The translations under genes and the position numbers were made by a program. The notes under the pieces are model-generated. The model worked only from the letters and a program-made list of their open reading frames with translations. It was not told the origin of the DNA and did no database searches. A DNA stretch of 64,000 bases from an uncultured virus (IMG/VR IMGVR_UViG_3300029928_000270) (lineage: Duplodnaviria; Heunggongvirae; Uroviricota; Caudoviricetes), in IMG/VR virus record IMGVR_UViG_3300029928_000270; one strand, given 5' to 3'. How positions within the stretch are numbered: position 1 is the first letter of the stretch; every line of letters starts with the position of its first letter. Shown here in pieces: positions 1 through 64,000 of this stretch.

Positions 1-315
1 GTCAATACCAATGATGGGTTAATAGGCGGTGAGGGTACAGAGGAAGGTGCAGTTGTAGATACAACTGAATTAAAGTCCCGATTAAAGGGTATTAGTACTG
101 CAGTTTCTGATGCAGATTGGGATGAAGCTTTTGCAGTAGACCCTATGCTTGTAAGTGATTTAACTTCTGCTTTAGATAACTACGATATGTGTTTAGAGGA
201 CTCAAATGTCAGCTTCTCTTTCACTGTATCAGACCTCAATGGCAGGGGAGTAGACAAGTGGGTATCTGCTTTTGAGACCAAGGTTGAAGCACTTCAGAAT
301 ACTGTGGAGGAATAA
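1..315 (+). CDS. Hypothetical acidic protein, 3' part (truncated by window edge)
   Basis: Frame 1 is open from base 1 to TAA at 313-315 (VNTNDGLIGG...LQNTVEE*), ending just before the spoVG start. Confidence 0.7.
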   Translation, partial: VNTNDGLIGGEGTEEGAVVDTTELKSRLKGISTAVSDADWDEAFAVDPMLVSDLTSALDNYDMCLEDSNVSFSFTVSDLNGRGVDKWVSAFETKVEALQNTVEE

Positions 316-319
316 GAGT

Positions 320-595
320 ATGAAGGTAACAAGTGTTATGTTTAATATGCTTTCTCCACAGGATAGTGGATTATGTGCGAGGGCATCGGTAACTTTCGAC
401 AATTGTCTTGTCATCCATAACATATGCGTTTTGAACGGGAAAGATGGTTTATGTATCGTATATCCAAATAGAGGGTTTAAGGTTGATGAGAGTGGGCGGA
501 AGAAGTATATGGATATCGCACATCCTATTGACAATTCTTTTAGTAAGATTGTCGAGCAGGAAGTTCTCACGGCTTACAATGAAACAATCCAGTAA
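320..595 (+). CDS. spoVG: SpoVG family nucleic-acid-binding protein
   Basis: MKVTSV...ARASVTFDNCLVIHNICVLNGKDGLCIVYP...YMDIAHPI...VLTAY follows the SpoVG pattern; GGAGG RBS upstream of ATG 320. Confidence 0.9.
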   Translation: MKVTSVMFNMLSPQDSGLCARASVTFDNCLVIHNICVLNGKDGLCIVYPNRGFKVDESGRKKYMDIAHPIDNSFSKIVEQEVLTAYNETIQ

Positions 596-621
596 ATAAC
601 TTGAGAATATTTAAGTTAGGC

Positions 622-655
622 AAAAAGCACTGAGCGGTTAAGTTCAGTGCTTTTT
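622..655 (+). terminator. Intrinsic terminator
   Basis: AAAAAGCACTGAGC-ggttaa-GTTCAGTGCTTTTT hairpin after spoVG. Confidence 0.85.
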
Positions 656-713
656 CAGTTATAAGTGTAGTTGTTGAATAACTGGTGAAAATTTTGTCGG
701 GGAGGGTCTGATT

Positions 714-2318
714 TTGGGCAGAGCGAAGGTTGTTAGTTGGTATAATAATCGATATAAAGGTTCCTTGAGTGAGGATGTTTGCAATATCTTGGAGCAGTTG
801 ATAGAACTGGATGACAATAATGGTTGTGTTACGGACTTAAGGCATATTATTTATGACTTAAGTGACACTTCCATTGATGAGATACTGTCCTACAACTTTG
901 ACTGGAAGTATTTTAAGGATAAGGCAAACATTGATATGCACATTGGAACCCTTGAGGATTATCAGACTGTTGGTGTAGCCTACTTGTATTGGGCTAAGAG
1001 GTGTCTGTTAGGTGACTCTCAGGGTATGGGTAAAACGCCTATAAGTGCAGGCTTATGTAATCTGTTAAGACTTGAGAAGGAAAAAGAGGGCAAAGATTTC
1101 CGTTTTCTGTTCTTAGCGGAAAAGACTTCAAGTGTAGAAATACAGAGAAAGCTCATAAAGTTCACTGGTGACTATGTAGACTTAGTTGGTGGTGATGCTA
1201 AGTCATCTGCAAAGTTTGTAGAAAGGAACCCTTACTACCCTGAGTATTCTGTCTGTGGGACTCATAGCCTACTCAAGCAGGGTATTTTCCTTGATTGGTT
1301 AGTGAGTGTAAAGGAAGAAACAGGTAAGTTTCCTTTTGATATAATCATTGTAGATGAGAGTACAGTAGTTGGTGGGGGCAATACTGGGTATGCTACAAGT
1401 TTAAGTGCCATTATCAAGGACGTAGATAATGTGGTACTGTTAAATGCAACCCCTTTTGAAACCAGTGCTAAGACAATGTTCAATCAGATAGACTTGTTAG
1501 ATGAGTCTTTTTTGCCGACAAAGACAGCTTTCAGTAAAGAGTTCGAGATAATCGACTACAGAGGTATGTTTCCAAGAGCAACAGGAAAGTATAAGAATGC
1601 TGAGGCTTTTAAGGAACGGTGTAAGTATCGTTACTTTGCAAGAACCAGAAAAGCTAAGGGTGCAGTAATGGAAGATTGTACTGGAAAGAAGTTAGTAACA
1701 GACCTTTCGAGTGTACAGAAATACTGGCTACAGCGTTCATCCTTGCGTCAGTTAGTGTATGACGCACCAAACTATTATGATGATAACATTGAGTTTTGTG
1801 AAGAGAATGTACCAAAGTTGACTTCATTGCGCTATGTCCTTGAAAAAGAGTGTAAGAATGATGACTCGGTGATAGTGTTCACACACTATAAGATAACTCT
1901 TGCTTCTTTGTCTGAGTGGCTTGACAATATAGGTATTTCAAACAGAGTCCTCAACGGAGAAGTAAGTGATATGGCGGATAGACAGGAAATCGTTAAAGGT
2001 TTCAAGGAAAAGCAGTTCAGGGTATTGCTTACAAACGTGTATAAGAGTTTGGACTTTGATACATGTGACTATTGTGTATTTTACAGTTTTGAGCCCAATC
2101 AGGGTAAGATGATACAGGCAGAGGGTAGATTGGAGCGTTCTTTCAACATATACGGAAAGCATGTATATTTGTTAGTTTCAAGTGGACCTGAGTTAAGTTA
2201 TCTTAAGACAGTTATCAAGAACAGGGTAATCAGTTCTGGTCAGTTCTCCAACTCAGACTATTCATTGATTTCGGACATTATTCTTGGAGAGGAGTCCAAT
2301 TGGGATGCAGGTGAATAA
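714..2318 (+). CDS. SNF2/SF2 family helicase
   Basis: Walker A LGDSQGMGKT, IIVDES, motif III NATP, C-terminal QAEGRLER; TTG start after GGGGAGGG. Confidence 0.85.
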   Translation: MGRAKVVSWYNNRYKGSLSEDVCNILEQLIELDDNNGCVTDLRHIIYDLSDTSIDEILSYNFDWKYFKDKANIDMHIGTLEDYQTVGVAYLYWAKRCLLGDSQGMGKTPISAGLCNLLRLEKEKEGKDFRFLFLAEKTSSVEIQRKLIKFTGDYVDLVGGDAKSSAKFVERNPYYPEYSVCGTHSLLKQGIFLDWLVSVKEETGKFPFDIIIVDESTVVGGGNTGYATSLSAIIKDVDNVVLLNATPFETSAKTMFNQIDLLDESFLPTKTAFSKEFEIIDYRGMFPRATGKYKNAEAFKERCKYRYFARTRKAKGAVMEDCTGKKLVTDLSSVQKYWLQRSSLRQLVYDAPNYYDDNIEFCEENVPKLTSLRYVLEKECKNDDSVIVFTHYKITLASLSEWLDNIGISNRVLNGEVSDMADRQEIVKGFKEKQFRVLLTNVYKSLDFDTCDYCVFYSFEPNQGKMIQAEGRLERSFNIYGKHVYLLVSSGPELSYLKTVIKNRVISSGQFSNSDYSLISDIILGEESNWDAGE

Positions 2319-2718
2319 GGTTTTACTTCAGGAAAGACTTAAGTATATATCAGATTTCTTTGAAGTTTTAATGAGAGAGGACTTACCCTTGTTAGTTAGA
2401 TGTAAGCATCCCGAAGTCCATACTTCCGATGCTATGTATCAGGTGGCAATAGTGAGAAATGATGGCAAGGTATGCTCAGAGGTGTTTAGGTATGTGGTAA
2501 GTAAGTGCTTAGACTTACCAACTGAAATATGTTATCCAAGTTGGGTATGCGTTGCTGATGTATGCATAGAAGATATGTGCGATGACTTTGATAAGTTCAG
2601 AGAATTGCCTATGGGTGCAAGACAGTCGTTGTTGCAGTATATGATGCATATGTTTTTAAGACTTGAGAAAATCGTAAGAGAGGATGTAGTTTCAAATGCA
2701 GGAGTTAAAGGTTTTTGA
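2305..2718 (+). CDS. Hypothetical protein
   Basis: ORF overlapping both neighbours in an operon-like arrangement; start uncertain. Confidence 0.6.
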   Translation: MQVNKVLLQERLKYISDFFEVLMREDLPLLVRCKHPEVHTSDAMYQVAIVRNDGKVCSEVFRYVVSKCLDLPTEICYPSWVCVADVCIEDMCDDFDKFRELPMGARQSLLQYMMHMFLRLEKIVREDVVSNAGVKGF

Positions 2719-3556
2719 TGCAAATTGTCCGTATCATTGCTCGAGGGGTATTTTATTTAACCCAAGAACACATAAGGCTTCAAGATGTCCTCATTGTGCA
2801 CAGTTAAGGCAGGAGGAAGTGTATGATAGACTTTCTTCAGTAGATAATACGCCAGTTGAGCAGAAGTTAGGCTTACAGGAGAGGGTATGTTCTAAGACAG
2901 AGTACTCTTTTGATAGCTTATTCAGAGGTTCGGTAAACTTGCTTGAGGAGTCAAGTTTGGCTGACGTAAAACAGCAGTTAGATGACTTGATTTCTCTTGT
3001 TTCCCTTGGAGATTTACCAAAATACTCTATGTTCTTCAACTTAGGCTCAAGAGTGTATGAACAGAACTTTGTAAATCCAATTCTGATAAGAGCATACCTC
3101 TCCGGTATTGAGGTTGCTCCGTTACAGACTGTATATTCTATCGCAAAGATGCGTAGAAGTGTTGAGTCACAGAACTATGAAGAAAAAGAACTGGTTGAGG
3201 AGTATGAAAACTGCTTAAATGCTTCTTTATGTGTAGTAGTTATAGATGAGGGAGTAACTAAGAGTGGTGCAGACTCCATTAAGGGTTTTGTGTATCAGAG
3301 GGGTAGACTTGGAAAGCCAACTATACTTCTTACGTTATCTAATGCAACGTGTGTAGTTTATGATTTTCCAACGTCAGAAGATGATTATGACTATTGTGTA
3401 CCTAAGATGATTTCGGTGAAGTACAAGAAGTCGGGTATTGCTTCTCAGGAACGAAAAGTTGAGGAAGTAAAAGCAGTAGCGGAAGAAGTATCTACAGCCC
3501 CTCAAATTTCAATGTTTGACCTCAATAAAATGACTTCAAACTCAAGTTTCATGTAA
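2696..3556 (+). CDS. DnaC/IstB-like helicase-loader homologue with N-terminal Zn motif and no recognisable Walker A
   Basis: CPYHC...CPHC N-terminus, LCVVVIDE, RGRLGKPTILLT (DnaC-like R...KPTI.T motif); no GxxGxGK. Confidence 0.5.
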   Translation: MQELKVFDANCPYHCSRGILFNPRTHKASRCPHCAQLRQEEVYDRLSSVDNTPVEQKLGLQERVCSKTEYSFDSLFRGSVNLLEESSLADVKQQLDDLISLVSLGDLPKYSMFFNLGSRVYEQNFVNPILIRAYLSGIEVAPLQTVYSIAKMRRSVESQNYEEKELVEEYENCLNASLCVVVIDEGVTKSGADSIKGFVYQRGRLGKPTILLTLSNATCVVYDFPTSEDDYDYCVPKMISVKYKKSGIASQERKVEEVKAVAEEVSTAPQISMFDLNKMTSNSSFM

Positions 3557-3593
3557 TTTGTTGGAGTTTGTTGAACTTTAGTAGGATATTATG

Positions 3594-3622
3594 TTGCATT
3601 AGCATAAGTTGTATGTTATAAT
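3594..3622 (+). promoter_or_regulatory. SigmaA-type promoter for the topoisomerase B gene
   Basis: TTGCAT-17 bp-TATAAT with extended TG. Confidence 0.7.
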
Positions 3623-3764
3623 TACTTAAAATAAAATAAATTTGTTATTTTGGTTTTAATTTTGTAAGTATTTTATAATTGATTGTGCTTTTTAGTTACA
3701 ATCACGATAAAAGCTAATAATTATTACTGAAATCACAAAGTTAAGATTAAGGAAGGAGTTATTC

Positions 3765-5924
3765 ATGGCAGAAGAAAAGTTAGTCAATTCTGATTATGGC
3801 GAAGACAGCATTGATGGTTTCGAGTATGCAGAACGTGTACGTAAGAGACCTGCAGTTATGCTTGGTTCGGATGGTCTTGCAGGTGCGAAACATGGTTTCA
3901 TTGAAATCTATGGCAATGCACTTGATGAGGTATCTTCAGGATATGGAGATAGACTTGATGTAGCAAGATATTCCGATGGCTCAATCTCAGTTCGAGATTA
4001 TGGTCGAGGAGTTCCTCTTGGTTGGAACAGCAAGAAGGGTATGTATAACTGGCATCTTGTATACAATGAAATGTATATGGGTGGTAAAACAGGTAGTACA
4101 CAGGAACAGCTTCAGAAGGTAACAGATTGGAGCAAGTTCGACCCGAAGTCAATCAACTATCTGTTTGCAGTTGGCTTAAATGGCTTAGGTGCGGCGGCTA
4201 CACAGTATACATCTTCATACTTCGATGTAAAGTCCTACAAAGATGGGTATTGCACCGAAATGCATTATAAGGGTGGGTATCCTATCGTTGCAGGTGAGCC
4301 AAGAAAGGTTGATAAAGGTTTTGATTGGTCTTTATATAAGGAAAACAAGTATGAGACCGATGAGCCCAACGGTACATATGTACGTTGGAAACCCGATGAC
4401 AATGTTTTCAAAGATACGAATGTAACATTCCAGTATCTTAAGGAAGTATGTCAGGATATCTCCTGCGTAGCACATATCACTGTTAACATGTATGATGAAG
4501 ATACAAATACTCATCTGACTTTCGAAGCAGGCACTGAGAAGGACTTACTTGAAACTAAGTTGGGTGCTAAGTACGATGAAAGCATGCAGATTTTTGAGTG
4601 TAGCAACCTCACCCATGGGTATCGAAATAAGCAGGGCGAGAGATTTATTTATGTAGATGAAGCAAAGATTGTTTTCACCTTTGTAGATGACAATGCACCT
4701 GTAAGTTTCAATCACAACTATGTGAAGATGTACGGTGGCGCACACTTAACTGGGTATAATGTCGGCTTGTATAACTTCTTAAAGCCGATTTTAAGTCAGG
4801 CAGGTTTGACTTTGAAGGATAAGGACTACGCAGACACGTTAGCTTGTGTTATTTCTACACGTAGTAATGACTCCTCTTTCCAAGGTCAGACAAAGTTTGA
4901 AGTTGACAATGACCATATTACCAATATCATCGCAGACACGCTGACTGCGAAGTTGACAACAGAGTATGCGAAGGATAACCCTTTTGTAAAAGATTACGTA
5001 GCCATGATTATTGAACGTGCAAAATCACGTGAGGAGCAGGCTACACGGGCACAGATTTCAAGGGCAATGTCAAAGATGGCTCGCCAGAAGAAACCCGAAA
5101 AGTTCTCCACTTGTGAAGCATATGAGAAGCATCTTCCCGGTGCTGAGTTGTGGCTTGCAGAAGGTGACTCTGCTAAGGGTGCAATCATTTCAGTTCGTGA
5201 GTATGCTTTTCAGGCAGCTTTACCCTTAAGAGGTAAGGTTTTGAACGTTGAGAAGGCATCTGTTGAGGATATACTTGCAAACGAAGAAATCAAGAGTATT
5301 TTTGCACTCCTCGATACGGGTATGGACTTAGGCGGAGATGCTTCTACGTTTGACATATCACGGTTGCGTTTTGATAAGATTATCTTCGCAACTGATGCCG
5401 ATGAAGATGGTTTCCAGATACGGGTATTGCTTTTCTTGGTATTCTACCGCCTTGCACCGCAGTTACTTATGCCTTGTGGTGTAGATGAGCGTGGGCGTGC
5501 TATCAGTCACGTATATATCGCAGAGACACCTCGTTTTGGTATTTCACTTCGTGACGGCTCTATGGTATATGCAAATACTGATGAGGACAGGGACAAGCTC
5601 TATAAGCAGTATGCAGGTCAGGTAGTTGGTACTCAGCGTTACAAAGGTTTAGGTGAAACCTCTCAGGAAGTGCTAAGTACAACAACAGTAAACCCTGCAA
5701 CAAGAAACCTTATTCCCGTAGTTATGGATTTCAGTGACAACAATCTGAGAGATTGTATTGATGCACTTTTTGGTAAGGACAAGTTTAAGTTACGCAAGAA
5801 TATTCTTGCAGAAATCCTTGGTGGGGATGTAGTTGATATGATGTCTGATATGGACATGAAACTTGAAGCGATTGAAAACTCCGAGTTTGATGAAGATACT
5901 GATGTAGAGGACATTACACTGTAG
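3765..5924 (+). CDS. gyrB: Type IIA topoisomerase subunit B (GyrB/ParE-like)
   Basis: VRKRPAV, EIYGNALDE, DYGRGVP, GLNGLG (GHKL ATPase); AEGDSA, PLRGKVLN, DADEDG (TOPRIM); QRYKGLGE. Confidence 0.95.
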   Translation: MAEEKLVNSDYGEDSIDGFEYAERVRKRPAVMLGSDGLAGAKHGFIEIYGNALDEVSSGYGDRLDVARYSDGSISVRDYGRGVPLGWNSKKGMYNWHLVYNEMYMGGKTGSTQEQLQKVTDWSKFDPKSINYLFAVGLNGLGAAATQYTSSYFDVKSYKDGYCTEMHYKGGYPIVAGEPRKVDKGFDWSLYKENKYETDEPNGTYVRWKPDDNVFKDTNVTFQYLKEVCQDISCVAHITVNMYDEDTNTHLTFEAGTEKDLLETKLGAKYDESMQIFECSNLTHGYRNKQGERFIYVDEAKIVFTFVDDNAPVSFNHNYVKMYGGAHLTGYNVGLYNFLKPILSQAGLTLKDKDYADTLACVISTRSNDSSFQGQTKFEVDNDHITNIIADTLTAKLTTEYAKDNPFVKDYVAMIIERAKSREEQATRAQISRAMSKMARQKKPEKFSTCEAYEKHLPGAELWLAEGDSAKGAIISVREYAFQAALPLRGKVLNVEKASVEDILANEEIKSIFALLDTGMDLGGDASTFDISRLRFDKIIFATDADEDGFQIRVLLFLVFYRLAPQLLMPCGVDERGRAISHVYIAETPRFGISLRDGSMVYANTDEDRDKLYKQYAGQVVGTQRYKGLGETSQEVLSTTTVNPATRNLIPVVMDFSDNNLRDCIDALFGKDKFKLRKNILAEILGGDVVDMMSDMDMKLEAIENSEFDEDTDVEDITL

Positions 5925-5936
5925 TTGATTGTGAAG

Positions 5937-5967
5937 TAAGGCTGACGCAGTGCGTTAGCCTTATTTT
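5937..5967 (+). terminator. Intrinsic terminator
   Basis: TAAGGCTGACGC-agt-GCGTTAGCCTTA followed by TTTT. Confidence 0.8.
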
Positions 5968-5983
5968 AGTATGGAGGTTTAAT

Positions 5984-6598
5984 ATGGAATATATTTGCTT
6001 AGATGTCGAAACCACTGGATTATCTCCAATGAATGACTCAATAATAGAAGTGTGTGGTTTTCATATTGTTGATGGTGTTTCAGTTGGTAAGTTCTCAGAG
6101 TTGATTAAGCCGTTTTGGAGTATTCCAAGGTACATTGAAAGCACCACGGGTATTACAAATGAGATGGTTAAGGACTCAAGAGATATGAGTGAGGTTTTAC
6201 CAGAGTTCTTTGACTTTTGTGGACAGCTACCTATTGTAGGTTACAATGTTAAGTTTGACTATAACATGTTAGTCGCTAAGTCAAAGACAATATGTGGTGA
6301 CTTTTCAATGGGAGAAACACGTAGAGGTTTTGATGTGTACTCTTTGGTGCGTAAGTATATGAAAGAATTACCAAGTAAGAAATTGGGTGATGTAGCTGAC
6401 TATATGGGTATCAGTTTACCACCAATTGCAGGACGTGGCTTTCATTGTGCCGAGTATGATGCCTATGTAACAAAGTTAATCTTCGACGCTTTCTTATCAA
6501 AGGGGGTATCTACTAAGTTTGATTACTTGGATAAGAAGGACAGGTCGGAAAATTTGCATGGGAGGGTGTACAATAATGAGGAGTTACCATTGGTCTAA
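5984..6598 (+). CDS. DnaQ/PolC-like DEDDh 3'-5' exonuclease
   Basis: LDVETTG, GYNVKFD, HCAEYDA motifs. Confidence 0.9.
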   Translation: MEYICLDVETTGLSPMNDSIIEVCGFHIVDGVSVGKFSELIKPFWSIPRYIESTTGITNEMVKDSRDMSEVLPEFFDFCGQLPIVGYNVKFDYNMLVAKSKTICGDFSMGETRRGFDVYSLVRKYMKELPSKKLGDVADYMGISLPPIAGRGFHCAEYDAYVTKLIFDAFLSKGVSTKFDYLDKKDRSENLHGRVYNNEELPLV

Positions 6599-7280
6599 AC
6601 TTGACAATGTAGTGTGCATTGCTTTGATAATTACAAGTGCATTAAGTGCGTTATACTCAGTGCACGTGCTTTATCAGTTTTCAAAGTTGTATTACATACA
6701 GGATAAAACTGAAAGTTACATAAAAGAAGTCGCGGTTGGTTTGAAAACAGTAAGACTTGACGATACTTTTGATGGAGATTTGTCCGAGTTGCTTGAGGGT
6801 GACAATATTTCTGTTGTGTTAGATGATTTCAATTATGAGATACAGATAGCAGACGATATAGATAGTATTAAGCAGATTGGAAACAACAGGTTTAAGTCGG
6901 GCAGTGTTGTGGTAGGCAGTAAAGAATATGAGGTAGTATTTGTGCCAACTCTTAGAACTACAGATTATGTAGATACTGATGGAGAAGTGGTGTATGTTTC
7001 TTTTGTACCATCGTTGAGAGATGCAGTAGCATTGACGGGTACTTATGCATCATCCAGCAGGTTTTGGACTCATGTGATGGGTAATGTTTGTGCAGTTCTT
7101 GGTTTGTTGTTATGCTCAAAAAGACATAAGTTCTCTGCAAAATATGCTGAGTATGATTTAGATGCGTTGTTAGATGTGTATATTTGTTTCCTTGGTTTAA
7201 TAGTATGCTTGGAGTTACTCATGGGTATTGGTACACTTGGTTCTTTGGTGTTTGGTATGTATCACTTTATAGTTGGTTAA
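6576..7280 (+). CDS. Membrane protein (one N-terminal and two C-terminal hydrophobic segments)
   Basis: Hydrophobic stretches flanking a soluble domain; ATG 6576 follows GGGAGGG. Confidence 0.65.
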   Translation: MRSYHWSKLDNVVCIALIITSALSALYSVHVLYQFSKLYYIQDKTESYIKEVAVGLKTVRLDDTFDGDLSELLEGDNISVVLDDFNYEIQIADDIDSIKQIGNNRFKSGSVVVGSKEYEVVFVPTLRTTDYVDTDGEVVYVSFVPSLRDAVALTGTYASSSRFWTHVMGNVCAVLGLLLCSKRHKFSAKYAEYDLDALLDVYICFLGLIVCLELLMGIGTLGSLVFGMYHFIVG

Positions 7281-7346
7281 TCTTGTATTTACACTGAGAC
7301 ATTAAAAGATTTTGAAATATTTATTTCAACTTGTCCTTATATAACC

Positions 7347-7375
7347 TTGCAAATATGTAAGTAAAATGTTATAAT
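7347..7375 (+). promoter_or_regulatory. SigmaA-type promoter for the topoisomerase A gene
   Basis: TTGCAA-17 bp-TATAAT with extended TG. Confidence 0.7.
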
Positions 7376-7479
7376 TATTAAAATGAAATAATTGTAGGAG
7401 TATTTACTTATTATTTGTAAGGTTATATTTATTTTACAAGTTAATTTTTATTCCTATATTGTTTAAGAAAGGAGATATC

Positions 7480-9642
7480 ATGCAGTTAGATTTCAAGTTA
7501 GACAACATGCAGGTAGGCATGGGTACTCTGTTTACAGGGTATATTGATTATGCTAAGAGTGTAATCATATATCGTGCTTTACCCGACTTGAGAGATGGTT
7601 TAAAGCCCGTAAACAGATGTACGCTTTATACTGCATACAATATGCGTAAGCGTAGTGGCACTGTAAAGTGTGCTAAGATTGCAAGTGATGTTACTGCAAA
7701 CTACCATCCTCATGGAGATGCTTCAGTTTATGAAGCATTAGTATTACTTACAACAGGAAACGGTGCGATGTCAATTCCGCTTCTGTACGGTGATTCAAAC
7801 TTCGGTAGAGTTACATCGAGCGAGCGTCATGCAGCTTCACGTTACACTGAGGCAAGAATTAGCGAGGATGCATTAAAGTACTATTGCGAAGAGATGAACG
7901 GTATCAGAATGATACCTAACTTCGACAGTACTACTACGATGCCTGAGTTATTCCCCGTGAAGTTCCCTGCAGTATTATGCAACTCACAGGAAGGTGTTGC
8001 AGTTGGTTTCCGTGGCAAGATGCCATCTTTCAATGTGATTGATGTGCTTAATCTTGTTAAGGAGTACATTAAAGACGGGGAGTGCCACACTGTGATAATG
8101 CCCGACTTTGTAACAGGTGGGTATTATATTCAGAACAATAAAGAGTTAGCAAAGCTAATGACCATTGGTACTGCCAAGTTAAAGCTCAGAGGACGTGTAG
8201 AAGTCGTTGATAAGAATATTCTTATCACTGAGTTCCCTTATGGCAAGACAGCAGGTATGCTGAAAAAGCAGATTGAAGATGCTGAAATCAGTGGTGTTCG
8301 TTCTGTTAATGATGCTTCTGAAAAGGGTGTAGACAGAGTCCTTATTGAGTGTACTGGAAAGAACAGGGTAGATGAGGTTTTGTATGCCTTATATAAGAAA
8401 ACTGACCTGCAGTGTACTTTCTCAGCAGACTTGACATGTATCCTTGATTCAGCTCCAGTAACTCTTGGAGTATTTGGTATCGTTGGTGAGTGGGTTAAGT
8501 GGAGAAGAACAGTTCTTGAACGTTCACTTAAGGATAGTTTACAGGGTGCTAAGGATAGAGCAAGAGCATCCAGAGCATTTGTTGAACTGATGAGTAAACG
8601 TGACAAGATGGAAGAGTTCTGTAACCTTGTAATAAAGAAATCCAAGGAAGAAGCTATCCAGTTCGTGTTAGACAACTATGATAACAGCATTATCGACTAT
8701 GACCTTGCAGTTTGGCTTACCTCAAGAAGATTAAGTGACTTCAGACGTGGTGAACGTTATGTTGAGGAGTATGAAAGATGCAAGGCTACAATCGATGCTC
8801 TTGAGAATGATTTGCAGGATATTGATGGTGTAATTCTTCGTCAGTGTGATGAGATGATTGAAGATAAGAAGGTTTCTCATGTTAGACGTACGGAGATTTC
8901 CAATAAGGATTACAACTTCGTCAAGTCAGAGGAAGAGCAGATGGTATATGTAGATAACACCACTTGCTACTACATGATTAAAGACAACTTCATCCGCAAG
9001 TACAGATTTGAGTCACAGATTCCGAAGGGCACAGGATACCTTGAGGCATCCGCAAGCGCAATCCTATTGGGTATTGATAACCGTGGTAGAGTTATCCGTT
9101 TGTACTGCAAGGATATCCCTTATACAGCAAACAACGAAGTGGGTACTTATATTCCCAAGTATCTTGGCTTAGAAGAGTCTGATGACTATGAAGTTCTTTA
9201 TCTTGACGAACTTGATGGCAAGAAAAAAGTTGTAGTATATGATGACGGTTTTGTAGGTTTCTTAGACACTTACGAGTGGCTCAACAGTAAGAAGCAGATG
9301 CGTGTTGTTGAGAGAGGTATCAATGGTATGTATGCAAAGAACGTTGCAGGTGTATACGATTACGAACCAAGTGGGTATCTGTATGTAATAGACACTGCAG
9401 GCAGAATTTCCTATGTACTGTTAGATACTATCAAGCAGATGGACAGAACTGCAAGAAAGAAAGTCTTTGAGTTAAAGAAGAATACAAAGATTAAATCTCT
9501 TGCAGTAGTAGACGGCATCACAGGCTACAACATGTTAAACAATGTTGGTAGTTATTGTGGACCGACTCTGAGATACCTTGCATCAGCCAATGATTTCTTA
9601 GGTGATGCATCTCTGTTCCAGGCATCCTATACAGCAATCTAA
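7480..9642 (+). CDS. gyrA: Type IIA topoisomerase subunit A (GyrA/ParC-like)
   Basis: RALPDLRDGLKPV, YHPHGD, catalytic AASRYTE, PDFVTGG; divergent C-terminal domain; AAGGAG RBS before ATG 7480. Confidence 0.95.
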   Translation: MQLDFKLDNMQVGMGTLFTGYIDYAKSVIIYRALPDLRDGLKPVNRCTLYTAYNMRKRSGTVKCAKIASDVTANYHPHGDASVYEALVLLTTGNGAMSIPLLYGDSNFGRVTSSERHAASRYTEARISEDALKYYCEEMNGIRMIPNFDSTTTMPELFPVKFPAVLCNSQEGVAVGFRGKMPSFNVIDVLNLVKEYIKDGECHTVIMPDFVTGGYYIQNNKELAKLMTIGTAKLKLRGRVEVVDKNILITEFPYGKTAGMLKKQIEDAEISGVRSVNDASEKGVDRVLIECTGKNRVDEVLYALYKKTDLQCTFSADLTCILDSAPVTLGVFGIVGEWVKWRRTVLERSLKDSLQGAKDRARASRAFVELMSKRDKMEEFCNLVIKKSKEEAIQFVLDNYDNSIIDYDLAVWLTSRRLSDFRRGERYVEEYERCKATIDALENDLQDIDGVILRQCDEMIEDKKVSHVRRTEISNKDYNFVKSEEEQMVYVDNTTCYYMIKDNFIRKYRFESQIPKGTGYLEASASAILLGIDNRGRVIRLYCKDIPYTANNEVGTYIPKYLGLEESDDYEVLYLDELDGKKKVVVYDDGFVGFLDTYEWLNSKKQMRVVERGINGMYAKNVAGVYDYEPSGYLYVIDTAGRISYVLLDTIKQMDRTARKKVFELKKNTKIKSLAVVDGITGYNMLNNVGSYCGPTLRYLASANDFLGDASLFQASYTAI

Positions 9643-9658
9643 GGGTTGCAAATTGAGT

Positions 9659-9692
9659 AGAGAGGTAAGTATAAGTACTTATCTCTCTTTTT
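9659..9692 (+). terminator. Intrinsic terminator
   Basis: AGAGAGGTAAGTA-taag-TACTTATCTCTCT followed by TTTT. Confidence 0.85.
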
Positions 9693-9741
9693 CTTAGTCA
9701 TCTTGATTTAATTTAGCATCAAAACGGAGGTAGTATGTGCA

Positions 9742-9984
9742 ATGCTAAAATCAAAGGTGCGAGATTATTGTAGTAGAAATGATTTAACATATGTATATGG
9801 TGTTGTTACTGATGCAGGTGTTTTCTTTTGCACTGTTAATAATGAAACATTAAGGTACACCATGTATGTGATGCATGATGACAAGGTAGAGATTGCTTCT
9901 GACAACTTTGATGTCATTGTAGCAAAGTTCAAGAAGGAAGTAATGTTGGGTATAGGAGGTAAGTTAATTGAAGACATTAAATAA
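9742..9984 (+). CDS. Hypothetical protein
   Basis: GGAGG RBS; 80-aa ORF. Confidence 0.65.
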   Translation: MLKSKVRDYCSRNDLTYVYGVVTDAGVFFCTVNNETLRYTMYVMHDDKVEIASDNFDVIVAKFKKEVMLGIGGKLIEDIK

Positions 9985-10708
9985 GATTACAAGTGTTAGT
10001 TTTGTGTCTGAGACCCAGTCTGGTGGCGAACAGCTTCACAGAATTATAGTTCCGAAGGATGCTAAGGTAGTCGAGTTACATGAAATTGTGGGTGATTGTG
10101 GAAAGATAGAAACAGATACTATTCTTTCAGCAATAGAGCGTTCCTTGGTAACTGATTTTACTGCATACTATGATAAGTTGGACAAGTTGCATGAGTGTGA
10201 GTATAATGAGATAAAGAAGTGCAATGTGTCTTTTTCCGATGGCAGTTCTATAATCTACTCGGGCAGTGATGTGCAGGAAACTGGTGTGGGTGATATGTAT
10301 TGCATAAGACAGGTTTCTCAGGCTTATATGCGCTCCTTTGAACTTGTAGACCAGTCTGCAAAGAATGCAGAATGCATTGGGGTAGACATGACTAAGTCCA
10401 ATGTGTCAGTTTCTACTCCTGCATGGTTGTATATCGAAGAAACAGTAAATCGGGTATTAGGCTATGAGTATGTAAAAGTAGACCCTATAACCTTTAAGGT
10501 CAGCTTTAATTTACTTCCATCTGAGGAAGATGAATACATTGCAGAGGGTGTATATTTACTGCTTTCTGAGATTGTATGTCTTGGGGAGGAAAGAAGAACG
10601 CCTTTATACGTGTTAGTTTCTCGATTACCTCATGCCAGCGCAATATCTGAAAGGTTAGTAGAAGCATTGGATACTCTTAAATATGATTGTCAGGTGTTTA
10701 TTCCGTAA
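9968..10708 (+). CDS. Hypothetical protein
   Basis: AGGAGG RBS, TTG start, 246 aa. Confidence 0.7.
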   Translation: MKTLNKITSVSFVSETQSGGEQLHRIIVPKDAKVVELHEIVGDCGKIETDTILSAIERSLVTDFTAYYDKLDKLHECEYNEIKKCNVSFSDGSSIIYSGSDVQETGVGDMYCIRQVSQAYMRSFELVDQSAKNAECIGVDMTKSNVSVSTPAWLYIEETVNRVLGYEYVKVDPITFKVSFNLLPSEEDEYIAEGVYLLLSEIVCLGEERRTPLYVLVSRLPHASAISERLVEALDTLKYDCQVFIP

Positions 10709-10766
10709 GGTTTTAGTGTAGTTATAGCATTCACAGTAAAAATTTTTGAAAGGTGGTATTTCATGT

Positions 10767-12272
10767 ATGGATGCTGAGGTAGTTCTTACACCTGAGGAGC
10801 GTCTGCAGGTTGTCAGCGACACTCTTATGGCGAGTATAATAGGAAAGGACAAGGTGAGTCTGCGTAATCGGCAGATTATGTTCGGTCAAATTGAACCGAG
10901 AATTTTCAGAAATGAAAATTACATATTGTATAGTGTGCTGTACAACTTTAAGGAACAGGGCATTACGCCCGATGCAGACTTTTACAAAATGTATCTGTTG
11001 CGTAATGAGAAGTTAATCTTAAACGCAAGAGATTACATCAATATCAATGCATATTCAGACCTCGGTGAAACCGAAGCGGTTGGGTATGTATCAGGTGTTA
11101 TAAAGGCTTATGAGAGGCTAAAGACTTTAGGGGTATTAGACACTGAGGACTTTAAGTTAAACCTTGAAAAGTTCAAGTTGGAATTCAAGAATACTGAAAT
11201 GGGTATCGTTTACAGTAAGGCAAGAACGGTGTTATATGATGGCTTGCAGGAAGGTAGACGCTACTATCAGGGGTATGATGACAGCATTGCCTATGCTAAG
11301 AAAGCAATGGCAGACATTGACTCTTTGGTCTGTACAACCAGTGGTGATGGTTTCGTAGATGCTTCAGAGTATGGTATGAGAGATAAAGACGAAACTAAGT
11401 CAGAAAAGATTGGTGATTTTGGTGAGTTGAAGGAGTTAAATAACTTGCTTGGTGGCATATATACTGGTATTTTCTACTCGATACTTGCACCTACGAAAGG
11501 TGGTAAATCAAAGTTTACCTCAAGAATGGCGCACAATATTCTTGTTGAGCATGGAAATAACATGGTAGTTTGGGCGCATGAAGGTGGCAAAGACCTTTGG
11601 TTAGCTCAGTTGAGGGCAATCCACTTCGATTATATCTACAACAGAAATGAAACAGATGTGACAAAGATGAAAGTGGGTATCGACCAGAACACCATCTTCA
11701 AGGGTACATATCCGTCTGAAGCAGTTAAGGAGTTAGAGTTAGCAAGTCGAACAGACTTGTTTACAAACCCCAGTTACGGCAAACTCATCTTGATTGACAG
11801 ACCATTTAAGGCTGAAACATTCATTGATGAGATTGAAACCGCCGTGCAGATGTGTAATGCAAAAGCAGTATTAATTGACTACTTGCAGTTAATTGGTTCT
11901 GACAGTCGAAATACTAAGAAGAATGAGTATATAGGTAAAGCCTATCAGGAAGCCCTTGCTTACTGTAAGGCAAGAAACGTAGCCTTTATTTCCCCTGCTC
12001 AGTTCACACAGGATTTTATTAAGGAGTCCTCAAAGCAGACTTCAATGCGTGGTGCTGAAACACGTACAGCAGGTGGTGAGTCAGCTGAAATTGTTCGTAC
12101 ACCCGATATAAACATCGGTTTATATGCAAGTGTAGAGGACTTACAGAACCATAGAATGCAGTTAGTTTCCGTTCCCTCACGATTATGTCCAGTATTCGCT
12201 CCGATAGACATATATTGTGATTTGGGTACTTGCATGTTCAGCAGTTTGGATGCTGAAGAACCGAGTGCTTAA
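10767..12272 (+). CDS. dnaB: DnaB-like replicative helicase
   Basis: Walker A APTKGGKS, HEGG, VLIDYLQLI, SPAQ motifs; lies in the replication cluster. Confidence 0.85.
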   Translation: MDAEVVLTPEERLQVVSDTLMASIIGKDKVSLRNRQIMFGQIEPRIFRNENYILYSVLYNFKEQGITPDADFYKMYLLRNEKLILNARDYININAYSDLGETEAVGYVSGVIKAYERLKTLGVLDTEDFKLNLEKFKLEFKNTEMGIVYSKARTVLYDGLQEGRRYYQGYDDSIAYAKKAMADIDSLVCTTSGDGFVDASEYGMRDKDETKSEKIGDFGELKELNNLLGGIYTGIFYSILAPTKGGKSKFTSRMAHNILVEHGNNMVVWAHEGGKDLWLAQLRAIHFDYIYNRNETDVTKMKVGIDQNTIFKGTYPSEAVKELELASRTDLFTNPSYGKLILIDRPFKAETFIDEIETAVQMCNAKAVLIDYLQLIGSDSRNTKKNEYIGKAYQEALAYCKARNVAFISPAQFTQDFIKESSKQTSMRGAETRTAGGESAEIVRTPDINIGLYASVEDLQNHRMQLVSVPSRLCPVFAPIDIYCDLGTCMFSSLDAEEPSA

Positions 12273-12721
12273 TGGGTGTTATAGACTATGAGAAAAAGGT
12301 GAGTAAAGTCCTAAGCAAGGATGGTTTGTATTCTAACTACTTTGATGGTAAGAATAGAGCGGAGAAACCGTGTGGGTATTGCCACTATGTACAGCATAGA
12401 GGTTTTATATCTCAAGATTTGCTTAAGTCACATGAGTGTATTGAAAAGAATTGTCCACACTTTTCTAAGTATTGTGACTCACCTTTATTTGTGGACAGGC
12501 GATACAAGTCTTTGGAGAAGAAGCTAAAGAAAGATGGCTCTCCCTACAATATAGAAATAGTATGTGGCAGTTGTGGTAGAGTAGCTACATTAGGTAAGGA
12601 GAGTGCAGTAGATTTCGTACATAGACTCAAGGGCGCAGGTTGGTCTGTTGGGTATGAAGATAGTATTTGCAGAGAATGCAAGAAAGCTAAAAAGAATGAA
12701 AGAGAGGAAGAACAATCATGA
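12272..12721 (+). CDS. Cys/His-rich putative zinc-binding protein
   Basis: GYCHYVQHRG...HECIEKNCPHF plus CGSC...CREC. Confidence 0.65.
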   Translation: MGVIDYEKKVSKVLSKDGLYSNYFDGKNRAEKPCGYCHYVQHRGFISQDLLKSHECIEKNCPHFSKYCDSPLFVDRRYKSLEKKLKKDGSPYNIEIVCGSCGRVATLGKESAVDFVHRLKGAGWSVGYEDSICRECKKAKKNEREEEQS

Positions 12722-13170
12722 AGTTGTATTCGTTGGTAAGAGGTTCTGAAGTAATTGGATATCGTGTTATAGTACCTGAGTTGTCAAGAGCGTATGACGT
12801 AAACACAAACCTGTTTAAGTCTTATGCGGAGGGTTCAATATCCTTAGTGAACTTGGACTCCATATTCATGCATGAGGGTTCAGATGGAAGGTGGTATTCT
12901 GATGACGAAGAAAAGCACGGGGAGGGTATTAAGACTTACCTCGAAGGGGTATATGATACCGAGGTAGCCAACTTGGTTGTTCTGTTATCCTCGAAGAAGC
13001 CAATAGTTTTCGGCAAAACCGAAGTAGTGTATAACAATCTTACCTATAAGATTGCTGATGTTGATTGCAGTATTGGTACTGTAATTATTGAGAGAGACGG
13101 TAAGAACTTCGGTACAAGTGATTGTATTCCTCTCATGCAGGCAGTTAGACTGGTAAATACTTCCAAGTAG
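12718..13170 (+). CDS. Hypothetical protein (IGYR motif shared with 14629)
   Basis: ATGA overlap with the upstream gene; weak similarity to 14629. Confidence 0.65.
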   Translation: MKLYSLVRGSEVIGYRVIVPELSRAYDVNTNLFKSYAEGSISLVNLDSIFMHEGSDGRWYSDDEEKHGEGIKTYLEGVYDTEVANLVVLLSSKKPIVFGKTEVVYNNLTYKIADVDCSIGTVIIERDGKNFGTSDCIPLMQAVRLVNTSK

Positions 13171-13192
13171 TCATTATTAGTTGAAGTTAAGG

Positions 13193-13221
13193 TTGACTTT
13201 AATCAAGTTGTATGGTATAAT
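13193..13221 (+). promoter_or_regulatory. Strong sigmaA-type promoter
   Basis: TTGACT-17 bp-TATAAT, same spacer family (..AGTTGTATGG) as 25418 and 41789. Confidence 0.85.
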
Positions 13222-13252
13222 ATATAGTATACTATATGTGGAGGCTTGTTTG

Positions 13253-13495
13253 ATGATACCAGCGGATGTGAAGATTGTATCAGATTTCAACAAATTTGCA
13301 GAACGCAATAACTTGAAGAGTAGACTTAGAATTATAACTGATTTGAATGGCTCAGATTGTTTAGTTGCTGAAGCAGAGGGAGGCTTATCTAATGGAATGG
13401 GTATGTGTGTTTTGGCAAGGGATATTGATACAAACACTCTCATGACAGTGGTAAAAGCTTTGAAAGTTTTATCAGGTGCAATCAATATTCGATAA
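13253..13495 (+). CDS. Hypothetical protein
   Basis: GGAGG RBS downstream of promoter 13193; the track start (13181) lies upstream of that promoter. Confidence 0.6.
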   Translation: MIPADVKIVSDFNKFAERNNLKSRLRIITDLNGSDCLVAEAEGGLSNGMGMCVLARDIDTNTLMTVVKALKVLSGAINIR

Positions 13496-13703
13496 TTTCT
13501 TAAGGTTTTCTTCTTAAAGTAAAGTTCGCTTGGCTTTCTGAATGTAGCCTTGAAAATACTTCAATTTTTGCTTGATATTCAGTGATTTTGCTTAAGTTGT
13601 TGGCTATGAGGATATAAAAATACCTTTTAGGTAATTAGCTTTTTGGTGAAGAAAATCTTGATATATTTACAATAAAAATAAAAAGAAATGGAGTGTAGTT
13701 TTT

Positions 13704-14345
13704 ATGTGTAGTAAAAGGGTTCTGTTTTGTATTGCAGGAAGGTCGGGTGCAGGAAAAGATACCTTAGTACGTGCTGCTGAGAAGGAATTTGGTTTCAAGT
13801 CAGTATGCAGTTTTACCGATAGACCTATAAGAGAAAGTGAAGTAGATGGAAGGGAGCATTACTTTGTATCTAAGGAAGAGATGACTGAAATCTTAGACAC
13901 TCAGCATGTATTGGCAAAAACGGAGATAAATGGTCACAGATATTGTGCAACAGTGGAGTCACTTGAAGATGACGTTAAGTTCTATATCATTGACCCTAAA
14001 GGCATTGAGTACATAAGAAAGAACTCGGATGAACTGGGTATTCTTCCAGTAGTTATCTACATTAAGACGTCTAATGAACAGAGGGGTATACGTGTCAAAA
14101 AGCGTGGAGATGATTATACTACATATAAGGACAGGTTCTTAGCGGAAGATGAGCAGTTTAGCCACTTTGAGAATTTTGCAGATTTCTTAATATATGATTT
14201 CTCAGATACTTCAGACATTTGGGAGTACTTAGAAAACAATAAGAGAAGCACTGCTTTTTCGGTGTTTAATAATTGTGGAGTAGAGTATGCATCTATGTTA
14301 TTTTCAGAGATTGTAAAGGGCGTGTTAGAGCATTACAAGCAGTAA
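13704..14345 (+). CDS. gmk: Guanylate kinase-like protein
   Basis: GRSGAGKDT P-loop, SFTDRPIRESEVDGREHYFVS, IIDPKG. Confidence 0.85.
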   Translation: MCSKRVLFCIAGRSGAGKDTLVRAAEKEFGFKSVCSFTDRPIRESEVDGREHYFVSKEEMTEILDTQHVLAKTEINGHRYCATVESLEDDVKFYIIDPKGIEYIRKNSDELGILPVVIYIKTSNEQRGIRVKKRGDDYTTYKDRFLAEDEQFSHFENFADFLIYDFSDTSDIWEYLENNKRSTAFSVFNNCGVEYASMLFSEIVKGVLEHYKQ

Positions 14346-14359
14346 AGGGGGTATTTATT

Positions 14360-14602
14360 ATGACAAGAGGATATGTGAGATTGATACGTAATGGGATGGA
14401 TGTTACATTCCACGAAACAGTTGAGAGTGCATTAAATGCAATCAAGGAGCATATGTCACATGCAACAGTTGGCAATACTAAGATTGTAGACAGCACAATA
14501 ACGGTACGAAATGACAGGGTAGATTGTGCTACCAGTGCAAGGATAATCATTTACCAGTATGATACCTTGTACATGGAAACATATGTAATCAAGGAAGTTT
14601 AA
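14360..14602 (+). CDS. Hypothetical protein
   Basis: AGGGGG RBS before ATG 14360. Confidence 0.6.
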   Translation: MTRGYVRLIRNGMDVTFHETVESALNAIKEHMSHATVGNTKIVDSTITVRNDRVDCATSARIIIYQYDTLYMETYVIKEV

Positions 14603-14628
14603 GTACGGTCGATTTGGAGGCGAGATAT

Positions 14629-15033
14629 ATGTCTTTTGGTCAGGTGTATACCAAGTGTATAAACTCAAATAACTTGAAGGTGTTAGTCTATCATGAGGGT
14701 AACGTAGACCACCTCATTGGGTATCGAATATATGCATATAATCCTACAGATGATAGCAGTATGCGTAGAGATTTTGCATTGGATGTTGATACCTTACTTA
14801 AGTTTCCTAACGGAGAGGTATATCATCGCTTCTTAAAAGAAGTTACTCCTAAGTTGGAGAGACTTCAGTTAGTTCCCGATGGGAAAGGTGGTTTAACTAC
14901 CAAGGCTGAGTTAGCTTCGGGAAAGCGTGTAAGTGAGATATCGGGTAAAGCGTTGATTTTGCCGTTGGAGTCTATAATAAAGTCTTTTGTATTGTCAGGC
15001 AGATATGATTTGAAGAAGTGCAAAGGCTTCTAA
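14629..15033 (+). CDS. Hypothetical protein (IGYR motif)
   Basis: GGAGG RBS; weak similarity to 12718. Confidence 0.65.
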   Translation: MSFGQVYTKCINSNNLKVLVYHEGNVDHLIGYRIYAYNPTDDSSMRRDFALDVDTLLKFPNGEVYHRFLKEVTPKLERLQLVPDGKGGLTTKAELASGKRVSEISGKALILPLESIIKSFVLSGRYDLKKCKGF

Positions 15034-15048
15034 TGGGAGGGTATTGAG

Positions 15049-17454
15049 ATGAGTTTTTTAATGGTTCGTTCAACTGAGTCTGAAATTTCAATAATGGATT
15101 TGGATGACTTGAGTGTCGATTCAATGCCTAAGTCCATTTTTATTCAGTCCAAGTGTTTTGGTATACCTTGTGAAACAAGATATGCAGGTATGCTTAACAG
15201 ATTTAAGTTATCTGCATTAAGGGCAGGGTTTCTCAATTATGGGTACGAGTCTGTTTTGAAGGAGTTATGCCAAATTGATGGTGTTGAGTATATGGGAATA
15301 AGTAATGAAGTTTCTGTAATGCCTTTAGAGAAACTTACTTCTGTTGCAACAGAGTATACGTCCATGATAAAGGCAGACTTTATGGGTATTACAAGTTCTA
15401 CTAAGTTAGATACCAAAGAGTTCGATGAGATAATGGACTCTTTACGTAATTTCTCAAATGAAGATTTAGATTATTCAGACTATGAAACCTCAGAAGATGA
15501 TGAACTTGACGATGATATATTCAAAGCTGACGATGATGAGTATGACATCTTTTCAGGTGACTCTGAGGAGTTTGAGGATTTGCAGGATTACGATGACTAT
15601 GATTATGATGACGATGACGGTGGTTTGGAGTATGAGTCAGATGATGACGATAAAGACATGTTCAGCGTTGCGCAGTTATATGGCATGCTGAATGAGGGTC
15701 AGGTGAAGCTTCTAAACAGTTACTATAAGTGGTACTCAAAGATGGTATTCCAGGGTGAGAATGGTTCTCTGCACTTGGATACTGTTGAGAGTAGAGCATA
15801 TGATGAATGGAAGAAGCGTGAGTTAGCAAGTATCCGTGGAGATGAAGAATGGTCATATGAGGGTTGTGTAGATACAGGTAAGTTTCCTGGTGGGTATTGT
15901 GAATTTGGACACCCTTTGAGGTATATCCACTATGCAAGGGGTACTGAGAGCGGAAGAGTTGTTTCCTTTGGCAGTAAGTGTGTCGGAGATTTCTTCGAGG
16001 TAGATGCGACTGTAATGAAGGCAATAAGAAAGGCTCAGTCAGACTCAACTTCTGACTTGGTAAATCTTTGTGGTATCTATAAAGATAAAAGTCAGCTTGA
16101 GTCAGCATGGAAGTCTTTTGAGATATTAAACTTTGTAATTGATAAATTTGCGGAGTCAGTGTCAAATAATGCAAGGATTGTCAAGTTTGCCTTAGAGTTT
16201 AAGAAAGCACACTTGTTGTATCCGAAAACAATGGTAAAAATGCTTAAGAAGTATTTCTTAAGGACAGATACATTAAAGAGTATCACCTTGAATAGCAAGG
16301 CAAGAAGTATCATTCTCGATAAGTGCTTTGATAATGGCAAGGTAGTTGACCAGTTCTTAGAAGGAATAAGTTATTCATGGAGAACTTGGGAGTTCAGAAA
16401 CTATGCTTACGTTAACAAGTCTTTTGATTACAGTTTATGTAGCCTGCTTGACTGGGTATTTAACATCAAGTTTGATGGTATCTACCAGTACAATCCAGTG
16501 TTGGGTATGAACGTAAGAGATGAGGGCGGTAAGAGTAAACAGGCAATCAAGTTTTATGAGAACAGAGAGTGCATGGCTATCAGATGTCCATTTTATGATG
16601 AGGCTTCACCGATTGAAGGTTTAATAAAGGGTTTCAATGTGATAGGTTTGATGATACTCACTAAGGAGATTAAAGAGAGTTTTCAGAGTAATTGGAAAAC
16701 ACCTTATCTCAATGCCTATGATGCAAAGTATCATAATCTTGACTCAGTTAAGAAATGTATAACTGTATCTGAGGAACTTCTCTCTAAGATGGGTTCAAGA
16801 ACTCCAATGAGAGTTGAAAGATGGGAAGATAGTCTTGCAACTTTCACTGAGAACTGGTATTGCATGCAGGGATTTAAGGCAGGTTTTTCAGAGATATGTA
16901 AGAATGTAATCATAGACAAGGAACCTGAGGAGTCAGAAGCAGATGACTTAGATGCTTTAAGACGATTGTCTTGGCATGCTGATAGCTTTAGGGACTCTGC
17001 AAGGTTACTTCAGTCTTACATTGATACTCTTGATGATAGTAAGTTGGCTATTACTTTTAGAGCAAGAAATTCTTTCAGACTTGATGTGTGGGATACAGTA
17101 TCAAGAACGGAACGGGTATCTCCAAGACAGGCGGCAGTTTTATCATCTCTTATTGAAGATATAATAGTAACGATAAGAAAGTTAAGAAGTGGTGAAGAGG
17201 AGGAGAAACCTGAGGGTAGTTTATCAAATGAGGACTTAAAAACTGTTGAGAGAGCGTTGGAAATATTAGGTAAGGGAGATTACTTAAATAAGCAGTATTT
17301 CAAGGTCGTAACCAGTGTAATCCCAACAAGTGCTTTAGTTAAGATAAAAGACGTGTTAAAGTCGGTATCTGTTCGAAGATTTGCTTCAGAGAAGCAGATG
17401 TACTATGTTAACTTAGCAAAAGAACTCATTAAGGAAGTAGACAAAGTGGAATAA
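15049..17454 (+). CDS. 801-aa protein with degenerate DTxD N-module, Asp-rich tract, putative Zn motif and C-terminal S-x-[KR]-Q repeats
   Basis: IMDLDDLSVD N-terminus; DDDEYD/DYDDYDYDDDD tract; CEFGH...GSKC; VSPRQ and ASEKQ. Confidence 0.75.
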   Translation: MSFLMVRSTESEISIMDLDDLSVDSMPKSIFIQSKCFGIPCETRYAGMLNRFKLSALRAGFLNYGYESVLKELCQIDGVEYMGISNEVSVMPLEKLTSVATEYTSMIKADFMGITSSTKLDTKEFDEIMDSLRNFSNEDLDYSDYETSEDDELDDDIFKADDDEYDIFSGDSEEFEDLQDYDDYDYDDDDGGLEYESDDDDKDMFSVAQLYGMLNEGQVKLLNSYYKWYSKMVFQGENGSLHLDTVESRAYDEWKKRELASIRGDEEWSYEGCVDTGKFPGGYCEFGHPLRYIHYARGTESGRVVSFGSKCVGDFFEVDATVMKAIRKAQSDSTSDLVNLCGIYKDKSQLESAWKSFEILNFVIDKFAESVSNNARIVKFALEFKKAHLLYPKTMVKMLKKYFLRTDTLKSITLNSKARSIILDKCFDNGKVVDQFLEGISYSWRTWEFRNYAYVNKSFDYSLCSLLDWVFNIKFDGIYQYNPVLGMNVRDEGGKSKQAIKFYENRECMAIRCPFYDEASPIEGLIKGFNVIGLMILTKEIKESFQSNWKTPYLNAYDAKYHNLDSVKKCITVSEELLSKMGSRTPMRVERWEDSLATFTENWYCMQGFKAGFSEICKNVIIDKEPEESEADDLDALRRLSWHADSFRDSARLLQSYIDTLDDSKLAITFRARNSFRLDVWDTVSRTERVSPRQAAVLSSLIEDIIVTIRKLRSGEEEEKPEGSLSNEDLKTVERALEILGKGDYLNKQYFKVVTSVIPTSALVKIKDVLKSVSVRRFASEKQMYYVNLAKELIKEVDKVE

Positions 17455-17541
17455 TGTTATCTTAGTTTCCCTCGGTGTTAGATAGATATAATTTAGCATC
17501 GAGGGGGAAATTTTGCCCACAATAAATTTTAGAAGAGAGGT

Positions 17542-18171
17542 ATGATTATGAAAAAAGATGTTGATAAAGCAGTTATCGAAGCTTCTACTAAGAAAGCTCA
17601 GACTCTGCCCGAGAGCACTCAGTTTGCTTTAGTTACGGCACTTCGTAATATTCCAAACGGAGCGTTTTGGGGATTTACTCATGTAAGAGATGTACAGAAG
17701 TTTGCTGAAGAGTTAAAGAATGACTCCAATATTGCACTTAGAAAGTTGAAAGGTGATGATGTAATTCTTGAGGTAAGCCCGAGTTACATCTGCAGTGCAA
17801 TGGCTTATATCGACCCGTCAGTAGTAACGCAGGAAGACGTTGCAAAGATGAATGAGGGTATTCAGAAAGCTTGTGCAGTTTTTGAGAAGTTCCTCTCAAG
17901 AAAAACCAAGGAAGGCTACAATGGATACATAGGTATCTATTGCATTAATGATGTTTCGTCAATCAACTTTAAGGGTACTACGTTCCCTGCTTTCAGACTT
18001 CCATTAAATCAGATTGTTGCATACCTTGCAAGATATAACTGGAAGATTAACTTAGTTGATGGCAGTAGCGTTTATGCAAACTCTATTGGCAACCGCATTG
18101 GTGATGTTTGGCAGAGTATTGTGATGAGCCCGACTCGCACTGGAGTTTTCTTAAAGGTAAGTAGCAGGTAA
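17542..18171 (+). CDS. Hypothetical protein
   Basis: 209-aa ORF bracketed by hairpins at ~17466-17510 and ~18202-18236. Confidence 0.75.
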   Translation: MIMKKDVDKAVIEASTKKAQTLPESTQFALVTALRNIPNGAFWGFTHVRDVQKFAEELKNDSNIALRKLKGDDVILEVSPSYICSAMAYIDPSVVTQEDVAKMNEGIQKACAVFEKFLSRKTKEGYNGYIGIYCINDVSSINFKGTTFPAFRLPLNQIVAYLARYNWKINLVDGSSVYANSIGNRIGDVWQSIVMSPTRTGVFLKVSSR

Positions 18172-18361
18172 CTACTTGTTGAGTATTTGGACTTGATTGT
18201 GAAACCGCTTGTATACTTTGGTATATGGGCGGTTTTCCTTTGCATATTTAAGTGGGTATTGCTTGTGAGTTTAGTAAATTTGCAGGGTTAATATTTTTCG
18301 AACTTACTGCCAGTCTTTCTTTACATGATTTTGTATTTATGCTACACTTACCATAATATTT

Positions 18362-18946
18362 GTGTGGGGATGGTCTTATTTGATTTCAAGGAGATTGAGT
18401 TCATGTAGCTTAAGTTACAGTTATAATTTAGTAAAAGAGTTAACTGGTGTTTATGTTAAATATTGTATAGATGGCAAAGAGTGCAGAGTACAAACTGGGT
18501 ATTTTATAAAGGGTTTAGTAGCAGGCACACCAAAAGCTACAAAGGTAGCTTTATGCTTGTATGATAAGTTATTTATAAGGTTCAGGCTGAGTGTAAAGCA
18601 ATCGGAGGGTATTGATACAGAGGATTGTGATATTCTTTTTACTTATGGAATACTTATTTTAGACATTAGAGATTGTGTTTGTGACTCAGCAGGTTTAGAG
18701 TTGGAAAGTGTATGTGATATAGAAAGGAAGGAAGATTACCTTGGAAGACGGTTTCTTTGCAGTAAAAGAAATAGCCAATGGGTATGTTTAGATAGAAAGT
18801 ACAATAGTATATTGAAATTAAGCATTGAGAACATGCAGTTTATGCAGGAGCAATATGGTAACAGCTTTGAAGATTTGATATCTAAGGTTGAGTATGAAAA
18901 CTTAGATGCCGAACTATCAAGATTGAACTTGAAATCTGAATTTTAA
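18362..18946 (+). CDS. Hypothetical protein (start uncertain)
   Basis: 194-aa ORF on the coding strand. Confidence 0.55.
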   Translation: MWGWSYLISRRLSSCSLSYSYNLVKELTGVYVKYCIDGKECRVQTGYFIKGLVAGTPKATKVALCLYDKLFIRFRLSVKQSEGIDTEDCDILFTYGILILDIRDCVCDSAGLELESVCDIERKEDYLGRRFLCSKRNSQWVCLDRKYNSILKLSIENMQFMQEQYGNSFEDLISKVEYENLDAELSRLNLKSEF

Positions 18947-19112
18947 GTAGTTGTTATTGAAAGTGGGAAATATTGGCATAAATAGTATGTTCTTTAGTTT
19001 TTGTGTATTTTTGCGAGATTATGACAGTTTGTGTCAATTCTTGTGAGGGTGTCTTTACTTTTCTCTATATTTATGGTATAATATGTATAGAAAAGTAGGT
19101 AGGTGACTTTGT

Positions 19113-19718
19113 ATGAAAAGACGTAGTTTGGAAGAATTTGTTTTGACTTATGCAGTGAAAGATGCAAATGGTGAGGAAAGAATTGTGGTAACTATTGAGG
19201 ATTACTACAAGAGATTTATTCAGCCATTGGATGTTCGCTTTTCACGGTATGATTTTTATAATTCCTATAAAGGTAAAGTTTTATGTTGCTTTAAGAACCA
19301 TGCTGATAAAAATCCCTCAATGGGTATTATACCTCATAAGCATCTTAAGGGTGTTAAGGTATATCACTGTTTGGGTTGCAATGCAACAGGTGATGTAATA
19401 AGATTGCATCAGCGTATTCAGAAGGAATACTTTGGAAGGTCTTTAACTTCACGTGAGAGTGCTTTGGAGTTATGTAAGTTATATAATATTGATGCTTCTG
19501 AGTATGACAAAGCGGAAACAGACCAAGAGGGGTATTATGAGCGTTATGCCAGTATTGGAAGTTTAATGGAAGAGTATACTATAAGCGATTATAGTTCCGA
19601 TTTACTTGATGCAAGGAGGCGTTTTGCAGTAATGGGAGATGCTTTCAGATTGGCAAAGGAGATTGACTCCGCCAACGTTAAGATGATAGCTACGACAAAT
19701 AAGTGGATGCAAAATTAA
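19113..19718 (+). CDS. Stand-alone CHC2 zinc-finger (primase Zn-binding domain) protein
   Basis: LCCFKNHADKNPSM...YHCLGCNATGDVI...ESALELCKLYNI; no TOPRIM domain follows. Confidence 0.8.
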   Translation: MKRRSLEEFVLTYAVKDANGEERIVVTIEDYYKRFIQPLDVRFSRYDFYNSYKGKVLCCFKNHADKNPSMGIIPHKHLKGVKVYHCLGCNATGDVIRLHQRIQKEYFGRSLTSRESALELCKLYNIDASEYDKAETDQEGYYERYASIGSLMEEYTISDYSSDLLDARRRFAVMGDAFRLAKEIDSANVKMIATTNKWMQN

Positions 19719-19736
19719 GGAAGGGAGGGTTTTCTC

Positions 19737-20309
19737 GTGTTCATGTTACTGGATTACAACTTAGATAATAAAATGGCTGTAATGGACACCAATGATGGTG
19801 TAGTCGAGGTACTACCCTCAGAGTATGTGAAGGGTATTATAGATAGTAGACCCGATATTTACATTGCAGGCATTGATAAAAGTACGTCAGGTGGAAAGTA
19901 TTCAGTAAAAAGAATGCCTTTACCCTTTACATTATACAGTGGAAAGATGCCAGTTAAGGTCATTTCAAAGCTAAGTATAACCAAGCGTGACGATAAGGTC
20001 GCATGTCACATCTCATACCGTGATTATTTAGGTGAGAATTGTGTAGATGCTAAAAGAACTGTTGAAGTGGATTTATTATCCTCTCAGTCTGTACGTGATT
20101 TAGCAACTGTTAAGTTCCTATTGGCTCAAGATACCAGAATTTGTTATGAGAATGATGATTGGAATTATCAGATGATTGGAAAGCGTGCAAGGTATAAGTT
20201 TGGCGATGAGTTCCCTTATTTTGAGGAGGTGTTCCCCGACTTAAGGCTTGGAGACCTTGTTTGGATATTACTTGGAGAGGGTTATGTATCTATGGACGTA
20301 AACAAGTAA
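19737..20309 (+). CDS. DTxD-module family protein
   Basis: N-terminus MAVMDTNDGVVEVL...IYIAGI; paralogue of 20333. Confidence 0.75.
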   Translation: MFMLLDYNLDNKMAVMDTNDGVVEVLPSEYVKGIIDSRPDIYIAGIDKSTSGGKYSVKRMPLPFTLYSGKMPVKVISKLSITKRDDKVACHISYRDYLGENCVDAKRTVEVDLLSSQSVRDLATVKFLLAQDTRICYENDDWNYQMIGKRARYKFGDEFPYFEEVFPDLRLGDLVWILLGEGYVSMDVNK

Positions 20310-20332
20310 TTGAGAAGTGGGGGTATTAAGTT

Positions 20333-20899
20333 ATGTTTGTATTGTTATATGAAGATAAGCGCTTAAACAGAATGGCAGTATTAGATACTTCAGATGGAGT
20401 AGTAGAAACCATGGACACTATGAAGGTGTTGGGTATTATGACTGAGAGGGATATTCCTATAAGTGGAATTTTAAAAGTAGGTGCATATTGCTGTACCGAG
20501 GAACAACCTTACCCAGTAAAGGAAAGGAAAGCTATACCAAGTAGTTGCTTTCTGATAGATACAGTGAGTATAACTAAAAGGGAGTATGATAGAACAATAT
20601 TAGTCAAGGGGTATCAGGTGAAAGATTGGATTTTGGACAGGACGCCGAAGTCTATTGTCATTAAGGATGATACAAATTTGTCCAAGTTCTTCTTCACTCC
20701 GAGTGTGTATGTTCATCTGAATGACCTATATTCCAGTGAGAGTTACACTTGGACAATGATAAATGGGAAATGTATGGTGTTTAAGGGTGCAAATTACATT
20801 CCCTATAACGCTAATATGGGTACAGAAGTATCGGAGGAAATGTTAGGCGATTTCATATGTAAGTTCCTTGCAAAGGGGTATGTAGGAGAGGTATTTTAG
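20333..20899 (+). CDS. DTxD-module family protein
   Basis: MAVLDTSDGVVETM...IPISGI; shares SITKR and LGD...GY with 19737. Confidence 0.75.
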   Translation: MFVLLYEDKRLNRMAVLDTSDGVVETMDTMKVLGIMTERDIPISGILKVGAYCCTEEQPYPVKERKAIPSSCFLIDTVSITKREYDRTILVKGYQVKDWILDRTPKSIVIKDDTNLSKFFFTPSVYVHLNDLYSSESYTWTMINGKCMVFKGANYIPYNANMGTEVSEEMLGDFICKFLAKGYVGEVF

Positions 20900-21829
20900 A
20901 TGTTTGATGTTTCTTTTGGATTAGATGACGAAAAAGATGTAAGTGCAGTTGTTGAGACACCCTCAGTAGAGTCCTTGTTGAGGGGTACTGGAAACTGGTT
21001 AGGGTTAGACTTAGCTCCAGGTCATACTGGGGTATTCATATGGAACGATGATGAGGGTAGATACATAACTTGTGGCTTCAAGGTTCCCGATGACCTGCCT
21101 AAAGATGACTATTACTATGCAAGAGTAAGACGTTTCTTTTATGAGCAGTTCAAGTCTTTATTTGAGCGTATGCACTTTTCACGGGTATGTGTTGAAGACG
21201 TGTATGGCGGAGAAAACTATGACACTTTCTGTCAGTTGTTTAACATCAACACCGTGATAGATGATTTAATCCTCGATAGAGTAATAACTTGTGATAAGTT
21301 GTACAGAGTAAAACCCTCTACTTGGATGTCGGGTTTAAGTAAGGTAGTTCAGACTAAAGGTGGTTTCAAGTCCAAGTATAGAACTCAGCACATACTCAAA
21401 AGTATTGGGTATGAGTTTGCTTTAGAGGGTGAGGGTAAATCTTTAGGGTGGCTTGCAGATACATTTTATGAGGATATATGTGATGCTACTGGATTAGTTG
21501 TAGGTCTGAGAGCATTGGAAAAACACGATGTATCTATTAAAAAGCAAAGTTCTGTGCGTTTGTCACAGATTGAAGTTGTTTTTCTTGAAAGTTATGATGA
21601 TATTTTCAACTTTAGGGGTGGATTTGCAAACAATTATGTAGTTGATGATGTTGAGATAAATAAGAGAGCAATTGAGTCAGAAATTAAACGATTAGTTAAT
21701 GAAGATTCAGGAATGATATATTGCACTAATCTGACAAATGCGGAACTTGGGGTATTTGGCATTAAGAGAGGTTTCCATGTAAGTTGTGAGTCAGGTTGGC
21801 TTGTGTTTTATAGTAAGGAGTTAAAGTAA
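20900..21829 (+). CDS. RuvC-like Holliday junction resolvase with C-terminal extension
   Basis: WLGLDLAPGHTG, VCVEDV, KPSTW, EDICDA acidic catalytic pattern. Confidence 0.75.
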   Translation: MFDVSFGLDDEKDVSAVVETPSVESLLRGTGNWLGLDLAPGHTGVFIWNDDEGRYITCGFKVPDDLPKDDYYYARVRRFFYEQFKSLFERMHFSRVCVEDVYGGENYDTFCQLFNINTVIDDLILDRVITCDKLYRVKPSTWMSGLSKVVQTKGGFKSKYRTQHILKSIGYEFALEGEGKSLGWLADTFYEDICDATGLVVGLRALEKHDVSIKKQSSVRLSQIEVVFLESYDDIFNFRGGFANNYVVDDVEINKRAIESEIKRLVNEDSGMIYCTNLTNAELGVFGIKRGFHVSCESGWLVFYSKELK

Positions 21830-21836
21830 GTGCATC

Positions 21837-22196
21837 ATGATTGACCTAATAGACAAAGACATATTGATTTCAGACATGCAAGAGGATGTCACTTATTTAG
21901 TTGGAAAAACAACTTCAAGAGTCCTTTATATGTGCAAGAGAAGTGGTTCAGATTTCTATTATATAGAATTTTCATTTAATTTATCCCACTTACTTTGCAG
22001 ACATGTAGTAAATGAAACTCATGTTGTGGGTATTGAGAGAAAGTCAAAGGAGTTGTTTGAGGAAACCTTAAGGTTTAATCAAACAAGTGTTAAGGAGTTA
22101 ATCTTCAATAAGATAGCAAAAAGCACTAAGATAAAGGACAAGCCCTATTATATAAGAGAGTATTTGTCGGCTGAGTCTGCCGATTTTTACAAGTAG
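21837..22196 (+). CDS. Hypothetical protein
   Basis: 119-aa ORF in the operon. Confidence 0.6.
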   Translation: MIDLIDKDILISDMQEDVTYLVGKTTSRVLYMCKRSGSDFYYIEFSFNLSHLLCRHVVNETHVVGIERKSKELFEETLRFNQTSVKELIFNKIAKSTKIKDKPYYIREYLSAESADFYK

Positions 22197-22227
22197 AACA
22201 AATAAAATTCATAAGGAGGTAAGGTTT

Positions 22228-22590
22228 ATGTTTACAGTTATTGCAAGGGACGAGTCAAACCGTCTTGGGGTACTTGATACCTCGGATTTTGTAGTTGAGT
22301 TCTTGGAGTTTGGCTATGTTAAGGATTGTGTTAAGAAAGGTATCGCAATCAATGGAGTTTCTTATAATGGTGCAAAGCATACATGGGATGTGCGCATAAG
22401 TAAGCCAGTTTTGCCGAAGTCAGTATTAGACTTAATCACAGAAGCAGCTCTGTGCGTGGACGAGTCTGATGATGCCATTGTTGAAATGAAGAGTTACTGT
22501 GGTATGCTTCAGCGTTCAGGTGAGAACATGCTTGATTGGGCAAAGAAACACAATAAGGACGACTTACTTCAGATTTTGGACTTTGTATAA
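22228..22590 (+). CDS. DTxD-module family protein
   Basis: LGVLDTSDFVVEFL...IAINGV; AAGGAGG RBS. Confidence 0.75.
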   Translation: MFTVIARDESNRLGVLDTSDFVVEFLEFGYVKDCVKKGIAINGVSYNGAKHTWDVRISKPVLPKSVLDLITEAALCVDESDDAIVEMKSYCGMLQRSGENMLDWAKKHNKDDLLQILDFV

Positions 22591-22613
22591 AATCGAATTA
22601 GAGAGGGTGTGTA

Positions 22614-22904
22614 GTGATGGATTTCTATGGTATGCAGGACTCCAGTTTACAGCCTAATGTACAACCTCATGTACCTAAGTCAGAGTTAAAGAATGCATTG
22701 TGTGCGTATATTCAGCAGAGTAAGAACTGCATGGTAACAAAGATATATGAGGTTGATGAGGTTAAAGAAATCACCCGACATGCATGTGCTAAGGGAGGAT
22801 TACTCGCTTTGGGCATTGAGCAGTTTACTTACAGAGGTGTAACAGTTCCATATTGGTTTTGTGGGTATTGTGGAACTTTGCGAGTTTGGTTGGATTATGA
22901 ATAA
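22614..22904 (+). CDS. Small zinc-ribbon-like protein
   Basis: HAC...FCGYCG. Confidence 0.6.
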   Translation: MMDFYGMQDSSLQPNVQPHVPKSELKNALCAYIQQSKNCMVTKIYEVDEVKEITRHACAKGGLLALGIEQFTYRGVTVPYWFCGYCGTLRVWLDYE

Positions 22905-22922
22905 GGCGGAGGTAGTTTAGTA

Positions 22923-24371
22923 ATGGAGAATAAAGAGTCTGTAGTTTTGGAAATTGGGGAAATACTTGGGTATTATGACTTGAATGGTGCGGATGCAGTA
23001 ACTTCTGAGCAGGTCGAGAAACTTGAAAATTATATTGAGTTATGTAATACTGCAAGCAGTGAGGGTGTTCCTTTAGTTGTAGATGCAATCTATGACAGAA
23101 TGGTTGAGGTACTTAAGGTTCTCAATCCTGATTCGGAGTTATTAAAGGAAGTTTGGGGAGAGGATGCAATATCTGAAGAGGAGTTCAAGTCTGATGACAT
23201 GCACAGCCTGCTGAGGAAAGCTCCTATGATGAGTATTCAGACTTGCAAGTCATATGATTGCGCTGAGGTAAAGGAGTTTGTATCAAGATTACCCGAAAAC
23301 GAGCCATTTGACTTGCATAATAGTGTTAAGTTGAACGGTCATGGCATAAGATTGGTGTACCGCTATGGGTATTTAGAGGGTGCATTTAGTAGAGCACGTC
23401 ATACCTCAGGTAGAGATTTAACACGTCAGGTAACCTTACTTGCACAGCGTGATGGATATTTAAGCATTGATAGTTTTGCTGATTACCCATTAGTGGAAAT
23501 TCGTGGGGAGTTGCTATTACCGTTACCAAATCTTGAGAAAGCAAGGGAGTATAACAGTGGCATTGTTTCTGCTTTAAGTGGTGTTGCATCCATGAGTAGA
23601 GAGTCTGCTTCAGATGATGAGATACTGCTTCTTGACTTCGTAGCATACAATATCATTGCTGAGGACTTGTACTTCGACACCAAGCAGGGTATGTATGATA
23701 TGCTTGAGGAGTTAGGCTTCAAAGTTCCAGTAAGTTGGCTGATAGAGGGTGTTACAAAGGATACTTTCCTTGAGCAGTTGCCTGATATCATTTCCGATTG
23801 TGAGAGTGCAATCGTTCCGTCCGAGGATAACGAGGGTTATGAGTATTTCTCAGATGGTATAGTCATGGAGGTAAATAACAGAGACTTGTTTTACTCAATG
23901 GGAGATGACGGTGGCAAGTACATGTACGGAAACATCGCCATGAAAGTTGGGTATTGGAAGCAGGATTTGTATATGGGGTATGTTCAGACCATTCTGTGGA
24001 CTCAGGGTAAGAATAAGTTATCTCCAGTTGCAATAATTGCCAGTGACATTGACTGTGCGGTGTTTTCAGATGAGTATGACGAACCTGTATACTATGTAAA
24101 GAGTATCAAAGATATAAGGAATTACAATGAGTTAGGTGTTGTGACAGCAGGTGGTAACAGAGTAAGACGAGTTCCACTTTTTGAGCCTAATAACATCGCA
24201 ATACTCGATGCATATGTGGGTATGCCACTGTATTTCAGGTATGGTGGTGAAGCAGGTGTAATTCCTTGCACGATAGACGGTACACCTTTAGCAGATGCTA
24301 AAATTCGTGATAGTCTGAGTGGAAACTACAGTGATGATGACTTGTATGAAGAGTATGAGATTGTAAACTAA
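22923..24371 (+). CDS. NAD-dependent DNA ligase-like protein, truncated (domain Ia, adenylation domain, partial OB; no Zn/HhH/BRCT)
   Basis: DAIYD, PMMSI, KLNG (motif I variant), EIRGE, DGIV, IAMK, W..GK...SPVA; ends in an acidic tail at 482 aa. Confidence 0.8.
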   Translation: MENKESVVLEIGEILGYYDLNGADAVTSEQVEKLENYIELCNTASSEGVPLVVDAIYDRMVEVLKVLNPDSELLKEVWGEDAISEEEFKSDDMHSLLRKAPMMSIQTCKSYDCAEVKEFVSRLPENEPFDLHNSVKLNGHGIRLVYRYGYLEGAFSRARHTSGRDLTRQVTLLAQRDGYLSIDSFADYPLVEIRGELLLPLPNLEKAREYNSGIVSALSGVASMSRESASDDEILLLDFVAYNIIAEDLYFDTKQGMYDMLEELGFKVPVSWLIEGVTKDTFLEQLPDIISDCESAIVPSEDNEGYEYFSDGIVMEVNNRDLFYSMGDDGGKYMYGNIAMKVGYWKQDLYMGYVQTILWTQGKNKLSPVAIIASDIDCAVFSDEYDEPVYYVKSIKDIRNYNELGVVTAGGNRVRRVPLFEPNNIAILDAYVGMPLYFRYGGEAGVIPCTIDGTPLADAKIRDSLSGNYSDDDLYEEYEIVN

Positions 24372-24387
24372 CAAGGGGGTATTTATT

Positions 24388-24678
24388 GTGGATGCAGTTA
24401 AGTTAAATGCTATCGTAAGCAGTTTCAGTGCAGTCTATAATCCAGTTCAGGCAGAGATGCACAGAGTTCAGAGTTGGAAAGGTTTTGAGATTTGGAAGGG
24501 GGATAACGGCAGTAAGGATTATATCTATACAAGGTATACAGATTTTGGTAAACCTGTCGTAGTATCTGATTCGGGGATGACAGTTGGAATGTTTAACAGA
24601 ATGGTGTTTTATAAGACACCATTTACTTCGGTGAGTGCATTCAAAGCGTTCTGTAATGAGAATGTGAAAGATATGTAG
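24388..24678 (+). CDS. Hypothetical protein
   Basis: AGGGGG RBS, GTG start. Confidence 0.6.
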   Translation: MDAVKLNAIVSSFSAVYNPVQAEMHRVQSWKGFEIWKGDNGSKDYIYTRYTDFGKPVVVSDSGMTVGMFNRMVFYKTPFTSVSAFKAFCNENVKDM

Positions 24679-24715
24679 TAGCTTATTGTTGTAGTTGTTG
24701 TGTGGAGGGTAAGGC

Positions 24716-24889
24716 ATGTGTAGTTTAGAGAGTAGTCGTGTTACAGATGAAGAGATTGAGTTAAAGAGCATTAAGTGTGCAGTATGCACATGTTTGGATT
24801 GTAAGAGAAAGGACACTTGCAGATGTTGTATTTGCTTGTCAGATGTCAGGTCTAAGCTGGAATGCAAGTGTAAGGTAGCGGAGTGCTAA
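24716..24889 (+). CDS. 57-aa Cys-rich protein (12 Cys), absent from the ORF track
   Basis: GGAGGG RBS; MCSLESSRVTDEEIELKSIKCAVCTCLDCKRKDTCRCCICLSDVRSKLECKCKVAEC*; stop overlaps the next start. Confidence 0.65.
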   Translation: MCSLESSRVTDEEIELKSIKCAVCTCLDCKRKDTCRCCICLSDVRSKLECKCKVAEC

Positions 24890-25392
24890 AAGTATATAGT
24901 GGGTATTCTTCTTTAAGGGAGAGTATAATAACAAACGATGGAATAGTAAAGGGCAGTAACGATGTAGAGGTGTTGTACATGAAGTTCTACCCAGGAGATA
25001 CAAAACTGGACTTGATGAAAAGTGTTTTAGACCCAGTAGTTAAGCCAGTTTTGTTTACAAGTGGTTTTGTTTTTGACTTGGGTTCAGCTTCCGTTAAGAG
25101 TTGTCCTATTGAATGTCAGTCAGAGATAAAAGATGCTATTCAATCAGGTTTCAACGGAATAGTATATGTAGCTCACGGAGATTTTACAATAGTTTCTGAG
25201 GATGATTTCATTGAGGTATTAAATTACTTAACGGTTTCACTGAAGAGTGTCGTAGGTGGTCACAGAGGAGTAAGATGTTACCTAAAAGTATCACGAGTAA
25301 TTCAGGAGAGAATAAGACGTTTTCGTGAAGTTTCATGGAAAAACCTTGAAGTGGGTATTTCCTTAGATAATTGCGTGTTACGTATTAATTAG
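24883..25392 (+). CDS. Hypothetical protein
   Basis: 169-aa ORF. Confidence 0.6.
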   Translation: MLKVYSGYSSLRESIITNDGIVKGSNDVEVLYMKFYPGDTKLDLMKSVLDPVVKPVLFTSGFVFDLGSASVKSCPIECQSEIKDAIQSGFNGIVYVAHGDFTIVSEDDFIEVLNYLTVSLKSVVGGHRGVRCYLKVSRVIQERIRRFREVSWKNLEVGISLDNCVLRIN

Positions 25393-25417
25393 TTGAGCGG
25401 TTATGTGTAATAACCGC

Positions 25418-25446
25418 TTGACTTTTGTTCAGTTGTATGGTATAAT
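25418..25446 (+). promoter_or_regulatory. SigmaA-type promoter overlapping a terminator hairpin
   Basis: TTGACT-17 bp-TATAAT; the -35 box is the 3' arm of AGTTGAGCGGTTAT...ATAACCGCTTGACT. Confidence 0.85.
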
Positions 25447-25480
25447 ATCTTAACAAAATAAAAAACGTGGAGGTAAGTGT

Positions 25481-25996
25481 ATGGGTGCTTTTGATTTGAG
25501 AATACCAGTTGCAGGGTATAAGTTATTTTTATTAGGGGAACAAAAGTTGGTATCAGGTCAGTTTTGTGATGGAGATATCAATAAGGAGAAGAAAAAGACT
25601 TCAGATGAAGGGGATTTTTTAATAGAGTTGTATAAGTCAACCTCTTGCGTGAAAGGTAAGTTTGCTTGCTTAAGTGGACGTACTTATGTTGTCAGTGAGG
25701 AAGATAGAATAGAGTTTCTTGAGAGTTATTCAAAGGTAAATTATTTATGCAAAGTCGAGTTGACATTTGAAGTCACTGAGGATGATGACTATCTGTTAAG
25801 TGTAATGGATTCTATTAAGGGTCTTTGTAAACTTGCTGAGTCGAGTATGGGAAGGCACTTTACTGACTCTGAATTGGCAGTTTTAGTGTCAATGAAAACA
25901 GAGGATGTATTAGGAATGTTAAAGGTGTATACTGTATTTAAGAGTGCAGTGAAGGCTAATGTAACCTTTGGTAGAAATTTCATGCTCATCAATTAA
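25481..25996 (+). CDS. Hypothetical protein, paralogue of 26110
   Basis: Shared G..C.G, VxYLCK and SELA motifs with 26110. Confidence 0.75.
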   Translation: MGAFDLRIPVAGYKLFLLGEQKLVSGQFCDGDINKEKKKTSDEGDFLIELYKSTSCVKGKFACLSGRTYVVSEEDRIEFLESYSKVNYLCKVELTFEVTEDDDYLLSVMDSIKGLCKLAESSMGRHFTDSELAVLVSMKTEDVLGMLKVYTVFKSAVKANVTFGRNFMLIN

Positions 25997-26044
25997 GGTT
26001 GGGTATAGTTATTTTTAAGTCAAGTGGCTATGTTTTGTAATCGC

Positions 26045-26073
26045 TTGACTTTTCTTTAGTTATATGGTATAAT
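26045..26073 (+). promoter_or_regulatory. SigmaA-type promoter overlapping a terminator hairpin
   Basis: TTGACT-17 bp-TATAAT; hairpin AAGTCAAGTGG...TCGCTTGACTT. Confidence 0.85.
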
Positions 26074-26109
26074 ATTTGTATAAAAGTAAAAAGCGTGGAG
26101 GTAATTTAT

Positions 26110-26637
26110 ATGAGTGAAGTTTTTACAGTTAACAGTGTTCAATTACCTATCTTAGGTTTCGAGTTAAGAACGTTAGATGACGGTTGCCTTGTAGGTAACA
26201 TCTGCAATGGTAGAGTAGATGGAAGATACGAGGAGACATCAGGTGATGCATTTTGTGCAGATATATTCTCCAGTACAGAGAATGTGGAATTGGTTGCAAC
26301 GTTGCGAGGTCTTGTAAGCGATATCAGCGACAGAGACAGACAGAAGTATTTCGAACTTCCAGCCAGTGTAAAATATTTATGTAAGATGTCTTTGGATTGC
26401 ATGAACGTTGGTAACGGTCGTGTGTTAAGTATGCTTAATTCATTAAAAACATTGGTACGATATGCAATGGTGGCTGAGGGTAAGAAGTTGAAAGAGAGTG
26501 AGTTGGCACTTATTGTGTCTACATCTGTAGATACGATGTTGACATTGTACGAAAACACAGTAATATTTGAAGACATGGTGAAGGCGGACGTGTCAATAGT
26601 AAACAGGGGTGGGGTAGATGTTATGATAATCCGGTAA
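26110..26637 (+). CDS. Hypothetical protein, paralogue of 25481
   Basis: GGAGG RBS; see 25481. Confidence 0.75.
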   Translation: MSEVFTVNSVQLPILGFELRTLDDGCLVGNICNGRVDGRYEETSGDAFCADIFSSTENVELVATLRGLVSDISDRDRQKYFELPASVKYLCKMSLDCMNVGNGRVLSMLNSLKTLVRYAMVAEGKKLKESELALIVSTSVDTMLTLYENTVIFEDMVKADVSIVNRGGVDVMIIR

Positions 26638-26650
26638 GTGAGGTGCAACA

Positions 26651-26884
26651 ATGCGTAAGACTAAGGAAACAGTAATTAAGACTTTCAGAGAGAATGATGT
26701 GCTTGTGGAAACCATAGTTCAGTTTCATTACGACTCTTGGGAGGAAAAAGCACATCATACTCAAAAGTATGTAAATGAGGGTTGGAAAGACAGTGGTCAG
26801 ATAAGAGAGAATATTGGTACAGTTAAAAATCCAGTTCTCGTTTGGTTTGGAAGTTACTACAAGTACGAAGTAAAGCCAAAGTAA
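26651..26884 (+). CDS. Hypothetical protein
   Basis: GAGGTG RBS; 77 aa. Confidence 0.65.
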   Translation: MRKTKETVIKTFRENDVLVETIVQFHYDSWEEKAHHTQKYVNEGWKDSGQIRENIGTVKNPVLVWFGSYYKYEVKPK

Positions 26885-26968
26885 GTGTGTACCAGTGCAG
26901 GTTATGATTGTGTTCAGTGTGTTGATATGAATGATGAAGATGAGAAAGTGGAGCAGGAGGAATAGTTA

Positions 26969-27472
26969 GTGTTTACAGTTATTTTACCTAACGGATGTCA
27001 TGTTGAAGCCAAGAGAATTGGTGCATATATCAAAGGTGCTGTTGAGAAAGCATTATATGAGAGTACCGATTTGTCAGACAAGGCTTATGACGTGTTATCG
27101 AATGTGGATTTTGCAAGAAATGGTCTTGTAGATGCCAATCGAAGTTGGGAGTATGTTGTGTTTAATACTCCATATGTATTTGAGGAGATTGAGTTTTGGG
27201 ATTACGAGGATATTGATGTCTACGGCTACTTTGAGTCAGAAGATGGCAAGACGGGTATTTTGGTATTGCCTTTAGACTCAGTAAGCGTTGAGGATTGGAC
27301 AAATATGTTGGACAATGGCATCTTAGACCTCAGGCATGCAAAGCCTTTAGATACAGGAATTGCTTGGAAAGAGGCTATGCTTTCAGATGCTGAAAGGAGT
27401 GGTGACATTAACACCCTATTAACTGAGATGGTTACACCTTACGCACTTACACTCAAGGAAATTACCTTTTAG
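26969..27472 (+). CDS. Hypothetical acidic protein
   Basis: AGGAGG RBS, GTG start; terminator hairpin at ~27495-27520. Confidence 0.7.
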   Translation: MFTVILPNGCHVEAKRIGAYIKGAVEKALYESTDLSDKAYDVLSNVDFARNGLVDANRSWEYVVFNTPYVFEEIEFWDYEDIDVYGYFESEDGKTGILVLPLDSVSVEDWTNMLDNGILDLRHAKPLDTGIAWKEAMLSDAERSGDINTLLTEMVTPYALTLKEITF

Positions 27473-27641
27473 GAGGTATTAAGGTTCAGTTCTTAAGTCC
27501 TTACAGTATGTAAGGACTTTTATTTTGCAGTTGTTTTCTGTTAGCCATGATATGTATCTAAATCTGTTAAAATTTTGTTTGTTTATTTTACTGTATTTCT
27601 TGTAAGTTATAAACAAATCAATAAAGTTTGGAGGGCAAATT

Positions 27642-28976
27642 ATGGCAGAAATGGGTGAGGAATTGCAGATTGAGTATGACAATACTTTTGATGAAGAGGA
27701 CAGGATGTGTCACTTACTGAAGATATCTTCAGACTCCTTTAAGAGAGAAAATCATACAATCAAGTTGAAGGAAATTGGTTTAAGTGCGCCTACAAAGATG
27801 GGAAGACAGAAAACAATGATTGGTCTTTCCAAGAGTGTTGCAGAGTTGGGAGTTGTTAAGCCAATTGATGTAATACTGATTAACGATTCACCTGAGGAAG
27901 ATGACTATCGTTACTTACTATTGGATGGTCTTAGACGTATGTATGGTGCGTTAAGGAACAATATGCAGGAAATTGACGCTATTGTTTGGGTATTCAATGA
28001 CCTTGAAAAGGCTAAAGAGATTGCTTTACCTTTGTCATTGTACTTAAATAAGACTCAGAAGCATCAGTGGAGTGAGATTTGGGATTTGTATCAGGTTCTT
28101 GAGGAAACTGTAGTGGGTATTACTCCTGCTAACTTAGAGTCGTTATTGCAGTTAGAAGCAGGCGAAGCAATGAAGTTAAAGGATGTAATGCTTTCAGGAT
28201 ATTCCGAAGTAACTGATGCCCTGCTTAATGGGGATAAGACTTTGGATGCTTGTTACAAGATGCTTCAGAAGTTGCGTAAGGAAGAGAATGCTCTTGAGCG
28301 TGAGGATAAGATGGGTATTTCAGATATATCCGAAGATGCAGGAGAAATTGCAAACTCGGATAATCAGGAGAGATTAAGTGACCAAGATGTTCTTGAACTC
28401 CTTGAAATGGCGGATAATTTGACTGATTTAAGTGTCAATGAAGATGATTTTGATGCTTTAAACAAGGCAGATAATGCGTATATTGACCAGCAGAAAGTTG
28501 GCGAAAGACATCCATTAGACCCTGCTCTGAAAAGCTCAGTACTGGATAGGGATGGCTTCAGATGTAAGTGTTGTGGCTTTGGTGGACCTGCCGCACTCGG
28601 AGTTCTTGCAGTACATCATAAGATACCAGTGCATTGTGGTGGTTTAGATACTATGGAGAACTTAGTTACTCTTTGTCTTAACCATCATATCCTGCTTCAT
28701 GTTGCAGAGCGTAACGGTGGTAAGTTACAGATGACTAAGGAAGATTTCTTATCTTACAGTGCAGAAGAGCAGGAAGCTCTTAAGAAAACTTTAAAGCTGG
28801 CAAAGATTGCAGTTGAAGCTAATAAGAGAAGGGGTCTTACAAAAGAGCAGGTAGCTGAAGCAACAAGAGATTCAATAAGACATCCAATGCCAGGGGCAGG
28901 ATTAGCTGAGAACAGAACAGCGTATAATTCTGCAAAGCTAAGTGGTAGATTACATGATGATGAAGAGGAAGTATAA
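27642..28976 (+). CDS. ParB-like N-terminal domain fused to an HNH endonuclease
   Basis: GVVKPIDV...YLLLDGLRR (ParB/Srx-like); RDGFRCKCCG...VHHKIPVHCGG...NLVTLCLNHH (HNH). Confidence 0.8.
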   Translation: MAEMGEELQIEYDNTFDEEDRMCHLLKISSDSFKRENHTIKLKEIGLSAPTKMGRQKTMIGLSKSVAELGVVKPIDVILINDSPEEDDYRYLLLDGLRRMYGALRNNMQEIDAIVWVFNDLEKAKEIALPLSLYLNKTQKHQWSEIWDLYQVLEETVVGITPANLESLLQLEAGEAMKLKDVMLSGYSEVTDALLNGDKTLDACYKMLQKLRKEENALEREDKMGISDISEDAGEIANSDNQERLSDQDVLELLEMADNLTDLSVNEDDFDALNKADNAYIDQQKVGERHPLDPALKSSVLDRDGFRCKCCGFGGPAALGVLAVHHKIPVHCGGLDTMENLVTLCLNHHILLHVAERNGGKLQMTKEDFLSYSAEEQEALKKTLKLAKIAVEANKRRGLTKEQVAEATRDSIRHPMPGAGLAENRTAYNSAKLSGRLHDDEEEV

Positions 28977-28978
28977 TT

Positions 28979-30370
28979 ATGGCTAAGACAGGTATAACTC
29001 TGTTAGACTTCTGTCGAAGTAATAACTATATGTCGTTATTAGAGCATTTGGTTGATAAAGATGCATTACACATGTCTTATGCGAGTCACACGAAAGTAAA
29101 GTGGGTATGTGATAAGAGTCACCTTTTTATGAATGAGATATACAAGTATACTTCTAAGGGTAGGGGAACGTATTTGAATTTTAGTTGCCCTATTTGCAGT
29201 GGGCAAAGAGTTGAAAGAGGTATAAATGATTTATCCACTATGTATCCTAAGTACGTTAAGGAGTGGGACTTTGAGCGAAATGAGTTGAGTCCTTTCGATG
29301 TTACTGCAGGCTCACATAGAAATGTTTGGTGGAAGTGCAAGGCAGGTCATTCTTGGAATGCAAGAATTTCTGCAAGGGTTTATAGCGACTCGGGATGTCC
29401 ATACTGTGCATCAAAGATAAAGTCATCCTTAGGTGAGTTATACATTCTGTACTATTCTCAATGTGTTTTTGGAAGCACAGTTGAGAGTAGAAAGAAAATA
29501 CGTGGGGTAGAGTATGACATATTTATCCCTAAGATAAATACAGCAATAGAATACGATGGGTATTATTGGCATAGTCTGAACGATACTTCATATAAGAAGG
29601 AGTTGGCGGAGAGTGTAGGAGTCAATTTTATTCGAGTAATAGAGGGCACTGAAAGTTATGTAAAAGAGGGAGAGGTAAGTTTTTCAATTTCAGCTGGTTT
29701 ATTAAGGTCTGATTTTGAAAGTACTTTGTCAAAGTTGTTTTGTATTCTTGGTTGCACTGCTGTAGAAATCAACTTAAAAAGAGATTTACCAAAGGTAAAG
29801 TTGATGCAAAAGCATAGCCAGTATAATGTAGATGATTCTCTAATAGAAAAGGCAGCACCGTTTTGGGATGAAGAAGCAAATGGGTATCCTATAGAGTTTA
29901 TGACAAATGATGGTGAACCTAAGTTATGGAGGTGTAAGTATGGACATAGTTTTGAAAGAAGACTCGATGTAATAAAAAGGTTTGATAATTTCGTATGCCC
30001 CTATTGTGAGTGTAAAAGAAGCTGGAGGTTCTATTGCTTTAAACGGTGCAATAACTTCTTTGTTATTGATTTACAGACTTTGGAAGTTGAGTTGTGCAGT
30101 AAGGAGTTATTGATTATTTCGGTAAATAAACGTATAAATATACGTGGGGTTACTGTATTTGATGGTGTTTTGAGTGTAAGTAATGATTACTTATTTAAGA
30201 TGCTTCCAACTTCTTTTAGAGAGACATTTAAGATGTGCAGAGATAAGTCATTCATATGCTTATCAGACTCTAAGCCATGTAAAGATATGTGCATTTTTCT
30301 TGGGTATTGTTTCTCTTTTTCACCTGAGAAGTCACAGACCTTACTTAAAGATTATTTAATAGAGCTATAA
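28979..30370 (+). CDS. Zinc-ribbon repeat (DUF4379-like) protein with a PD-(D/E)xK-like nuclease domain
   Basis: Three W.C..[SG]H.....CP.C units; EYDIFIP...AIEYDGYYWH. Confidence 0.75.
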   Translation: MAKTGITLLDFCRSNNYMSLLEHLVDKDALHMSYASHTKVKWVCDKSHLFMNEIYKYTSKGRGTYLNFSCPICSGQRVERGINDLSTMYPKYVKEWDFERNELSPFDVTAGSHRNVWWKCKAGHSWNARISARVYSDSGCPYCASKIKSSLGELYILYYSQCVFGSTVESRKKIRGVEYDIFIPKINTAIEYDGYYWHSLNDTSYKKELAESVGVNFIRVIEGTESYVKEGEVSFSISAGLLRSDFESTLSKLFCILGCTAVEINLKRDLPKVKLMQKHSQYNVDDSLIEKAAPFWDEEANGYPIEFMTNDGEPKLWRCKYGHSFERRLDVIKRFDNFVCPYCECKRSWRFYCFKRCNNFFVIDLQTLEVELCSKELLIISVNKRINIRGVTVFDGVLSVSNDYLFKMLPTSFRETFKMCRDKSFICLSDSKPCKDMCIFLGYCFSFSPEKSQTLLKDYLIEL

Positions 30371-30593
30371 ATGTGTTGCAACTTAAATATGATGTGTGTT
30401 TTATGGAAGATAGAAGTAATTCTGCAGAATTTTCACGGGTCAGTTTGCACAAATATCAAACATGACATTTTCAGTTGTCAAAATTTTCTAAGGTTTGTGA
30501 ATAAAAGTCAAGTTCGTTTGACCTTGTGAAGTCATGATGGGAGTATTAAATGGGTTTTAAGCTAAGTTCGACTAAAATAGGAGGGATAATGCA

Positions 30594-33500
30594 ATGAAAA
30601 AACTGAAGAAGTGTATTAAATCAGTAATATCATTTTCTCTTGCAGTAGTTATGCTTTTTAGTGGCATATCTCCATTAGGTATATTTGCGGCGAGTGCAAG
30701 TTCTTTTGGGGTATGGCAGACTGATGGCAATTTTACTGTAACAGAAAATGGTACGTATGTAATCTATGCAAAGGATGCAGTAGGCAATACTACGTCCATT
30801 GAGATTACTGTTAATAATATAGACTATACACCGCCCACCCTTGATGTTGGGTATTCTACTACTGAGTGGACTAAGGATGGTGTTAAGTTAGTACTTACTT
30901 CTGTAGACCAAGCAAGTCCGGGAGGTACAGCAGGTACTGTCAGTCTCAGTGTTGTAGGTTCAGATGGAACAAGCTATCCGACAGACCACTTATTCACCTT
31001 AAATACAAGTGGTACTGTAACATCTACTGATGATGTTGGTAACGCAGTTTCAAAACCTTTCAGTATAACGAATGTGGATACAGTAGTTCCGAGTATTTCA
31101 ATTTCAGCTGATATTACTTCTCCAACAAACGGAAATGTAACGCTTAAGATTAGTGGTTCTGATGCAGAGTCAGGATTAAATGCAAAACCGTATAGTTGGG
31201 ATGGAACAACATGGACAGATGTAGCAACCAAGACAGTTAGTGCAAATGGTGTGTATACAGGCTACATTAGAGATGCAGTTGGCAATATCTCATCCACCAC
31301 AATCTCGGTAGCCAATATAGATAAAGTAGCACCAACCATAAGTGGGTATTCTTACAGTACTGAGGCTCCTTGTAACACCTCAGTTGTAGTAACTGTAAAT
31401 GCAACAGATACAGGTTTAGGTCTTGCCGACTCTGCTTACAGTTTTAACGGTGGAGCATATGGCACTTCCAACAAGTTAACAGTTACTGCAAACGGTACTT
31501 ATACAGTTGCAGTTAAGGATAAGGCAGGAAACATTACAAACGGTTCATTCAAGTTAAGCAATCTTGATTTTGAAGCTCCAGTTATATCCTCTGTTGTCCC
31601 CAGTACCACTGCTGAAACGAATACGGACGTAACTCTTACGATAAATGCTACTGATAATGTAGGTGGTCTTGGTTTAGCAGACAAGGCTTACAGACTTCAG
31701 GGATATGAGAATTGGCAGACATCTAATGTTGTAACTGTAACATGTAACGGAACTTATACCGTAGAAGTAAAGGATGAGGCGGGAAACATTGCAAGTAAGT
31801 CAATTGAGATTACAAACATAGATAAGGAACCCCCTACCGCCAGTCATGTATTAAATATTACATCTCCTACGAATACAGATGTAGTTGCAACCTTAACGAT
31901 ACTCGATAATAAGGGTATTAAGAAAGTTGTTACTCCAGATGGTACTGTTGTTACTCAGGTTAGTTTCCAAAGCATAACAGATTATACATTCTCAAAGAAC
32001 GGTAGCTACACCTTTGAGATTTGGGATACTGCTGATAATAAGACAACTCATACTGTAGACATTTCCAATATCGATAAAGATAAACCAGTAATCGACAGTA
32101 TTGAAAGGAGTACTACTAAGGAATGTAATACTTATGTAGATATTACTGTTACTGCTCACGATGTAGGCTTGGGTCTTGAAGCTAAGGCTTTCAAGTTTAC
32201 AGGGGGGGATTGGCAGAGTGCAAACACATTTCGGGTATCTCAGAACGGTACTTATTCCGTAAGCGTAAGGGACGTTGCAGGCAACATAACAACTCAGGAG
32301 TTCTCAGTTCTTAACCTTGACTTTGATAAGCCAGTAATTAAAGCGATGACCTTAAGTACTACCTCTCAGACAAATAAGGATTTAACGTTAACTGTAACTG
32401 CTGAGGATATAGGCTTAGGTTTAGCTAAGAGTGCTTACCGTATCAATGGTAGTGCTTGGCAGGAGAGCAATGTATTTACTATCGCAGAGAATGGCACGTA
32501 TACAATAGAAGTAATTGATAAGGCAGGAAACATTCAAACTGGCACTAAGACGGTTACTAATATTGATAAGGTAGCTCCCAAGCTGAGTGCTACTGTAAAT
32601 ACCACTGAACCGACAAATCAGGATGTGGTAGTTACGTTAAAAGCTTCTGATGATGTTGAAATTTCCAAAGTTTTTGACGCAAACGGCGAGTCCATTAGCT
32701 TAACAAAGGTTTCAAACGAGTATACAGGCACAATTTCTGAGAGTGTAAATGGTACTTTCACATATAAAGCAGTTGATACGGCAGGCAACGAAACTACTTG
32801 CACAGTTAAGATTACAAATATTGATAAGTCCAATCCAGTAATTGATAGTATTGGTAGAAGCACAACAGTTCCTGTAAATACTCAGGTAGTTATTACAATC
32901 AATGCTCATGATGTAGGTCTTGGTTTAGCAGATAAGCCTTACAACTTCGATGGCACAGGTTGGGTATCTGATAAGACGAAAGTCATTACAGCTAACGGAA
33001 ACTATCGTATATCTGTAAAAGACGTTGCAGGAAACATCACTACGCAGACATATAATGTAATGAACTTAGACTTTGACGCTCCCAAAGTAAATGGGGTATC
33101 CTTAAGCACTACGAGTCCTACAAATAAGGATGTAGTTCTTACGATTGATGCAGAAGATGTAGGTCTTGGTTTAGCAGATAAGCCTTATAGACTCAAGAAT
33201 GGTACTTGGCAGACAAGTCCGAAGTTTACTGTTTCTCAGAATGGAACATATACATATGAGATAATTGATAAAGCTGGTAATATTGCTTCTGTATCAAAAG
33301 AAGTAACGAATATCGATAAAGTTGCACCTACAATAAGTGCTAAGGTAAATACGACAGACCCTACAAACAAGGATATTGAGGTAACCTTAACGGCAAGTGA
33401 TAATGTGGGTATTGCGAAGGTTGTAAATACCAGCGGTGAAGTACTCAATGGTACTGCAAGTAGTGGTAATGTGGTGTATACGACTTCCGAAGTTCAGAAC

Positions 33501-36500
33501 GGAACTTATACTTATACAGTTACTGATACTGCAGGAAATACCAGTTCAGCGACAGTTATACTTGGAAATATTGATAAGAGTAATCCAGTTCTTGATAAGA
33601 TTTTAAAGTCTACGGAAGACCCTACAAATACAAATGTAGTTGTGACAGTTACAGCGCATGATGTTGGTTTAGGTTTAGCAGACAAGCCTTACAAGTTTGA
33701 TAGTAATGATTGGACTGACGTATCTGCAATAACAATAACCAGTAATGGTACTTATACTGTTCAGATTAGAGATAAAGCTGGTAACGTTATCACTAAGAGC
33801 TATGAGGTAAGTAATTTAGATTTCATAGCACCTATAATAAGCTCGGCAAGAGTTCTTCAGACAAGACCAGTTAAGGAGTCAGCAAGAATTGCAGTTCAGG
33901 CTACTGACGAAGGTTTTGGATTAGCAGATAAGGCATACAAGTTGAATGACGGAGATTGGCAAACTGATAACTGGTTTGATGTGACAGACAATGGAACTTA
34001 CACGGTATATGTTTGTGATAAGGCAGGAAATATTACATCAACCACTGTAGAAGTAACAAATATAGACAGAGTTAAGCCCGAAATTACGTATACTGTTAGC
34101 ACAACAGAGCCTACACCTACTTTAAGTATTGAAGTAGTCGGTACAGATAACATGGAGTTAGGGGCAGTAACTTGCAGTGATAGTCGTGTGGTCAAGGGGA
34201 AAACAAACTGGGTATCTAAGACTGAGTGTAGGCAGATATTCCTTATAAATCAGAACGGTACTTACAGATTTGATATACGGGACTTTGTAGGAAATACAAA
34301 CTATGTTGAGGTTACAATAGACAATATAGATAATGTAGCACCTACGATAGATAAGATTATAAAGAACCCTAATGTACCTACAAATGCTCCTTTGGAGATA
34401 ACAATAATTGCAAGCGATGTTGGTTTTGGTCTTGCAGATGAACCTTACAGGGTGGATGGAAGTGCTTGGCAGTCCAGTAACAAGTTTATGATTGCAGATA
34501 ATGGTGTACATGAAATAGATGTTAGAGATAAAGCTGGCAATACTATAATGATGACTACAGATATCTCAAATCTTGATTACGACAACCCAGTTATTGACGA
34601 GGTTACACAGGATATTACAGAGCAGACAAACACTGATGTAGTTCTTACAGTTACTGCTCATGATGTAGGGTTAGGTCTTGCAAAGAAGCCATATAAGTTA
34701 GAAGACAGCTCTTGGGTATCCAGTAATAAGTTTACTGTCGAAGAGAACGGTGACTATGTAATAAGTGTTAGGGATGAGGCAGGTAATATTGAAACTTACA
34801 CTCATACAGTTAGCAACATTGATAAGGAGTTACCAGTAGCTTCTCATACGGTGGATATTGATACTCCTACAAACAGTGACGTAGTTATAACTTTAAAGGC
34901 TACAGATAATGTAGAAATTAAGAGTATTACTCTTCCAGACAAAGCTGTACAGAATATTGGAAGTAATGAAGCGACAATTCCATTCACTGTTGTTGAGAAT
35001 GGAACCTACACCTTTAAGGTACTTGACACTGCAGGGAATATTACTACTTATCCAGTTGAAATAGATAATATTGATAAAAATCCTGCTGAAATAGTTGCTT
35101 CTCCGAGTGTGGAAGGTTGGACAAATCAGAATATTGAGTTGAATGTAGTGGTAACTGACGATACTCTTGTAAGAAAGGTTCAATCTCAGGGTATTTGGTA
35201 TGACTTAGATGCAGGTGAATTACCTAATGGAGCAGTTGTTGAGAAAGGTGGTCAGGATAGAATACTTAAGGTTAAGTTTAGTATTCCAGTTTCAGATAAT
35301 GGAACTTTTGAATTTAAGGCTATTGACTTTGGTGGTTTAGAGACAACATACTCATATGAGGTAACGTACATTGATAGAGTAGACCCCGAAATCTTCGCAA
35401 AGGTTGTGAATAGTGACCTTACTAAGGATAATGTAGATATTGCAATAACTACAAGCGATGCCTACGGTGAAGTAAGTCGGATAGTATTGCCTGGAGATAA
35501 CAGAATTGATGGCTCAGAGACAACTTATATTGCTACTGATAATGGAGAGTACAAGTTCACAGTTATTGATAAAGCAGGCAACTCTGCTGAAGCAGTTGTA
35601 AAGGTAGGAAACATCGATAGAGTTGCTCCTACGTTCACTTATGAGTTAAGCCCAAATGAGGATAGTTGGTCTAATGACAGCGTATTGCTTAAGGTAATTG
35701 GCTCAGATGAGAATGGTATCTCAGCATACAAGTTGTTCTTTGGTGAAGAAGAAATCAAAGCACTTGAGGGTGGGGTATTCCAGTTGTTTGAGAATGGTAC
35801 TTACAGAATTGTAGTTGTAGATACTGTAGGTAACTATTCAGGAACCGAGATTACTGTAGGTAATATAGATAAGGACGAGCCCACGATAGCAGTTGGTCTT
35901 AAGAATAAGTATTGGGTAAACAAGTCAAATACCATTGTAATAACTGGTCAGGACAACGCCAGTGGGGTATCAGGCTATAGCTTAGACGGTGAGAATTGGC
36001 AGGAGTCAAATGAGTTCAAAGTAAGTTATAAGAATTCATATACAGTTTATGTTAAAGACCTTGCAGGTAACGTATCAAGCATGACAGTTTACTTTGACTT
36101 GGTAGAGGAGCCTATTGAAGATGTTGAACCTTTACTTGAGGAAGAGCCAAAGGACGAAGATGAAGATATTGTAGCTCCTAAGTCCGACTTAGATGATGGT
36201 AGCTTGATTGTAATCGGCGAGTTAACTGACTTACCTGTTGAAGCAACCGAAGCAGAAGCAACAGAAGGCGATGTACTAAAAGTAGTTCAAAAGATTGCGG
36301 AAAATGTTGTGGAAGTAGCTAAGGTTGTATTCCCTTATGCCGCAGTTCTGCTCTTAGCAACAGTTGGATGTTTAGTATTCATTCTGTTGACCGATGGTGT
36401 TAGGGTATATGGTAAGAACAAGAAGGGCAAGTGGCAGTACTTGGGTATTGCAAGATGCCATAAGGGAGTAGTTGGATGTACCGTTAAGGTAAAGAGAAGT

Positions 36501-36653
36501 GTACTTAAGAAAGTTGATAGTGCCGATTATCTGCTGAAGTTTAATACCAGATACAGTACAATCAATAAGGGACTTGAACTCTACATTAAGGTTGGCAATC
36601 AGGCTATAACCAGTAATGTGTATAAGCAGGTTGAGTTCTCTGTAATGAAGTAG
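30594..36653 (+). CDS. 2019-aa membrane-anchored Ig-like repeat surface protein ('stalk')
   Basis: Signal peptide ending FAASA; half repeat followed by 21 ~83-aa repeats (NIDK..P...NGTY...D.AGN); acidic linker; TM helix; basic C-terminal domain. Confidence 0.9.
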   Translation: MKKLKKCIKSVISFSLAVVMLFSGISPLGIFAASASSFGVWQTDGNFTVTENGTYVIYAKDAVGNTTSIEITVNNIDYTPPTLDVGYSTTEWTKDGVKLVLTSVDQASPGGTAGTVSLSVVGSDGTSYPTDHLFTLNTSGTVTSTDDVGNAVSKPFSITNVDTVVPSISISADITSPTNGNVTLKISGSDAESGLNAKPYSWDGTTWTDVATKTVSANGVYTGYIRDAVGNISSTTISVANIDKVAPTISGYSYSTEAPCNTSVVVTVNATDTGLGLADSAYSFNGGAYGTSNKLTVTANGTYTVAVKDKAGNITNGSFKLSNLDFEAPVISSVVPSTTAETNTDVTLTINATDNVGGLGLADKAYRLQGYENWQTSNVVTVTCNGTYTVEVKDEAGNIASKSIEITNIDKEPPTASHVLNITSPTNTDVVATLTILDNKGIKKVVTPDGTVVTQVSFQSITDYTFSKNGSYTFEIWDTADNKTTHTVDISNIDKDKPVIDSIERSTTKECNTYVDITVTAHDVGLGLEAKAFKFTGGDWQSANTFRVSQNGTYSVSVRDVAGNITTQEFSVLNLDFDKPVIKAMTLSTTSQTNKDLTLTVTAEDIGLGLAKSAYRINGSAWQESNVFTIAENGTYTIEVIDKAGNIQTGTKTVTNIDKVAPKLSATVNTTEPTNQDVVVTLKASDDVEISKVFDANGESISLTKVSNEYTGTISESVNGTFTYKAVDTAGNETTCTVKITNIDKSNPVIDSIGRSTTVPVNTQVVITINAHDVGLGLADKPYNFDGTGWVSDKTKVITANGNYRISVKDVAGNITTQTYNVMNLDFDAPKVNGVSLSTTSPTNKDVVLTIDAEDVGLGLADKPYRLKNGTWQTSPKFTVSQNGTYTYEIIDKAGNIASVSKEVTNIDKVAPTISAKVNTTDPTNKDIEVTLTASDNVGIAKVVNTSGEVLNGTASSGNVVYTTSEVQNGTYTYTVTDTAGNTSSATVILGNIDKSNPVLDKILKSTEDPTNTNVVVTVTAHDVGLGLADKPYKFDSNDWTDVSAITITSNGTYTVQIRDKAGNVITKSYEVSNLDFIAPIISSARVLQTRPVKESARIAVQATDEGFGLADKAYKLNDGDWQTDNWFDVTDNGTYTVYVCDKAGNITSTTVEVTNIDRVKPEITYTVSTTEPTPTLSIEVVGTDNMELGAVTCSDSRVVKGKTNWVSKTECRQIFLINQNGTYRFDIRDFVGNTNYVEVTIDNIDNVAPTIDKIIKNPNVPTNAPLEITIIASDVGFGLADEPYRVDGSAWQSSNKFMIADNGVHEIDVRDKAGNTIMMTTDISNLDYDNPVIDEVTQDITEQTNTDVVLTVTAHDVGLGLAKKPYKLEDSSWVSSNKFTVEENGDYVISVRDEAGNIETYTHTVSNIDKELPVASHTVDIDTPTNSDVVITLKATDNVEIKSITLPDKAVQNIGSNEATIPFTVVENGTYTFKVLDTAGNITTYPVEIDNIDKNPAEIVASPSVEGWTNQNIELNVVVTDDTLVRKVQSQGIWYDLDAGELPNGAVVEKGGQDRILKVKFSIPVSDNGTFEFKAIDFGGLETTYSYEVTYIDRVDPEIFAKVVNSDLTKDNVDIAITTSDAYGEVSRIVLPGDNRIDGSETTYIATDNGEYKFTVIDKAGNSAEAVVKVGNIDRVAPTFTYELSPNEDSWSNDSVLLKVIGSDENGISAYKLFFGEEEIKALEGGVFQLFENGTYRIVVVDTVGNYSGTEITVGNIDKDEPTIAVGLKNKYWVNKSNTIVITGQDNASGVSGYSLDGENWQESNEFKVSYKNSYTVYVKDLAGNVSSMTVYFDLVEEPIEDVEPLLEEEPKDEDEDIVAPKSDLDDGSLIVIGELTDLPVEATEAEATEGDVLKVVQKIAENVVEVAKVVFPYAAVLLLATVGCLVFILLTDGVRVYGKNKKGKWQYLGIARCHKGVVGCTVKVKRSVLKKVDSADYLLKFNTRYSTINKGLELYIKVGNQAITSNVYKQVEFSVMK

Positions 36654-36667
36654 TATCAAAGCATTGC

Positions 36668-36695
36668 AAAGGCTACTCATTAGTGGGTAGCCTTT
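36668..36695 (+). terminator. Terminator-like hairpin
   Basis: AAAGGCTACTCA-ttag-TGGGTAGCCTTT. Confidence 0.75.
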
Positions 36696-36753
36696 GTTAG
36701 TTAGTAGAGTAGATATAAAATTAAAAGCAAATTCTTTTTGGAGGTGTGTAGTT

Positions 36754-37341
36754 TTGAGAAAAACGTGTTATAACGTGTTTCTTGTGGTAGAAACGATTTG
36801 TAATCTGAAGTTGCTTGCAGTTGTGTCTTTTTTCATGTGTGTGGCTTCAACAGTTTGCGCTTATAATGCTGATATGGCGGAAAAGCTGGGAGCCTACTTG
36901 ATTAGAGCGGACAGTCCTCTGAGAACTGTACTTTATGTGGTCTTAGTTGTAAGTCTGCTTGCAACCACATTCAAGATGTTGATAAACGAAACAAATAAGG
37001 GCATTGGAGTAGGTTTTATAAAAGCCTTACTGCCAGGTGCTATTGGTTTTGTTGAGTTAGTATTTTTACAGGACTTAGTCAATTTCTTAATCTCTAAGTT
37101 TTCTGTCACTGACTCATATAGTTCTCTTTTAGTCTACTATCTTGTAGCTTTTTGGGCAGTTTTAATTGTCAGTATTGTAAAGTCAGTTATTGGTTCAAAT
37201 GCAGGTTTCAACGAAATCACCCAGTTAACTGGAAGTAATGATGTAGCTTTGAAATATTTTGATGGTATCCTTTCTGATGTGGATTTTGAAGCATGTGATA
37301 TCATCGCATTAAGATATGAAGGAGAGGAAAATAATGAGTAG
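36754..37341 (+). CDS. Multi-pass membrane protein
   Basis: About four hydrophobic segments; GGAGGTG RBS before TTG 36754. Confidence 0.7.
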   Translation: MRKTCYNVFLVVETICNLKLLAVVSFFMCVASTVCAYNADMAEKLGAYLIRADSPLRTVLYVVLVVSLLATTFKMLINETNKGIGVGFIKALLPGAIGFVELVFLQDLVNFLISKFSVTDSYSSLLVYYLVAFWAVLIVSIVKSVIGSNAGFNEITQLTGSNDVALKYFDGILSDVDFEACDIIALRYEGEENNE

Positions 37342-37975
37342 ATTGACGGATTTGAAGGTGTTAGCAAAAGGGTATATGGCTCAGAAGAAGGAAATCAAAG
37401 AGAAAGATGAGGAACTTCGTTCTTTGCAGACAACTAAGGACTTGGTTACAGATTTATCAGTGCAGGGAGCAGCATCAGGTACTGATATTCAGCTTTTCAT
37501 TGCAAGAGCACAGGATAAGATGCAGATAATGAACGACTCTCTTGCATCCTCCGAGGCAGAAAAAAATGCTTTACAGAGGTCTATGGCACGTATCAGTGTT
37601 GATTTAAGTAATGCTCAGGCAGCTAATGCAAACCTTGTAGAGGAGAACACAAAGCTGAGGGAATTGGTTGCCCAGTCTAAGGGCGATATGTATGAAATGC
37701 TTCACAATGAGAGCAAGGACAACCTCAAGGAGTTAGCTGATTTACGTTCAGAGAACGTTACTCTTAAAGCAGATACAGCTACAATGCAGAGAGAGTTGGC
37801 TGATGCCAAGAAAATTGCGGAACAGGTTCCTGCTTTACAGGCGGAGTTAGACAAGCTCCACAAAGAGTTAGACGATACAAGGGCTGAAAACAGACGTATT
37901 GCTAAGGAGTTAAAGGTATTTCAGGCTCAGAAAACAACTTCTGTTGCAGATGATGGAGACATACTTCTGGGGTAG
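37334..37975 (+). CDS. Coiled-coil protein
   Basis: Heptad-rich A/L/E/K/Q sequence throughout. Confidence 0.75.
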   Translation: MSRLTDLKVLAKGYMAQKKEIKEKDEELRSLQTTKDLVTDLSVQGAASGTDIQLFIARAQDKMQIMNDSLASSEAEKNALQRSMARISVDLSNAQAANANLVEENTKLRELVAQSKGDMYEMLHNESKDNLKELADLRSENVTLKADTATMQRELADAKKIAEQVPALQAELDKLHKELDDTRAENRRIAKELKVFQAQKTTSVADDGDILLG

Positions 37976-37984
37976 GAGGTTTCT

Positions 37985-38380
37985 ATGCGAGAGTTTTGGC
38001 TCGTAAGCACGATGTGGGTAGTTACGGTATGTACTTTTATATCGTACTTCCCTCAGTTGCTTAAAATGTTTAGAACTAAGAAGATTGAGGATTTATCGTA
38101 CGGCAGTTGGATTTTATGGTCTGTAGGTGCTATTGCTAACTTAGTATATTCAATTCTTCTTGGTAGGTTGGAGTTGATAGTTTCAAGTGCGTGTGAAGCA
38201 TTTCTGATACTTGCGACTCTTGTAATGATGCTCTATTACACCTATATAAATGATTATTATCTTGAGTCAGAAGAGAAATTTAATGAGGAGTTAAGTGATG
38301 TAAGTAGCAGTAATTTACCTTTGGTAGAGGATGGAGAAAGACGTAAGTTAAATAGAGCAAAGAGTAAGTTCTTCAAGTAG
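37985..38380 (+). CDS. PQ-loop (SemiSWEET-like) membrane protein
   Basis: SYFPQLLKMFRTKKIEDLS followed by TM helices; terminator hairpin at ~38384-38423. Confidence 0.8.
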   Translation: MREFWLVSTMWVVTVCTFISYFPQLLKMFRTKKIEDLSYGSWILWSVGAIANLVYSILLGRLELIVSSACEAFLILATLVMMLYYTYINDYYLESEEKFNEELSDVSSSNLPLVEDGERRKLNRAKSKFFK

Positions 38381-38505
38381 TCAAAGGTCGCTTGGTGGGG
38401 ATTGATACCGAGCGACTTTTCTTTTATGTTGAAGTTAGTAAATGCAAACGGGTATGCGGTTAAGTTAAAAGTAATTATTTGAAAAATTTAGGGGAGGTGT
38501 GCGCA

Positions 38506-39099
38506 ATGTTTTATATAAACTATGCAGATAATAACCTTTTAGGTGTTGTAGACACAAAAGATTTAGTTGAGGAACGCTACACTTATGCACAGGTAGAGGC
38601 TTTCACGAAGAATGGTATTCAGATATTTACTCAGGACATTCAGATGCATATGCTTAACTTAGCTTATGCTTACCATAATCTTATAGATGCTCTCGGCACT
38701 AAAGACAATGCAATAATAAGTTCAGCTTTGGATTATGCCGAGGGTGGAAATGCAAAGTTAAGTAAGGTAACACTTATCAGGATTGAAGCACCTCTTAAGT
38801 TGTATGTTTCCTGCATATTAGGTGTAAGAAAAGCTTACGGGTATTATGATTTTGGATACAGAAGTTTAAATTCAAAGATGCTTAAGTGGTTCAAATACTT
38901 GAAAGCTTCTATCTTGCAGTGTTATAGTGTTGATTGGTCTGATGATAATAACACTTATACACGTCCAGATGGACAGTTTGGAAACTCTCAGTATGACGAA
39001 TTGTCTAAAATACTGGACAAGAAAATTGATGTTTTCTGCAAGGAGTTTAAGATGCAGAAACGTATCGTGAACGAGTGGGTAAAAACACATATGCAGTAA
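38506..39099 (+). CDS. DTxD-module family protein (tandem array, copy 1)
   Basis: MFYINY...GVVDTKDLVEERY...YAEG...FGYRS. Confidence 0.8.
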   Translation: MFYINYADNNLLGVVDTKDLVEERYTYAQVEAFTKNGIQIFTQDIQMHMLNLAYAYHNLIDALGTKDNAIISSALDYAEGGNAKLSKVTLIRIEAPLKLYVSCILGVRKAYGYYDFGYRSLNSKMLKWFKYLKASILQCYSVDWSDDNNTYTRPDGQFGNSQYDELSKILDKKIDVFCKEFKMQKRIVNEWVKTHMQ

Positions 39100-39113
39100 T
39101 GGGGGTATTTGCT

Positions 39114-39725
39114 ATGTTCTATATAAATTATTGTGATTGGGTAGGCGCAGGTGTTGTAGACACGGCGGATTTAGTAGAAGAGTATCATACTTATGATGAT
39201 ATAAGTGATTATGAGAATAGAGGATTTATAATATTACCTCAGGAGGCTCAGACTTATTTGTTTTGGCACATGCGTTACTATTTAGAATTAATGTATGGTT
39301 TACGAGATAAGGGTAAGTCAGAAATATCAGCAGTCTTAGCGTATGCTGAGGGGAGGTCAAAAGATATAAGTAAACTTGAAATGGGGTTTCTCAGTACTCA
39401 TTATGTAAAAAATTATTCTGAGATGGTGACTGAGATAAGAACAAGATTTAAATATCCCAGCTTTGGGTATCGTAGTATAAAGAAGCTTACCTATAAGTTT
39501 TTTAGTAAGTTAATGGAAGTTGCAAAATCTAAGAGTGATATCGATTGGTTTGATGAAGATGATACTTATGAGAGGGAAGATGGTCATCTTGGAAGTTATG
39601 CATGGGATAAAATTTTTGATGACTTAGACAAGCTTGGAGATGATTTTTGTGAGAAATTCAGGTTTCAGAAAGACTTGTTAGATGAGTGGCTTGTATTTGC
39701 ATACGATTTAGACTCAGCATGCTAA
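39114..39725 (+). CDS. DTxD-module family protein (tandem array, copy 2)
   Basis: MFYINY...GVVDTADLVEEY...YAEG...FGYRS. Confidence 0.8.
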   Translation: MFYINYCDWVGAGVVDTADLVEEYHTYDDISDYENRGFIILPQEAQTYLFWHMRYYLELMYGLRDKGKSEISAVLAYAEGRSKDISKLEMGFLSTHYVKNYSEMVTEIRTRFKYPSFGYRSIKKLTYKFFSKLMEVAKSKSDIDWFDEDDTYEREDGHLGSYAWDKIFDDLDKLGDDFCEKFRFQKDLLDEWLVFAYDLDSAC

Positions 39726-39740
39726 ATGGAGGTATTTACT

Positions 39741-40337
39741 ATGTTTTATGTAAACTATCGGGATGATAAAGTTTCCAGTGTTGTAGATACAAAAGATTTA
39801 GTTGAAGAGTATTATACAAATGCCCAGATAGAGGAATTTCGTAAAGCAGGTATAACAATATTAACACAAGAAGACCAAATGGGTATGTTTGAGATTGCAA
39901 AGTATTATTTGCGTCTGATAGATAGTATTAAATCTAAGGATAAGAAAGTAATATCTGATATCGTAACCTATGCAGAGGGGCATATTAACATGGAAGATGC
40001 CATGCATTTATCTGAAGTGGAAGACTTTAGAGCAATCTTGGGGTTTAATAGTGTACTGTGGCAATGTAGAGAGGTAGTAGGAGATAATACCATAAGTCAT
40101 AAGGATATAAATAGAGAGTTGCTTAAAAATATTAGACGTTTGATGAATTTGATTAGGGAATTTACTGAACCGATGAATACATGGGGATATCTAAGTACAA
40201 ATGAGTGTAATCATTTTGTAAAGAAATTGCGTAGATATGAGGAGTCTATGTGTCAGTCCTGTAAGTTACAGTTTGACTATTTATCAGATTGGGCAATTTT
40301 GTCGTTCATGATAATGTTTCCAGTATTTGATGATTAA
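39741..40337 (+). CDS. DTxD-module family protein (tandem array, copy 3)
   Basis: MFYVNY...VVDTKDLVEEYY...YAEG. Confidence 0.8.
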   Translation: MFYVNYRDDKVSSVVDTKDLVEEYYTNAQIEEFRKAGITILTQEDQMGMFEIAKYYLRLIDSIKSKDKKVISDIVTYAEGHINMEDAMHLSEVEDFRAILGFNSVLWQCREVVGDNTISHKDINRELLKNIRRLMNLIREFTEPMNTWGYLSTNECNHFVKKLRRYEESMCQSCKLQFDYLSDWAILSFMIMFPVFDD

Positions 40338-40361
40338 TAAGTGTTGAGAGGAGCGTTTCTT

Positions 40362-40985
40362 GTGTTCTATATAAATTATGTAAAAGGTGACAATATTGGT
40401 GTTGTAGATACCACAGATATGGTTGAGGAAGTATATACCTATAAGCAGGTAGAGTCTTTTGTGAAGCGGAATATTACAATTCTCCCACAGGGTGCACAGT
40501 ATTACTTCCTTGATTTCATGAGTAAGTATTTTGATTTGGTAGGCATCTTGGGTACTTCTAATGAGAGTGTTATAAAACCAGTTTTAGACTTTGCAGAGGG
40601 AAGAGTTAAAGTTTTGCCTGAGTCATTTCGTGGTTGCAATAAGGAAGCAATAAACTCTTATCATGTAGCGGTTAACTATATAAGAAACGTTTACTGGTAC
40701 AGCGGCTTTGGGTATAAGAGCATAAACCCTATGGTGTATAAGCGGTTCAAGGAATTGTCAGATATTACAAATGAAATCTACAACATTAACTGGAAAGATG
40801 AGTCCTGCACTTACAGCCTGCCAGATGGTTCAGTTGGAAATACTCAATATGATGCTTATGTAGAGAAGCTGGATAAGGCAGTGGACGCTTTTTGTAGGGA
40901 CTGCAAATTTAACCGTAAGATGGTTAATAAGTGGATAAGTAAGTCAACAATAAATCTTGAGGATATAAAGATTTATAGAAGTTAG
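40362..40985 (+). CDS. DTxD-module family protein (tandem array, copy 4)
   Basis: GTG start; FYINY...GVVDTTDMVEEVY...FAEG...FGYKS. Confidence 0.8.
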   Translation: MFYINYVKGDNIGVVDTTDMVEEVYTYKQVESFVKRNITILPQGAQYYFLDFMSKYFDLVGILGTSNESVIKPVLDFAEGRVKVLPESFRGCNKEAINSYHVAVNYIRNVYWYSGFGYKSINPMVYKRFKELSDITNEIYNINWKDESCTYSLPDGSVGNTQYDAYVEKLDKAVDAFCRDCKFNRKMVNKWISKSTINLEDIKIYRS

Positions 40986-41069
40986 TCACCTAACAATCAA
41001 GTTCTCATCACCAAACTTAGTGTTACATTAAGAATTATTCAATTTTTGCATGATTTCGTCAATTTTCCC

Positions 41070-41098
41070 TTGACAGGTTGCAATTTTTATGTTACAAT
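41070..41098 (+). promoter_or_regulatory. SigmaA-type promoter
   Basis: TTGACA-17 bp-TACAAT with extended TG. Confidence 0.7.
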
Positions 41099-41191
41099 AC
41101 CACAAATAAATGTTGAAGGGAGTGCCACAAAACGCCAAGTAATTTGATGAGTTATAAAAATAATTTGTTGGTTTTGTAGCGTTGTATTTGG

Positions 41192-41404
41192 ATGTTAAAT
41201 CGTTATGAAAGTCTAAAATCTAAGGTGGCTAATGGAGCATCTCAGGTACATATGTATTCAAGTAAGACACATGTCAATGCAGATGCATCACTCGACCATA
41301 ATGGGTATGTGTTTGTTACTGTACCTAAGAGTAGAGTTGGAGAGCGTATAGTTCTGTACATGTCACCATTAGAATTCAATAGAAGCAGTTGGAGGTATGT
41401 ATAA
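41192..41404 (+). CDS. Hypothetical protein
   Basis: 70-aa ORF downstream of the promoter; weak RBS. Confidence 0.45.
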   Translation: MLNRYESLKSKVANGASQVHMYSSKTHVNADASLDHNGYVFVTVPKSRVGERIVLYMSPLEFNRSSWRYV

Positions 41405-41407
41405 GCA

Positions 41408-41785
41408 ATGAAGTGTCCTTATTTTAATGCAAGAGATTGTTTTAGCAATGCTTTTATAGCGTTAAGTATGCAGAGAGGTACTACTTGTTTACCTCTTTAT
41501 CTTTCTGATGTTGAGAAATACATGAAAGAGTTTCAGGAGATGATTATAAGGTGTAGTTTTTACGATGCAGAGGATGTACAGCAGGTAGGTAGTATTGATG
41601 ATTTTCTTATAGAAAATCTCATGTTCAAAGCAGGAAAAGATGCTAAGGGAGTATACTATAAAGTAGTTGATGGGTATTCTCTTGATGTATTCTCCTTAGT
41701 TTGCAAGTACAGATTAGGAATAAGCCTTGAGTTGCTTCAGATTTATCAATATTTAGACCATAATTTTGAATTTTGTTTAAGTTAA
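41408..41785 (+). CDS. Hypothetical protein, weakly similar to 43738
   Basis: D..SNA.I.....L..Y pattern shared with 43738; GGAGG RBS. Confidence 0.65.
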   Translation: MKCPYFNARDCFSNAFIALSMQRGTTCLPLYLSDVEKYMKEFQEMIIRCSFYDAEDVQQVGSIDDFLIENLMFKAGKDAKGVYYKVVDGYSLDVFSLVCKYRLGISLELLQIYQYLDHNFEFCLS

Positions 41786-41788
41786 TGG

Positions 41789-41817
41789 TTGACTTTTGGT
41801 CAGTTGTATGGTATAAT
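41789..41817 (+). promoter_or_regulatory. Strong sigmaA-type promoter driving the tRNA/ncRNA cluster
   Basis: TTGACT-17 bp-TATAAT with extended TG. Confidence 0.85.
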
Positions 41818-41857
41818 TTATTCATACTTAAAGGTTTAGGCACCTCGACAAGTATAC

Positions 41858-42042
41858 GGCTTAATACACCTCAGCTACAAGAGGTCTGTTATAAGCGACA
41901 AGGCTTGGCAGATAGAACTTCAGAGTGTATCGATGCAAACAAACTTTGCGACAGGTATAGTTCGGCTTAGGGTCTATTAATGATAGATGGGTAAGTTAGA
42001 ACACCGTCGAAAGGGAGACACGGTATCCACAAGTATTAAGCC
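41858..42042 (+). ncRNA. Unidentified multibranch structured RNA (domain A)
   Basis: Perfect 10-bp closing stem GGCTTAATAC/GTATTAAGCC enclosing about five hairpins. Confidence 0.6.
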
Positions 42043-42048
42043 ACTTTT

Positions 42049-42136
42049 GCAGTAGTACTCAAGTGGTTGAAGAGGCTCCCCTGCTAAGGGAGTAGTTCGT
42101 TAAATCGAAGCGTGAGTTCAAATCTCACCTACTGCG
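42049..42136 (+). tRNA. tRNA-Ser(GCT)
   Basis: GCAGTAG/CTACTGC acceptor, CTCCC-CTGCTAA-GGGAG anticodon arm, long variable arm, G73; CCA not encoded. Confidence 0.95.
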
Positions 42137-42169
42137 CTCCCCGATAGGGTATTTAATAAAGTTTTTTTT

Positions 42170-42259
42170 GGTGTAGTACTCAAGTGGCTTAAGAGAGCGG
42201 TCTTGAAAACCGTTAGTCCGATGTGAGTCGGAGCGTGGGTTCAAATCCTACCTACACCG
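42170..42259 (+). tRNA. tRNA-Ser(TGA)
   Basis: GGTGTAG/CTACACC acceptor, GCGGT-CTTGAAA-ACCGT, long variable arm, G73; CCA not encoded. Confidence 0.95.
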
Positions 42260-42281
42260 TTCTGCAGTAGCTCCATTGCAG

Positions 42282-42566
42282 ATTATAGTGTGAATGTGGC
42301 GGAGTTCTGCCACAGTATGAGGTTCTACGGTTGGGAGGTGTCGCTCCCATAGTCGTAGGAAAGGGCTACGATGGGCGGTGTCGCATCCATCGAACCTCAG
42401 ACAGAATGGACAAATGCAGTGTTCCACCCATCACAGATTGTAGTTGGGTTCTTATCAGAGCAAGGAATGATGAATTCCCTAAAATGTTGCATTTAGGAGA
42501 GAACAGACCCATATATGTTCCTCTGAATTTTGAAGTATGGAGTCAGTCACGGCAGAGATGCCGTGC
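42282..42566 (+). ncRNA. Unidentified structured RNA (domain B) with twin GUGUCG-loop hairpins
   Basis: Nested stems ATTATAGTGTGA/TCACAGATTGTAGT, TGTGGCGGA/TCTGCCACA, TGAGGTTC/GAACCTCA, TGGGTT/GACCCA, CACGGCA-GAGA-TGCCGTG. Confidence 0.6.
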
Positions 42567-42585
42567 AAATTTTTGAAGAGTTTTT

Positions 42586-42659
42586 GGACTCTTAGCTCAG
42601 TTGGTTAGAGCAACCGGCTCATAACCGGTCGGTCGTAGGTTCGAGTCCTACAGAGTCCA
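42586..42659 (+). tRNA. tRNA with CAT anticodon, most likely tRNA-Ile2 (lysidine type)
   Basis: GGACTCT/AGAGTCC acceptor, ACCGG-CTCATAA-CCGGT; body resembles Firmicutes tRNA-Ile2 rather than initiator Met. Confidence 0.85.
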
Positions 42660-42683
42660 CTTGGTACATTTTAATAATCTTGT

Positions 42684-42909
42684 AGGGTTGCAACAGACGG
42701 TTGTGTAAACTGACTCAGTCTTTGACTGGTATGCGAAGAAGTCCCGAAAAAGTGGCACTAATGTGATTGAAAAATCGCACCTATGAGGAAAATGCTCAAT
42801 GTACCTATTTTTACTGGATTTCCATAGCCTGCGTCCAGTTGGTTGGAAACCCGTATCAGTTGGCACTGGTGTAACAGCCAGTGTTAGCATTGGGGGACGG
42901 CATAACCCT
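42684..42909 (+). ncRNA. Unidentified structured RNA (domain C)
   Basis: AGGGTT/AACCCT closure, GACTGGTATG/CGTATCAGTT helix, TGTGATT-GAAA-AATCGCA tetraloop hairpin, CACTGG/CCAGTG hairpin. Confidence 0.55.
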
Positions 42910-42930
42910 TATATCCTTTCTTTTGTGGTA

Positions 42931-43018
42931 TGAGATGTGGCGAAACGGTAACGCATCGGGTATTTCTCTGGTCGGGAGATTACCTTGAGTATTGGAGGTT
43001 CGACTCCTCTCATCTCAT
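42931..43018 (+). ncRNA. tRNA-like RNA with a 33-nt elongated anticodon arm
   Basis: TGAGATG/CATCTCA acceptor, GCG-AAACGGTAA-CGC D arm, GGAGG-TTCGACT-CCTCT T arm; no canonical anticodon loop. Confidence 0.75.
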
Positions 43019-43199
43019 ATCTTGTGCAGTAGCGCAAGACGTACGCTTTTGTTTTTCTATGTGTTTTATTTGCATGCTAAGAAACGTTAGCTCTTGGGGG
43101 CATGCATTTTGGGCTGAGTAAGAGCGACACTTCTCTCAGATACGTGGGACGGTTCAGCCCTCTCCACCCAGTTTAGTAGGTGAAATATTGTAGTTATTA

Positions 43200-43259
43200 A
43201 TGGGTATTAGCTCTGTTAGCATAACTTAAGTTCTGCTAATTTTGTTAGTATCCATTTTT
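43200..43259 (+). terminator. Long hairpin plus U tract closing the RNA cluster
   Basis: ATGGGTATTAGC...GTTAGTATCCAT followed by TTTTT. Confidence 0.65.
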
Positions 43260-43335
43260 ATGTATGAGTCAAACTTAAAATTCACTTAATACTATGTTAT
43301 AATAGCAGTAATAAATATGAAGTGGGTGATTTTGT

Positions 43336-43737
43336 ATGGTATATATAAGCGGTATACATGCATTAAATATAGAGGATAGTTTGGAAACTTGTGGAGATTG
43401 GCATACTTCAGCGTTAAGTTGGAGTAACCTTGACTTGCGAGATAGTTCTAATTCAGTGTTTGGCTCTTGGGGTATTGAGTCAAACAAGAAGGTGCCAGAG
43501 CATGAGGAGTTGTATAATGTAGCAAACACCTTAAGGGCAGTTTTAGATTTAATGTCTGATGGTCAGGTTGGGTATTTACGTAACTTCAGAGATGATTTCT
43601 TCTGTGCGGATAAGTATAATGAAGAGTTTTTCAGATAGGTGATTTTGCTTAAAGACAATGAGCATTGGTTTGAAATAAATGCTTTAATGAAGCGTGAGTT
43701 TATGTATGAGTGGGACTTGTTTGTGGAGGGTATGTAG
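43336..43737 (+). pseudogene. Gene interrupted by an in-frame TAG at 43636-43638 (ISGIHALN..CGDWH family)
   Basis: Frame continues for 32 codons after the TAG (VILLKDNEHWFEINALMKREFMYEWDLFVEGM*) and stops flush with the next start at 43738. Confidence 0.6.
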
Positions 43738-44121
43738 TTGTATAGAATAGGTATTGAGGATTTAGCTTCAAATGCGTTGATAGAGTGCTTAAAGAATAAA
43801 GAGGGAGACCTCTCAAGTTATGTAGTTACATATAAAACCTTGGAGCGTTATGGAAAACAGGTTCAGGAGAGTTTAAAGGAGAGAGGCATAAACAGCTTGT
43901 TAGTTTTCGGACGTTGCAATACGTATAGAATGTATCATGAGCATAGCAAGTTTTTTGTTGAAGGTATTTCTGCAGAGGGTGAAGGCGTTTCACTTGTAAG
44001 TGGAGTTACTGTAAAGGATTTAATTGAGAGCTGGAGAATGTTTACTTCAGTTGACTTATTAGTTACATACATGGATAAAACTGCCTTAAGAGGTATAGAT
44101 GTAGTTGAAAGAATTAAATAG
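43738..44121 (+). CDS. Hypothetical protein
   Basis: GGAGGG RBS, TTG start. Confidence 0.7.
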   Translation: MYRIGIEDLASNALIECLKNKEGDLSSYVVTYKTLERYGKQVQESLKERGINSLLVFGRCNTYRMYHEHSKFFVEGISAEGEGVSLVSGVTVKDLIESWRMFTSVDLLVTYMDKTALRGIDVVERIK

Positions 44122-44145
44122 GTGCAGCAAGAGGGAGGTATAAGT

Positions 44146-44640
44146 ATGTTTTATTTAAAGGATTATTATGATGCACACGGTACAGACAGGAAGTTGGTAA
44201 TAGTAGATACATCGGATAATGTTGAGGAAACTTATCCTCAGGAGGTTATCTTTGATGCAATGAGGAAGTCACGCTTCAATCTCAAGATTTTGGGTATTGT
44301 GTACTCAGGTTCGGATTTCAGACTTAATAAGTACTGCAGAAGTTTAGTATATCTTGAAAACCTATCAAATGGGGACTGCTTAAAACTTATTTATCGTGAC
44401 AGTTCATGTAATCCTGATAGATATGTTTTATATCTTGGTGTTGGTGCTGATTCTGTTACTGAGAAATTCTTGGATATTGACGGCAAGATTCTTAAGTATA
44501 GAAAAGATAGGTTTCTTAAGGGCTTAGTAAAAGTGCAGTTGCACAAAGAGGGTATTGATGCGGACAATGGAACTCCAGTAGTTCCAAAGGGCGTTGAGTT
44601 AGAGTTAAAACAGGTTTATGCAAATGCTCAAAGGAGGTAA
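44146..44640 (+). CDS. DTxD-module family protein
   Basis: MFYL...LVIVDTSDNVEETY...KILGI. Confidence 0.75.
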   Translation: MFYLKDYYDAHGTDRKLVIVDTSDNVEETYPQEVIFDAMRKSRFNLKILGIVYSGSDFRLNKYCRSLVYLENLSNGDCLKLIYRDSSCNPDRYVLYLGVGADSVTEKFLDIDGKILKYRKDRFLKGLVKVQLHKEGIDADNGTPVVPKGVELELKQVYANAQRR

Positions 44641-44648
44641 ATTAAGGT

Positions 44649-45155
44649 ATGTTTTATGTAACGAAGAGAGTTGATAGTCATCATTTTATGGTGAAAGATA
44701 CTTATGACGGCGCAGTAGAGATGTACTCTGATGAGCAGTTGTATAATGTGGTAAAGAATGGGGTAGTACGTGTTCTTGGTGTGCATTATAAGGTTTCTAA
44801 GGAAGGTATAGAAGCATTTATAGTTGTGCCTGCCAGTAAGAGTGGTGCACTTGAAGATGCAGATTGCTTTGATGATTATGCAAGACATGTATTAACTAAC
44901 CAGTTAAGGGTGGTTGGTGTTAGGTTTTCTGAGTCAGATTGTATCTACGAGGACAGTATTTTGACTGTTGCAATACCTTTTATTTGTGGAGAGTCTGCTT
45001 GGAGGGTTAATGAGTATGGTGAGTGGGTTCTTGTAAATAAGGGTCTTGAAAGACAAGTTATAAGGGAGACAATGCGGTGTGCAAAGGAAGAGGGAATTAA
45101 GATTTGCATTTATCATGGAGAAAAAGGCTACACCTACTTCAGATTTGATGTGTAA
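44649..45155 (+). CDS. DTxD-module family protein
   Basis: MFYV...FMVKDTYDGAVEMY...RVLGV. Confidence 0.75.
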   Translation: MFYVTKRVDSHHFMVKDTYDGAVEMYSDEQLYNVVKNGVVRVLGVHYKVSKEGIEAFIVVPASKSGALEDADCFDDYARHVLTNQLRVVGVRFSESDCIYEDSILTVAIPFICGESAWRVNEYGEWVLVNKGLERQVIRETMRCAKEEGIKICIYHGEKGYTYFRFDV

Positions 45156-45250
45156 CTAATATTTGTATCAAAAAGCATAAAATCTCTGCTTGACTTTTCT
45201 TAAGTTACATGGTAAAATATGTTAGCAAAGTCAAAAGAGGGGTATTTGTT

Positions 45251-45694
45251 ATGGTAGTTATTGAGAACCGTTCTGCACGTTACAATTACTTCATTGAAGA
45301 CACTTTAGAGTGTGGAATTTCCTTGAAAGGCAATGAGGTAAAGAGTATCAGAGCAGGAAAAGCAAGTATAAATGAAGCATGGTGTCAGATACAGGATGGC
45401 AATCTTGTAGTGAGGGGTATGTTTATCTCTAAGTGGGACACTGCTAACTCTTTTGATGTAGAGGAGAGAAGAGAACGTCAGTTATTAGCGCACAAGCGTG
45501 AAATTCTCAAAGTTAAGCAGAGCATTTCTGAAGTTGGTTACACTTTAGTGCCTTTGAAGGTTTATTTTGTAGGTTCTAAGTGTAAGATGCTTGTAGGTAT
45601 CTGCAAAGGCAAGCATGTCTACGATAAGAGAGAGGTTCTGAAGAAGAAAACCGTTGACATGAGTATAAGAAAAGCCATGAAAGGCTCTTTGTAA
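45251..45694 (+). CDS. smpB: SsrA-binding protein SmpB
   Basis: ENRSARYNYFI..ECGISLKGNEVKSIRAG...LLAHKREI...TLVPLKVYF...GKHVYDKRE; promoter TTGACT..TAAAAT at ~45190. Confidence 0.97.
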   Translation: MVVIENRSARYNYFIEDTLECGISLKGNEVKSIRAGKASINEAWCQIQDGNLVVRGMFISKWDTANSFDVEERRERQLLAHKREILKVKQSISEVGYTLVPLKVYFVGSKCKMLVGICKGKHVYDKREVLKKKTVDMSIRKAMKGSL

Positions 45695-45706
45695 TGGAGG
45701 GTATTT

Positions 45707-45850
45707 ATGAAGATGTCAGTTGAAGTTAAAACTCCAATGACCTCAGAAGATATTGAGCATGAGGTAGTTGGTTCTACAAGAGTAATGGGTATGGTAGTAA
45801 TTGTGACTCTTGCATTACTTGCGTTTGTGATTGTCGCAGTTATTATATAA
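45707..45850 (+). CDS. 47-aa protein with C-terminal TM helix, between smpB and ssrA (absent from the ORF track)
   Basis: GGAGGG RBS; MKMSVEVKTPMTSEDIEHEVVGSTRVMGMVVIVTLALLAFVIVAVII*. Confidence 0.65.
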   Translation: MKMSVEVKTPMTSEDIEHEVVGSTRVMGMVVIVTLALLAFVIVAVII

Positions 45851-45857
45851 CATTTAA

Positions 45858-46222
45858 GGGTTAGTAAAGGTTTCGACAGGGACTTGAAAGCCTGCATTAC
45901 ACTTAGGGTGGTAACCTTATATAACCAAACCAAATAAACGCTAACAAACGTTTAGTTGCCGTAGCAGCCTAATAGGTGTGTTACACCAAAAAGGTAGTCG
46001 GGTGGATAGGCTACTTGAGGTTCAAAAAGTTCCACGCTTTGTTGATGCTCAGATTCTAAAGAGGTACGAGCGACCCAGTAAAGCGAGCATACGCAGTCAT
46101 GTAGGGATTTAGGACGCCCTGAGTAGTGATTGGGAAGATACATACTGAAGTCCGAGAGATGAGTGTAGTAAGGTGTAGGTTAATAGGGTTTTTGGACAGG
46201 GGTTCGATTCCCCTCTAATCCA
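45858..46222 (+). ncRNA. ssrA: tmRNA, tag (A)ANKRLVAVAA
   Basis: 5' GGGTTAG-TAAAGGTTTCGAC, 3' AGGGG-TTCGATT-CCCCT-CTAATCC-A with G3:U70; resume codon GCT at 45940 after ATAAAC; TAA TAG at 45970-45975. Confidence 0.95.
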
Positions 46223-46375
46223 TTTTTCGTTCAGAGTGAGCGGATACGTTTCGGTAGATACGAAAACCGATGTGCAATGATAGTAGTTCAATGCTGAGGG
46301 CGGCTGAGATTAAAGACAGGAGGGTGAAGTCTTGGGAAGTCGCTACTGGAGTTGCTCAAACAAGTGGGGGTATTT

Positions 46376-46894
46376 ATGTTTTACGTTTCAGAACTTAGAG
46401 GAAGGATGCATAACGGTTTTGTAGGAGTCACAGATACTACTGACGGTGTAACAGAATACTATGCAGATAATGTCCTTGTTAAGTTAATCCAAAGTAAAGA
46501 AATACCCAGTGAGATTTATGGTATTGATATTTATAATAATACGTTAGAGGCTACTGTTTTACATATAGATAAGACTTTGGATGAGTCCGAGTTACGTAAA
46601 CGCATAGATAATTGGAAACGTGTGCATAATCCTTGGACTGGTTTGCCAGTTAAGTATTATTTGGCAGAGTCTAAGGTTGGAACAGTTATAATTGTTAAGT
46701 ACACAGACACAACACCCGAGGGTAGGGTATTCAGTGGTACTTCAAAGATTACTCGTTTATCTTATGACAAATGGGTATTTGAGGATGATAATAGTACTTT
46801 TTCAGGTCAGACTGGAGATACAAGTTTTGCTACAAGTTGTGTTGAGTCCTCAGCCGTATACATGAGGTTGCAGTCAGTACATGTAAGAAGTTAA
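46376..46894 (+). CDS. DTxD-module family protein
   Basis: MFYVS...VGVTDTTDGVTEYY...EIYGI; paralogue of 46916. Confidence 0.8.
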   Translation: MFYVSELRGRMHNGFVGVTDTTDGVTEYYADNVLVKLIQSKEIPSEIYGIDIYNNTLEATVLHIDKTLDESELRKRIDNWKRVHNPWTGLPVKYYLAESKVGTVIIVKYTDTTPEGRVFSGTSKITRLSYDKWVFEDDNSTFSGQTGDTSFATSCVESSAVYMRLQSVHVRS

Positions 46895-46915
46895 GTATCA
46901 GAGGGGGGTATTTGA

Positions 46916-47428
46916 ATGTTTTATGTGTCAGATATTAAAACCAGAGGTAAGTTTAAACTTGTAGGTGTGTCAGATACAAAAGACGGAGTTACAGAGTATT
47001 ATAGAGAGGATGCTCTCCTTAATCTGTTAAACGACAGAAAGGTTTATTGTGAGATATATGGAGTATTACCTCATGCAGATGAATTATGGCTTATTGCCTT
47101 GACTTTGAATAAGGATATAACTGCTAATGAGTTGAAGCATCGCATCCTTAATTGGAGAAAGGTTCTTAGCCCAGAGTCTAAGTTGCTTGTGCAGTACTAT
47201 CTTTTCGAAGCTAAGATTGGAACTGCAATGACTATTGCAGTTGACAAAATTGGAGATAACGGTCAGAGGTTTAAGTATGGTATACGCTATGTTAAGATAG
47301 ATGAGGATACATGGGAGTATAATAATACTTTATTTAACTCAAAAGGATTGGCAGATTTCTTAATGGGGAGCGGTGTCGTAGCTTTCAGTGTTGGGTATGA
47401 TGATTATTTTGAAAAAGTAGTTTTTTGA
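46916..47428 (+). CDS. DTxD-module family protein
   Basis: MFYVS...VGVSDTKDGVTEYY...EIYGV. Confidence 0.8.
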   Translation: MFYVSDIKTRGKFKLVGVSDTKDGVTEYYREDALLNLLNDRKVYCEIYGVLPHADELWLIALTLNKDITANELKHRILNWRKVLSPESKLLVQYYLFEAKIGTAMTIAVDKIGDNGQRFKYGIRYVKIDEDTWEYNNTLFNSKGLADFLMGSGVVAFSVGYDDYFEKVVF

Positions 47429-47477
47429 TGGAGGTAGTTATGCACTACATACAGGGTATTGTGAGAAATTAGTTTTT

Positions 47478-47550
47478 CGGGGTGTAGGTCAAGTGGTAGA
47501 CCGCTACATTTGGGATGTAGACGTTGCAAGTTCGAGTCTTGTCACTCCGA
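47478..47550 (+). tRNA. tRNA-Pro(TGG)
   Basis: CGGGGTG/CACTCCG acceptor, CTACA-TTTGGGA-TGTAG, GCAAG-TTCGAGT-CTTGT; CCA not encoded. Confidence 0.95.
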
Positions 47551-47681
47551 TTCAGCCGTATTTGGCTGAGGTACATAAATGTTGCCCATCGTTTGTCATT
47601 TTGGGTGGGCACCTCCTTTCTCCTATTTTTATTTTGCTTGCAGAGGAGCCTGCTTTGTGGTCAGGTGTCGATTCTGCTGTT

Positions 47682-47816
47682 ACAGTTTCTCACAACGTAG
47701 ATGGAGATGTTGTATTGGTTTTCGAGACCAGTACGCATCTCCGTTTACATTTGTGGGTATTGCGATGTAGAAGTAATATAATCGAATTTGAATTTTTAGT
47801 TCATCGGGGAGACTGT
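47682..47816 (+). ncRNA. Structured RNA or 5' leader upstream of tip gene 1
   Basis: ACAGTTTCTC/GGGAGACTGT closing stem around a ~23-bp hairpin (47697-47748). Confidence 0.5.
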
Positions 47817-47849
47817 GGACTTTATTCTTTAAGAATGGAGGTAATATTG

Positions 47850-48641
47850 ATGAAGGCAAGAAAGATGTTAGTTGCATTGGGTTTGTCAGTAGTTTTGTTT
47901 TTAACTGGAAGTAATTTTACTGTTAATGCCGCCAGTAATGAAGTTGGTTCTGTAAGTATCACTCATGCCCATGTGAGTGATGCAACTAATGGGGGGGGTT
48001 GCTATATCACTCCGCACATTGTTAGTTACGGTACTAAGAATGTGAACGTAACTTGTGGTGGTTCGTATGGCGGTGGTACTGCAACGGGTGGTACTATTGG
48101 CGGTAAACCAACCTACACTTATACGTGTACAAGATGTGGTAATGTATGGACAGGTTGGGCAGAGTCAAAGCCCTCTAACTGCGATAAGGTAACTGGTACA
48201 AGAAAGGTTTGTAAGAAGTGTGGTAGTAGTTCTTGTAACGGTGACCATCAGGAAGGCTACGATTTAGCATGTGGCATGACTGATGGTCAGGTTCTTGGAA
48301 CTTATACCTTAGTTAAGCAGGACGGTAAGGACTATACATTGTCAGTTGTAACTGATACTGGAAGTTTAGAAGTAAAATCCTATAAGTGGAATGATGGTTC
48401 GACTGGCAGTTCTTATGCAGTAAAGTCAGACGGCTCTTACTCTTGTGTGGTAACAGTCAACGATGGGTATGCAGACCGCATAGGAACATTAAGTTATACA
48501 GTTACGGATTACGATAAGGAACCACCAGTTATAGGTTCTGTAACTTATAATAAGGATAGAACGAAAAATCCAGTTGATATTGTTGTAGTTGCAACAGATG
48601 AAATTTCAGGTGTAGCAGGATACATGATAGAGAAGAAATAA
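47850..48641 (+). CDS. Secreted Cys/His-rich protein with one Ig-like domain and a C-terminal half domain ('tip 1')
   Basis: GGAGG RBS, signal peptide, HAH...GGCY...CG, ends DYDKEPPVI...ATDEISGVAGYMIEKK; the track start 47493 lies inside tRNA-Pro. Confidence 0.85.
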   Translation: MKARKMLVALGLSVVLFLTGSNFTVNAASNEVGSVSITHAHVSDATNGGGCYITPHIVSYGTKNVNVTCGGSYGGGTATGGTIGGKPTYTYTCTRCGNVWTGWAESKPSNCDKVTGTRKVCKKCGSSSCNGDHQEGYDLACGMTDGQVLGTYTLVKQDGKDYTLSVVTDTGSLEVKSYKWNDGSTGSSYAVKSDGSYSCVVTVNDGYADRIGTLSYTVTDYDKEPPVIGSVTYNKDRTKNPVDIVVVATDEISGVAGYMIEKK

Positions 48642-48709
48642 TTCATAAGATACCCTTTACTTAGACTTAGAATAATGTTATAATATAAGCCAAAGTGGAG
48701 GGTATATTT

Positions 48710-49480
48710 ATGGCTATGTTTCTGTTAGAACAGTCTACAAATAGTTTATGTTCTGGAATGGACATTGAGATGTCTTTGGCTGGGGACTTAATCCGAAGAA
48801 ATAAGCACATACATGAGTTCAAAAGAACTTGGAGTTATGAATTTGGTGTTGGAGACCCTAATGATTTGAAGGGTTGTATTCCAATAGGCACAATAGACTT
48901 TGTAACAGACTTCATGAGAGTGTTTAAGAAGGATTTTAAGCAAAATCCCATTGAGATACCTGCATATTTGAGAACAGATGAATTCCTCAAGCGTGATTAT
49001 CATATCGGAGATATAAGAGATGTACCGTCTTCGGGTATTTGGTTTGTAAAGGACGTTTCAACCTTAAAGCATTTCTCAAAGGTATGCAACTTAAATTATG
49101 AGTTCAATGATTTGCTTGAGTTAGGGAGAGATGCAAATTACCTTGTCAGTTCTGTTGTAGATATACTGTCCGAATGGAGAGTATATGTTCTTGACGGTGA
49201 GATAGCCAATATTTGTAATTATAATGGGGATTGCACTTTATTTCCAGACATGAGTTTGGTAAAGAAGGCTGTAAGTCTTATAGAATTAAACGAGAAGTGG
49301 CTTAAAAGCTATACTATTGATGTAATGGTAACAAAGAAAGGTACTGCTCTTATAGAGATACATAACTTTACATCAGTTGGCTTGTATTCCACTTTGTGGG
49401 GGCAGAATTTGTTATGGGGGTATATAGATGGAATTCGGTATTTGCAGGAGGATAATCATAAGTTAGCATTAAAACCCTAA
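48710..49480 (+). CDS. ATP-grasp domain protein (DUF4343/R2K-like)
   Basis: PIGTIDFV, PIEIP..L, WFVK, SEWRVYV, YTIDV, LIEIH...GLY. Confidence 0.75.
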   Translation: MAMFLLEQSTNSLCSGMDIEMSLAGDLIRRNKHIHEFKRTWSYEFGVGDPNDLKGCIPIGTIDFVTDFMRVFKKDFKQNPIEIPAYLRTDEFLKRDYHIGDIRDVPSSGIWFVKDVSTLKHFSKVCNLNYEFNDLLELGRDANYLVSSVVDILSEWRVYVLDGEIANICNYNGDCTLFPDMSLVKKAVSLIELNEKWLKSYTIDVMVTKKGTALIEIHNFTSVGLYSTLWGQNLLWGYIDGIRYLQEDNHKLALKP

Positions 49481-49558
49481 GTTATTTCTACAAAAGCGAA
49501 GTTCGTTAGGATTTGTTATGCTAACTTTTGAAATAAAGTGATATTGGAGGAAGTTAGC

Positions 49559-49843
49559 TTGAAAAATTATTTATATGCGTGTTCCTTAGAGGGAAGTGGC
49601 AAGCAGATTGCACCTTTTTATTATGAGTTAAAGAGTGCAGATGAGGAGAAAAAGGTTTTAAGATGTATCTCCTTAGTAAAAGATATCAAGTTCGGGGTAT
49701 TCAATCAGGTACCTGCTGATGGAGATTACGAAGAAGTTTTCAGCGTAGCAGATTTCGTTCAGAGGGTTGCTGATAACACCGAAGTTGGGTATTGCATAAG
49801 GGGGACGTTACTGTCGTTTGCGGTAGCTTTAAGAAATAGTTAA
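49559..49843 (+). CDS. Hypothetical protein
   Basis: GGAGG RBS before TTG 49559. Confidence 0.55.
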   Translation: MKNYLYACSLEGSGKQIAPFYYELKSADEEKKVLRCISLVKDIKFGVFNQVPADGDYEEVFSVADFVQRVADNTEVGYCIRGTLLSFAVALRNS

Positions 49844-49863
49844 TCAGTTTGGAGGCATAAGAA

Positions 49864-50172
49864 GTGAGTAGTGTTGGAAGTAGGGGAGATAATGTAGTTC
49901 ATAAGGGTTTTGATGCTTCAAGACGTCATGGTGGAGTATATAAGACGTTTGGTGAGCCTTTTAAGTTTTCAATGATATATGCAGTTGACAGTTTTGGTGA
50001 AGTGACGATAACTTTTGTACGTAAGAGAGGTCTGTTCAAAGATGAGTTAGTGATTTCTTTGGATGGGGATTTACAACGTATAAGAGGTTTTAGTGACAGG
50101 GAAATTGGGTATTTGATGACGGTTTTAGACGCAGAAAAGCCTTATATAGAGGAGATGCTCAAAACAAGTTAA
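49864..50172 (+). CDS. Hypothetical protein
   Basis: GGAGG RBS, GTG start. Confidence 0.6.
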   Translation: MSSVGSRGDNVVHKGFDASRRHGGVYKTFGEPFKFSMIYAVDSFGEVTITFVRKRGLFKDELVISLDGDLQRIRGFSDREIGYLMTVLDAEKPYIEEMLKTS

Positions 50173-50205
50173 GTAATGGTAGTAGTGGCATGCGGAGGGT
50201 AGTTT

Positions 50206-50967
50206 ATGTTTAAGTTCTCAATCAGAAAAAGCAGAGGTTTGTTAACACCTATTGAGGTTCATCATTTAAGACAGTATTTGTATTTGATGGGTGCAGTTTC
50301 AGGAAGTAAATCATATGGGTATGGAAATGTGACAACTGATGACATATGCGCAGATGTTTTAGCAGAGTTGGTAAGTCAGTCATGTAACGTTGTAGATAAG
50401 GTTACTGATAAGGGAGTAGTGAAGAGAATATGCGCAGACTATTCCGAAGCATCATTACTGAATGGAAAAGGTAGTGAAGATGCATCTTGGTATGTCTTGG
50501 GTTGCATTAGAATGGCTAAGTTAATGGCATTTCATTGCAATTTACCTTTGAGTGTATCTTTGATAAAGCAGTTACTTGTAAGCTGTGGGAGTGTATTCGA
50601 TGAGTCTGTTTTTGATAGTCACAGTTCTGCTATTCAGTCTGTTTTAGACTGGTATAGGGAGCAGTTACTTAATACGGATAAAAGCAATGAAAGCTTTCTG
50701 AGGATATTAGTGGAGTTTCATTCTCGCTTCAGACATGCTACAGAATGCATATCAACTGCTTGTTTGGACATAAGTCGTATTTTACTGTTCAGGGAGTGCC
50801 TTTCGTTAGGGGTATCTCCGATAATAATTCACATAGATAGTAATTCAGAGTATTTCAGTGATTTAGGGTACGCAAACAATGAAAATTATGATAAGTTAGT
50901 TAAGTTGTTCAAGAAGGAACAGATTGTTACTGCTGAGTACTTAAGAAGTCTTAAGATAGTGTGGTAA
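50206..50967 (+). CDS. Degenerate Fic-like protein (catalytic motif absent)
   Basis: EFHSRF...SRILLFRECL..GVSPIII...LFKKEQ aligns with the C-halves of Fic 55986 and 58417; HPFxDGNGR replaced. Confidence 0.65.
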   Translation: MFKFSIRKSRGLLTPIEVHHLRQYLYLMGAVSGSKSYGYGNVTTDDICADVLAELVSQSCNVVDKVTDKGVVKRICADYSEASLLNGKGSEDASWYVLGCIRMAKLMAFHCNLPLSVSLIKQLLVSCGSVFDESVFDSHSSAIQSVLDWYREQLLNTDKSNESFLRILVEFHSRFRHATECISTACLDISRILLFRECLSLGVSPIIIHIDSNSEYFSDLGYANNENYDKLVKLFKKEQIVTAEYLRSLKIVW

Positions 50968-50988
50968 AGTCGGAGGAGACTGGGTATC

Positions 50989-51735
50989 ATGTTTAAGTTT
51001 TTGTTTGGCAAAGATAAGGATTTGTTTACTATTTTCAGAGTAAGTGAAATGAGAAAGTGGTTAATTTCAGAGGCAAGTGATTGTGCTGATACGGAGGAGT
51101 TTACTGCTACCAGTGATGCTTGTGACCGTCTTTTTTCAGAACTGGTTAAAAATTCCTATGGACTTGATGGTTTTAGTGTAGATGGGTCAAGTATACTTGA
51201 GAGTTGCGATGCATACATTAAGGCTGAGAGGGAATTGTTTAAGGAGTCAAGTTTCAGTGAGGAATTAGTTATGTACCAGTCAATGTATCATCGAATGCTG
51301 AGTACGTTGATATTTCCTTTACATGCTTCAGTTATATGTGATATATTGCTTGCATCTGATAATGACAAGGAAGATTTCTCAAAGGTTAAGAGTAGCATAT
51401 ATTCAATTTTGTGTGATTATGCCATAAAGTTCAATAGACTGAAAAGAGCAGTCTATATAGGCAGACTTAATGAGGAGTTCCTAAAGATATTTGCGGAGTT
51501 ATATCTTGATTTAGCAGACTCCTTAGGGGTATTTAGTTGTTATCGTTGTGCATGTAATGCTATACTGTTCAGAGAGTGCTTGTACTATGACATATCTCCA
51601 ATAATAATTCATTATGAAAATAAGGATGAGTACGATGCAATACTGGCAGATAAGAGTGATGACAGGGTTACTAAGTTAGTTACCCTTTTCAAAAAGGAAC
51701 AGAAAGCTACTGCTAAGTTTTTGAAGAGTCTGTAA
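50989..51735 (+). CDS. Degenerate Fic-like protein, paralogue of 50206
   Basis: ILFRECLYYDISPIIIH...LFKKEQ; no Fic motif. Confidence 0.6.
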   Translation: MFKFLFGKDKDLFTIFRVSEMRKWLISEASDCADTEEFTATSDACDRLFSELVKNSYGLDGFSVDGSSILESCDAYIKAERELFKESSFSEELVMYQSMYHRMLSTLIFPLHASVICDILLASDNDKEDFSKVKSSIYSILCDYAIKFNRLKRAVYIGRLNEEFLKIFAELYLDLADSLGVFSCYRCACNAILFRECLYYDISPIIIHYENKDEYDAILADKSDDRVTKLVTLFKKEQKATAKFLKSL

Positions 51736-52001
51736 GAGGTAGTTTTCGAGGAGTGTTGGGTATTATGTGTTTGAGAAGGGTACGTAAGCGTAAAAGACGG
51801 ATCGGAAGTGTACCTAAGTTTGGTGGAGGTATTTATTCAAGTAGCAATCTTAAGTAGTTGTACTTGACTATACTGGAAGAAAATGGTAAAATCTATTTAA
51901 GATAGTTAAGTAGAAATGATGTTGAGATGTGTGTAAAGCGGTAATAGTACCCCAATTGTTAGGGTATTTATTATAAAATATTATGAAGGAGGGATTTTGC
52001 T

Positions 52002-52421
52002 ATGGCAGAACCTTATAATCAGTACCAAAGTAACTGTAATCCGCAGTGTCCTAATCCCGATGCAGGGAATATATCCTTAGGGGGGGGGGGCAATGTAAGT
52101 AACTCTAATGGAGTTTCTTATGTAGACCAGAGGAACCCAAATGGAATTCCTCAGAACGTTTTCTACGTTAACTCTCAGTCGTTCCCGACAGGTGGACAAC
52201 CTGTATATGTCCAAAAAGAACCTGAGTTTCACTGGATGAGCATACTTGCGTTTGTCTTGTCTATATTGTTTGGAACCTCTTTGATAGGTTTAATCCTTGC
52301 AATAATAGACTTGGTAATCCACAGAGAGTATAAGCATGGCTTATCAATAGCAGCCATAGTCATCTCAGGTGTGTACCTCTTGTGTACATTTAACTTTTGG
52401 TTTTGGATAATATTGTTGTAG
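52002..52421 (+). CDS. DUF4190-like membrane protein with Gln/Pro/Asn-rich N-terminus
   Basis: SILAFVLSIL...IGLILAIIDL...GLSIAAIVIS; G11 tract at 52080-52090. Confidence 0.7.
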   Translation: MAEPYNQYQSNCNPQCPNPDAGNISLGGGGNVSNSNGVSYVDQRNPNGIPQNVFYVNSQSFPTGGQPVYVQKEPEFHWMSILAFVLSILFGTSLIGLILAIIDLVIHREYKHGLSIAAIVISGVYLLCTFNFWFWIILL

Positions 52422-52441
52422 TTTGTTGGGAGGAGTTAATT

Positions 52442-53329
52442 ATGAGTAAGAATAGCAGTAATCAGTACCCGTTAAACATTGGGTATAGCCAGGATTTTGA
52501 AGACCAGAGTAGTAGTAACACGAGTCAGTATGACTCCGCACCTAATCAGAGTGTGGTTTATAGTCAGCCACAGTACAGCAGTAATCAGCAGAGCGAACCA
52601 GAAAAGAAGGGTCAGTCAGCTCTTGCAATCACAGGTTTTGTATTGTCACTGATAGGGTGTACGTACATCGCAGGCATCATATTGGGTATTATAGACTTGG
52701 TAAGAACAAAGGGTAAGAAAAATGGCTTAGCTATTGCCGCAGTTGCAATTGGTGGAGCGTGGGTATTACTTAGTTGTATGTTGTTTGTGATTGTATATGC
52801 AGGAAATAAGGCAACTGAGAATAATAAGCATGTTACAAGTTACAATAGTAGTTACTCAGATGCGTCAACTGACAGCGGAAATGTAGAAGTAGAAGAGTCA
52901 GCCGAAGTTATCTCAGATGTGTATCATGTGGGCGATGTGATAAGTATACAGACAGATAGTGGAGAGTATACCATAACTTTCATAAATATTGAGGAAACAT
53001 CAGAAAGAAATATGTTTTCTGATAAAGACCCTGAGCGAGTTATTTTAATTGACTTTAAGGTGGAGAATATCGATTATGAGTACACCTTTGGGGGTTATAA
53101 GAATAATGAGGTGAATGTGTACTCGTCAAACTTTAATGCATTTGATGCAGATGGAGAGGCACTTGATACCTATCCTTTAACTACTAAGTATGCTACATCT
53201 GTAACTCCAGGTCATACTGCTTCGGGGCAGTTAGTCTATGGCTTGGATAATGATACAAACTTAATTGAGTTGGAGTATGCGGATAATCCATTGATGAACG
53301 CAGATGTTACAATAAATCTTGAGTGGTAG
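52442..53329 (+). CDS. DUF4190-like membrane protein with extracellular beta-rich domain
   Basis: LAITGFVLSLI...GIIDL...GLAIAAVAIG; YHVGD...VTPGHTASGQLVY; terminator at ~53345-53378. Confidence 0.7.
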   Translation: MSKNSSNQYPLNIGYSQDFEDQSSSNTSQYDSAPNQSVVYSQPQYSSNQQSEPEKKGQSALAITGFVLSLIGCTYIAGIILGIIDLVRTKGKKNGLAIAAVAIGGAWVLLSCMLFVIVYAGNKATENNKHVTSYNSSYSDASTDSGNVEVEESAEVISDVYHVGDVISIQTDSGEYTITFINIEETSERNMFSDKDPERVILIDFKVENIDYEYTFGGYKNNEVNVYSSNFNAFDADGEALDTYPLTTKYATSVTPGHTASGQLVYGLDNDTNLIELEYADNPLMNADVTINLEW

Positions 53330-53467
53330 TCCTAATTAAATCGTGAGGTACTTACTTTAGTGGTAAGTACCTCTTTTTATTTTGTCATTTCATCTTGTAA
53401 CTATTCAAGAAGTATGTTATAATATCAGTAATAAATGATACGAAGGTGTCAGGATGGGGGTCATCAA

Positions 53468-54637
53468 ATGGATATTTCTAACGAAGAGTTTAACAAGTTT
53501 TTGAGTGATAATAAAGAAAAGATAGACAGGATAACTCCGAAAAATCCGCCCTTAGATGACGAGGATATAGCTGATATTGAGAGTATGAAAGAGGATTTAA
53601 GGGAGTCATTTGAGGAAGTGAGAAAGATGAAGAACGGTTTCTATCCTAAGAAGACTTGGAAGGAGTATATTGCAGATAAAAATATACCATTATTGAAGAG
53701 AGATGCAATGTCAAAGTTGCATGAGTGGTATAATAGAAATATAGCAGGTGAAGTATTATGCGTAAGAGGGTTAAAGCATACAGGTAAGACTACATTAGTG
53801 AAGCAGTTTATAAGTGATGTTTTTGACTCCACCGAGGGTATTTATATGATAAACATGTTAGACCCAAAAATTTCAAAAAGTTATGAAGAGTTTCGAGAGA
53901 GTACAGACATTTTCTTCAAACTCGAGGATTTTATGAGTTATCTAATACCTGAGTTTGATGCGAAAAAGATAAAGTTGATTGTCCTTGACGATGTTCAGGT
54001 AGACTATTCTATAATTCACAGTGCTTCTTGGGATACTAAGTGTAGGGTTATAATTTGTGGAGATATGTTAAATAAAGTAACAGACAGTGATGTAGTAGTT
54101 ACTCCTTTAAGTTTTAAGGAGTTTTGTGCAAACAGTGATGAGGAGGATAAAAGCCTTTCACTTATGGAGTATTTTGCCATAGGTGGCTTTCCAAACGTCG
54201 TTAGATGCCATTTAGATTGTGGTTTGATTGGTGAGGCTTCAAAGGAAATCAAAACCATTGTGCAGGAATGGGTATCGATGCTGACAAAGAGATTTAGATA
54301 TAGCACATTAAAGATAGATATGATTAAGACGCTGTTAGCTGTATTAAAGGTAGCCATTGAGCGAGAGGATTTAGGCGACATGATAGGTCTTTCAGACCGT
54401 TTATTCAATGCCCTATCTTCAGTTGAGTGTAACATGACAAGAGGTAAAGCAAATAGAATTCTCACCGAACTTAAGAGTGCAGGCATTATATACATCAAGA
54501 AGGGGTATATTTACTTTTGTGACCTCGGTGTTATTACTTATTTAGCGGTAAGACTCGCTGATTTAGACTCAAAGAAGTTTCGCATTTTCATAAGAGAAAA
54601 CTTCGATTTCCTGCAGAAGATGTATGAAATTGTCTAA
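53468..54637 (+). CDS. AAA+ ATPase (AAA_14/DUF4143-type), divergent
   Basis: GLKHTGKTT, LIVLDDVQ, PLSFKEF, YFAIGGFP, YFCDLG. Confidence 0.75.
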   Translation: MDISNEEFNKFLSDNKEKIDRITPKNPPLDDEDIADIESMKEDLRESFEEVRKMKNGFYPKKTWKEYIADKNIPLLKRDAMSKLHEWYNRNIAGEVLCVRGLKHTGKTTLVKQFISDVFDSTEGIYMINMLDPKISKSYEEFRESTDIFFKLEDFMSYLIPEFDAKKIKLIVLDDVQVDYSIIHSASWDTKCRVIICGDMLNKVTDSDVVVTPLSFKEFCANSDEEDKSLSLMEYFAIGGFPNVVRCHLDCGLIGEASKEIKTIVQEWVSMLTKRFRYSTLKIDMIKTLLAVLKVAIEREDLGDMIGLSDRLFNALSSVECNMTRGKANRILTELKSAGIIYIKKGYIYFCDLGVITYLAVRLADLDSKKFRIFIRENFDFLQKMYEIV

Positions 54638-54668
54638 GTCATCAAAATTTTAGTAAGGAAGTGTAGTT

Positions 54669-55130
54669 ATGCTTAAGGTACGTTTTGGTTTTAGCGAAGA
54701 TAGTATTTTAGACATAGATTTGTACTTTAATAATGTGTATGAGAATGGGTGGTTTGCAGACCCACTTGTGAAAGAAATGATTAAGAGTGTTGACAATTCA
54801 GACGTAGTTGCTGACGAGTTAATTAAAAGCCCAATCTTAGGGTATATAGCACCCGAAAGGCTATCAGGTGGTGTAAAAGCATTGATTTGCATGTATAAGT
54901 GTGATGAGTTCCCCATTGATTTAATTGTGTGTGGGGAGAACTGTCAAAGATGGATATGCGAGATATCAAAGATAAAAGATGTTGAGGTAACATTATCAGG
55001 GTACGATTTAACCTTTGATGGTTTAGATATTCATGCTATATGCTTAAATGATAATTCCGAGATAAATTCCCCTAAAGACTGGGTATTAAAGATGTGTGAA
55101 TTTGTAGGAGGAACAGCTGATGACAGGTAA
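54669..55130 (+). CDS. DUF4869 family protein
   Basis: YFNNVYE..WF.DPLVKEMIK.VD.S...I.SP.LG.I.P..LSGGVK.LI. Confidence 0.75.
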   Translation: MLKVRFGFSEDSILDIDLYFNNVYENGWFADPLVKEMIKSVDNSDVVADELIKSPILGYIAPERLSGGVKALICMYKCDEFPIDLIVCGENCQRWICEISKIKDVEVTLSGYDLTFDGLDIHAICLNDNSEINSPKDWVLKMCEFVGGTADDR

Positions 55131-55599
55131 GCATACTATTACAGTTCATGGCAAGCGTTTTGACTATGAGTTAGAAATAACGAGAAAGGTAACTGTAATA
55201 AAGGGAAATAGTGGAACGGGAAAGACAATGCTGATAAATGCACTACAGGGGTATGCCACGGACAAGAGGAAGTCAGGGTATGTTGTGTATAGCGACCTAA
55301 ACTTTGGGGTATTAAGTAAAGATTCGAGGTGGAATTTAGACTTAACGGATTCAAGATATGACATACTTTTTGTGGATGAGAATGTGGAGTATATTTATAC
55401 AAAAGCATTTCAAGTGGAGTTTGCAAATTCAGACAAGTATTTGGTAGTCATGTCGAGGAGTGGCAGTTTTGAATATTTGCCTTGTGCAATGGGAAGTGTG
55501 TATAAGTTCAAAACCAAAAAGACTGATAATGGTTTTATAACGAGTATGGTTGAGGTAGAGAGGGGTATCCGTGATAAGAGAGCCAGTTGTAGCTTATAA
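55120..55599 (+). CDS. Small P-loop ATPase following the DUF4869 gene
   Basis: VTVIKGNSGTGKT, ILFVDE, YLVVMSR. Confidence 0.75.
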   Translation: MTGKHTITVHGKRFDYELEITRKVTVIKGNSGTGKTMLINALQGYATDKRKSGYVVYSDLNFGVLSKDSRWNLDLTDSRYDILFVDENVEYIYTKAFQVEFANSDKYLVVMSRSGSFEYLPCAMGSVYKFKTKKTDNGFITSMVEVERGIRDKRASCSL

Positions 55600-55984
55600 G
55601 ATAGATGTTAATTACTGTGGCAGACATATTCTGTTGGAGTTTACCGATAACATGACAGTCGTCAGTGAAAATTCGGGAGTTGGCAAAACAAGGTTATGAG
55701 AGTTGTTACATGATTTAGTTTTGGATTTTACTTACTTAAGTATGCTAAGTTGGAGAAATAAGAACGATGATATTTTGAAGTTATTAAGGTTATCAAGTGG
55801 TAAGCTGTTTGTTATAGATAATGCTGATGTAATATTAGGTACTGAAGAAAGAGGGTATATTGCTTTTGATGGCTCAAATCAGTATCTTTTGTTTGGGAGA
55901 AATCCCTAAAATCTAATGTTAACTTATAATAATTTGAGAGAAATTGTATTGGGTTCTGATTCTGTAAAGTTTGAGGAGGTATAA
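55571..55984 (+). pseudogene. Decayed small P-loop ATPase
   Basis: One frame: ...ENSGVGKTRL*(TGA 55697)ELLH...FVIDNAD...LFGRNP*(TAA 55907)NLML...EEV*. Confidence 0.7.
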
Positions 55985-55985
55985 A

Positions 55986-56723
55986 ATGAATGATATAGGG
56001 TTCAATCAGAATTTATTTCAAGCTTTAATGATAGAGAAAGCAAACAACATCAAGAGTGGTATTTGGGGTTTCACTCAGAGAGAATTTGCGTATAACTCAA
56101 CTTTTCTTCATGCAAGTAGCGGTTTTACCTTTGATAATGTCACCCATTTATTTGATACTGGAACTATTAAGAGTAGTAGAGATTTAAGTGTAAAGGACAT
56201 TCAGGAAGTAATGGGTCACTTTGTTATGTTTGACACCATGTTAGATTTTTTGTATGTGCCTTTAGATTTAGACATGATTAAGTTCACGCACAAAAGCCTT
56301 AAACAGGGTGTTTACGATGACATATCAAAGCATTATGCAATAGGCAATTATAAGACAAAGAAAAACTTTTCATTTCGTGGTATTGAAGTTGCAATGCCAA
56401 ATGAAGTACCTTTGAGAATGGAAAAACTCATGTCAGATTACTGGTACTATGTAAAGACCTTGAGAAGTATCGCAGCTTTTCATGTTGAGTTCGAGAGAAT
56501 ACATCCTTTTCAGGACGGAAATGGTCGTGTAGGTAGGATGATTATGTTCAGGGAGTGTCTTACACACGGTGTAACACCATTTATCATTAGACGTGCAAAT
56601 GCAAAGGAGTATATAGATGATTTAATACTGGCTCAGACTGGTAATATAGAGCCACTTATCGGGTATTTTATGAAAGAGCAGAAGTGGTACGCTAATAAAG
56701 TGAGTGAGATTTTGGTAATGTAG
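55986..56723 (+). CDS. Fic family protein (intact catalytic motif, inhibitory Glu absent)
   Basis: HPFQDGNGRVGR; AYNSTFLHAS where the paralogue has AFNSNKIEGS. Confidence 0.9.
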   Translation: MNDIGFNQNLFQALMIEKANNIKSGIWGFTQREFAYNSTFLHASSGFTFDNVTHLFDTGTIKSSRDLSVKDIQEVMGHFVMFDTMLDFLYVPLDLDMIKFTHKSLKQGVYDDISKHYAIGNYKTKKNFSFRGIEVAMPNEVPLRMEKLMSDYWYYVKTLRSIAAFHVEFERIHPFQDGNGRVGRMIMFRECLTHGVTPFIIRRANAKEYIDDLILAQTGNIEPLIGYFMKEQKWYANKVSEILVM

Positions 56724-56805
56724 GAGAGAATGTTTTTATGGTAAGAATATGGACAGATAAAAGTTTAATCGCCAGCAATTGTGATTATTTTGAGGATTGT
56801 GACTA

Positions 56806-57111
56806 ATGCGAGCAGTATTAAATTTTAACAATTCAGATAAGTCAATTTCTTTGTCATGTCAAGGAAAGACTATAGGTATATCCACTCCAAGTATATTAAC
56901 AAAAGTATTGAAGATAAAGGATTACGAGAACGGGTGGTTTAGTTTAGAAACAAATTATGGTGAGGATTACGTAGACTTTTTAGGTGCAATGCAAACGGAG
57001 GGTTATCCTGCTAATGTGATAAGGAAGTACAAACGGGTATTTGAGTGTTTGCGCAAAAGTGACATAAGGTTATTAAATGTAGGTACAGTTCAGAAATTTC
57101 TTTTAAGATAA
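56806..57111 (+). CDS. Hypothetical protein
   Basis: GAGG RBS; its N-terminus recurs at 58326. Confidence 0.65.
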   Translation: MRAVLNFNNSDKSISLSCQGKTIGISTPSILTKVLKIKDYENGWFSLETNYGEDYVDFLGAMQTEGYPANVIRKYKRVFECLRKSDIRLLNVGTVQKFLLR

Positions 57112-57266
57112 AGAATATTTTTAAGAGAAGGTCTACACATTAAGTTAGTTATATGTTAAGCTATACTTAATAAAAGTATAGGTAAGATTATAATTTAATT
57201 GTAGTCAAGTTTATGTTTTCAAAAGAGAGTAGTAAATAGGATAGAATTTTTCAAGGAGGGTTAATT

Positions 57267-58010
57267 ATGAAAAGAAATGAGTTTAAGGCACTTTTAGCTG
57301 TATCAGTTATTGCCGTTCCGTTGGTATTTTCGACTGGATGTGGTAAGAAGACAGAAGCCCCTGCAGATACTGCGTCTACTGTAGCGGTTACGGAGACCAT
57401 GGTAGCTGAGACCATAGAGGACGGTCTTGCGAATATGGGTATTGAGCTTGAGACTGAGGTTTCCGTTGATGAGACCCTTGACGAGTCAATGGCAGGTACT
57501 TACTATGTCATTTCTGAGGACGGTATTTCAGCGTACAGTGAAGACAGTTCCGAGTCTGAGGTAGCAGATACTTTTCCGTATGACACGGAGTTGACTGTTT
57601 TGGGTATGAGTACAGATACCAATCTGTTCAAGGTATCCAATGCTGACGGCTCATATGTATGGGTATCGAGTGAGGGTTTAGATACGGTGCGTGGTGGTCT
57701 GCAGGAGTCTGTGAGTGAGGAGCCTGCGCCAGAGGAGACCGATACTGCAACCTCAAGCACCACTTCTGACGGTTCAGATTTCACTCTTGAGTCTGTAAGA
57801 GAGCAGGATTGGTACAAGAACTTATCCCCCGAAGCGCAGAAATCAGTTGACGACTGTATCAGAAATGGTGGTAGCAGTGGTGGCAGTATGGTAAATCCGA
57901 ACTGGGATAACGGTCAGTACTCTGGAGGTACTTCGACTGATGTTCCGTGGAGCAATATTACAATGGGCGATGGTGATTATTCAGGAATACCATCTCATAC
58001 TGTAGACTAA
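57267..58010 (+). CDS. Acidic lipoprotein with an SH3b-like domain
   Basis: Lipobox-like FSTGC; YYVISEDGISAYSE.S.ESEV....Y...L.V......FKV.....VWVS. Confidence 0.7.
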   Translation: MKRNEFKALLAVSVIAVPLVFSTGCGKKTEAPADTASTVAVTETMVAETIEDGLANMGIELETEVSVDETLDESMAGTYYVISEDGISAYSEDSSESEVADTFPYDTELTVLGMSTDTNLFKVSNADGSYVWVSSEGLDTVRGGLQESVSEEPAPEETDTATSSTTSDGSDFTLESVREQDWYKNLSPEAQKSVDDCIRNGGSSGGSMVNPNWDNGQYSGGTSTDVPWSNITMGDGDYSGIPSHTVD

Positions 58011-58082
58011 TAATGTAATCTTTGTATATTAAGATTACATTTAGAGATAGAAAATTATCGGAGTTAATTCGTTTAGATATAA

Positions 58083-58178
58083 CGTGGATAACGTTCAGAA
58101 TATTATCCAACTGTAAGTTTAACTTCCGTGGGTAACGGGGTGCCTTAGAGCGTAGAATATTACCCAACTGTAAGTTAA
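58083..58178. repeat. Two-copy imperfect tandem repeat forming covarying hairpins
   Basis: CGTGG[A/G]TAACG-(3 or 16 nt)-AGAATATTA[T/C]CCAACTGTAAGTT. Confidence 0.8.
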
Positions 58179-58189
58179 GTAGTTGAATT

Positions 58190-58226
58190 GAAAGACCTTT
58201 AAGTTTCAAGACTTGAGGGTCTTTTT
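58190..58226 (+). terminator. Intrinsic terminator
   Basis: AAAGACCTTTAAGT-ttcaag-ACTTGAGGGTCTTT followed by TT. Confidence 0.8.
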
Positions 58227-58325
58227 ATCTCTATTATTTTCTGTCAGATAAGTGGTATTTCTTAAGAGGCAGTCTACACATTATTTTAGGTTTATGGTAT
58301 AATAAATGATGAATAAGAGGCTATT

Positions 58326-58439
58326 ATGAAAGCAGTTTTAACTTTTGATAATTCAGATAGGAATGTAATTCTAAGGTCTATGGTAAACTATTTTAATAAA
58401 GATAGGAGGTGTCCTTATGTTCAATCAGAGATTAGTTAA
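58326..58439 (+). pseudogene. Truncated paralogue of 56806
   Basis: MKAVLTFDNSDRNVIL versus MRAVLNFNNSDKSISL, then diverges and stops at 37 aa. Confidence 0.55.
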
Positions 58440-59133
58440 TACATTTGCGTATGAGAGAGCACATGGTATTCGCTCAGGGGTTTACGGATTAACTCAGAGA
58501 GAATTTGCTTTTAATTCAAACAAAATAGAGGGTAGCAGATTAACCAAAGAGCATACATCCAGTCTGTTCAATACTGGTAGTATATATGTTGACGGTGAGT
58601 TTCGTGCAAAAGACATTGAGGAGGCTACTGGTCACTTTGCGATGTTTAATGTCATGTTAGATACTTTGAACAGTATTTTGAGTGAGGATTTAATTAAGTT
58701 ATTTCACAGGAGTTTGAAACAAGGGGTATTTGAAGATATTGCAAACGGGTATGCAATAGGAGATTATAAGACGAGAAGAAACTTCGTAGGCGATATTGAT
58801 ACCGCATTACCAAGCGAAGTGCCTGAGAGAATGTCAAAACTTCTATCTCAATATTGGACATGTGAAAAGTCCTTAAAAAATCTTGCCATATTTCATGCAG
58901 AGTACGAAAAGATACATCCTTTTCAGGATGGTAATGGAAGAACAGGACGAATGATTCTTTTTAGGGAATGTCTTGTGAATAATATAACACCTTTTATTGT
59001 TCGAGATGTTAACAAAGCAAGATATATTAATGCGTTAATAAAAGCACAGAATGGTGATACAACTACCTTATTAGAGTATTTTTCAGAGGAGCAGTCATGG
59101 TATTCAGAAAAGGTGGAGGGTAGCCTTATTTAG
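58417..59133 (+). CDS. Fic family protein with N-terminal inhibitory motif
   Basis: HPFQDGNGRTGR and SNKIEG; terminator at ~59147-59176. Confidence 0.92.
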   Translation: MFNQRLVNTFAYERAHGIRSGVYGLTQREFAFNSNKIEGSRLTKEHTSSLFNTGSIYVDGEFRAKDIEEATGHFAMFNVMLDTLNSILSEDLIKLFHRSLKQGVFEDIANGYAIGDYKTRRNFVGDIDTALPSEVPERMSKLLSQYWTCEKSLKNLAIFHAEYEKIHPFQDGNGRTGRMILFRECLVNNITPFIVRDVNKARYINALIKAQNGDTTTLLEYFSEEQSWYSEKVEGSLI

Positions 59134-59263
59134 ATTACAGATTGAGAGACCTTATTCTTAGGAGTAAGGTCTTTTCTTTTGCATCTTAATATCTTCCCAA
59201 ATTTTGGGTATGCGTGTCTAATAAGATAAAATTATTTTTCAAAATTTTCAAGGAGGTATTTTT

Positions 59264-61723
59264 ATGTCAAAGAAAAGACTAAATTTCATAAGGTACTTTG
59301 TTCTATCTTTAGTTCTCACGGCATCTATGCTTTGTATTCCGAAAATAGATGCAAAAGCTGCGATAGACATCAAAGCCTATGTGAGTGGTGACGATGTAGG
59401 TGGCGCAGGCGGTTCTTATGCGGAGGGTATTAGTGCGAGAAAGTCAGGCTACATGGTATACGTAGTCGACCAAAACGGCAACAGGGTATCTCCCGATGCT
59501 AAGTTGGTATCATCAACTGATTACGGTTTCAGTCGAGGAGACAAGGTAGATTGGAGTGCCAGTGCAAGGCTTGGTGGGTATTCAGTAACGAGTTCTACAC
59601 CAGTTATCAAAAATGCACCTTGGGGTGCACCAATGAAGGACGGGTTTAACACTCGAGAAGCAGAGATTAAGGCTTGGATGGCATCAGACACATTAAAGAG
59701 TGGTATTTCAAATGCATCAACAATAATATTAGACTATTGGGGTACCTCAGTTGCCGAAGCATGGGTCAAGAACAACTACTATTTAATCTTAGAACCCATT
59801 TACGAGTATCGTATGTGGTACAAGTACAAGATAACCATTGTAGCCTTTGGTGAGGTTGCAACTGGTACTTTTAGTTCGAGGTCAGGCGCACCAGTTTTAG
59901 TAGGAAATACTCCAGGTCTTGCACAGATGTCAAGTGACTTCCTTAGTGACTTAGAGGCTACAACACTTAAACCGACAACAGGAGTTATAGTTGTTCGTGA
60001 ACCCATGAGAGGTTTTCTAAACTCAGCCATGAGCAGTGGATATGCAAAAGCATTCCCAAGAATGGAGTATTTAACTAAGACAATCGGAAGTGTAGCCCCA
60101 GGTTCGGCAGGTTCAAGCTATCTCACGTTATCTCAAATCAAGTCAGCAGGTTGGGGTATGATGGCTTTATCTGCGAGTGATTTAGGCGAGGTTTCCGAAG
60201 TTGACCCGATAACCCCCGATACCCCCGACCCCTCGGGTTATGACGGAACGGTTTACACCTTATCTGCAACTGGAGGTTCCACGAGTGACAGTGACAGGGT
60301 TGGGGCGACCACGTATTTTGGCACAGGTGCGTATGGTTGCCTTAGTGGTAGTTTTTATGCGGAGAACTGTGCGAGTGGTACGGATGCCTACAATTTGGCG
60401 GAGAGTATGTCCAGTGGCATGTCATACGAAGGGGATGTACCGCAGGTTGTATTCTCAGGCACCAGTTATGATTTAAGTGTGGAAAGCTCTTTGGGTATTG
60501 TAGCAGGTATGCTTACTGTAGACCCATCCACATTTCCATACGTGGATATTCATTCATCCTCAACTAAGGAAGATTATGAAAGTTATCTCAGTTCCATAAA
60601 ATCAGGTTTATACCCCACCATTGACAGGTTATACAATAACGGTTCGAAGGGTACTTCCACCTACGACAGTAGAACCATGGATTGTGGGGATATACTCGGG
60701 GGTACCGAGTGTTCAAAAACTTATTGTGGTAATATCTCAATCACTCTCACACATGAAAATAGTAATCCAGATACAGCTATAGGTTGGGAAGTTGATAATC
60801 CCGGAAGAGTAGGTGACTCAAGAGGTGTTATTAACATGACAGTTTCCTACCCATCTGAATTGAGAACGGATTTTGGCAAGGTATTATATAATGCCAACAG
60901 CTTGAGTACGGAGTTATATGCAAGTTCTCTGTTAACCCTAAGGCATACGGAGTTATGGAGTGCATATAAAAAGTCAATCGTAGAGTATGTATCTCATCTT
61001 CAGAAAGACGGCACTTTGCAGAAGATTTGGACGGAGGAAGTAAACAAGGCTATTGTAAGTTATGAGAATGATGCCATGAATAAGGCATACCTTGCGTATA
61101 AGAAAACAAATCCCGAGCCAGTTGCGCCTACTACTGTGTATAAGCCATACGGTATGTCAGATGAGGAATGGTTAGCTTCTGAGACATATTTAACCTATAA
61201 AAGAGCGTATGAAGCATGGCAGACAGCACACGATGAGTGGCAGTCAGCCGTTAATGCAGTAAAGAAAGCGGCAAAGGAAAAGGCAAATCGTGAGTATATG
61301 GAAACAAAGTATGATAAGTTTACCTATTTATTTAGCTCAGGTCGTGGGTATAGCGGAAGTACGGTTAGGGTATCTCAGCAAGATTGGAAGTTTAAGTTTT
61401 ACTGGTGTACACCGATAATGCAGAAAACCTACGCAGTTGACGATAAAATCCCCATCAATGACGGACCGAGTCGCAGTTCAAGAAGTCCACTTTTCAGTCA
61501 GGCTTATAAGGTATCATTCAAGTATTCCATGGAGAATAGGAGTGACCTGTCAGACAGTGTATTAAAGCGCATGATAACCTATTTACCCTTAGTAGGTGGT
61601 GAAGTAAGCAAGACCCCTTATGTTGGGGTATCAGCAGGGGATGTTCAGTACTATATATTTGGTAAAAAGATTGAGGGGACTGATTTCTTATTGCCAGATG
61701 CAACTTCGATGGATATGAGATAA
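59264..61723 (+). CDS. 819-aa secreted protein
   Basis: Signal peptide ending IDAKA; GYMVYVVD; Ser/Thr/Gly-rich middle; helical Ala/Lys segment; 19 bp upstream of tip gene 2. Confidence 0.8.
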   Translation: MSKKRLNFIRYFVLSLVLTASMLCIPKIDAKAAIDIKAYVSGDDVGGAGGSYAEGISARKSGYMVYVVDQNGNRVSPDAKLVSSTDYGFSRGDKVDWSASARLGGYSVTSSTPVIKNAPWGAPMKDGFNTREAEIKAWMASDTLKSGISNASTIILDYWGTSVAEAWVKNNYYLILEPIYEYRMWYKYKITIVAFGEVATGTFSSRSGAPVLVGNTPGLAQMSSDFLSDLEATTLKPTTGVIVVREPMRGFLNSAMSSGYAKAFPRMEYLTKTIGSVAPGSAGSSYLTLSQIKSAGWGMMALSASDLGEVSEVDPITPDTPDPSGYDGTVYTLSATGGSTSDSDRVGATTYFGTGAYGCLSGSFYAENCASGTDAYNLAESMSSGMSYEGDVPQVVFSGTSYDLSVESSLGIVAGMLTVDPSTFPYVDIHSSSTKEDYESYLSSIKSGLYPTIDRLYNNGSKGTSTYDSRTMDCGDILGGTECSKTYCGNISITLTHENSNPDTAIGWEVDNPGRVGDSRGVINMTVSYPSELRTDFGKVLYNANSLSTELYASSLLTLRHTELWSAYKKSIVEYVSHLQKDGTLQKIWTEEVNKAIVSYENDAMNKAYLAYKKTNPEPVAPTTVYKPYGMSDEEWLASETYLTYKRAYEAWQTAHDEWQSAVNAVKKAAKEKANREYMETKYDKFTYLFSSGRGYSGSTVRVSQQDWKFKFYWCTPIMQKTYAVDDKIPINDGPSRSSRSPLFSQAYKVSFKYSMENRSDLSDSVLKRMITYLPLVGGEVSKTPYVGVSAGDVQYYIFGKKIEGTDFLLPDATSMDMR

Positions 61724-61742
61724 ACAAAGGAGGAACTAAAGT

Positions 61743-62444
61743 ATGAAGAGGGTAGTGAGTTTAGTATCAATGATTTTGATGTCCGTTGTTTTAAGTGTAG
61801 TAGTCCCTCGGATGATTTCTGAAGCATCTGAGGGAAGTAACACTTTAGCAGAGGTAGAAATTGGTCACAATCATGCAGGAAGTTCTGCAAGTAGGGGTGG
61901 TTGTTATCAGGTTTGGTCTGACGGTTGTGGTCAGACTCTGACACCACAGGGAGTTGACTGGAATGCAAGTTCAGATGGAACTTGGGGATTATATACTTGT
62001 CCTGCAGGACATAGACAAACGAGAAGTGTAGTTAATGCATATGGATTGCATTGCCAGGTAGGTTGTGGGTATAGAGTAAATTGCGGTTTAAGTGAAGGTC
62101 AGACAATAGCAACATTCAGCATCGAAGAGCAGAGTGGGTATGTACTAAACCCAGTTTTGAATGTTGTTAAGGGTTCTGTAAAGGCAGTCAGTTTTACTTG
62201 GCAGGACGGAAGTGTTGGTGCTTTAACTGTCAGTTCAAATGGCATTTACACATGTACATTAACATATACGGATAATGGTGTAGTCAGGGTTGCAACCTTA
62301 TCTTGTGAGGTTACAGATTATGATACTGAGCCACCAGTAATAGAGGGTGTCACTGGGTATGAGAGTAGGGAGAAGTATCACACTATTGCAGTTAGTGCAA
62401 CGGATAACTATGGAGTTACTGGTTACATGATAGAGAAGAAATAA
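61743..62444 (+). CDS. Secreted Cys/His-rich protein with one Ig-like domain and a C-terminal half domain ('tip 2')
   Basis: Signal peptide, HNH...GGCY...CG, ends DYDTEPPVI...ATDNYGVTGYMIEKK; paralogue of 47850; terminator at ~62475-62512. Confidence 0.85.
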   Translation: MKRVVSLVSMILMSVVLSVVVPRMISEASEGSNTLAEVEIGHNHAGSSASRGGCYQVWSDGCGQTLTPQGVDWNASSDGTWGLYTCPAGHRQTRSVVNAYGLHCQVGCGYRVNCGLSEGQTIATFSIEEQSGYVLNPVLNVVKGSVKAVSFTWQDGSVGALTVSSNGIYTCTLTYTDNGVVRVATLSCEVTDYDTEPPVIEGVTGYESREKYHTIAVSATDNYGVTGYMIEKK

Positions 62445-62582
62445 TCTTATGGGTATTTAGTCTTTTCTTTTTAAATAAGAGATGTCAAAGAATTTTGGCA
62501 TCTCTTATTTTTATGTGTCAGTGTCACTTGATTTGAGCCTTATACTATGTTATAATAGTTGTAAATAGGAGGTAGTTGTGTT

Positions 62583-63230
62583 ATGAAGTATTATGCAGTA
62601 GCGAAAGGTAGGAAAACTGGGGTATTTGTCGACTGGAGTGAAGTGTTAGAGTACGTAAAAGGTTTCAGTGGTGCTAAGTATGCTTCGTTTCACGATAAAG
62701 AGTCAGCTGAGAATTATGTAAGCTCAGGTGGTGTAAAGCAGGAAGTAAAAGCACCCGAGTCATCGTTTATCAAGAATACGAAAAACATGGGCAGGGTGTA
62801 TGCTCAGTGCAAGAGAGATGATGAGAATAAAAAGTTCATTATAAGTGGTGTGGTAGATACACCGAATGGCTTGCATCAGTTCTATAATTGGTCTTGGTTA
62901 GAGGACTATGGTGACCTGTCAGAAGTAGATATCCAGTGTTATGCATACGTACATATGCTCAAGGAAGCGTTCAAGTTGGGTATTCACGATATTGTTGTCG
63001 TATATAAGAATGATTGCTTCAAGGGTTGGGGTGAAACGTGGAGGGCAAAGAGTGACGTAGCTAAGTATTATAAAAGTTGCATTCAGTACTTAAGAAGCCG
63101 TTGCAATATACAGTTTGAAAAGTATGATAAGGGTGTTCACTATCATATGGAGTATGGTTCACGCATCAGTTTGCCTTTTGAGTACAAATCAGAGCAGTAC
63201 GAACAGTTTGGGTATACAGGGAATTTCTAA
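62583..63230 (+). CDS. RNase H1 hybrid-binding (viroplasmin-like) domain plus degenerate RNase H domain
   Basis: KYYAVAKGRKTGVF.DW.E....VKGFSGAKY.SF; the C-domain lacks the catalytic acidic residues. Confidence 0.8.
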   Translation: MKYYAVAKGRKTGVFVDWSEVLEYVKGFSGAKYASFHDKESAENYVSSGGVKQEVKAPESSFIKNTKNMGRVYAQCKRDDENKKFIISGVVDTPNGLHQFYNWSWLEDYGDLSEVDIQCYAYVHMLKEAFKLGIHDIVVVYKNDCFKGWGETWRAKSDVAKYYKSCIQYLRSRCNIQFEKYDKGVHYHMEYGSRISLPFEYKSEQYEQFGYTGNF

Positions 63231-63280
63231 ATAGCGTAAGATGCACCTAACTACTAAAATTTTGGAAGGGGTGCGTCCTT

Positions 63281-63661
63281 ATGTTATTTTCAATTGATAG
63301 TGTTGCTACTGTAGATGAGAATGTAGGTTTTCGTATGATAGGTCATCTTGTTGCACAAACAGATGATGAGAAAGATTTACTGCCCGAACTGGCAGAAAGT
63401 ATGCAGGAGGTTTTAGATACCTATGCAGAAACCGTCCAGCCCGAAATAGGTACTTATATGGATGGAGATGTAAAGCGTAAAACCATATATTATCGTGCAG
63501 TTTCCCTGCCAGAACTGGCATACATCCTTGGGGTATATAATAACGGTTTTCCGTTTAAGACTACTGTTGAGTTATCGTCAGAAGTTAAAATGTATCCCGA
63601 TGACATTGGCGGTATCTTCCAGTTTCAGTTGCAGTGCTTCAAGCAACAGCATAATTTGTAG
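63281..63661 (+). CDS. Hypothetical protein
   Basis: AAGGGGTG RBS; 126 aa. Confidence 0.65.
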   Translation: MLFSIDSVATVDENVGFRMIGHLVAQTDDEKDLLPELAESMQEVLDTYAETVQPEIGTYMDGDVKRKTIYYRAVSLPELAYILGVYNNGFPFKTTVELSSEVKMYPDDIGGIFQFQLQCFKQQHNL

Positions 63662-63689
63662 TTAAAATTCTAATAGGAGGTAGTAGTAA

Positions 63690-64000
63690 ATGACAGTTAA
63701 GCAGTGTGTGGAAAAAACAAAGAGTATGCTTGAGGAAGAGGATGAGAAGAAAATCTCAAAATCGTATACAAAGTTCTACATAACTATGTTTGTAGCCTTT
63801 GTGATAGTCCTTTACTGGGTATGGTGCATAGTATCGGCAGTTTCCTCAAAGATTGCGTTAGGTGTTGAGTTGGTATTGTCAGCAGCTTTCGTTGTGACCT
63901 TAGATACTTTGCTTAAGATGGCATCTGAAAGCGTGAAAGCATATAAGGGTATTAAGACCTTCGGAAAACTGTTAGTTCTGTTTGTTATCTTGCTGATTAC
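63690..64000 (+). CDS. Membrane protein, 5' part (runs off the window)
   Basis: AGGAGG RBS; MTVKQCVEK... followed by hydrophobic segments; open to the end. Confidence 0.65.
   Translation, partial: MTVKQCVEKTKSMLEEEDEKKISKSYTKFYITMFVAFVIVLYWVWCIVSAVSSKIALGVELVLSAAFVVTLDTLLKMASESVKAYKGIKTFGKLLVLFVILLI

Follow-up and report, generated by a model that had tools for sequence, protein, structure and literature searches.

Stalk and tip genes of a large phage-like element break inside the same FN3/Ig-like domain: a candidate case of half-domain complementation in trans

The DNA analysed here (the "window") covers 64 kb of an element of ~191 kb and encodes, in three separate genes, a giant membrane-anchored stalk and two small secreted tips; the stalk opens with the second half, and each tip ends on the first half, of one and the same type of β-sandwich repeat. 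We propose, with a probability of roughly 0.6, that tips and stalk join by non-covalent complementation of these half-domains. That the tips dock at all, that they do so non-covalently and that the assembly serves adhesion is what we infer from the anatomy of the genes, the domain boundary, the collinearity with fused homologues, the constancy of the break point, the pattern of conservation and the co-occurrence of tips and stalks. In the sequencing runs carrying the element, its shares are all ≤0.11, and no RNA run is listed among them.

Anatomy of the Stalk

The stalk gene comprises the following features, for which the signal peptide and the transmembrane (TM) helix were called, as were the signal peptides of both tips, from sequence and Kyte-Doolittle hydropathy only.

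30594..36653, + strand: stalk gene, 2019 aa, with signal peptide, orphan half-domain H2, 21 FN3/Ig-like repeats, acidic linker, TM helix and cytoplasmic domain (translation, repeat alignment, repeat HMM)
30594..30698, + strand: predicted signal peptide, residues 1–35; hydropathy peak at residues 4-18+19, putative cleavage at A-S-A / S
30699..30824, + strand: orphan half-domain H2, residues 36–77, strands E-F-G; mature, membrane-distal N-terminus, repeat-profile positions 49–83 of 84
30816..36107, + strand: 21 complete ~84-aa β-sandwich repeats, counted from NID to NID (alignment, repeat HMM, PDB profile matches, AF2, Foldseek)
36318..36392, + strand: predicted TM helix, residues ~1909–1933; Kyte-Doolittle window mean up to 2.5, Lys-rich segment behind the helix
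36393..36650, + strand: predicted cytoplasmic C-terminal domain, ~86 aa, conserved, without family match in Pfam

A profile HMM built from the stalk repeats gives 22 matches on the protein, the first of which is partial, aligning residues ~39–73 exclusively to the second half of the profile, right after the signal peptide; the earlier note had seen this truncated opening in the sequence, and the profile places it precisely. Close stalk homologues are 1770–3015 aa long, carry 19–34 repeat matches each and are identical to the stalk at 40–42 of the 42 positions of H2. Two further stalks, P0028 and P0031, have 26/42 identical residues in H2 and 48–50/86 in the cytoplasmic domain. Among the proteins scanned, a stalk start made up of signal peptide and H2 turned up in a single lineage, in 13 proteins (P0001, P0011–P0020, P0028 and P0031). 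Summed over the whole stalk, the Pfam family BiPBP_C reaches 86 bits (cut-off 26.8), with the individual stretches each below the cut-off. A scan of JGI metagenomes with the stalk alignment returned 42 loci, one of which (L082) carries a 100% identical stalk, and zero new split tips.

Anatomy of the Tips

Both tips follow one architecture, consisting of a signal peptide, a Cys-rich head, a PKD-like domain and a terminal half-domain, H1.

47850..48641, + strand: tip 1 gene, 263 aa, with signal peptide, HxH..GGCY Cys-rich head, PKD-like domain and H1
48507..48638, + strand: H1 of tip 1, last 44 aa, strands A-B-C; repeat-profile positions 3–34, E 1.8e-4
61743..62444, + strand: tip 2 gene, 233 aa, architecture of tip 1, Cys-rich head unrelated to that of tip 1
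62313..62441, + strand: H1 of tip 2, residues 191–233; hhalign to repeat columns 2–40, three strands in AF2
62473..62510, + strand: terminator-like hairpin 3' of tip 2, 17-nt arms, 94% complementary

The true start of tip 1 is likely at 47850 and not at 47493, because the long ORF from the latter position overlaps a tRNA-Pro at 47477-47551. At their C-termini, tip 1 reads ATDEISGVAGYMIEKK and tip 2 reads ATDNYGVTGYMIEKK, each directly before the stop codon. That both stop after the first half of a repeat, as had been claimed, is borne out for tip 1 by the profile match itself and for tip 2, whose H1 scores too low to pass in the plain repeat HMM, by hhalign, which pairs tip columns 194–231 with the repeat (probability 59%, E 9.3e-5). 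The tips halt at about profile position 40–45, and the stalk begins at position 49 of 84.

The heads share the HxH..GGCY frame and diverge in the Cys-rich segment, in agreement with the earlier description; 20 of 83 head residues are identical between the two tips. In the AF2 model of tip 2, the head has low confidence and the PKD-like domain (residues ~120–190) reaches pLDDT 85–95; for the latter, PKD domains head the Foldseek list, but weakly so (E 0.011–0.03, target TM score 0.55–0.58), and a Pfam scan of the tips leaves PKD unmatched, reporting just Invasin_D3 at a weak 22 bits, below its cut-off. Immediately upstream of tip 2 lies a gene for a secreted 819-aa protein without family match. 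Relatives of the tips gave 0 matches in the "phages" (tblastn) and "plasmids" collections, and none was confirmed in viral_contigs and genome_contigs; with the tip alignment, which is too variable for a pattern search, 399 scored Clostridia genomes yielded one weak match (E 8e-9), and a first set of four 0/4. ESM Atlas scores range from 0.79 to 0.86 and are leads at most.

Fold of the Repeat and Location of the Break

In a PDB profile search, positions 6–84 of the repeat profile align to a whole single domain, 8cxj_D (E 1.1e-3), as well as to the FnIII domain 1k85_A (chain residues 3–84 of 88, E 3.6e-3). AF2 of stalk residues 36–325 (mean pLDDT 88.7) places strands A, B, C, E, F and G in every NID-to-NID unit, i.e., six strands at pLDDT ~85–97, and Foldseek with this model retrieves giant adhesins, namely the extender arrays of SiiE, GhpA, MpIBP and Lap (E 3e-7 to 5e-5). 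According to these matches and models, a single complete FN3/Ig-like sandwich, built of strands A, B, C / E, F, G, extends from one NID to the next, and stalk and tip genes therefore both break between strands C and E. The half-repeats of the earlier note are, with the boundary placed by PDB profile matches and AF2, true half-domains, and at the stalk start and the tip ends the domain is not complete within one polypeptide.

Structure prediction of the separate halves points in the same direction. For orphan H2, AF2 yields the F-G hairpin only, the first 17 residues being strandless (pLDDT 67 and 79), and for H1 of tip 2 it gives three strands at pLDDT 35–56, against 85–95 for the PKD-like neighbour in the same model, a low value for which the nearly invariant H1 alignment may partly account. 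Judged by these models, neither H1 nor H2 looks autonomous.

Constancy of the Break and Conservation of the Half-Domain

The earlier note had already taken the shared break of the two tips as an argument against random decay. The end point is identical in all seven close homologues of tip 1 and common to a wide tip family: among the 150 profile matches listed, at least 25 head-bearing proteins (25 or more distant tip clusters at 50% identity) and at least five N-truncated fragments end 0–3 residues past the profile end. All aligned short tips (26/26) stop 3–7 residues beyond one conserved aromatic. Because the break point recurs across a wide family, it is more than chance. Each comparative prediction of the earlier note that was checked went the way the note expected. 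One exception is the tip2-type relative P0006, which ends earlier, inside strand A. Furthermore, five head-bearing proteins (P0133, P0137, P0138, P0145 and P0147) end ~52–61 residues later, past a complete domain and a further strand A, and P0021 would be a matching stalk without strand A; this candidate second class of break was set aside, since assembly truncation is possible on contigs of 1–6.5 kb, which may simply end there.

Conservation within the tips is highly uneven. Between tip 2 and P0007–P0010, 38–41 of 43 residues are identical in H1 (88–95%), 31–35 of 78 in the PKD-like domain and 20–23 of 83 in the head (~25%). The DNA encoding H1 has diverged between tip 1 and tip 2, apart from the identical last 20 nt of the two genes, and recent gene conversion therefore does not explain the similarity of H1. 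Tip and stalk clusters, moreover, have longest contigs of the same five sizes (191266, 193375, 180770, 156210 and 192798 nt), by which we judge that tips and stalks sit together on contigs.

These data bear on a rival history, in which a gene underwent fission without any reassembly of its products, the tips being free secreted proteins, the stalk a headless fibre, and H1 and H2 leftovers packing on neighbouring domains. Such packing is conceivable for the stalk, where the orphan F-G hairpin has fairly high pLDDT (79–87) and may, according to the model, lie on repeat 1, an atypical repeat and the stalk part best conserved between lineages (60–64/85). For the tips, however, the history fits poorly: a useless H1 should differ in length between tips or disappear, whereas no part of the tip is better conserved than H1, which shows alternating core-facing residues, has a fixed end point and is modelled with low confidence, without a confident docked extension. 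We consider fission without reassembly unlikely.

Single-Chain Relatives

The earlier note had also proposed looking for homologues in which tip and stalk form one ORF, and two such proteins were found. In P0022, tip 1 residues 3–260 align to 5–303, tip 2 residues 38–231 to 57–304, and stalk residues 41–164 to 308–432; in P0056, tip 2 residues 104–230 align to 150–282 and stalk residues 41–162 to 287–411. Both are collinear with tip followed by stalk, and in both the two parts abut within one repeat. The last 119 aa of the stalk (1901–2019, TM helix plus cytoplasmic tail) have matches at the C-terminal ends of proteins that carry the head in a single ORF (BLASTP E 8e-9 to 6e-3), and a JGI metagenome locus (L087) encodes an 822-aa protein in which head and repeats are fused. 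Single-ORF members of the head family (P0022, P0056, P0033, P0041, P0136, P0215 and others) resemble the split system in the order of signal peptide, HxH..GCY head, repeats, TM helix and cytoplasmic tail, but are one polypeptide with a continuous junction repeat.

A further difference concerns the A-B loop of H1, in which the tips have a conserved Arg that is absent from the stalk repeats as well as from P0022 and P0056. Going by this residue, H1 is specialised and could serve to bind a different ligand, and the docking partner might accordingly be sought in the 819-aa protein encoded right in front of tip 2, in a host wall component or in a second H1 (i.e., oligomerisation), with H2 of the stalk uninvolved. 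Yet the fused homologues run from H1 straight into H2, tips share contigs with stalks starting with H2, and a search of all frames of the window with the repeat HMM brings up no further half-domain; a partner other than H2 thus appears quite improbable to us.

Gene Arrangement

All three genes are located on one strand, with both tips downstream of the stalk, and each has a GGAGG-type RBS 7–9 nt before its ATG and ends cleanly on TAA or TAG. Together with signal peptides recognisable by sequence and hydropathy, these are the gene signals that the earlier note had described. A six-frame scan of the window finds exactly two tips and one stalk; an H2-like continuation is absent from every frame downstream.

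The presence of several variable tips for a single stalk, along with the identical final 20 nt of the tip genes, would also suit DNA cassettes recombined onto the stalk gene in the manner of a shufflon, so that some cells make a fused protein. Against this, the genes have their own start and stop signals and signal peptides on the same strand, and the stalk precedes both tips. No repeats connect the 3' ends of the tip genes with the 5' end of the stalk gene, and joining would put the stalk signal peptide inside the protein. In relatives of ~90% identity from four runs of four studies, the stalk 5' end and tip 1 stay on separate stretches, and no tip1-to-stalk joint occurs in the contigs, though contigs drop rare variants. 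Cassette switching at the DNA level was rejected as a very remote prospect.

Proposed Assembly

We return to half-domain complementation as the preferred reading, which would work as follows. Stalk and tips would together make up a single modular surface adhesin, the gene of which is split inside a β-sandwich domain. Cleavage of the signal peptide of the stalk, a presumed type I membrane protein, would expose the bare half-domain with strands E, F and G at the distal end, and the 21 repeats, if rigid, would hold H2 tens of nanometres off the membrane. Each tip would be secreted on its own, consisting of the variable head, the PKD-like domain and H1 with strands A, B and C. Outside the cell, H1 and H2 would co-fold into one complete FN3/Ig-like sandwich, with B pairing with E and C with F around a common hydrophobic core, and the co-folded pair would fix the head non-covalently on the stalk. 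As an element has at least two tip genes, whose heads are hypervariable and whose H1 is near-invariant, the tips may represent alternative heads for one stalk.

In its full form, the proposal is of a natural two-gene split FN3/Ig docking system, in which a near-invariant three-strand C-terminal module on hypervariable, secreted, Cys-rich heads completes the three-strand N-terminal stub of a membrane-anchored giant stalk, independently of chaperone, sortase and covalent bond, providing exchangeable heads on infected bacteria of the animal gut. To this wider statement we give an even chance.

Comparison with Known Systems

In donor-strand systems, one strand is given to a six-stranded subunit, for which a chaperone plus usher or a sortase is needed. 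Chaperone-usher pili lack the G strand only in their subunits; in contrast, the break described here is located between C and E, with three strands on each side. Chaperone-usher pili and the WxL (Elr) pilus are like the proposed assembly in that one or more strands of another polypeptide complete an incomplete β-sandwich, and the marks of the WxL (Elr-type) pilus are a WxL attachment domain, a DUF916/DUF3324 chaperone and an LPxTG base (bioRxiv 10.64898/2026.10.17.759780). They differ in the number of donated strands (one versus three, i.e., half a domain) and in the acceptor, a polymer there and a membrane-anchored repeat stalk here. In tips and stalk, Pfam gives no WxL or DUF916 match at E ≤ 0.01, and an LPxTG-like motif (regex [LIVS]Px[TAS]G) is absent from all three proteins; among the ORFs scanned with Pfam/PHROG, which are all but a few short ones, no chaperone, usher, WxL or sortase match was obtained, so that neither an Elr-type nor a sortase pilus is recognisable. 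The likeness to pilus donor-strand complementation drawn in the earlier note holds in principle and fails in the particulars, as three strands instead of one are involved and no chaperone or usher was found.

SiiE, MpIBP, Lap and GhpA are mostly secreted via Gram-negative pathways. They parallel the stalk as tandem Ig-like extender arrays with a head at the distal end, but are single polypeptides. In the system described here, head and stalk come from separate genes, and the stalk is equipped with a signal peptide of Sec type, a TM anchor at its C-terminus and a cytoplasmic domain. What are called "split domains" in RTX adhesins are insertions within one chain and do not involve two genes (PMC10865825, PMC12077191).

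The closest topological counterpart is engineered. When the CD loop of an FN3 monobody is cut (residues 4–45 + 46–98), the pieces reassemble upon mixing, and this is reported as the most efficient cut (PMC11666773, citing Dutta et al. 2005). As described there, a ~90-aa sandwich is cut after strand C, and an ABC fragment associates non-covalently with the C-terminal fragment, which is topologically equal to the H1/H2 cut, for which docking is our proposal. The engineered version is man-made with both pieces from one gene, while the genes here are natural and unlinked, have their own signal peptides and equip one half with variable payloads. Within the limited literature covered by our search, we found no description of an Ig/FN3 domain that is divided between two genes in nature.

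Implications

If the proposal is true, it would present fold complementation in a new form, with half a domain supplied in trans from unlinked genes and no chaperone found, and would make it a testable question whether a bare half-sandwich can survive secretion and await its partner outside the cell. It would account both for one long stalk bearing different heads and for fast-evolving heads with fixed last ~43 residues. For protein engineers, H1 and H2 would constitute a naturally optimised split-FN3 or tag-and-catcher pair. To large phage-like elements of animal-gut communities, it would add an extra device for surface remodelling and, given the width of the tip family, it would be a general way of assembling surface proteins from modules, one not described so far.

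Anatomy of the Stalk and the Tips

Three genes make up the proposed surface system; their signal peptides and topology were judged by inspection only.

30594–36653 (+): stalk, 2019 aa; hydrophobic N-terminal signal sequence, 21 complete repeats bounded by N-[ILV]-D motifs, acidic linker, helix and tail
47850–48641 (+): tip1, 263 aa; signal sequence, H-x-H...G-G-C-Y motif, Cys-rich stretch, ~78-aa domain and last ~43 residues
61743–62444 (+): tip2, 233 aa; same order of parts as tip1

The earlier note had described a mature stalk that opens directly in the second half of a repeat and two tips that both stop after the first half, and this description holds. Run on the stalk, a profile of its 21 repeats finds 22 matches, of which the first (residues ~39–73) covers positions 49–83 of 84 only, so that the mature stalk begins with the second half-repeat (H2); the final ~43 residues of each tip match the first half (H1). 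As also stated there, the heads share an HxH..GGCY frame with wholly different Cys-rich stretches, and each gene possesses its own ribosome-binding site, signal sequence and clean stop. The Cys-rich stretches are 20/83 identical and are followed by the better conserved ~78-aa domain; the ribosome-binding sites are of the GGAGG type. Downstream of the three genes, nothing H2-like occurs in any frame, and a hairpin lies 3' of tip2; a six-frame scan revealed no further tip or stalk in the window. The stalk contains one strongly hydrophobic helix (~1909–1933), followed by a Lys-rich, beta-rich tail of ~86 aa.

The head motif H-x-H...G-x-C-Y (residues ~40–60 of the tips) is often duplicated in relatives (tip-family alignment A4), where CxxC-rich stretches of very variable length follow. 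Neither family nor fold searches gave a match for it; metal binding would be no more than a guess. Stalk repeat 1 (30816–31079), which adjoins the orphan half-domain, is atypical in carrying a DQASPGGTAGT insert, and is the best conserved part between the stalk and its relatives P0028 and P0031 (60–64/85, versus ~50% elsewhere); it may contact a docked tip. In the metagenome run X6, a ~90% identical relative lacks 780 bases of the stalk (window 32846–33627), about three repeats, which fits the variable repeat number (19–34 HMM matches) of close homologues.

Single-Chain Relatives

A search with stalk residues 1–330 yielded 646 proteins. Among the best 120 of these, at least four metagenomic proteins (P0022, P0033, P0041 and P0056) comprise a signal peptide, an HxH..GCY Cys-rich head and then repeats. 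In BLASTP, tip and stalk parts are collinear on P0022 and P0056 and abut inside one repeat.

Table. Collinear BLASTP matches on fused proteins (query residues to target residues).
P0022: tip1 3–260 to 5–303; tip2 38–231 to 57–304; stalk 41–164 to 308–432
P0056: tip2 104–230 to 150–282; stalk 41–162 to 287–411; tip1 left out

Furthermore, many single-ORF proteins with a head, including P0205, P0217, P0215 and P0234, have C-termini that match the transmembrane helix and cytoplasmic tail of the stalk (E 8e-9 to 6e-3). Taken together, junction collinearity and the shared helix and tail indicate that tip plus stalk correspond to a whole single-chain architecture, with the head at one end and the cytoplasmic tail at the other. 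The fused forms are remote, being ~30% identical to the tips where the two align; hence, in this lineage, the split is no accident of recent date.

The Break Point across the Tip Family

The shared end of both tips had been taken to speak against random decay, and further ORFs with this end were indeed found in relatives. Six of eight close tip2 relatives (tip2 included) end in ...GYMIEKK and one in ...GYKIEKKQ; the eighth, P0006, departs from the others and ends within strand A. Nine matches were obtained for tip1, seven of them close relatives (74–100% identity), of which four end in ...GYMIEKK and the others in GYVIEKK, GYMIERK and GYMIVPRE; P0137 and P0161 (36–38% identical to tip1) were counted with the distant family. 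Against 1.84 billion cluster representatives, the tip profile gave 308 matches at E <= 1e-3 (114 at E <= 1e-10). Among the 150 of these that were listed, at least 25 with an N-terminal head, as well as five N-terminally truncated fragments, stop 0–3 residues past the profile end. All 26 aligned short tips (23–49% identical to tip2) end 3–7 residues past the same strand-C aromatic. Many other matches are single-ORF forms running on into further repeats or other domains. Judged from these alignments, the break between strands C and E is a family trait.

Five head-bearing proteins of 282–334 aa (P0133, P0137, P0138, P0145 and P0147), on contigs of 1–6.5 kb, end ~52–61 residues later, after the whole junction domain and an A-strand-like 'IDKxxPxV...' segment; they were counted neither for nor against a fixed break. 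The stalk-like P0021 has a mature end that seems to lack strand A alone. These six could represent a second, single-strand class of split, or truncation at contig ends.

Domain Boundary and Structure Models

The domain boundary is the point at which the idea of a split domain could have failed. Searched against all PDB chains, positions 6–84 of the repeat profile align to two complete single domains, one from the surface protein R28 (8cxj_D, E 1.1e-3), the other being the chitinase A1 FnIII domain (1k85_A, chain residues 3–84 of 88, E 3.6e-3), with modest E-values and end-to-end coverage. An AlphaFold2 model of stalk residues 36–325, computed from 18 aligned paralogous windows of the stalk itself (mean pLDDT 88.7), shows the strand order A, B, C, E, F, G in each NID-to-NID unit, and Foldseek relates it to the extender arrays of the giant adhesins SiiE, GhpA, MpIBP and Lap. 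Profile matches and strand order identify the NID-to-NID unit as the structural domain; consequently, the boundary stands where the earlier note had drawn it, and strands C and E flank the break in the stalk and tip genes alike. In FN3/Ig topology, strand B pairs with E and C with F, so that H1 (A-B-C) and H2 (E-F-G) would interleave in both sheets.

In the model of tip2, which is based on a shallow alignment of eight sequences, the middle domain (~120–190) reaches pLDDT 85–95 and an N-terminal strand (33–41) about 80; the low confidence of the head is expected from the shallow, variable alignment. For H1 (191–233), the model shows three strands, with pLDDT 35–56. H2 in the stalk model has no strand over its first 17 residues, the E-strand region (pLDDT 67 and 79); its F-G hairpin does form (~84–87) and may lean on repeat 1. 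These predictions are compatible with, and no proof of, H1 and H2 being incomplete domains.

Conservation and Co-Occurrence

Table. Identical residues between tip2 and other tips, by part.
Head: tip2 vs P0007–P0010, 20–23/83; tip2 vs tip1, 20/83
Middle (PKD-like) domain: 31–35/78; 29/78
H1: 38–41/43; 27/43

The H1 positions common to tip1 and tip2 map to its three strands (A, B and C), in which every second, core-facing residue is retained. The underlying DNA has diverged except for the last 20 nt, which points to selection, not recent copying, as the source of the protein likeness. H2 is 40–42/42 identical among close stalks of 1770 to 3015 aa (19–34 repeat matches), and, among the proteins scanned, stalks that open with H2 were found only in this lineage and its 50–58% relatives P0028 and P0031. 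Five pairs of tip and stalk clusters have longest contigs of identical length.

Table. Tip and stalk clusters with longest contigs of identical length.
191266: tip P0003, stalk P0001
193375: tip P0007, stalk P0011
180770: tip P0004, stalk P0020
156210: tip P0282, stalk P0017
192798: tip P0285, stalk P0016

P0004 is the single tip carrying a Met-to-Lys exchange in strand C (GYKIEKKQ), and P0020 the single stalk carrying an Ala-to-Thr exchange in strand F (VIYTKD) together with Ser-to-Pro at the mature N-terminus; as an anecdotal case, the two might form a single compensatory pair.

The Element and Its Gene Content

The window has a GC content of ~0.35–0.43, and its long ORFs lie almost exclusively on the + strand. 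It encodes a replication module of the kind known from large phages (SNF2-type helicase, two topoisomerase II subunits, DnaB-like helicase, NAD-ligase, exonuclease, guanylate kinase, HNH endonucleases) as well as SmpB, tmRNA, five tRNA genes, two Fic/DOC proteins and a PQ-loop protein. No virion or conjugation genes were seen within the 64 kb. The source contigs of the stalk and tip clusters measure ~137–198 kb, and contigs with ~90% identical relatives occur in four studies, in metagenome runs of pig gut, bovine gut and faeces. The element is large and phage-like, and may be a phage or a plasmid.

Genes for tRNA-Ser (two), tRNA-Met, tRNA-Pro, tmRNA (peptide tag ANKRLVAVAA) and SmpB lie at 42049–43019, 45209–45694, 45858–46222 and 47477–47551. 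ARAGORN also reports an unusual tRNA at 42930–43019, the anticodon of which has four bases (attt); sequencing depth over 42009–43230 is very high in other runs, as shared tRNA sequence would lead one to expect. Immediately 3' of the stalk (36694–40985) are seven ORFs, six of similar size (203–219 aa) with no Pfam or PHROG match and one for the 131-aa PQ-loop protein. Tip1 is followed by an R2K-type ATP-grasp gene, and close to tip2 are the two Fic/DOC genes and one for a protein with an RNase H1 N-terminal domain (genes at 48695–49480, 55971–56723, 58417–59133 and 62583–63230). An 819-aa protein (59264–61723) with a signal-like N-terminal sequence and no match in Pfam or PHROGs ends 20 nt upstream of tip2, and is possibly a further component or alternative partner.

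Proposed Assembly and Comparison with Known Systems

We favour, with a probability of roughly 60%, a model in which tip H1 and stalk H2 form one sandwich. Stalk and tips would be exported by the Sec route, as their signal sequences suggest, and the C-terminal helix would keep the stalk in the membrane, its tail (positive-inside) lying on the cytoplasmic side. The distal end of the stalk would then be a bare E-F-G half, to which a secreted tip donates A-B-C, both halves folding as one sandwich. The bond would be non-covalent: neither half contains Cys, no LPxTG occurs in stalk or tips, and the scanned ORFs of the window yielded no sortase, chaperone or usher. From the likeness to adhesin extenders, one may guess that the heads help an infected or carrier cell to adhere.

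For engineered FN3, a cut at precisely this position is established as plausible: a monobody cut in the CD loop (4–45 + 46–98) regains function on simple mixing (PMC11666773), the same pair having earlier been found most efficient (PMC11666773, citing Dutta et al. 2005). For a natural Ig/FN3 domain split over two genes, a full-text literature search of limited coverage found no account.

Chaperone-usher pili rest on the principle that an incomplete sandwich is completed in trans. Very recently, this principle has been reported for a Gram-positive WxL pilus, the tip adhesins of which combine an invariant attachment module with variable payloads (bioRxiv 10.64898/2026.10.17.759780); the tips described here likewise consist of a fixed module and a variable payload. 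Sandwich completion in trans is, thus, known; what would set the tip/stalk case apart is a different fold family, the absence of accessory genes among the scanned ORFs, the donation of three strands, and a membrane-anchored repeat stalk as the acceptor.

Follow-up and report, generated by a model that had tools for sequence, protein, structure and literature searches.

The tRNA cluster of phage T4 contains, between its tRNA genes, the stable RNAs C and D (species 1 and 2), which are co-transcribed with the tRNAs and presumably freed by the tRNA-processing enzymes; to our knowledge, no function has been assigned to either of them. The phage RNAs GOLLD and ROOL are large multi-domain RNAs (over 500 nt, at 600-800 nt) and are presumably both represented among the Rfam 15 models. 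[quoted passage not shown]

The locus analysed here is part of a 64,000-nt stretch of an uncultured caudoviricete genome (the whole of which is referred to as the window). In the explanation that we regard as fairly probable, positions 41789-43256 constitute the polycistronic tRNA operon of a large gut phage that is as yet uncultured; the operon would be read from a promoter of its own up to a terminator hairpin and comprises one conserved RNA module, the remaining spacers being lineage-specific. Like rnaC and rnaD of T4, the module is encoded between tRNA genes in one promoter-to-terminator unit; unlike the T4 RNAs, it is defined by an invariant loop and an invariant downstream segment with the potential to form a pseudoknot, and it is present in phage contigs of gut and environmental origin that are unrelated to T4; kinship in sequence or structure is not expected. 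With regard to GOLLD and ROOL, the locus gave no match to the Rfam models at E<=10, its conserved element is restricted to about 100 nt, and conservation of the long spacer parts does not extend even to relatives of about 90% identity; the locus is read as an ordinary phage tRNA operon with one small structured RNA family and lineage-specific hairpin spacers rather than as a GOLLD/ROOL-like ornate RNA. The module shares with theta ribozymes the coupling of a small structured RNA to tRNAs without encoded CCA in phages of the mammalian gut, and in both cases tRNA-Met and tRNA-Leu rank with the most frequent partners; unlike theta ribozymes, it is located 5' of the tRNA and has a hairpin-pseudoknot-hairpin layout. 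In the usual annotation of phage tRNA clusters, the tRNAs are separated by empty spacers; conserved and non-conserved spacer parts are told apart here, and the module would be a further RNA accessory of phage tRNA islands, beside the T4 stable RNAs, GOLLD and ROOL, and the theta ribozymes.

Anatomy of the proposed tRNA operon

The outline given in the preliminary description, i.e. a consensus promoter and a terminal hairpin with U tract that enclose three tRNAs, a tRNA-like RNA and GC-rich spacers without credible ORFs, was borne out (Table 1); the spacers include the four presumed structured domains, A to D. The promoter is the top site of the 2.4 kb scanned, in which the number of promoter-like sites as such (5, versus a mean of 5.7 in shuffles) was not above chance; the next such site after the terminator hairpin is located at 43275-43303. 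The terminal hairpin was not listed by a simple terminator scan; its folding z-score (all z-scores refer to dinucleotide shuffles) is −6.9, versus −1.8 for the reverse strand.

Table 1. Features of the proposed tRNA operon (window coordinates; z, folding z-score)
Feature	Position	Strand	Characteristics and basis
Sigma-70-type promoter	41789-41817	+	TTGACT, 17 nt, TG extension, TATAAT; 11/12 consensus matches
Domain A, lineage-specific	41858-42042	+	185 nt; 10-bp closing stem (GGCTTAATAC/GTATTAAGCC); 6 nt before tRNA-Ser(GCU)
tRNA-Ser(GCU)	42049-42137	+	no encoded CCA; ARAGORN; Rfam tRNA 57.7 bits
tRNA-Ser(UGA)	42169-42260	+	no encoded CCA; ARAGORN; Rfam tRNA 55.4 bits
5' part of domain B	42261-42463	+	fast-evolving local hairpins; z −2.5
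Hairpin H0	42261-42282	+	local-hairpin model
Hairpin H1	42296-42313	+	local-hairpin model
Four-way junction	42319-42398	+	80 nt; 7-bp closing stem and three hairpins; local-hairpin model
Conserved tRNA-leader module	42464-42565	+	~102 nt, 3' third of domain B; blastn, covariance model, covariation
Module, P0 hairpin	42464-42478	+	followed by A-rich linker and YTTAG
Module, P2 stem	42496-42504/42517-42524	+	one bulged A
Module, invariant P2 loop	42505-42516	+	12 nt, AGACCCAUAUAU; linker follows
Module, invariant segment	42535-42544	+	GUAUGGAGUC; able to pair with 42506-42514 as pseudoknot
Module, P3 hairpin	42548-42565	+	
Variable U-rich linker, P3 to tRNA-Met	42566-42585	+	
tRNA, anticodon CAU (Met, or Ile2 if modified)	42586-42660	+	no encoded CCA; ARAGORN; Rfam tRNA 74.3 bits
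5' part of domain C	42661-42814	+	~155 nt; 8-bp closing stem 42663-42670/42798-42805
3' part of domain C	42815-42929	+	hairpin-rich leader of tRNA-like gene; kept in relatives
Non-canonical tRNA-like RNA	42930-43019	+	ARAGORN; Infernal tRNA model 42 bits
Domain D	43020-43198	+	8-bp hairpin 43020-43039 directly after tRNA-like gene, then core
Terminal hairpin, probable intrinsic terminator	43199-43256	+	long hairpin, then TTTTTA; z −6.9

The tRNA-type genes are surrounded by spacers of about 190, 31, 325, 269 and 180 nt. The last of these genes, which is kept in the relatives of about 90% identity, deviates in its anticodon arm: in the ARAGORN model the variable arm is long and the anticodon loop has 8 nt ('attt'), whereas the Infernal tRNA model puts 23 nt in place of the 7-nt anticodon loop. 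The GC content amounts to 0.41-0.525 within the locus versus 0.285-0.39 in the flanks (0.38-0.50 in the spacers read as filler). The longest plus-strand reading frame comprises 81 aa and has a TTG start; none of the five longest ORFs matched PHROGs at E<=0.1, a single sub-threshold Pfam match was obtained for one of them (E 0.046, 13.8 bits versus a 23-bit cut-off), and the length changes between the window and its relatives are not multiples of three. Rfam 15 cmscan assigned no family to any spacer, neither in the window at gathering scores nor in 41000-48500 at E<=10, where the matches were limited to tRNA, tmRNA and chance-level hits, all outside the spacers. The phage also encodes SmpB and tmRNA; relatives of this SmpB are encoded on Logan and ENA contigs (1466 matches, with 60-95% identity and contigs of up to 296 kb among the 120 listed).

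The conserved module 5' of tRNA-type genes

The only non-tRNA segment that could be aligned among the locus (41701-43300) and the RNA clusters of two other phage contigs, G001 and L048, is the module in the 3' third of domain B, which in both contigs is likewise placed within an ORF-free tRNA cluster. On comparison of the encoded proteins, G001 is a collinear, very distant relative of the window phage (seven ORFs matched by tblastn, six of them at 28-35% identity, SmpB at 56%). By blastn, the module of the window matches that of G001 with 69% identity over 88 nt (E 6e-7), and the latter that of L048 with 75% over 91 nt (E 8e-11); the covariance model R1, which was built from the window and G001, scored L048 with 43.7 bits (E 1e-10) and 31 chance pattern matches containing the core words only with at most 20.2 bits. 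All three members possess the same order of elements (P0, A-rich linker and YTTAG, P2 with loop AGACCCAUAUAU, invariant UAUGGAGU, P3), and in all three the module is present once per genome and directly precedes a tRNA-type gene, at a distance of 20 nt from tRNA-Met in the window, of 7 nt from a tRNA-like gene in G001 and of 5 nt from tRNA-Leu in L048. That the module was kept beside tRNA genes while the proteins diverged to about 30% identity argues for a specific role in the expression or use of the phage tRNAs.

In the alignment of the three members, which was fitted to the model's own structure, 9 of 15 pairs are changed on both sides, distributed over two helices (P2 and P3), a result reached by 0 of 500 shuffles; 91% of the cells are paired, versus 19-54% in slid controls. 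The P0 hairpin was found in the single-sequence minimum-energy folds of all three members, its sequence being unrelated among them; the folding z-scores of the module range from −1.8 to −2.0. As judged from the nucleotide sequences, positions 42464-42565 are a conserved, covarying RNA motif without Rfam match that represents an undescribed family of three members (no description was found in the literature by word search, which is a thin basis for calling it unpublished). The complementarity between the P2 loop and the downstream segment is present in three of three members and forms a minimum-energy helix in two; as both strands are invariant, this pairing is beyond the reach of covariation. 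It conflicts with no helix of the model, and the module is probably knotted: the P2 loop and the downstream segment would form an H-type pseudoknot. RNAfold favours this helix over P2 in two of the three members, so that P2 and the loop-downstream helix could also be alternative folds.

Several further interpretations of the module were dismissed. A closing helix P1 around it was inconsistent across the three members and was dropped; a small ORF starting at the ATG within UAUGGAGU would have no Shine-Dalgarno sequence and a frame that enters the tRNA, the conserved part being located upstream. P3 and its U-rich tail were scored terminator-like in the window only: the corresponding linkers of G001 and L048 (7 and 5 nt) contain no U tract, and a contig of the close relative X1 joins 42566 to 42579, passing over 12 window nucleotides, so that a function of P3 as intrinsic terminator or attenuator was rejected. 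Single-nucleotide deletions were found in the linkers of the relatives X2 and X3 (42577 and 42581).

The search for further copies with the core pattern yielded 6 stretches in viral_contigs (one true, G001), 10 in genome_contigs (none true) and 18 in metagenome_contigs (two true: L048, and L038 with a module identical to that of the window). Two relaxed patterns gave 5 stretches and 1 stretch in viral_contigs, the former with nothing beyond G001, the latter being G001 again. In blastn against phage records, tRNAs alone of the locus were matched (1004 records, none covering at least 80% of the locus, best 11%); a megablast of 20 kb against these records gave no match, and for the G001 module all hits among the 30 records listed, out of 57, were at chance level (E>=0.9). 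Within viral_contigs, a 31-mer from domain B had 0 matches, and the flanking proteins had one weak match (L001) and otherwise none.

Spacer domains in close relatives

The relatives of about 90% identity are represented by contigs of pig-gut and faecal runs (X1-X3, X6), in which only small shares of the sampled words of the locus are present. Among the sequencing runs listed for the locus, none was of RNA. Domain A folds strongly (z −4.0 and −3.9; reverse strand −3.6); in the X1, X2 and X3 contigs, 41834/41836 is followed by 42147/42166 with 12-29 other letters in between, i.e. these relatives are devoid of a stretch of 310-331 nt that comprises domain A and tRNA-Ser(GCU), and the read depth is zero across 41868-42035 in all four runs. 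Similarly, contigs of the same three relatives join 42656-42659 to 42813-42815 and are without the 5' part of domain C (z −2.3; whole domain C −1.4); X1 also has a 162-nt contig (depth 5) that matches 42667-42805 apart from 8 differences. The 5' part of domain C is present or absent between strains. The sequence downstream thereof (42813/42815-43269) is retained in X1-X3 at about 89-93% identity, including the 3' part of domain C (z −1.3) and domain D with 8-12 gaps; an X6 contig covers 43029-43168 with a single difference. As first drawn, domain D had a z-score of −3.3, which is due to the post-tRNA hairpin and the terminator; its core (43040-43198) revealed no excess structure (z +0.2 forward, −2.5 reverse).

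The 5' part of domain B (whole domain B: z −2.4) evolves fast: in 42261-42390, X1 and X3 differ from the window at 35 of 130 positions (27%), compared with about 7% in the remaining 292 nt of the same X1 contig piece and 5-7% in the coding flank. In X2, positions 42324-42406 are replaced by 28 nt that form a single hairpin; the region of tRNA-Ser(UGA) contains 4 differences in 103 nt and the gene is kept. According to the local-hairpin model, which was drawn with the variants already in view, 8 of the 10 changed stem positions keep their pairing (40 of 148 rows of substitutions, reaching position 42390, were considered). The changes comprise three compensatory pairs (42263/42280, 42302/42307, 42372/42389) and two G-U-compatible changes (42354, 42366), next to two disruptive ones (42264, in X1 only, and 42367); the long-range model of RNAfold fares worse (2 compensatory pairs, 5 compatible and 8 disruptive changes).

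The preliminary description had regarded the spacers as large structured domains that consist almost wholly of nested stems and had proposed one or several undescribed RNAs. The nested stems were borne out only in part, with negative z-scores for domain A, the 5' parts of B and C and the terminator but not for the core of D; covariation was observed in P2 and P3 of the module. No homologues of A, C and D were found in the collections searched. What persists of the large domains is the module of about 102 nt as the one undescribed element: relatives lack A and the 5' part of C or have the centre of B replaced, and the D core exhibits no excess folding. As a component of the explanation favoured above, and held with the same moderate confidence, A, the 5' part of B, C and D are lineage-specific, fast-evolving, hairpin-rich spacers, several of which are stem-closed cassettes that differ between near-identical phages by gain, loss or replacement. 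Even if they look ornate on visual inspection, GC-rich, well-folding spacers may be dispensable between strains. Within the window, no domain was present in a second copy, and the terminal repeats of domain A gave 0 pattern matches in viral_contigs; a MITE-like repeat is therefore not supported.

Given the GC enrichment of the spacers (0.41-0.525 versus 29-39% around), the strong folding of A and the mostly kept hairpins of the 5' part of B, these spacers may be functional strain-specific RNAs. In its full form, i.e. all four domains as distinct functional structured RNAs, each released by tRNA processing and each an accessory, strain-variable gene, this alternative is considered unlikely, albeit the best placed of those weighed. 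The z-scores of A and of the 5' parts of B and C are in line with it, as are the self-contained stems of A (10 bp) and the 5' part of C (8 bp), and tRNA-Ser(GCU) was lost along with A: since tRNA genes are also variably present, presence or absence alone does not indicate junk. However, searches of phage records, of viral contigs and of the two distant relatives revealed no homologue of A, 5' B, C or D, relatives of about 90% identity can dispense with A, 5' C and the centre of B, and the folding of the reverse strand is about as good in the case of A and better in those of 5' B and the D core; the pairing retained in the 5' part of B was scored on a model not independent of the variants.

Rival readings of the module and possible working of the operon

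The proposed operon would be transcribed from its own promoter to the hairpin terminator as one polycistronic RNA. Judging from the position of the genes and from general knowledge of tRNA maturation, host RNase P would cut the 5' end of each tRNA and RNase Z the CCA-less 3' ends; by position, these cuts would yield the three tRNAs and the tRNA-like RNA along with the spacer RNAs. Our best guess is that RNase P would release the module as a discrete small RNA ending in P3, whose invariant pseudoknot face might bind a specific host or phage factor; a role in cis, with the module as a leader that aids transcription or processing of the tRNA array, would be about as likely. The other spacers would probably have general roles, if any, e.g. 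insulating the folding of neighbouring tRNAs or nuclease resistance.

A more specific assignment of the module as cis-regulatory or catalytic RNA, i.e. a riboswitch-like or antitermination leader or a self-cleaving ribozyme aiding tRNA maturation, appears rather improbable. The invariant loop and junction nucleotides amid freely varying helices resemble aptamer or ribozyme cores, the module comes first behind promoter-like sites in G001 and opens the RNA cluster in L048, and P3 with its U tract scored terminator-like in the window; moreover, small ribozymes beside tRNAs of gut phages are reported in PMC10879173. Yet no Rfam riboswitch or ribozyme model, including those of HDV type, matched at E<=10, the U tract is missing in G001 and L048 and passed over in X1 contigs, and the module occupies a mid-operon position in the window. 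The variation of the module-tRNA distance (5 to 20 nt) speaks against a precise cut at the 5' end, and a scan for the HDV/theta topology after the 3' ends of all four tRNAs (with a loose descriptor) gave 0 candidates, i.e. no HDV-like nested double pseudoknot. Pistol-like and hammerhead-like layouts showed no fit by eye.

Two further readings rank slightly lower, and about equally. The first, which we consider doubtful, regards the spacers as a tRNA graveyard, i.e. decayed or rearranged tRNA genes and relics left after duplication and loss: the four-way junction in the 5' part of B is tRNA-like in size and shape, GCAGTAGC, which follows two of the tRNAs, resembles the 5' start of tRNA-Ser(GCU), the tRNA-like genes of the window and G001 have abnormal anticodon arms, and two ARAGORN spacers of L048 are non-canonical tRNAs by Infernal (1545-1643, 46 bits; 1690-1759, 29.5 bits). 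In the window spacers, however, the Rfam tRNA model found nothing at E<=10, and ARAGORN at thresholds of 90% and 80% no further plus-strand tRNA (at 80%, one antisense call over tRNA-Met only was added); in particular, neither the Rfam model nor relaxed ARAGORN detected a tRNA in the 5' part of B, where the four-way junction exhibits no T-loop or D-loop consensus. The conserved module would also be left unexplained. The second, similarly speculative, assumes a hypervariable island of RNA cassettes around a deeply conserved pseudoknot RNA, in which the stem-closed modules (A, 5' C and the four-way junction of B) and the tRNA-like RNAs with abnormal anticodon arms would be gained, lost and swapped among near-identical gut phages and the module would represent a new factor- or ligand-binding pseudoknot class dedicated to phage tRNA operons; if so, such turnover would fit decoys or countermeasures directed at tRNA-targeting host defences.

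The conserved block as a DNA site for a dimeric protein, with GACCCATAT and ATATGG(A)GTC as inverted half-sites about 20 bp apart, is very improbable: the two invariant segments are indeed imperfect inverted repeats unvaried in all three members, but the compensatory changes in P2 and P3 and the retention of P0 with unrelated sequence make no sense in DNA, and the element is placed within a transcribed RNA-only unit, always in sense orientation and adjoining tRNAs.

The window contains a second RNA cluster outside the locus described here, in which a block upstream of tRNA-Pro is also common to G001.

Organization of the tRNA operon

The locus at 41789-43259 is a phage tRNA operon. The promoter scan, folding, ARAGORN and Rfam recovered all elements named in the preliminary description, i.e. 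a promoter at 41789, a terminal hairpin, three tRNAs and a tRNA-like RNA (see Table). Its spacers were also correctly described as GC-rich (0.41-0.525 inside the locus versus 0.285-0.39 outside) and devoid of credible ORFs: the longest plus-strand ORF of the locus comprised 81 aa with a TTG start, and none of the five longest ORFs matched PHROGs at E<=0.1 (one had a single sub-threshold Pfam match). In the tRNA-like gene, ARAGORN predicted an anticodon loop of 8 nt and a long variable arm; Infernal put 23 nt in the position of that loop.

Two hairpins (42261-42282 and 43020-43039) directly abut the 3' ends of tRNA-type genes, each starting with TCT and including GCAGTAGC; in relatives, compensation between 42263 and 42280 preserves the stem of the former. 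Both may act in the tRNA trailers as signals for processing or stability.

Features of the RNA locus and its surroundings (z, folding versus dinucleotide shuffles)
Feature	Coordinates	Strand	Basis or remark
Promoter TTGACT-17-TATAAT, TG extension	41789-41817	+	promoter scan; start of ORF-free stretch
Spacer A	41858-42042		z -4.0 / -3.9
tRNA-Ser(GCU)	42049-42137	+	ARAGORN, Rfam
tRNA-Ser(UGA)	42169-42260	+	ARAGORN, Rfam
Spacer B, whole	42261-42585		z -2.4
B, 5' part	42261-42480		z -2.5
B local model, H0	42261-42282	+	drawn after variants seen
B local model, H1	42296-42313	+	drawn after variants seen
B local model, four-way junction, three hairpins	42319-42398	+	drawn after variants seen
B, conserved module	42460-42572		z -1.8 to -2.0
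P0 hairpin	42464-42478	+	module element
A-rich linker, YTTAG at end	between P0 and P2	+	module element
P2, bulged A	42496-42504 with 42517-42524	+	module element
P2 loop AGACCCAUAUAU	between P2 strands	+	same in 3/3 members
Linker	between P2 and 42535-42544	+	module element
Invariant GUAUGGAGUC	42535-42544	+	module element
P3 hairpin	42548-42565	+	module element
tRNA(CAU) (tRNA-Met)	42586-42660	+	ARAGORN, Rfam
Spacer C, whole	42661-42929		z -1.4
C, 5' part	42661-42814		z -2.3
C, 3' part	42815-42929		z -1.3
Non-canonical tRNA-like gene	42930-43019	+	ARAGORN, Rfam
Spacer D, core	43040-43198		z +0.2
Long hairpin, then TTTTTA	43199-43256	+	z -6.9 forward, -1.8 reverse; end of ORF-free stretch
SmpB	45209-45694	+	Pfam E 4e-49
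tmRNA	45858-46225		tag ANKRLVAVAA; ARAGORN + Rfam

A conserved structured module in spacer B

Whereas the locus itself is of a known kind, a small RNA family within it is new. Compared with 50,697 phage records, the locus gave no match beyond its tRNAs; an identical stretch was found on a 191-kb metagenome contig (L038), presumably the same phage. Via SmpB (56% identity), a very distant IMG/VR relative (G001, 133.6 kb) was reached; it is collinear with the window and matches seven of its ORFs, six at 28-35% identity in addition to SmpB. Its ORF-free RNA cluster of 2.4 kb (on stretch L011) contains tRNA-Gln, tRNA-Pro, two odd tRNA-like genes and tmRNA with spacers of 148-610 nt; it may not be wholly non-coding, since an apparent short ORF (ATG ~2413, stop ~2533, GGAGG upstream) lies between the last tRNA-like gene and tmRNA (L011 2365-2623). 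The only non-tRNA alignment of this cluster with 41701-43300 joined 42482-42567 to L011 1027-1112 (69% over 88 nt, E 6e-7). The invariant-core pattern retrieved 18 stretches from the metagenome collection with one further member, the phage-like 5.5-kb contig L048, in which the module opens a 1.45-kb RNA cluster; it retrieved 10 stretches but no true match from 185,579 species genomes, and G001 alone from IMG/VR, also with two relaxed patterns.

A covariance model (R1) built from just the window and G001 modules scored L048 at 43.7 bits (E 1e-10), compared with at most 20.2 bits for 31 loci merely containing the core words, and found one module per genome. In the model-fitted three-sequence alignment, which leans towards structure, 91% of cells pair and 9/15 pairs change on both sides; none of 500 shuffles reached any measure, and slid controls paired 19-54% of cells. 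P0 appeared in all three single-sequence minimum-energy folds, its sequence being unrelated between members. The module precedes a tRNA-type gene in each case: tRNA-Met by 20 nt in the window, a tRNA-like gene by 7 in G001 and tRNA-Leu(UAA) by 5 in L048. The Rfam 15 search of the spacers returned no family, either with gathering thresholds or with the cut-off relaxed to E<=10. The ~102-nt module (42464-42565) genuinely belongs to an uncatalogued family of structured RNAs linked to tRNA genes.

Within the P2 loop, GACCCAUAU (42506-42514) is complementary to the invariant segment further downstream, and RNAfold placed this helix in the minimum-energy structure of two of the three sequences; combined with P2, it would yield an H-type pseudoknot, on which covariation is uninformative because both strands are invariant. 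P3 with its U tract is terminator-like in the window alone, and its tail is skipped in a contig of sequencing run X1.

Folding and variation of the remaining spacers

The proposal that the spacers consist almost wholly of nested stems was only partly confirmed: judged by folding energy alone against shuffled controls, A and some sections of B and C are supported, D is not. The z of -3.3 within the originally drawn borders of D reflects the terminator and the hairpin that follows the tRNA-like gene. On the reverse strand, A folded about equally well, and the 5' part of B and the D core folded better.

Eleven DNA runs (pig gut, bovine gut, faeces) contained small shares of the locus, and four (X1, X2, X3, X6) were compared at >=80% likeness. 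Contigs of X1-X3 represent a relative ~87-93% identical to the locus. They join 41834/41836 to 42147/42166, A and tRNA-Ser(GCU) being jointly absent and 12-29 other letters taking their place; depth over 41868-42035 was zero in 4/4 runs. They also join 42656-42659 to 42813-42815 and lack the first 155 nt of C. This stem-closed module is carried by one small X1 contig, with 8 differences. In X2, 42324-42406 is swapped for 28 letters forming one hairpin. X1 differs from window 42261-42390 at 35/130 positions (27%), compared with ~7% in the rest of that contig piece (292 nt) and 5-7% in the coding flank.

From the 40 of 148 substitution rows listed, stem-change counts rest on the 5' part of B. 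The RNAfold long-range model of B did not hold up against the variants (2 compensatory pairs, 5 compatible changes and 8 disruptive ones). A local-hairpin model, drawn after the variants had been seen, fits better: ten stem positions change, giving 3 compensatory pairs, 2 G-U-compatible and 2 disruptive changes. No second copy of any domain occurs within the window. Of the undescribed structured RNAs originally proposed, the module stands; most of the remaining spacer sequence is dispensable, lineage-specific and rich in hairpins, and does not represent conserved RNA genes. Given its GC enrichment and retained hairpins, it is probably not neutral.

Possible roles and genome setting

Position and CCA-less tRNA ends suggest that RNase P and RNase Z would release the spacer RNAs. 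We favour two roles for the module, about equally likely: a small RNA set free by processing that presents a specific binding face, or a leader acting in cis. The T4 tRNA cluster encodes a pair of stable RNAs, the closest analogy. GOLLD and ROOL differ in that no Rfam model matches the locus spacers and the conserved part here is far smaller. Weaker readings take the spacers for tRNA relics, as two L048 "spacer" stretches are indeed non-canonical tRNAs, whereas the tRNA covariance model and relaxed ARAGORN detected no hidden tRNA in the window spacers. For the conserved module, riboswitch, ribozyme and DNA-operator readings are likewise weaker. Theta ribozymes of gut phages sit at tRNA 3' ends, according to PMC10879173, whereas the module sits 5' of tRNA-type genes; a topology scan with a loose descriptor found no theta-type topology after the four tRNAs of the locus.

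Non-canonical tRNA-like genes occur in all three phage RNA clusters (window 42930-43019; L011 1118-1194, 2291-2364; L048 1545-1643, 1690-1759), their anticodon loops being enlarged or 8 nt long; in the 99-nt L048 gene, the anticodon stem measures 8 bp by eye and its loop ~27 nt. Such genes might serve as decoys or as frameshift or suppressor tRNAs, or might be in decay. A second block is kept between window 47395-47476, overlapping the end of ORF 46916-47428, and G001 (L011 1948-2026) upstream of tRNA-Pro(UGG) (159-nt match including the tRNA, 63.5% identical, E 4e-8; best-kept core ~35 nt), and is a candidate for a second conserved tRNA-leader element.

The window is phage-like (~35% GC) with all long ORFs on the plus strand and Pfam matches to gyrase/topoisomerase subunits, a NAD-ligase domain and SmpB. 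Logan and ENA assemblies contain many SmpB relatives (1466 proteins at E<=1e-20; 60-95% identity among the matches listed); G001 likewise encodes SmpB (stretch L002, 7971-8444) and tmRNA (L011 2624-3040, tag ADNSRPVAIAA). Tandem paralogous ORFs without a Pfam family occur at 38479-40985 (four consecutive, 203-216 aa, 27-39% mutually identical) and 46352-47428 (two, 170-180 aa, 35% identical). The 2019-aa ORF at 30594-36653 carries repeats of the BiPBP_C, Big_13 and P-domain-like types and probably encodes a large surface or tail-fibre-type protein, and an R2K-clade ATP-grasp protein is encoded at 48695-49480.

Follow-up and report, generated by a model that had tools for sequence, protein, structure and literature searches.

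Independently gained and lost RNA cassettes among the tRNA genes of a phage-like element, and a probably incidental complementarity between two of them

The tRNA genes in the window, by which we mean the whole stretch of 64,000 nucleotides that was analysed, are separated by small RNA cassettes that are non-coding, partly conserved in structure, and gained and lost independently of each other. Two of these cassettes, which we call B1 and D, carry the loops GUGUCG and CGACAC, and a preliminary description of this DNA had read these as kissing loops. CGACAC is indeed the exact complement of GUGUCG, and the complementarity is even longer than was claimed (22 bp). The reading that we prefer, with a probability of roughly 0.55, is that the complementarity is real at the sequence level and the RNAs themselves are real, that their match is incidental, and that nothing calls for a contact between the loops of B1 and D. 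The evidence leans against a conserved contact because loop 1 of B1 differs in all three related sequencing runs that hold it, because a fourth run (X3) without the twin-hairpin arm keeps the partner cassette, and because the three further copies of CGACA, correctly placed by the preliminary description at 41846, 41896 and 41949, all lie in a cassette (A) that is absent from all four runs.

In the arrangement that we favour, the operon spacers (A, B1, B2, C, a degenerate tRNA and D) would be interchangeable small structured RNA cassettes, probably transcribed from a single promoter and, by analogy with tRNA processing, cut apart when the tRNAs mature. The twin hairpins form a tandem duplicate that caps a variable arm of B1, the duplication and the variability both being observed. 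The match to D would then be a chance likeness between G+C-rich hairpins or a leftover of inverted copying, and B1, B2 and D may each act as a small RNA of its own.

The tRNA operon and its relatives

The window encodes gyrase/topoisomerase subunits, a DnaB-like helicase, an NAD-dependent ligase domain and SmpB, as well as a tmRNA (45858-46225) and five tRNA-like genes. Such genes are described as being carried also by huge phages and by some large plasmids (PMC7162821). We infer the phage identity of the element, since in a scan of 61 ORFs Pfam identified no virion protein. The best matches of the SmpB protein in viral contigs show 49-65% identity and include records of 250-332 kb with tRNA clusters of their own. 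The region is best explained as an operon of tRNA genes in a giant phage-like element of the gut. A public contig of 191 kb (L122) is identical to the window (100% over 5544 nt) and is not an independent relative.

Several features of the surroundings were recorded in passing. The element has its own SmpB and a divergent tmRNA at 45209-46225 (tag ANKRLVAVAA, 83.5 bits). The operon is flanked by runs of ORFs that by eye look paralogous (38479-40985, 44122-45155 and 46352-47428), with an MFY(I/V) start and no Pfam match. Further upstream, 30594-36653 encodes a secreted-looking protein of 2019 amino acids with many short Ig-like repeats, for which the Pfam matches are weak only.

From 5' to 3' the operon consists of a promoter-like site, cassette A, tRNA-Ser(GCT), tRNA-Ser(TGA), B1, B2, tRNA(CAT), C1, C2, the degenerate tRNA and D (Table 1). 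The promoter-like site matches the sigma70 consensus and is the likely start of the operon, which would place the transcription start near 41824. Directly after D there is an A+T-rich imperfect inverted repeat (43199-43256, arms of 31 nt, 74% alike), possibly the end of the operon.

Table 1. Features of the tRNA operon in window coordinates
Feature	Position	Strand	Basis or remark
sigma70-type promoter-like site, TTGACT-17-(TG)TATAAT	41789..41817	+	11 of 12 consensus matches; consensus match only
Cassette A, folded RNA closed by GGCTTAATAC/GTATTAAGCC, three CGACA copies, optional	41824..42047	+	z -3.4, a fold equalled by none of 200 shuffles
tRNA-Ser(GCT)	42049..42137	+	missing together with cassette A in relatives
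tRNA-Ser(TGA)	42170..42259	+	tRNA calls
Small hairpin CTGCA/TGCAG after tRNA-Ser	42262..42281	+	double change (U-A to C-G) at 42263/42280, present in all four runs
Cassette B1, predicted four-way junction RNA	about 42262-42445 (junction 42281..42445)	+	folds; z -2.9 for the whole of B
Duplicate unit 1, hairpin with loop GUGUCG (42338-42343)	42325..42358	+	repeat alignment and fold
Duplicate unit 2, weaker hairpin with GUGUCG (42378-42383)	42366..42392	+	repeat alignment and fold
Cassette B2, conserved RNA, two terminal hairpins, the last with GNRA loop, terminator-like score	42447..42566	+	homologue in L120
tRNA with CAT anticodon, between the would-be partners	42586..42659	+	74.3 bits; ARAGORN tRNA-Met
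C1, optional folded insert	42661..42814	+	fold of 42660-42930 z -1.6 (marginal)
C2, long hairpins, kept in relatives	42815..42925	+	fold and coverage of relatives
Degenerate tRNA with acceptor, D and T arms	42931..43018	+	42 bits; tRNA-??? call
Cassette D, 75-nt RNA with CGACAC (43125-43130)	43096..43170	+	sequence
Stretch of D complementary to 42322-42346 (14+8 bp)	43122..43150	+	duplex prediction

Relatives that are about 87-91% alike over long pieces were found in three runs from pig gut and one from faeces, which together represent three studies (X1-X4); X1 and X2 belong to one study and all four consist of DNA contigs. The differences considered here comprise 40 of 261 substitution entries and 12 of 44 indel entries, the substitutions extending no further than 42366. 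The Logan contigs end at tRNA(CAT), and the B and D pieces of a run are linked by their similar depth alone (10 and 11 in X1). The promoter region is covered in the relatives as far as 41834-41836. Cassette A and tRNA-Ser(GCT) are skipped in all four runs, C1 is skipped in the main contigs of all four, and 42815-43269 is a single piece in each of them.

The loops of interest sit in separate small cassettes with a tRNA gene and the degenerate tRNA between them, and the proposal that kissing loops link distant domains of one RNA is unlikely with a tRNA(CAU) gene of 74 bits lying between the partners. In its broader form, that proposal would make the whole of 41824-43175 a single large ornate RNA like ROOL or GOLLD, in which the tRNAs are embedded and the kissing loops drive multimers. 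ROOL and GOLLD are described as phage-encoded, often near tRNA islands and held together by kissing loops, and the GOLLD linker sometimes holds tRNAs (10.1101/2024.12.08.627333). The location in a phage-type tRNA cluster fits this, the phage identity of the element being inferred, and it is the likeness that the cassettes share with ROOL, GOLLD and OLE. However, Rfam returned no ROOL, GOLLD or OLE row at E values up to 10 and at gathering score matched only tRNAs and none of the cassettes, which unlike these large RNAs measure 75-300 nt and are lost independently. The stretch is not inherited as a unit: A and C1 are absent from four of four runs, the twin arm is absent from one of four, and B2 occurs alone in the distant element L120 (see below). 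The loops of ROOL and GOLLD are described as conserved or covarying in that source, whereas loop 1 of the window varies and may or may not covary with its partner. We regard a single ornate RNA as extremely unlikely.

Cassette B1 and the twin hairpins

Double changes that keep pairs in the 5' part of B1 indicate a genuine structure, one arm of which varies; besides that in the small hairpin after tRNA-Ser, a G-C pair has become A-U at 42302/42307 in all four runs. The predicted junction consists of a closing stem, a hairpin at 42295-42314, the variable arm (42318-42399) and a hairpin near 42407-42426, and the fold of cassette B as a whole is better than those of all shuffles. Two substitutions, 42264 G>A (two runs, small hairpin) and 42295 T>A (three runs, B1), break a pair unless the partner has also changed among the remaining entries. 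A coding role of B was considered and rejected: only an 81-codon frame with a TTG start overlaps it, and X3 deletes part of this.

The letters of the twin GTGTCG loops, one in TGGGAG/CTCCCA and the other in CGATGGGCG/CATCCATCG, are as the preliminary description gave them. Its view that the two stems are different does not hold, as 42332-42350 and 42372-42390 are direct repeats, 84% alike and 40 nt apart, and the twin loops are identical because of one tandem duplication. TRF reported no tandem array here; the duplication came from a separate search for repeat families (family D8). In hairpin 2 a C.A mismatch lies right under the closing pair, and ViennaRNA favours a 4-nt GUGU loop. The closing pair of hairpin 1 has a probability of 0.18 and that of hairpin 2 one of 0.02, values that do not exclude the twin fold because nearest-neighbour folding ignores kissing. 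The twin fold (-35.7) ties with a rod-like fold of the arm (-36.1).

In the relatives, loop 1 reads AUGUUU in X1 and X2 and GUGUUU in X4, which corresponds to 3, 3 and 2 changes among its six bases (positions 42338, 42342 and 42343). A core UGU(C/U), defined after seeing the data, is kept in these three runs. The differences considered leave all 12 bases of the TGGGAG/CTCCCA stem untouched. Five of them lie side by side in the linker 42359-42363, in accord with the hairpin-1 fold. In place of the arm 42324-42406, X3 has 28 different nucleotides, capable of a single short hairpin, and it keeps 42815-43269.

These observations bear on the suggestion, made as an alternative in the preliminary description, that the twin loops are tandem protein-binding (sponge) sites, and on its extension that they are decoys for anticodon loops with a codon-like triplet (GUC or GUU, valine), D being unrelated in either case. 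Two like loops do adjoin, and in X1, X2 and X4 the central GU(C/U) still reads as a codon for valine. The identity of the loops is, however, explained by the duplication, two to three of six loop bases vary, and the arm is dispensable in X3. With the twins recognised as a duplicate with a variable loop, the sponge reading has lost its basis. A tRNA with a GAC anticodon was found neither among 211 tRNA calls in 494 loci nor, by a strict pattern, in five genomes. The sponges CsrB and RsmZ contain many loops with GGA, whereas the window has only two loops, with GUGUCG, which vary, and Rfam gave no such row. We hold protein or decoy sites to be very improbable, and a duplication at the tip of a variable arm would account for the twins.

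Cassette D and the CGACAC hairpin

Regarding D, the letters of the CGACAC loop and its stem CTGAG-TA-AGAG/TTCT-CTCAG are as the preliminary description stated, and the hairpin itself turns out to be a minor fold. It competes with GGGCUGA/UCAGCCC, its closing pair has a probability of 0.02-0.16 in four contexts, and a loose hairpin filter, which let 50 other 6-nt loops through, rejected it. The fold of 43020-43180 is not better than those of shuffles (z -0.04). Also in this area, GCATGC occurs twice in 43070-43106; it is self-complementary, and the alternative hairpin would sequester the 5' end of D.

A hand-built model of D has a terminal stem GGGGG/UCUCC with G.U as third pair, followed by A and then CCCA. 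This stem has 5 bp, and the exact register reaches a probability of at most 0.10. One C at 43169 is missing in all four runs, so that the end would read ACCA provided that the bases beside it have stayed the same. A G-U third pair is described as a determinant for AlaRS in tmRNA (PMC3985003). With this pair, the following A and its CCA-like end, the D model would resemble the acceptor stem of tmRNA and tRNA-Ala; unlike these it has a stem of only 5 bp, reads ACCCA, and shows no T-loop at the tRNA register. The tRNA and tmRNA models gave no match to D. The possible ending of D like an alanine acceptor stem, modelled in the absence of a tRNA body, is a lead only. A reading of D as canonical tRNA-Val was rejected on register: TTC lies 13 nt before the discriminator, and the corresponding distance in tRNA is 19.

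Complementarity between B1 and D

The match comprises 14 contiguous bp between 42333-42346 and 43122-43135 (two G-U) and 8 bp more between 42322-42329 and 43143-43150 (two G-U), so that all four non-Watson-Crick positions of both helices are G-U. Only hairpin 1 carries the long match to D, and the pairing of loop 2 with D has a probability of 0.002. On both strands of the 64 kb, D is the best non-self partner of 42320-42349 (-36.0 kcal/mol; next -29.7), and the B1-D duplex is the best of 21 pairs of cassettes (-34.4; next -28.1). Cofolding of hairpin-1 constructs with D gives energies 2.4 to 7.0 kcal/mol below those of the monomers, and the probability of the duplex in the ensemble of 42262-43175 is 0.38. 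Among 18 real stretches from tRNA clusters the B1-D duplex is the strongest (next -31.0), the window stretch being also the most G+C-rich (0.44 vs 0.22-0.43).

A best inter-cassette duplex as strong as this one arose in 14 of 463 within-cassette shuffles and, in a slower run, in none of 15, and a 14-bp duplex with at most two G-U appeared in 4 of 60 shuffles. In 2000 shuffles some complementary pair of 6-nt loops was present in 23%, twin loops within 60 nt in 2.3%, and twins with a complement in 0.35%. Three occurrences of GCGACA in the stretch are reached by 0.1% of shuffles, yet each shuffle has about one 6-mer with a comparable pattern. The match between B1 and D is thus modestly beyond chance (about 3%), before allowing for its selection as striking. 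The same hexamer was seen in an unrelated viral contig (L016, 2980-3065), where three palindromic GCGACA...TGTCGC repeats lie upstream of a gene in the manner of DNA operators or iterons; the likeness to the window is limited to the hexamer.

A functional interpretation of the match would be that B1 and D form a working RNA pair from one operon, in which GUGUCG of hairpin 1 kisses CGACAC and may zip to the duplex of 14+8 bp. The duplex would open the GGGCUGA/UCAGCCC stem of D and so might switch folding, processing or stability, either in the precursor or in the cut products. In favour of such a pair speak the cofolding gain, the rank of D as best partner in the window, the shuffle result and the first place among the 18 stretches. 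The UGU(C/U) core of loop 1 that three runs keep is consistent with it as well, and so are the two near-equal folds of the twin arm, as for a switch. The changes in loop 1 hit both outer bases and include one wobble-compatible C>U, and 4-5 loop pairs survive with D unchanged. On the other hand, X3 keeps D without the twin arm, and loop 1 diverges faster than its surroundings. Loop 2 hardly pairs with D, the folding models populate hairpin 2 and the CGACAC hairpin only weakly, and the shuffles give no better than about 3% for a feature that was picked for standing out. Furthermore, kissing hairpins are described as tending to stall at 6 bp in a 3D simulation (PMC10798244), which may put the long duplex out of reach and would leave a 6-bp kiss unaffected. 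On balance a working pair appears unlikely. A more elaborate form, that the operon releases B1 and D as a trans-acting pair in which B1 captures the alanine-acceptor-like D and gates its processing or charging, with the loops drifting together as a strain specificity code, seems to us rather improbable.

A known system with such extended matches is CopA-CopT of plasmid R1, in which complementary hairpin loops have a complementarity that continues into the stems (PMC10798244). At the sequence level the B1-D loop complementarity likewise extends into the stems. Whereas CopA and CopT are almost perfect complements, B1 and D lie on the same strand 780 nt apart and match over 22 bp with four G-U and two interruptions. 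CopT leads the repA mRNA, whereas B1 and D lie among tRNA genes and neither leads a gene.

Alternatively, the loops might contact something nearer or different: UGU(C/U) could pair with GACA within B1 (42400-42403 or 42409-42412), or CGAC of D with a GGUCG loop in the degenerate tRNA. This loop lies 150 nt upstream of the CGAC of D, could form 4 bp with it, and travels with D in all four runs. The sequence matches, the fold of the degenerate tRNA and the coverage of 42815-43269 as a single piece in four of four runs are in line with a nearer contact, but four-base complements are common by chance, and we consider it quite unlikely. An incidental match between B1 and D remains our preferred reading.

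Cassettes A, B2 and C and the degenerate tRNA

B2 has a homologue in a distant element whose SmpB is 56% identical (L120, 16929-17013, E 0.0024). In the alignment of the two, 29 of 30 cells are paired, and 3 of 7 pairs of the last helix are changed on both sides, in a comparison of two sequences only; 52 of 500 shuffles reach as much, and the result is suggestive only. The GNRA loop of the last hairpin is present in both the window and L120. By eye, B2 in L120 directly follows a promoter-like stretch, with neither B1 nor D, and for this reason we treat B1 and B2 as separate units. A reading of the hairpin 42548-42565 as a mere terminator was rejected, as its stem changes compensate and the GNRA loop is kept in L120.

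Cassette A, with two copies of GCGACA and one of TCGACA and a strong fold, has the appearance of a mobile RNA cassette of unassigned kind. By eye it showed a faint likeness to a group I intron core; this was dropped, as the Rfam search returned no such row. Part of C1 (42667-42805) occurs in X1 on a separate contig of 162 nt with 8 differences, which points to another context too.

Two forms are predicted for the anticodon arm of the degenerate tRNA, one with a loop of 8 nt and the other an extended hairpin that carries the GGUCG loop mentioned above. Two places in L221 (4367-4501 and 3039-3161) resemble it, with intact acceptor, D and T arms and an anticodon region that is replaced or much lengthened; the window copy and that at 4367 have a common start, GAGATGTGGCG. 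Other unusual tRNA-like features were noted in the records compared. L120 contains two tRNAs with 4-base anticodon calls, and ARAGORN calls a tRNA with a TTA anticodon, which reads the UAA stop, in the related record L342 (6451-6525, G001). A group II intron match lies near tRNA genes in the related record L338 (2429-2565, G004; 47 bits, above the cut-off). A motif GTGAT...ACAGC(A/T)A is common to several spacers (L221 2780-3120, L340 1970-2045), two of the copies being within a tRNA-like body, with no separate Rfam match.

Searches for homologues

In blastn of 41780-43250 against phages and plasmids the best matches listed fall on tRNAs, and no record covered 80% of the query; against 50,697 phage records B gave no match and D one chance match. 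The twin-loop pattern was found in at least 119 stretches of viral contigs, none of which has two hairpins of at least 4 pairs or a match outside tRNA. The B2 pattern retrieved only the L120 record from viral contigs, nothing from genomes, and six metagenome sequences, one of which is L122, the DNA of the window itself; the other five have no blastn match or tRNA. One pattern for B1 found nothing, and another found 37 stretches, none of them scored by model R3. For D, two viral and 112 genomic stretches fitted the pattern, with no nhmmer hit among the 114.

Searches by protein and by models R1-R3 extended this picture. A search with neighbouring proteins gave no close loci, and the SmpB loci in genomes look chromosomal by title and composition, with tRNA or tmRNA matches only. 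Over 20 viral records, models R1-R3 recovered only the L120 training sequence (R2 and R3 0 of 20), and over 14 sources R2 and R3 recovered only the window; these are one-sequence models, whose blanks are weak. A literature search confined to titles and the starts of abstracts found no paper that describes these cassettes.

Comparison with T4 RNAs and implications

In bacteriophage T4, RNAC and RNAD are encoded within the tRNA cluster and released by tRNA processing. They are the closest kind to the cassettes described here, being non-coding and folded, lying between tRNA genes, and having a structure that is kept in relatives. The likeness is one of kind; T4 belongs to another host group, and in the window there are several interchangeable cassettes in one operon. 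The T4 genes rnaC and rnaD are described as encoding small phage RNAs "of yet unknown functions" (PMC9697503).

Small folded RNAs of phage tRNA clusters are still without a function. The kissing claim from which this analysis started is unproven and probably incidental. To these RNAs the locus contributes three or more cassettes that no catalogue lists and that have a degree of structural support (B1, B2 and D), and it shows that such cassettes are gained and lost as units. If the pairing of B1 with D were true, it would provide a defined partner for two such RNAs. If D were alanylated, the element would have a minimal mimic of tRNA in addition to a tmRNA and SmpB of its own.
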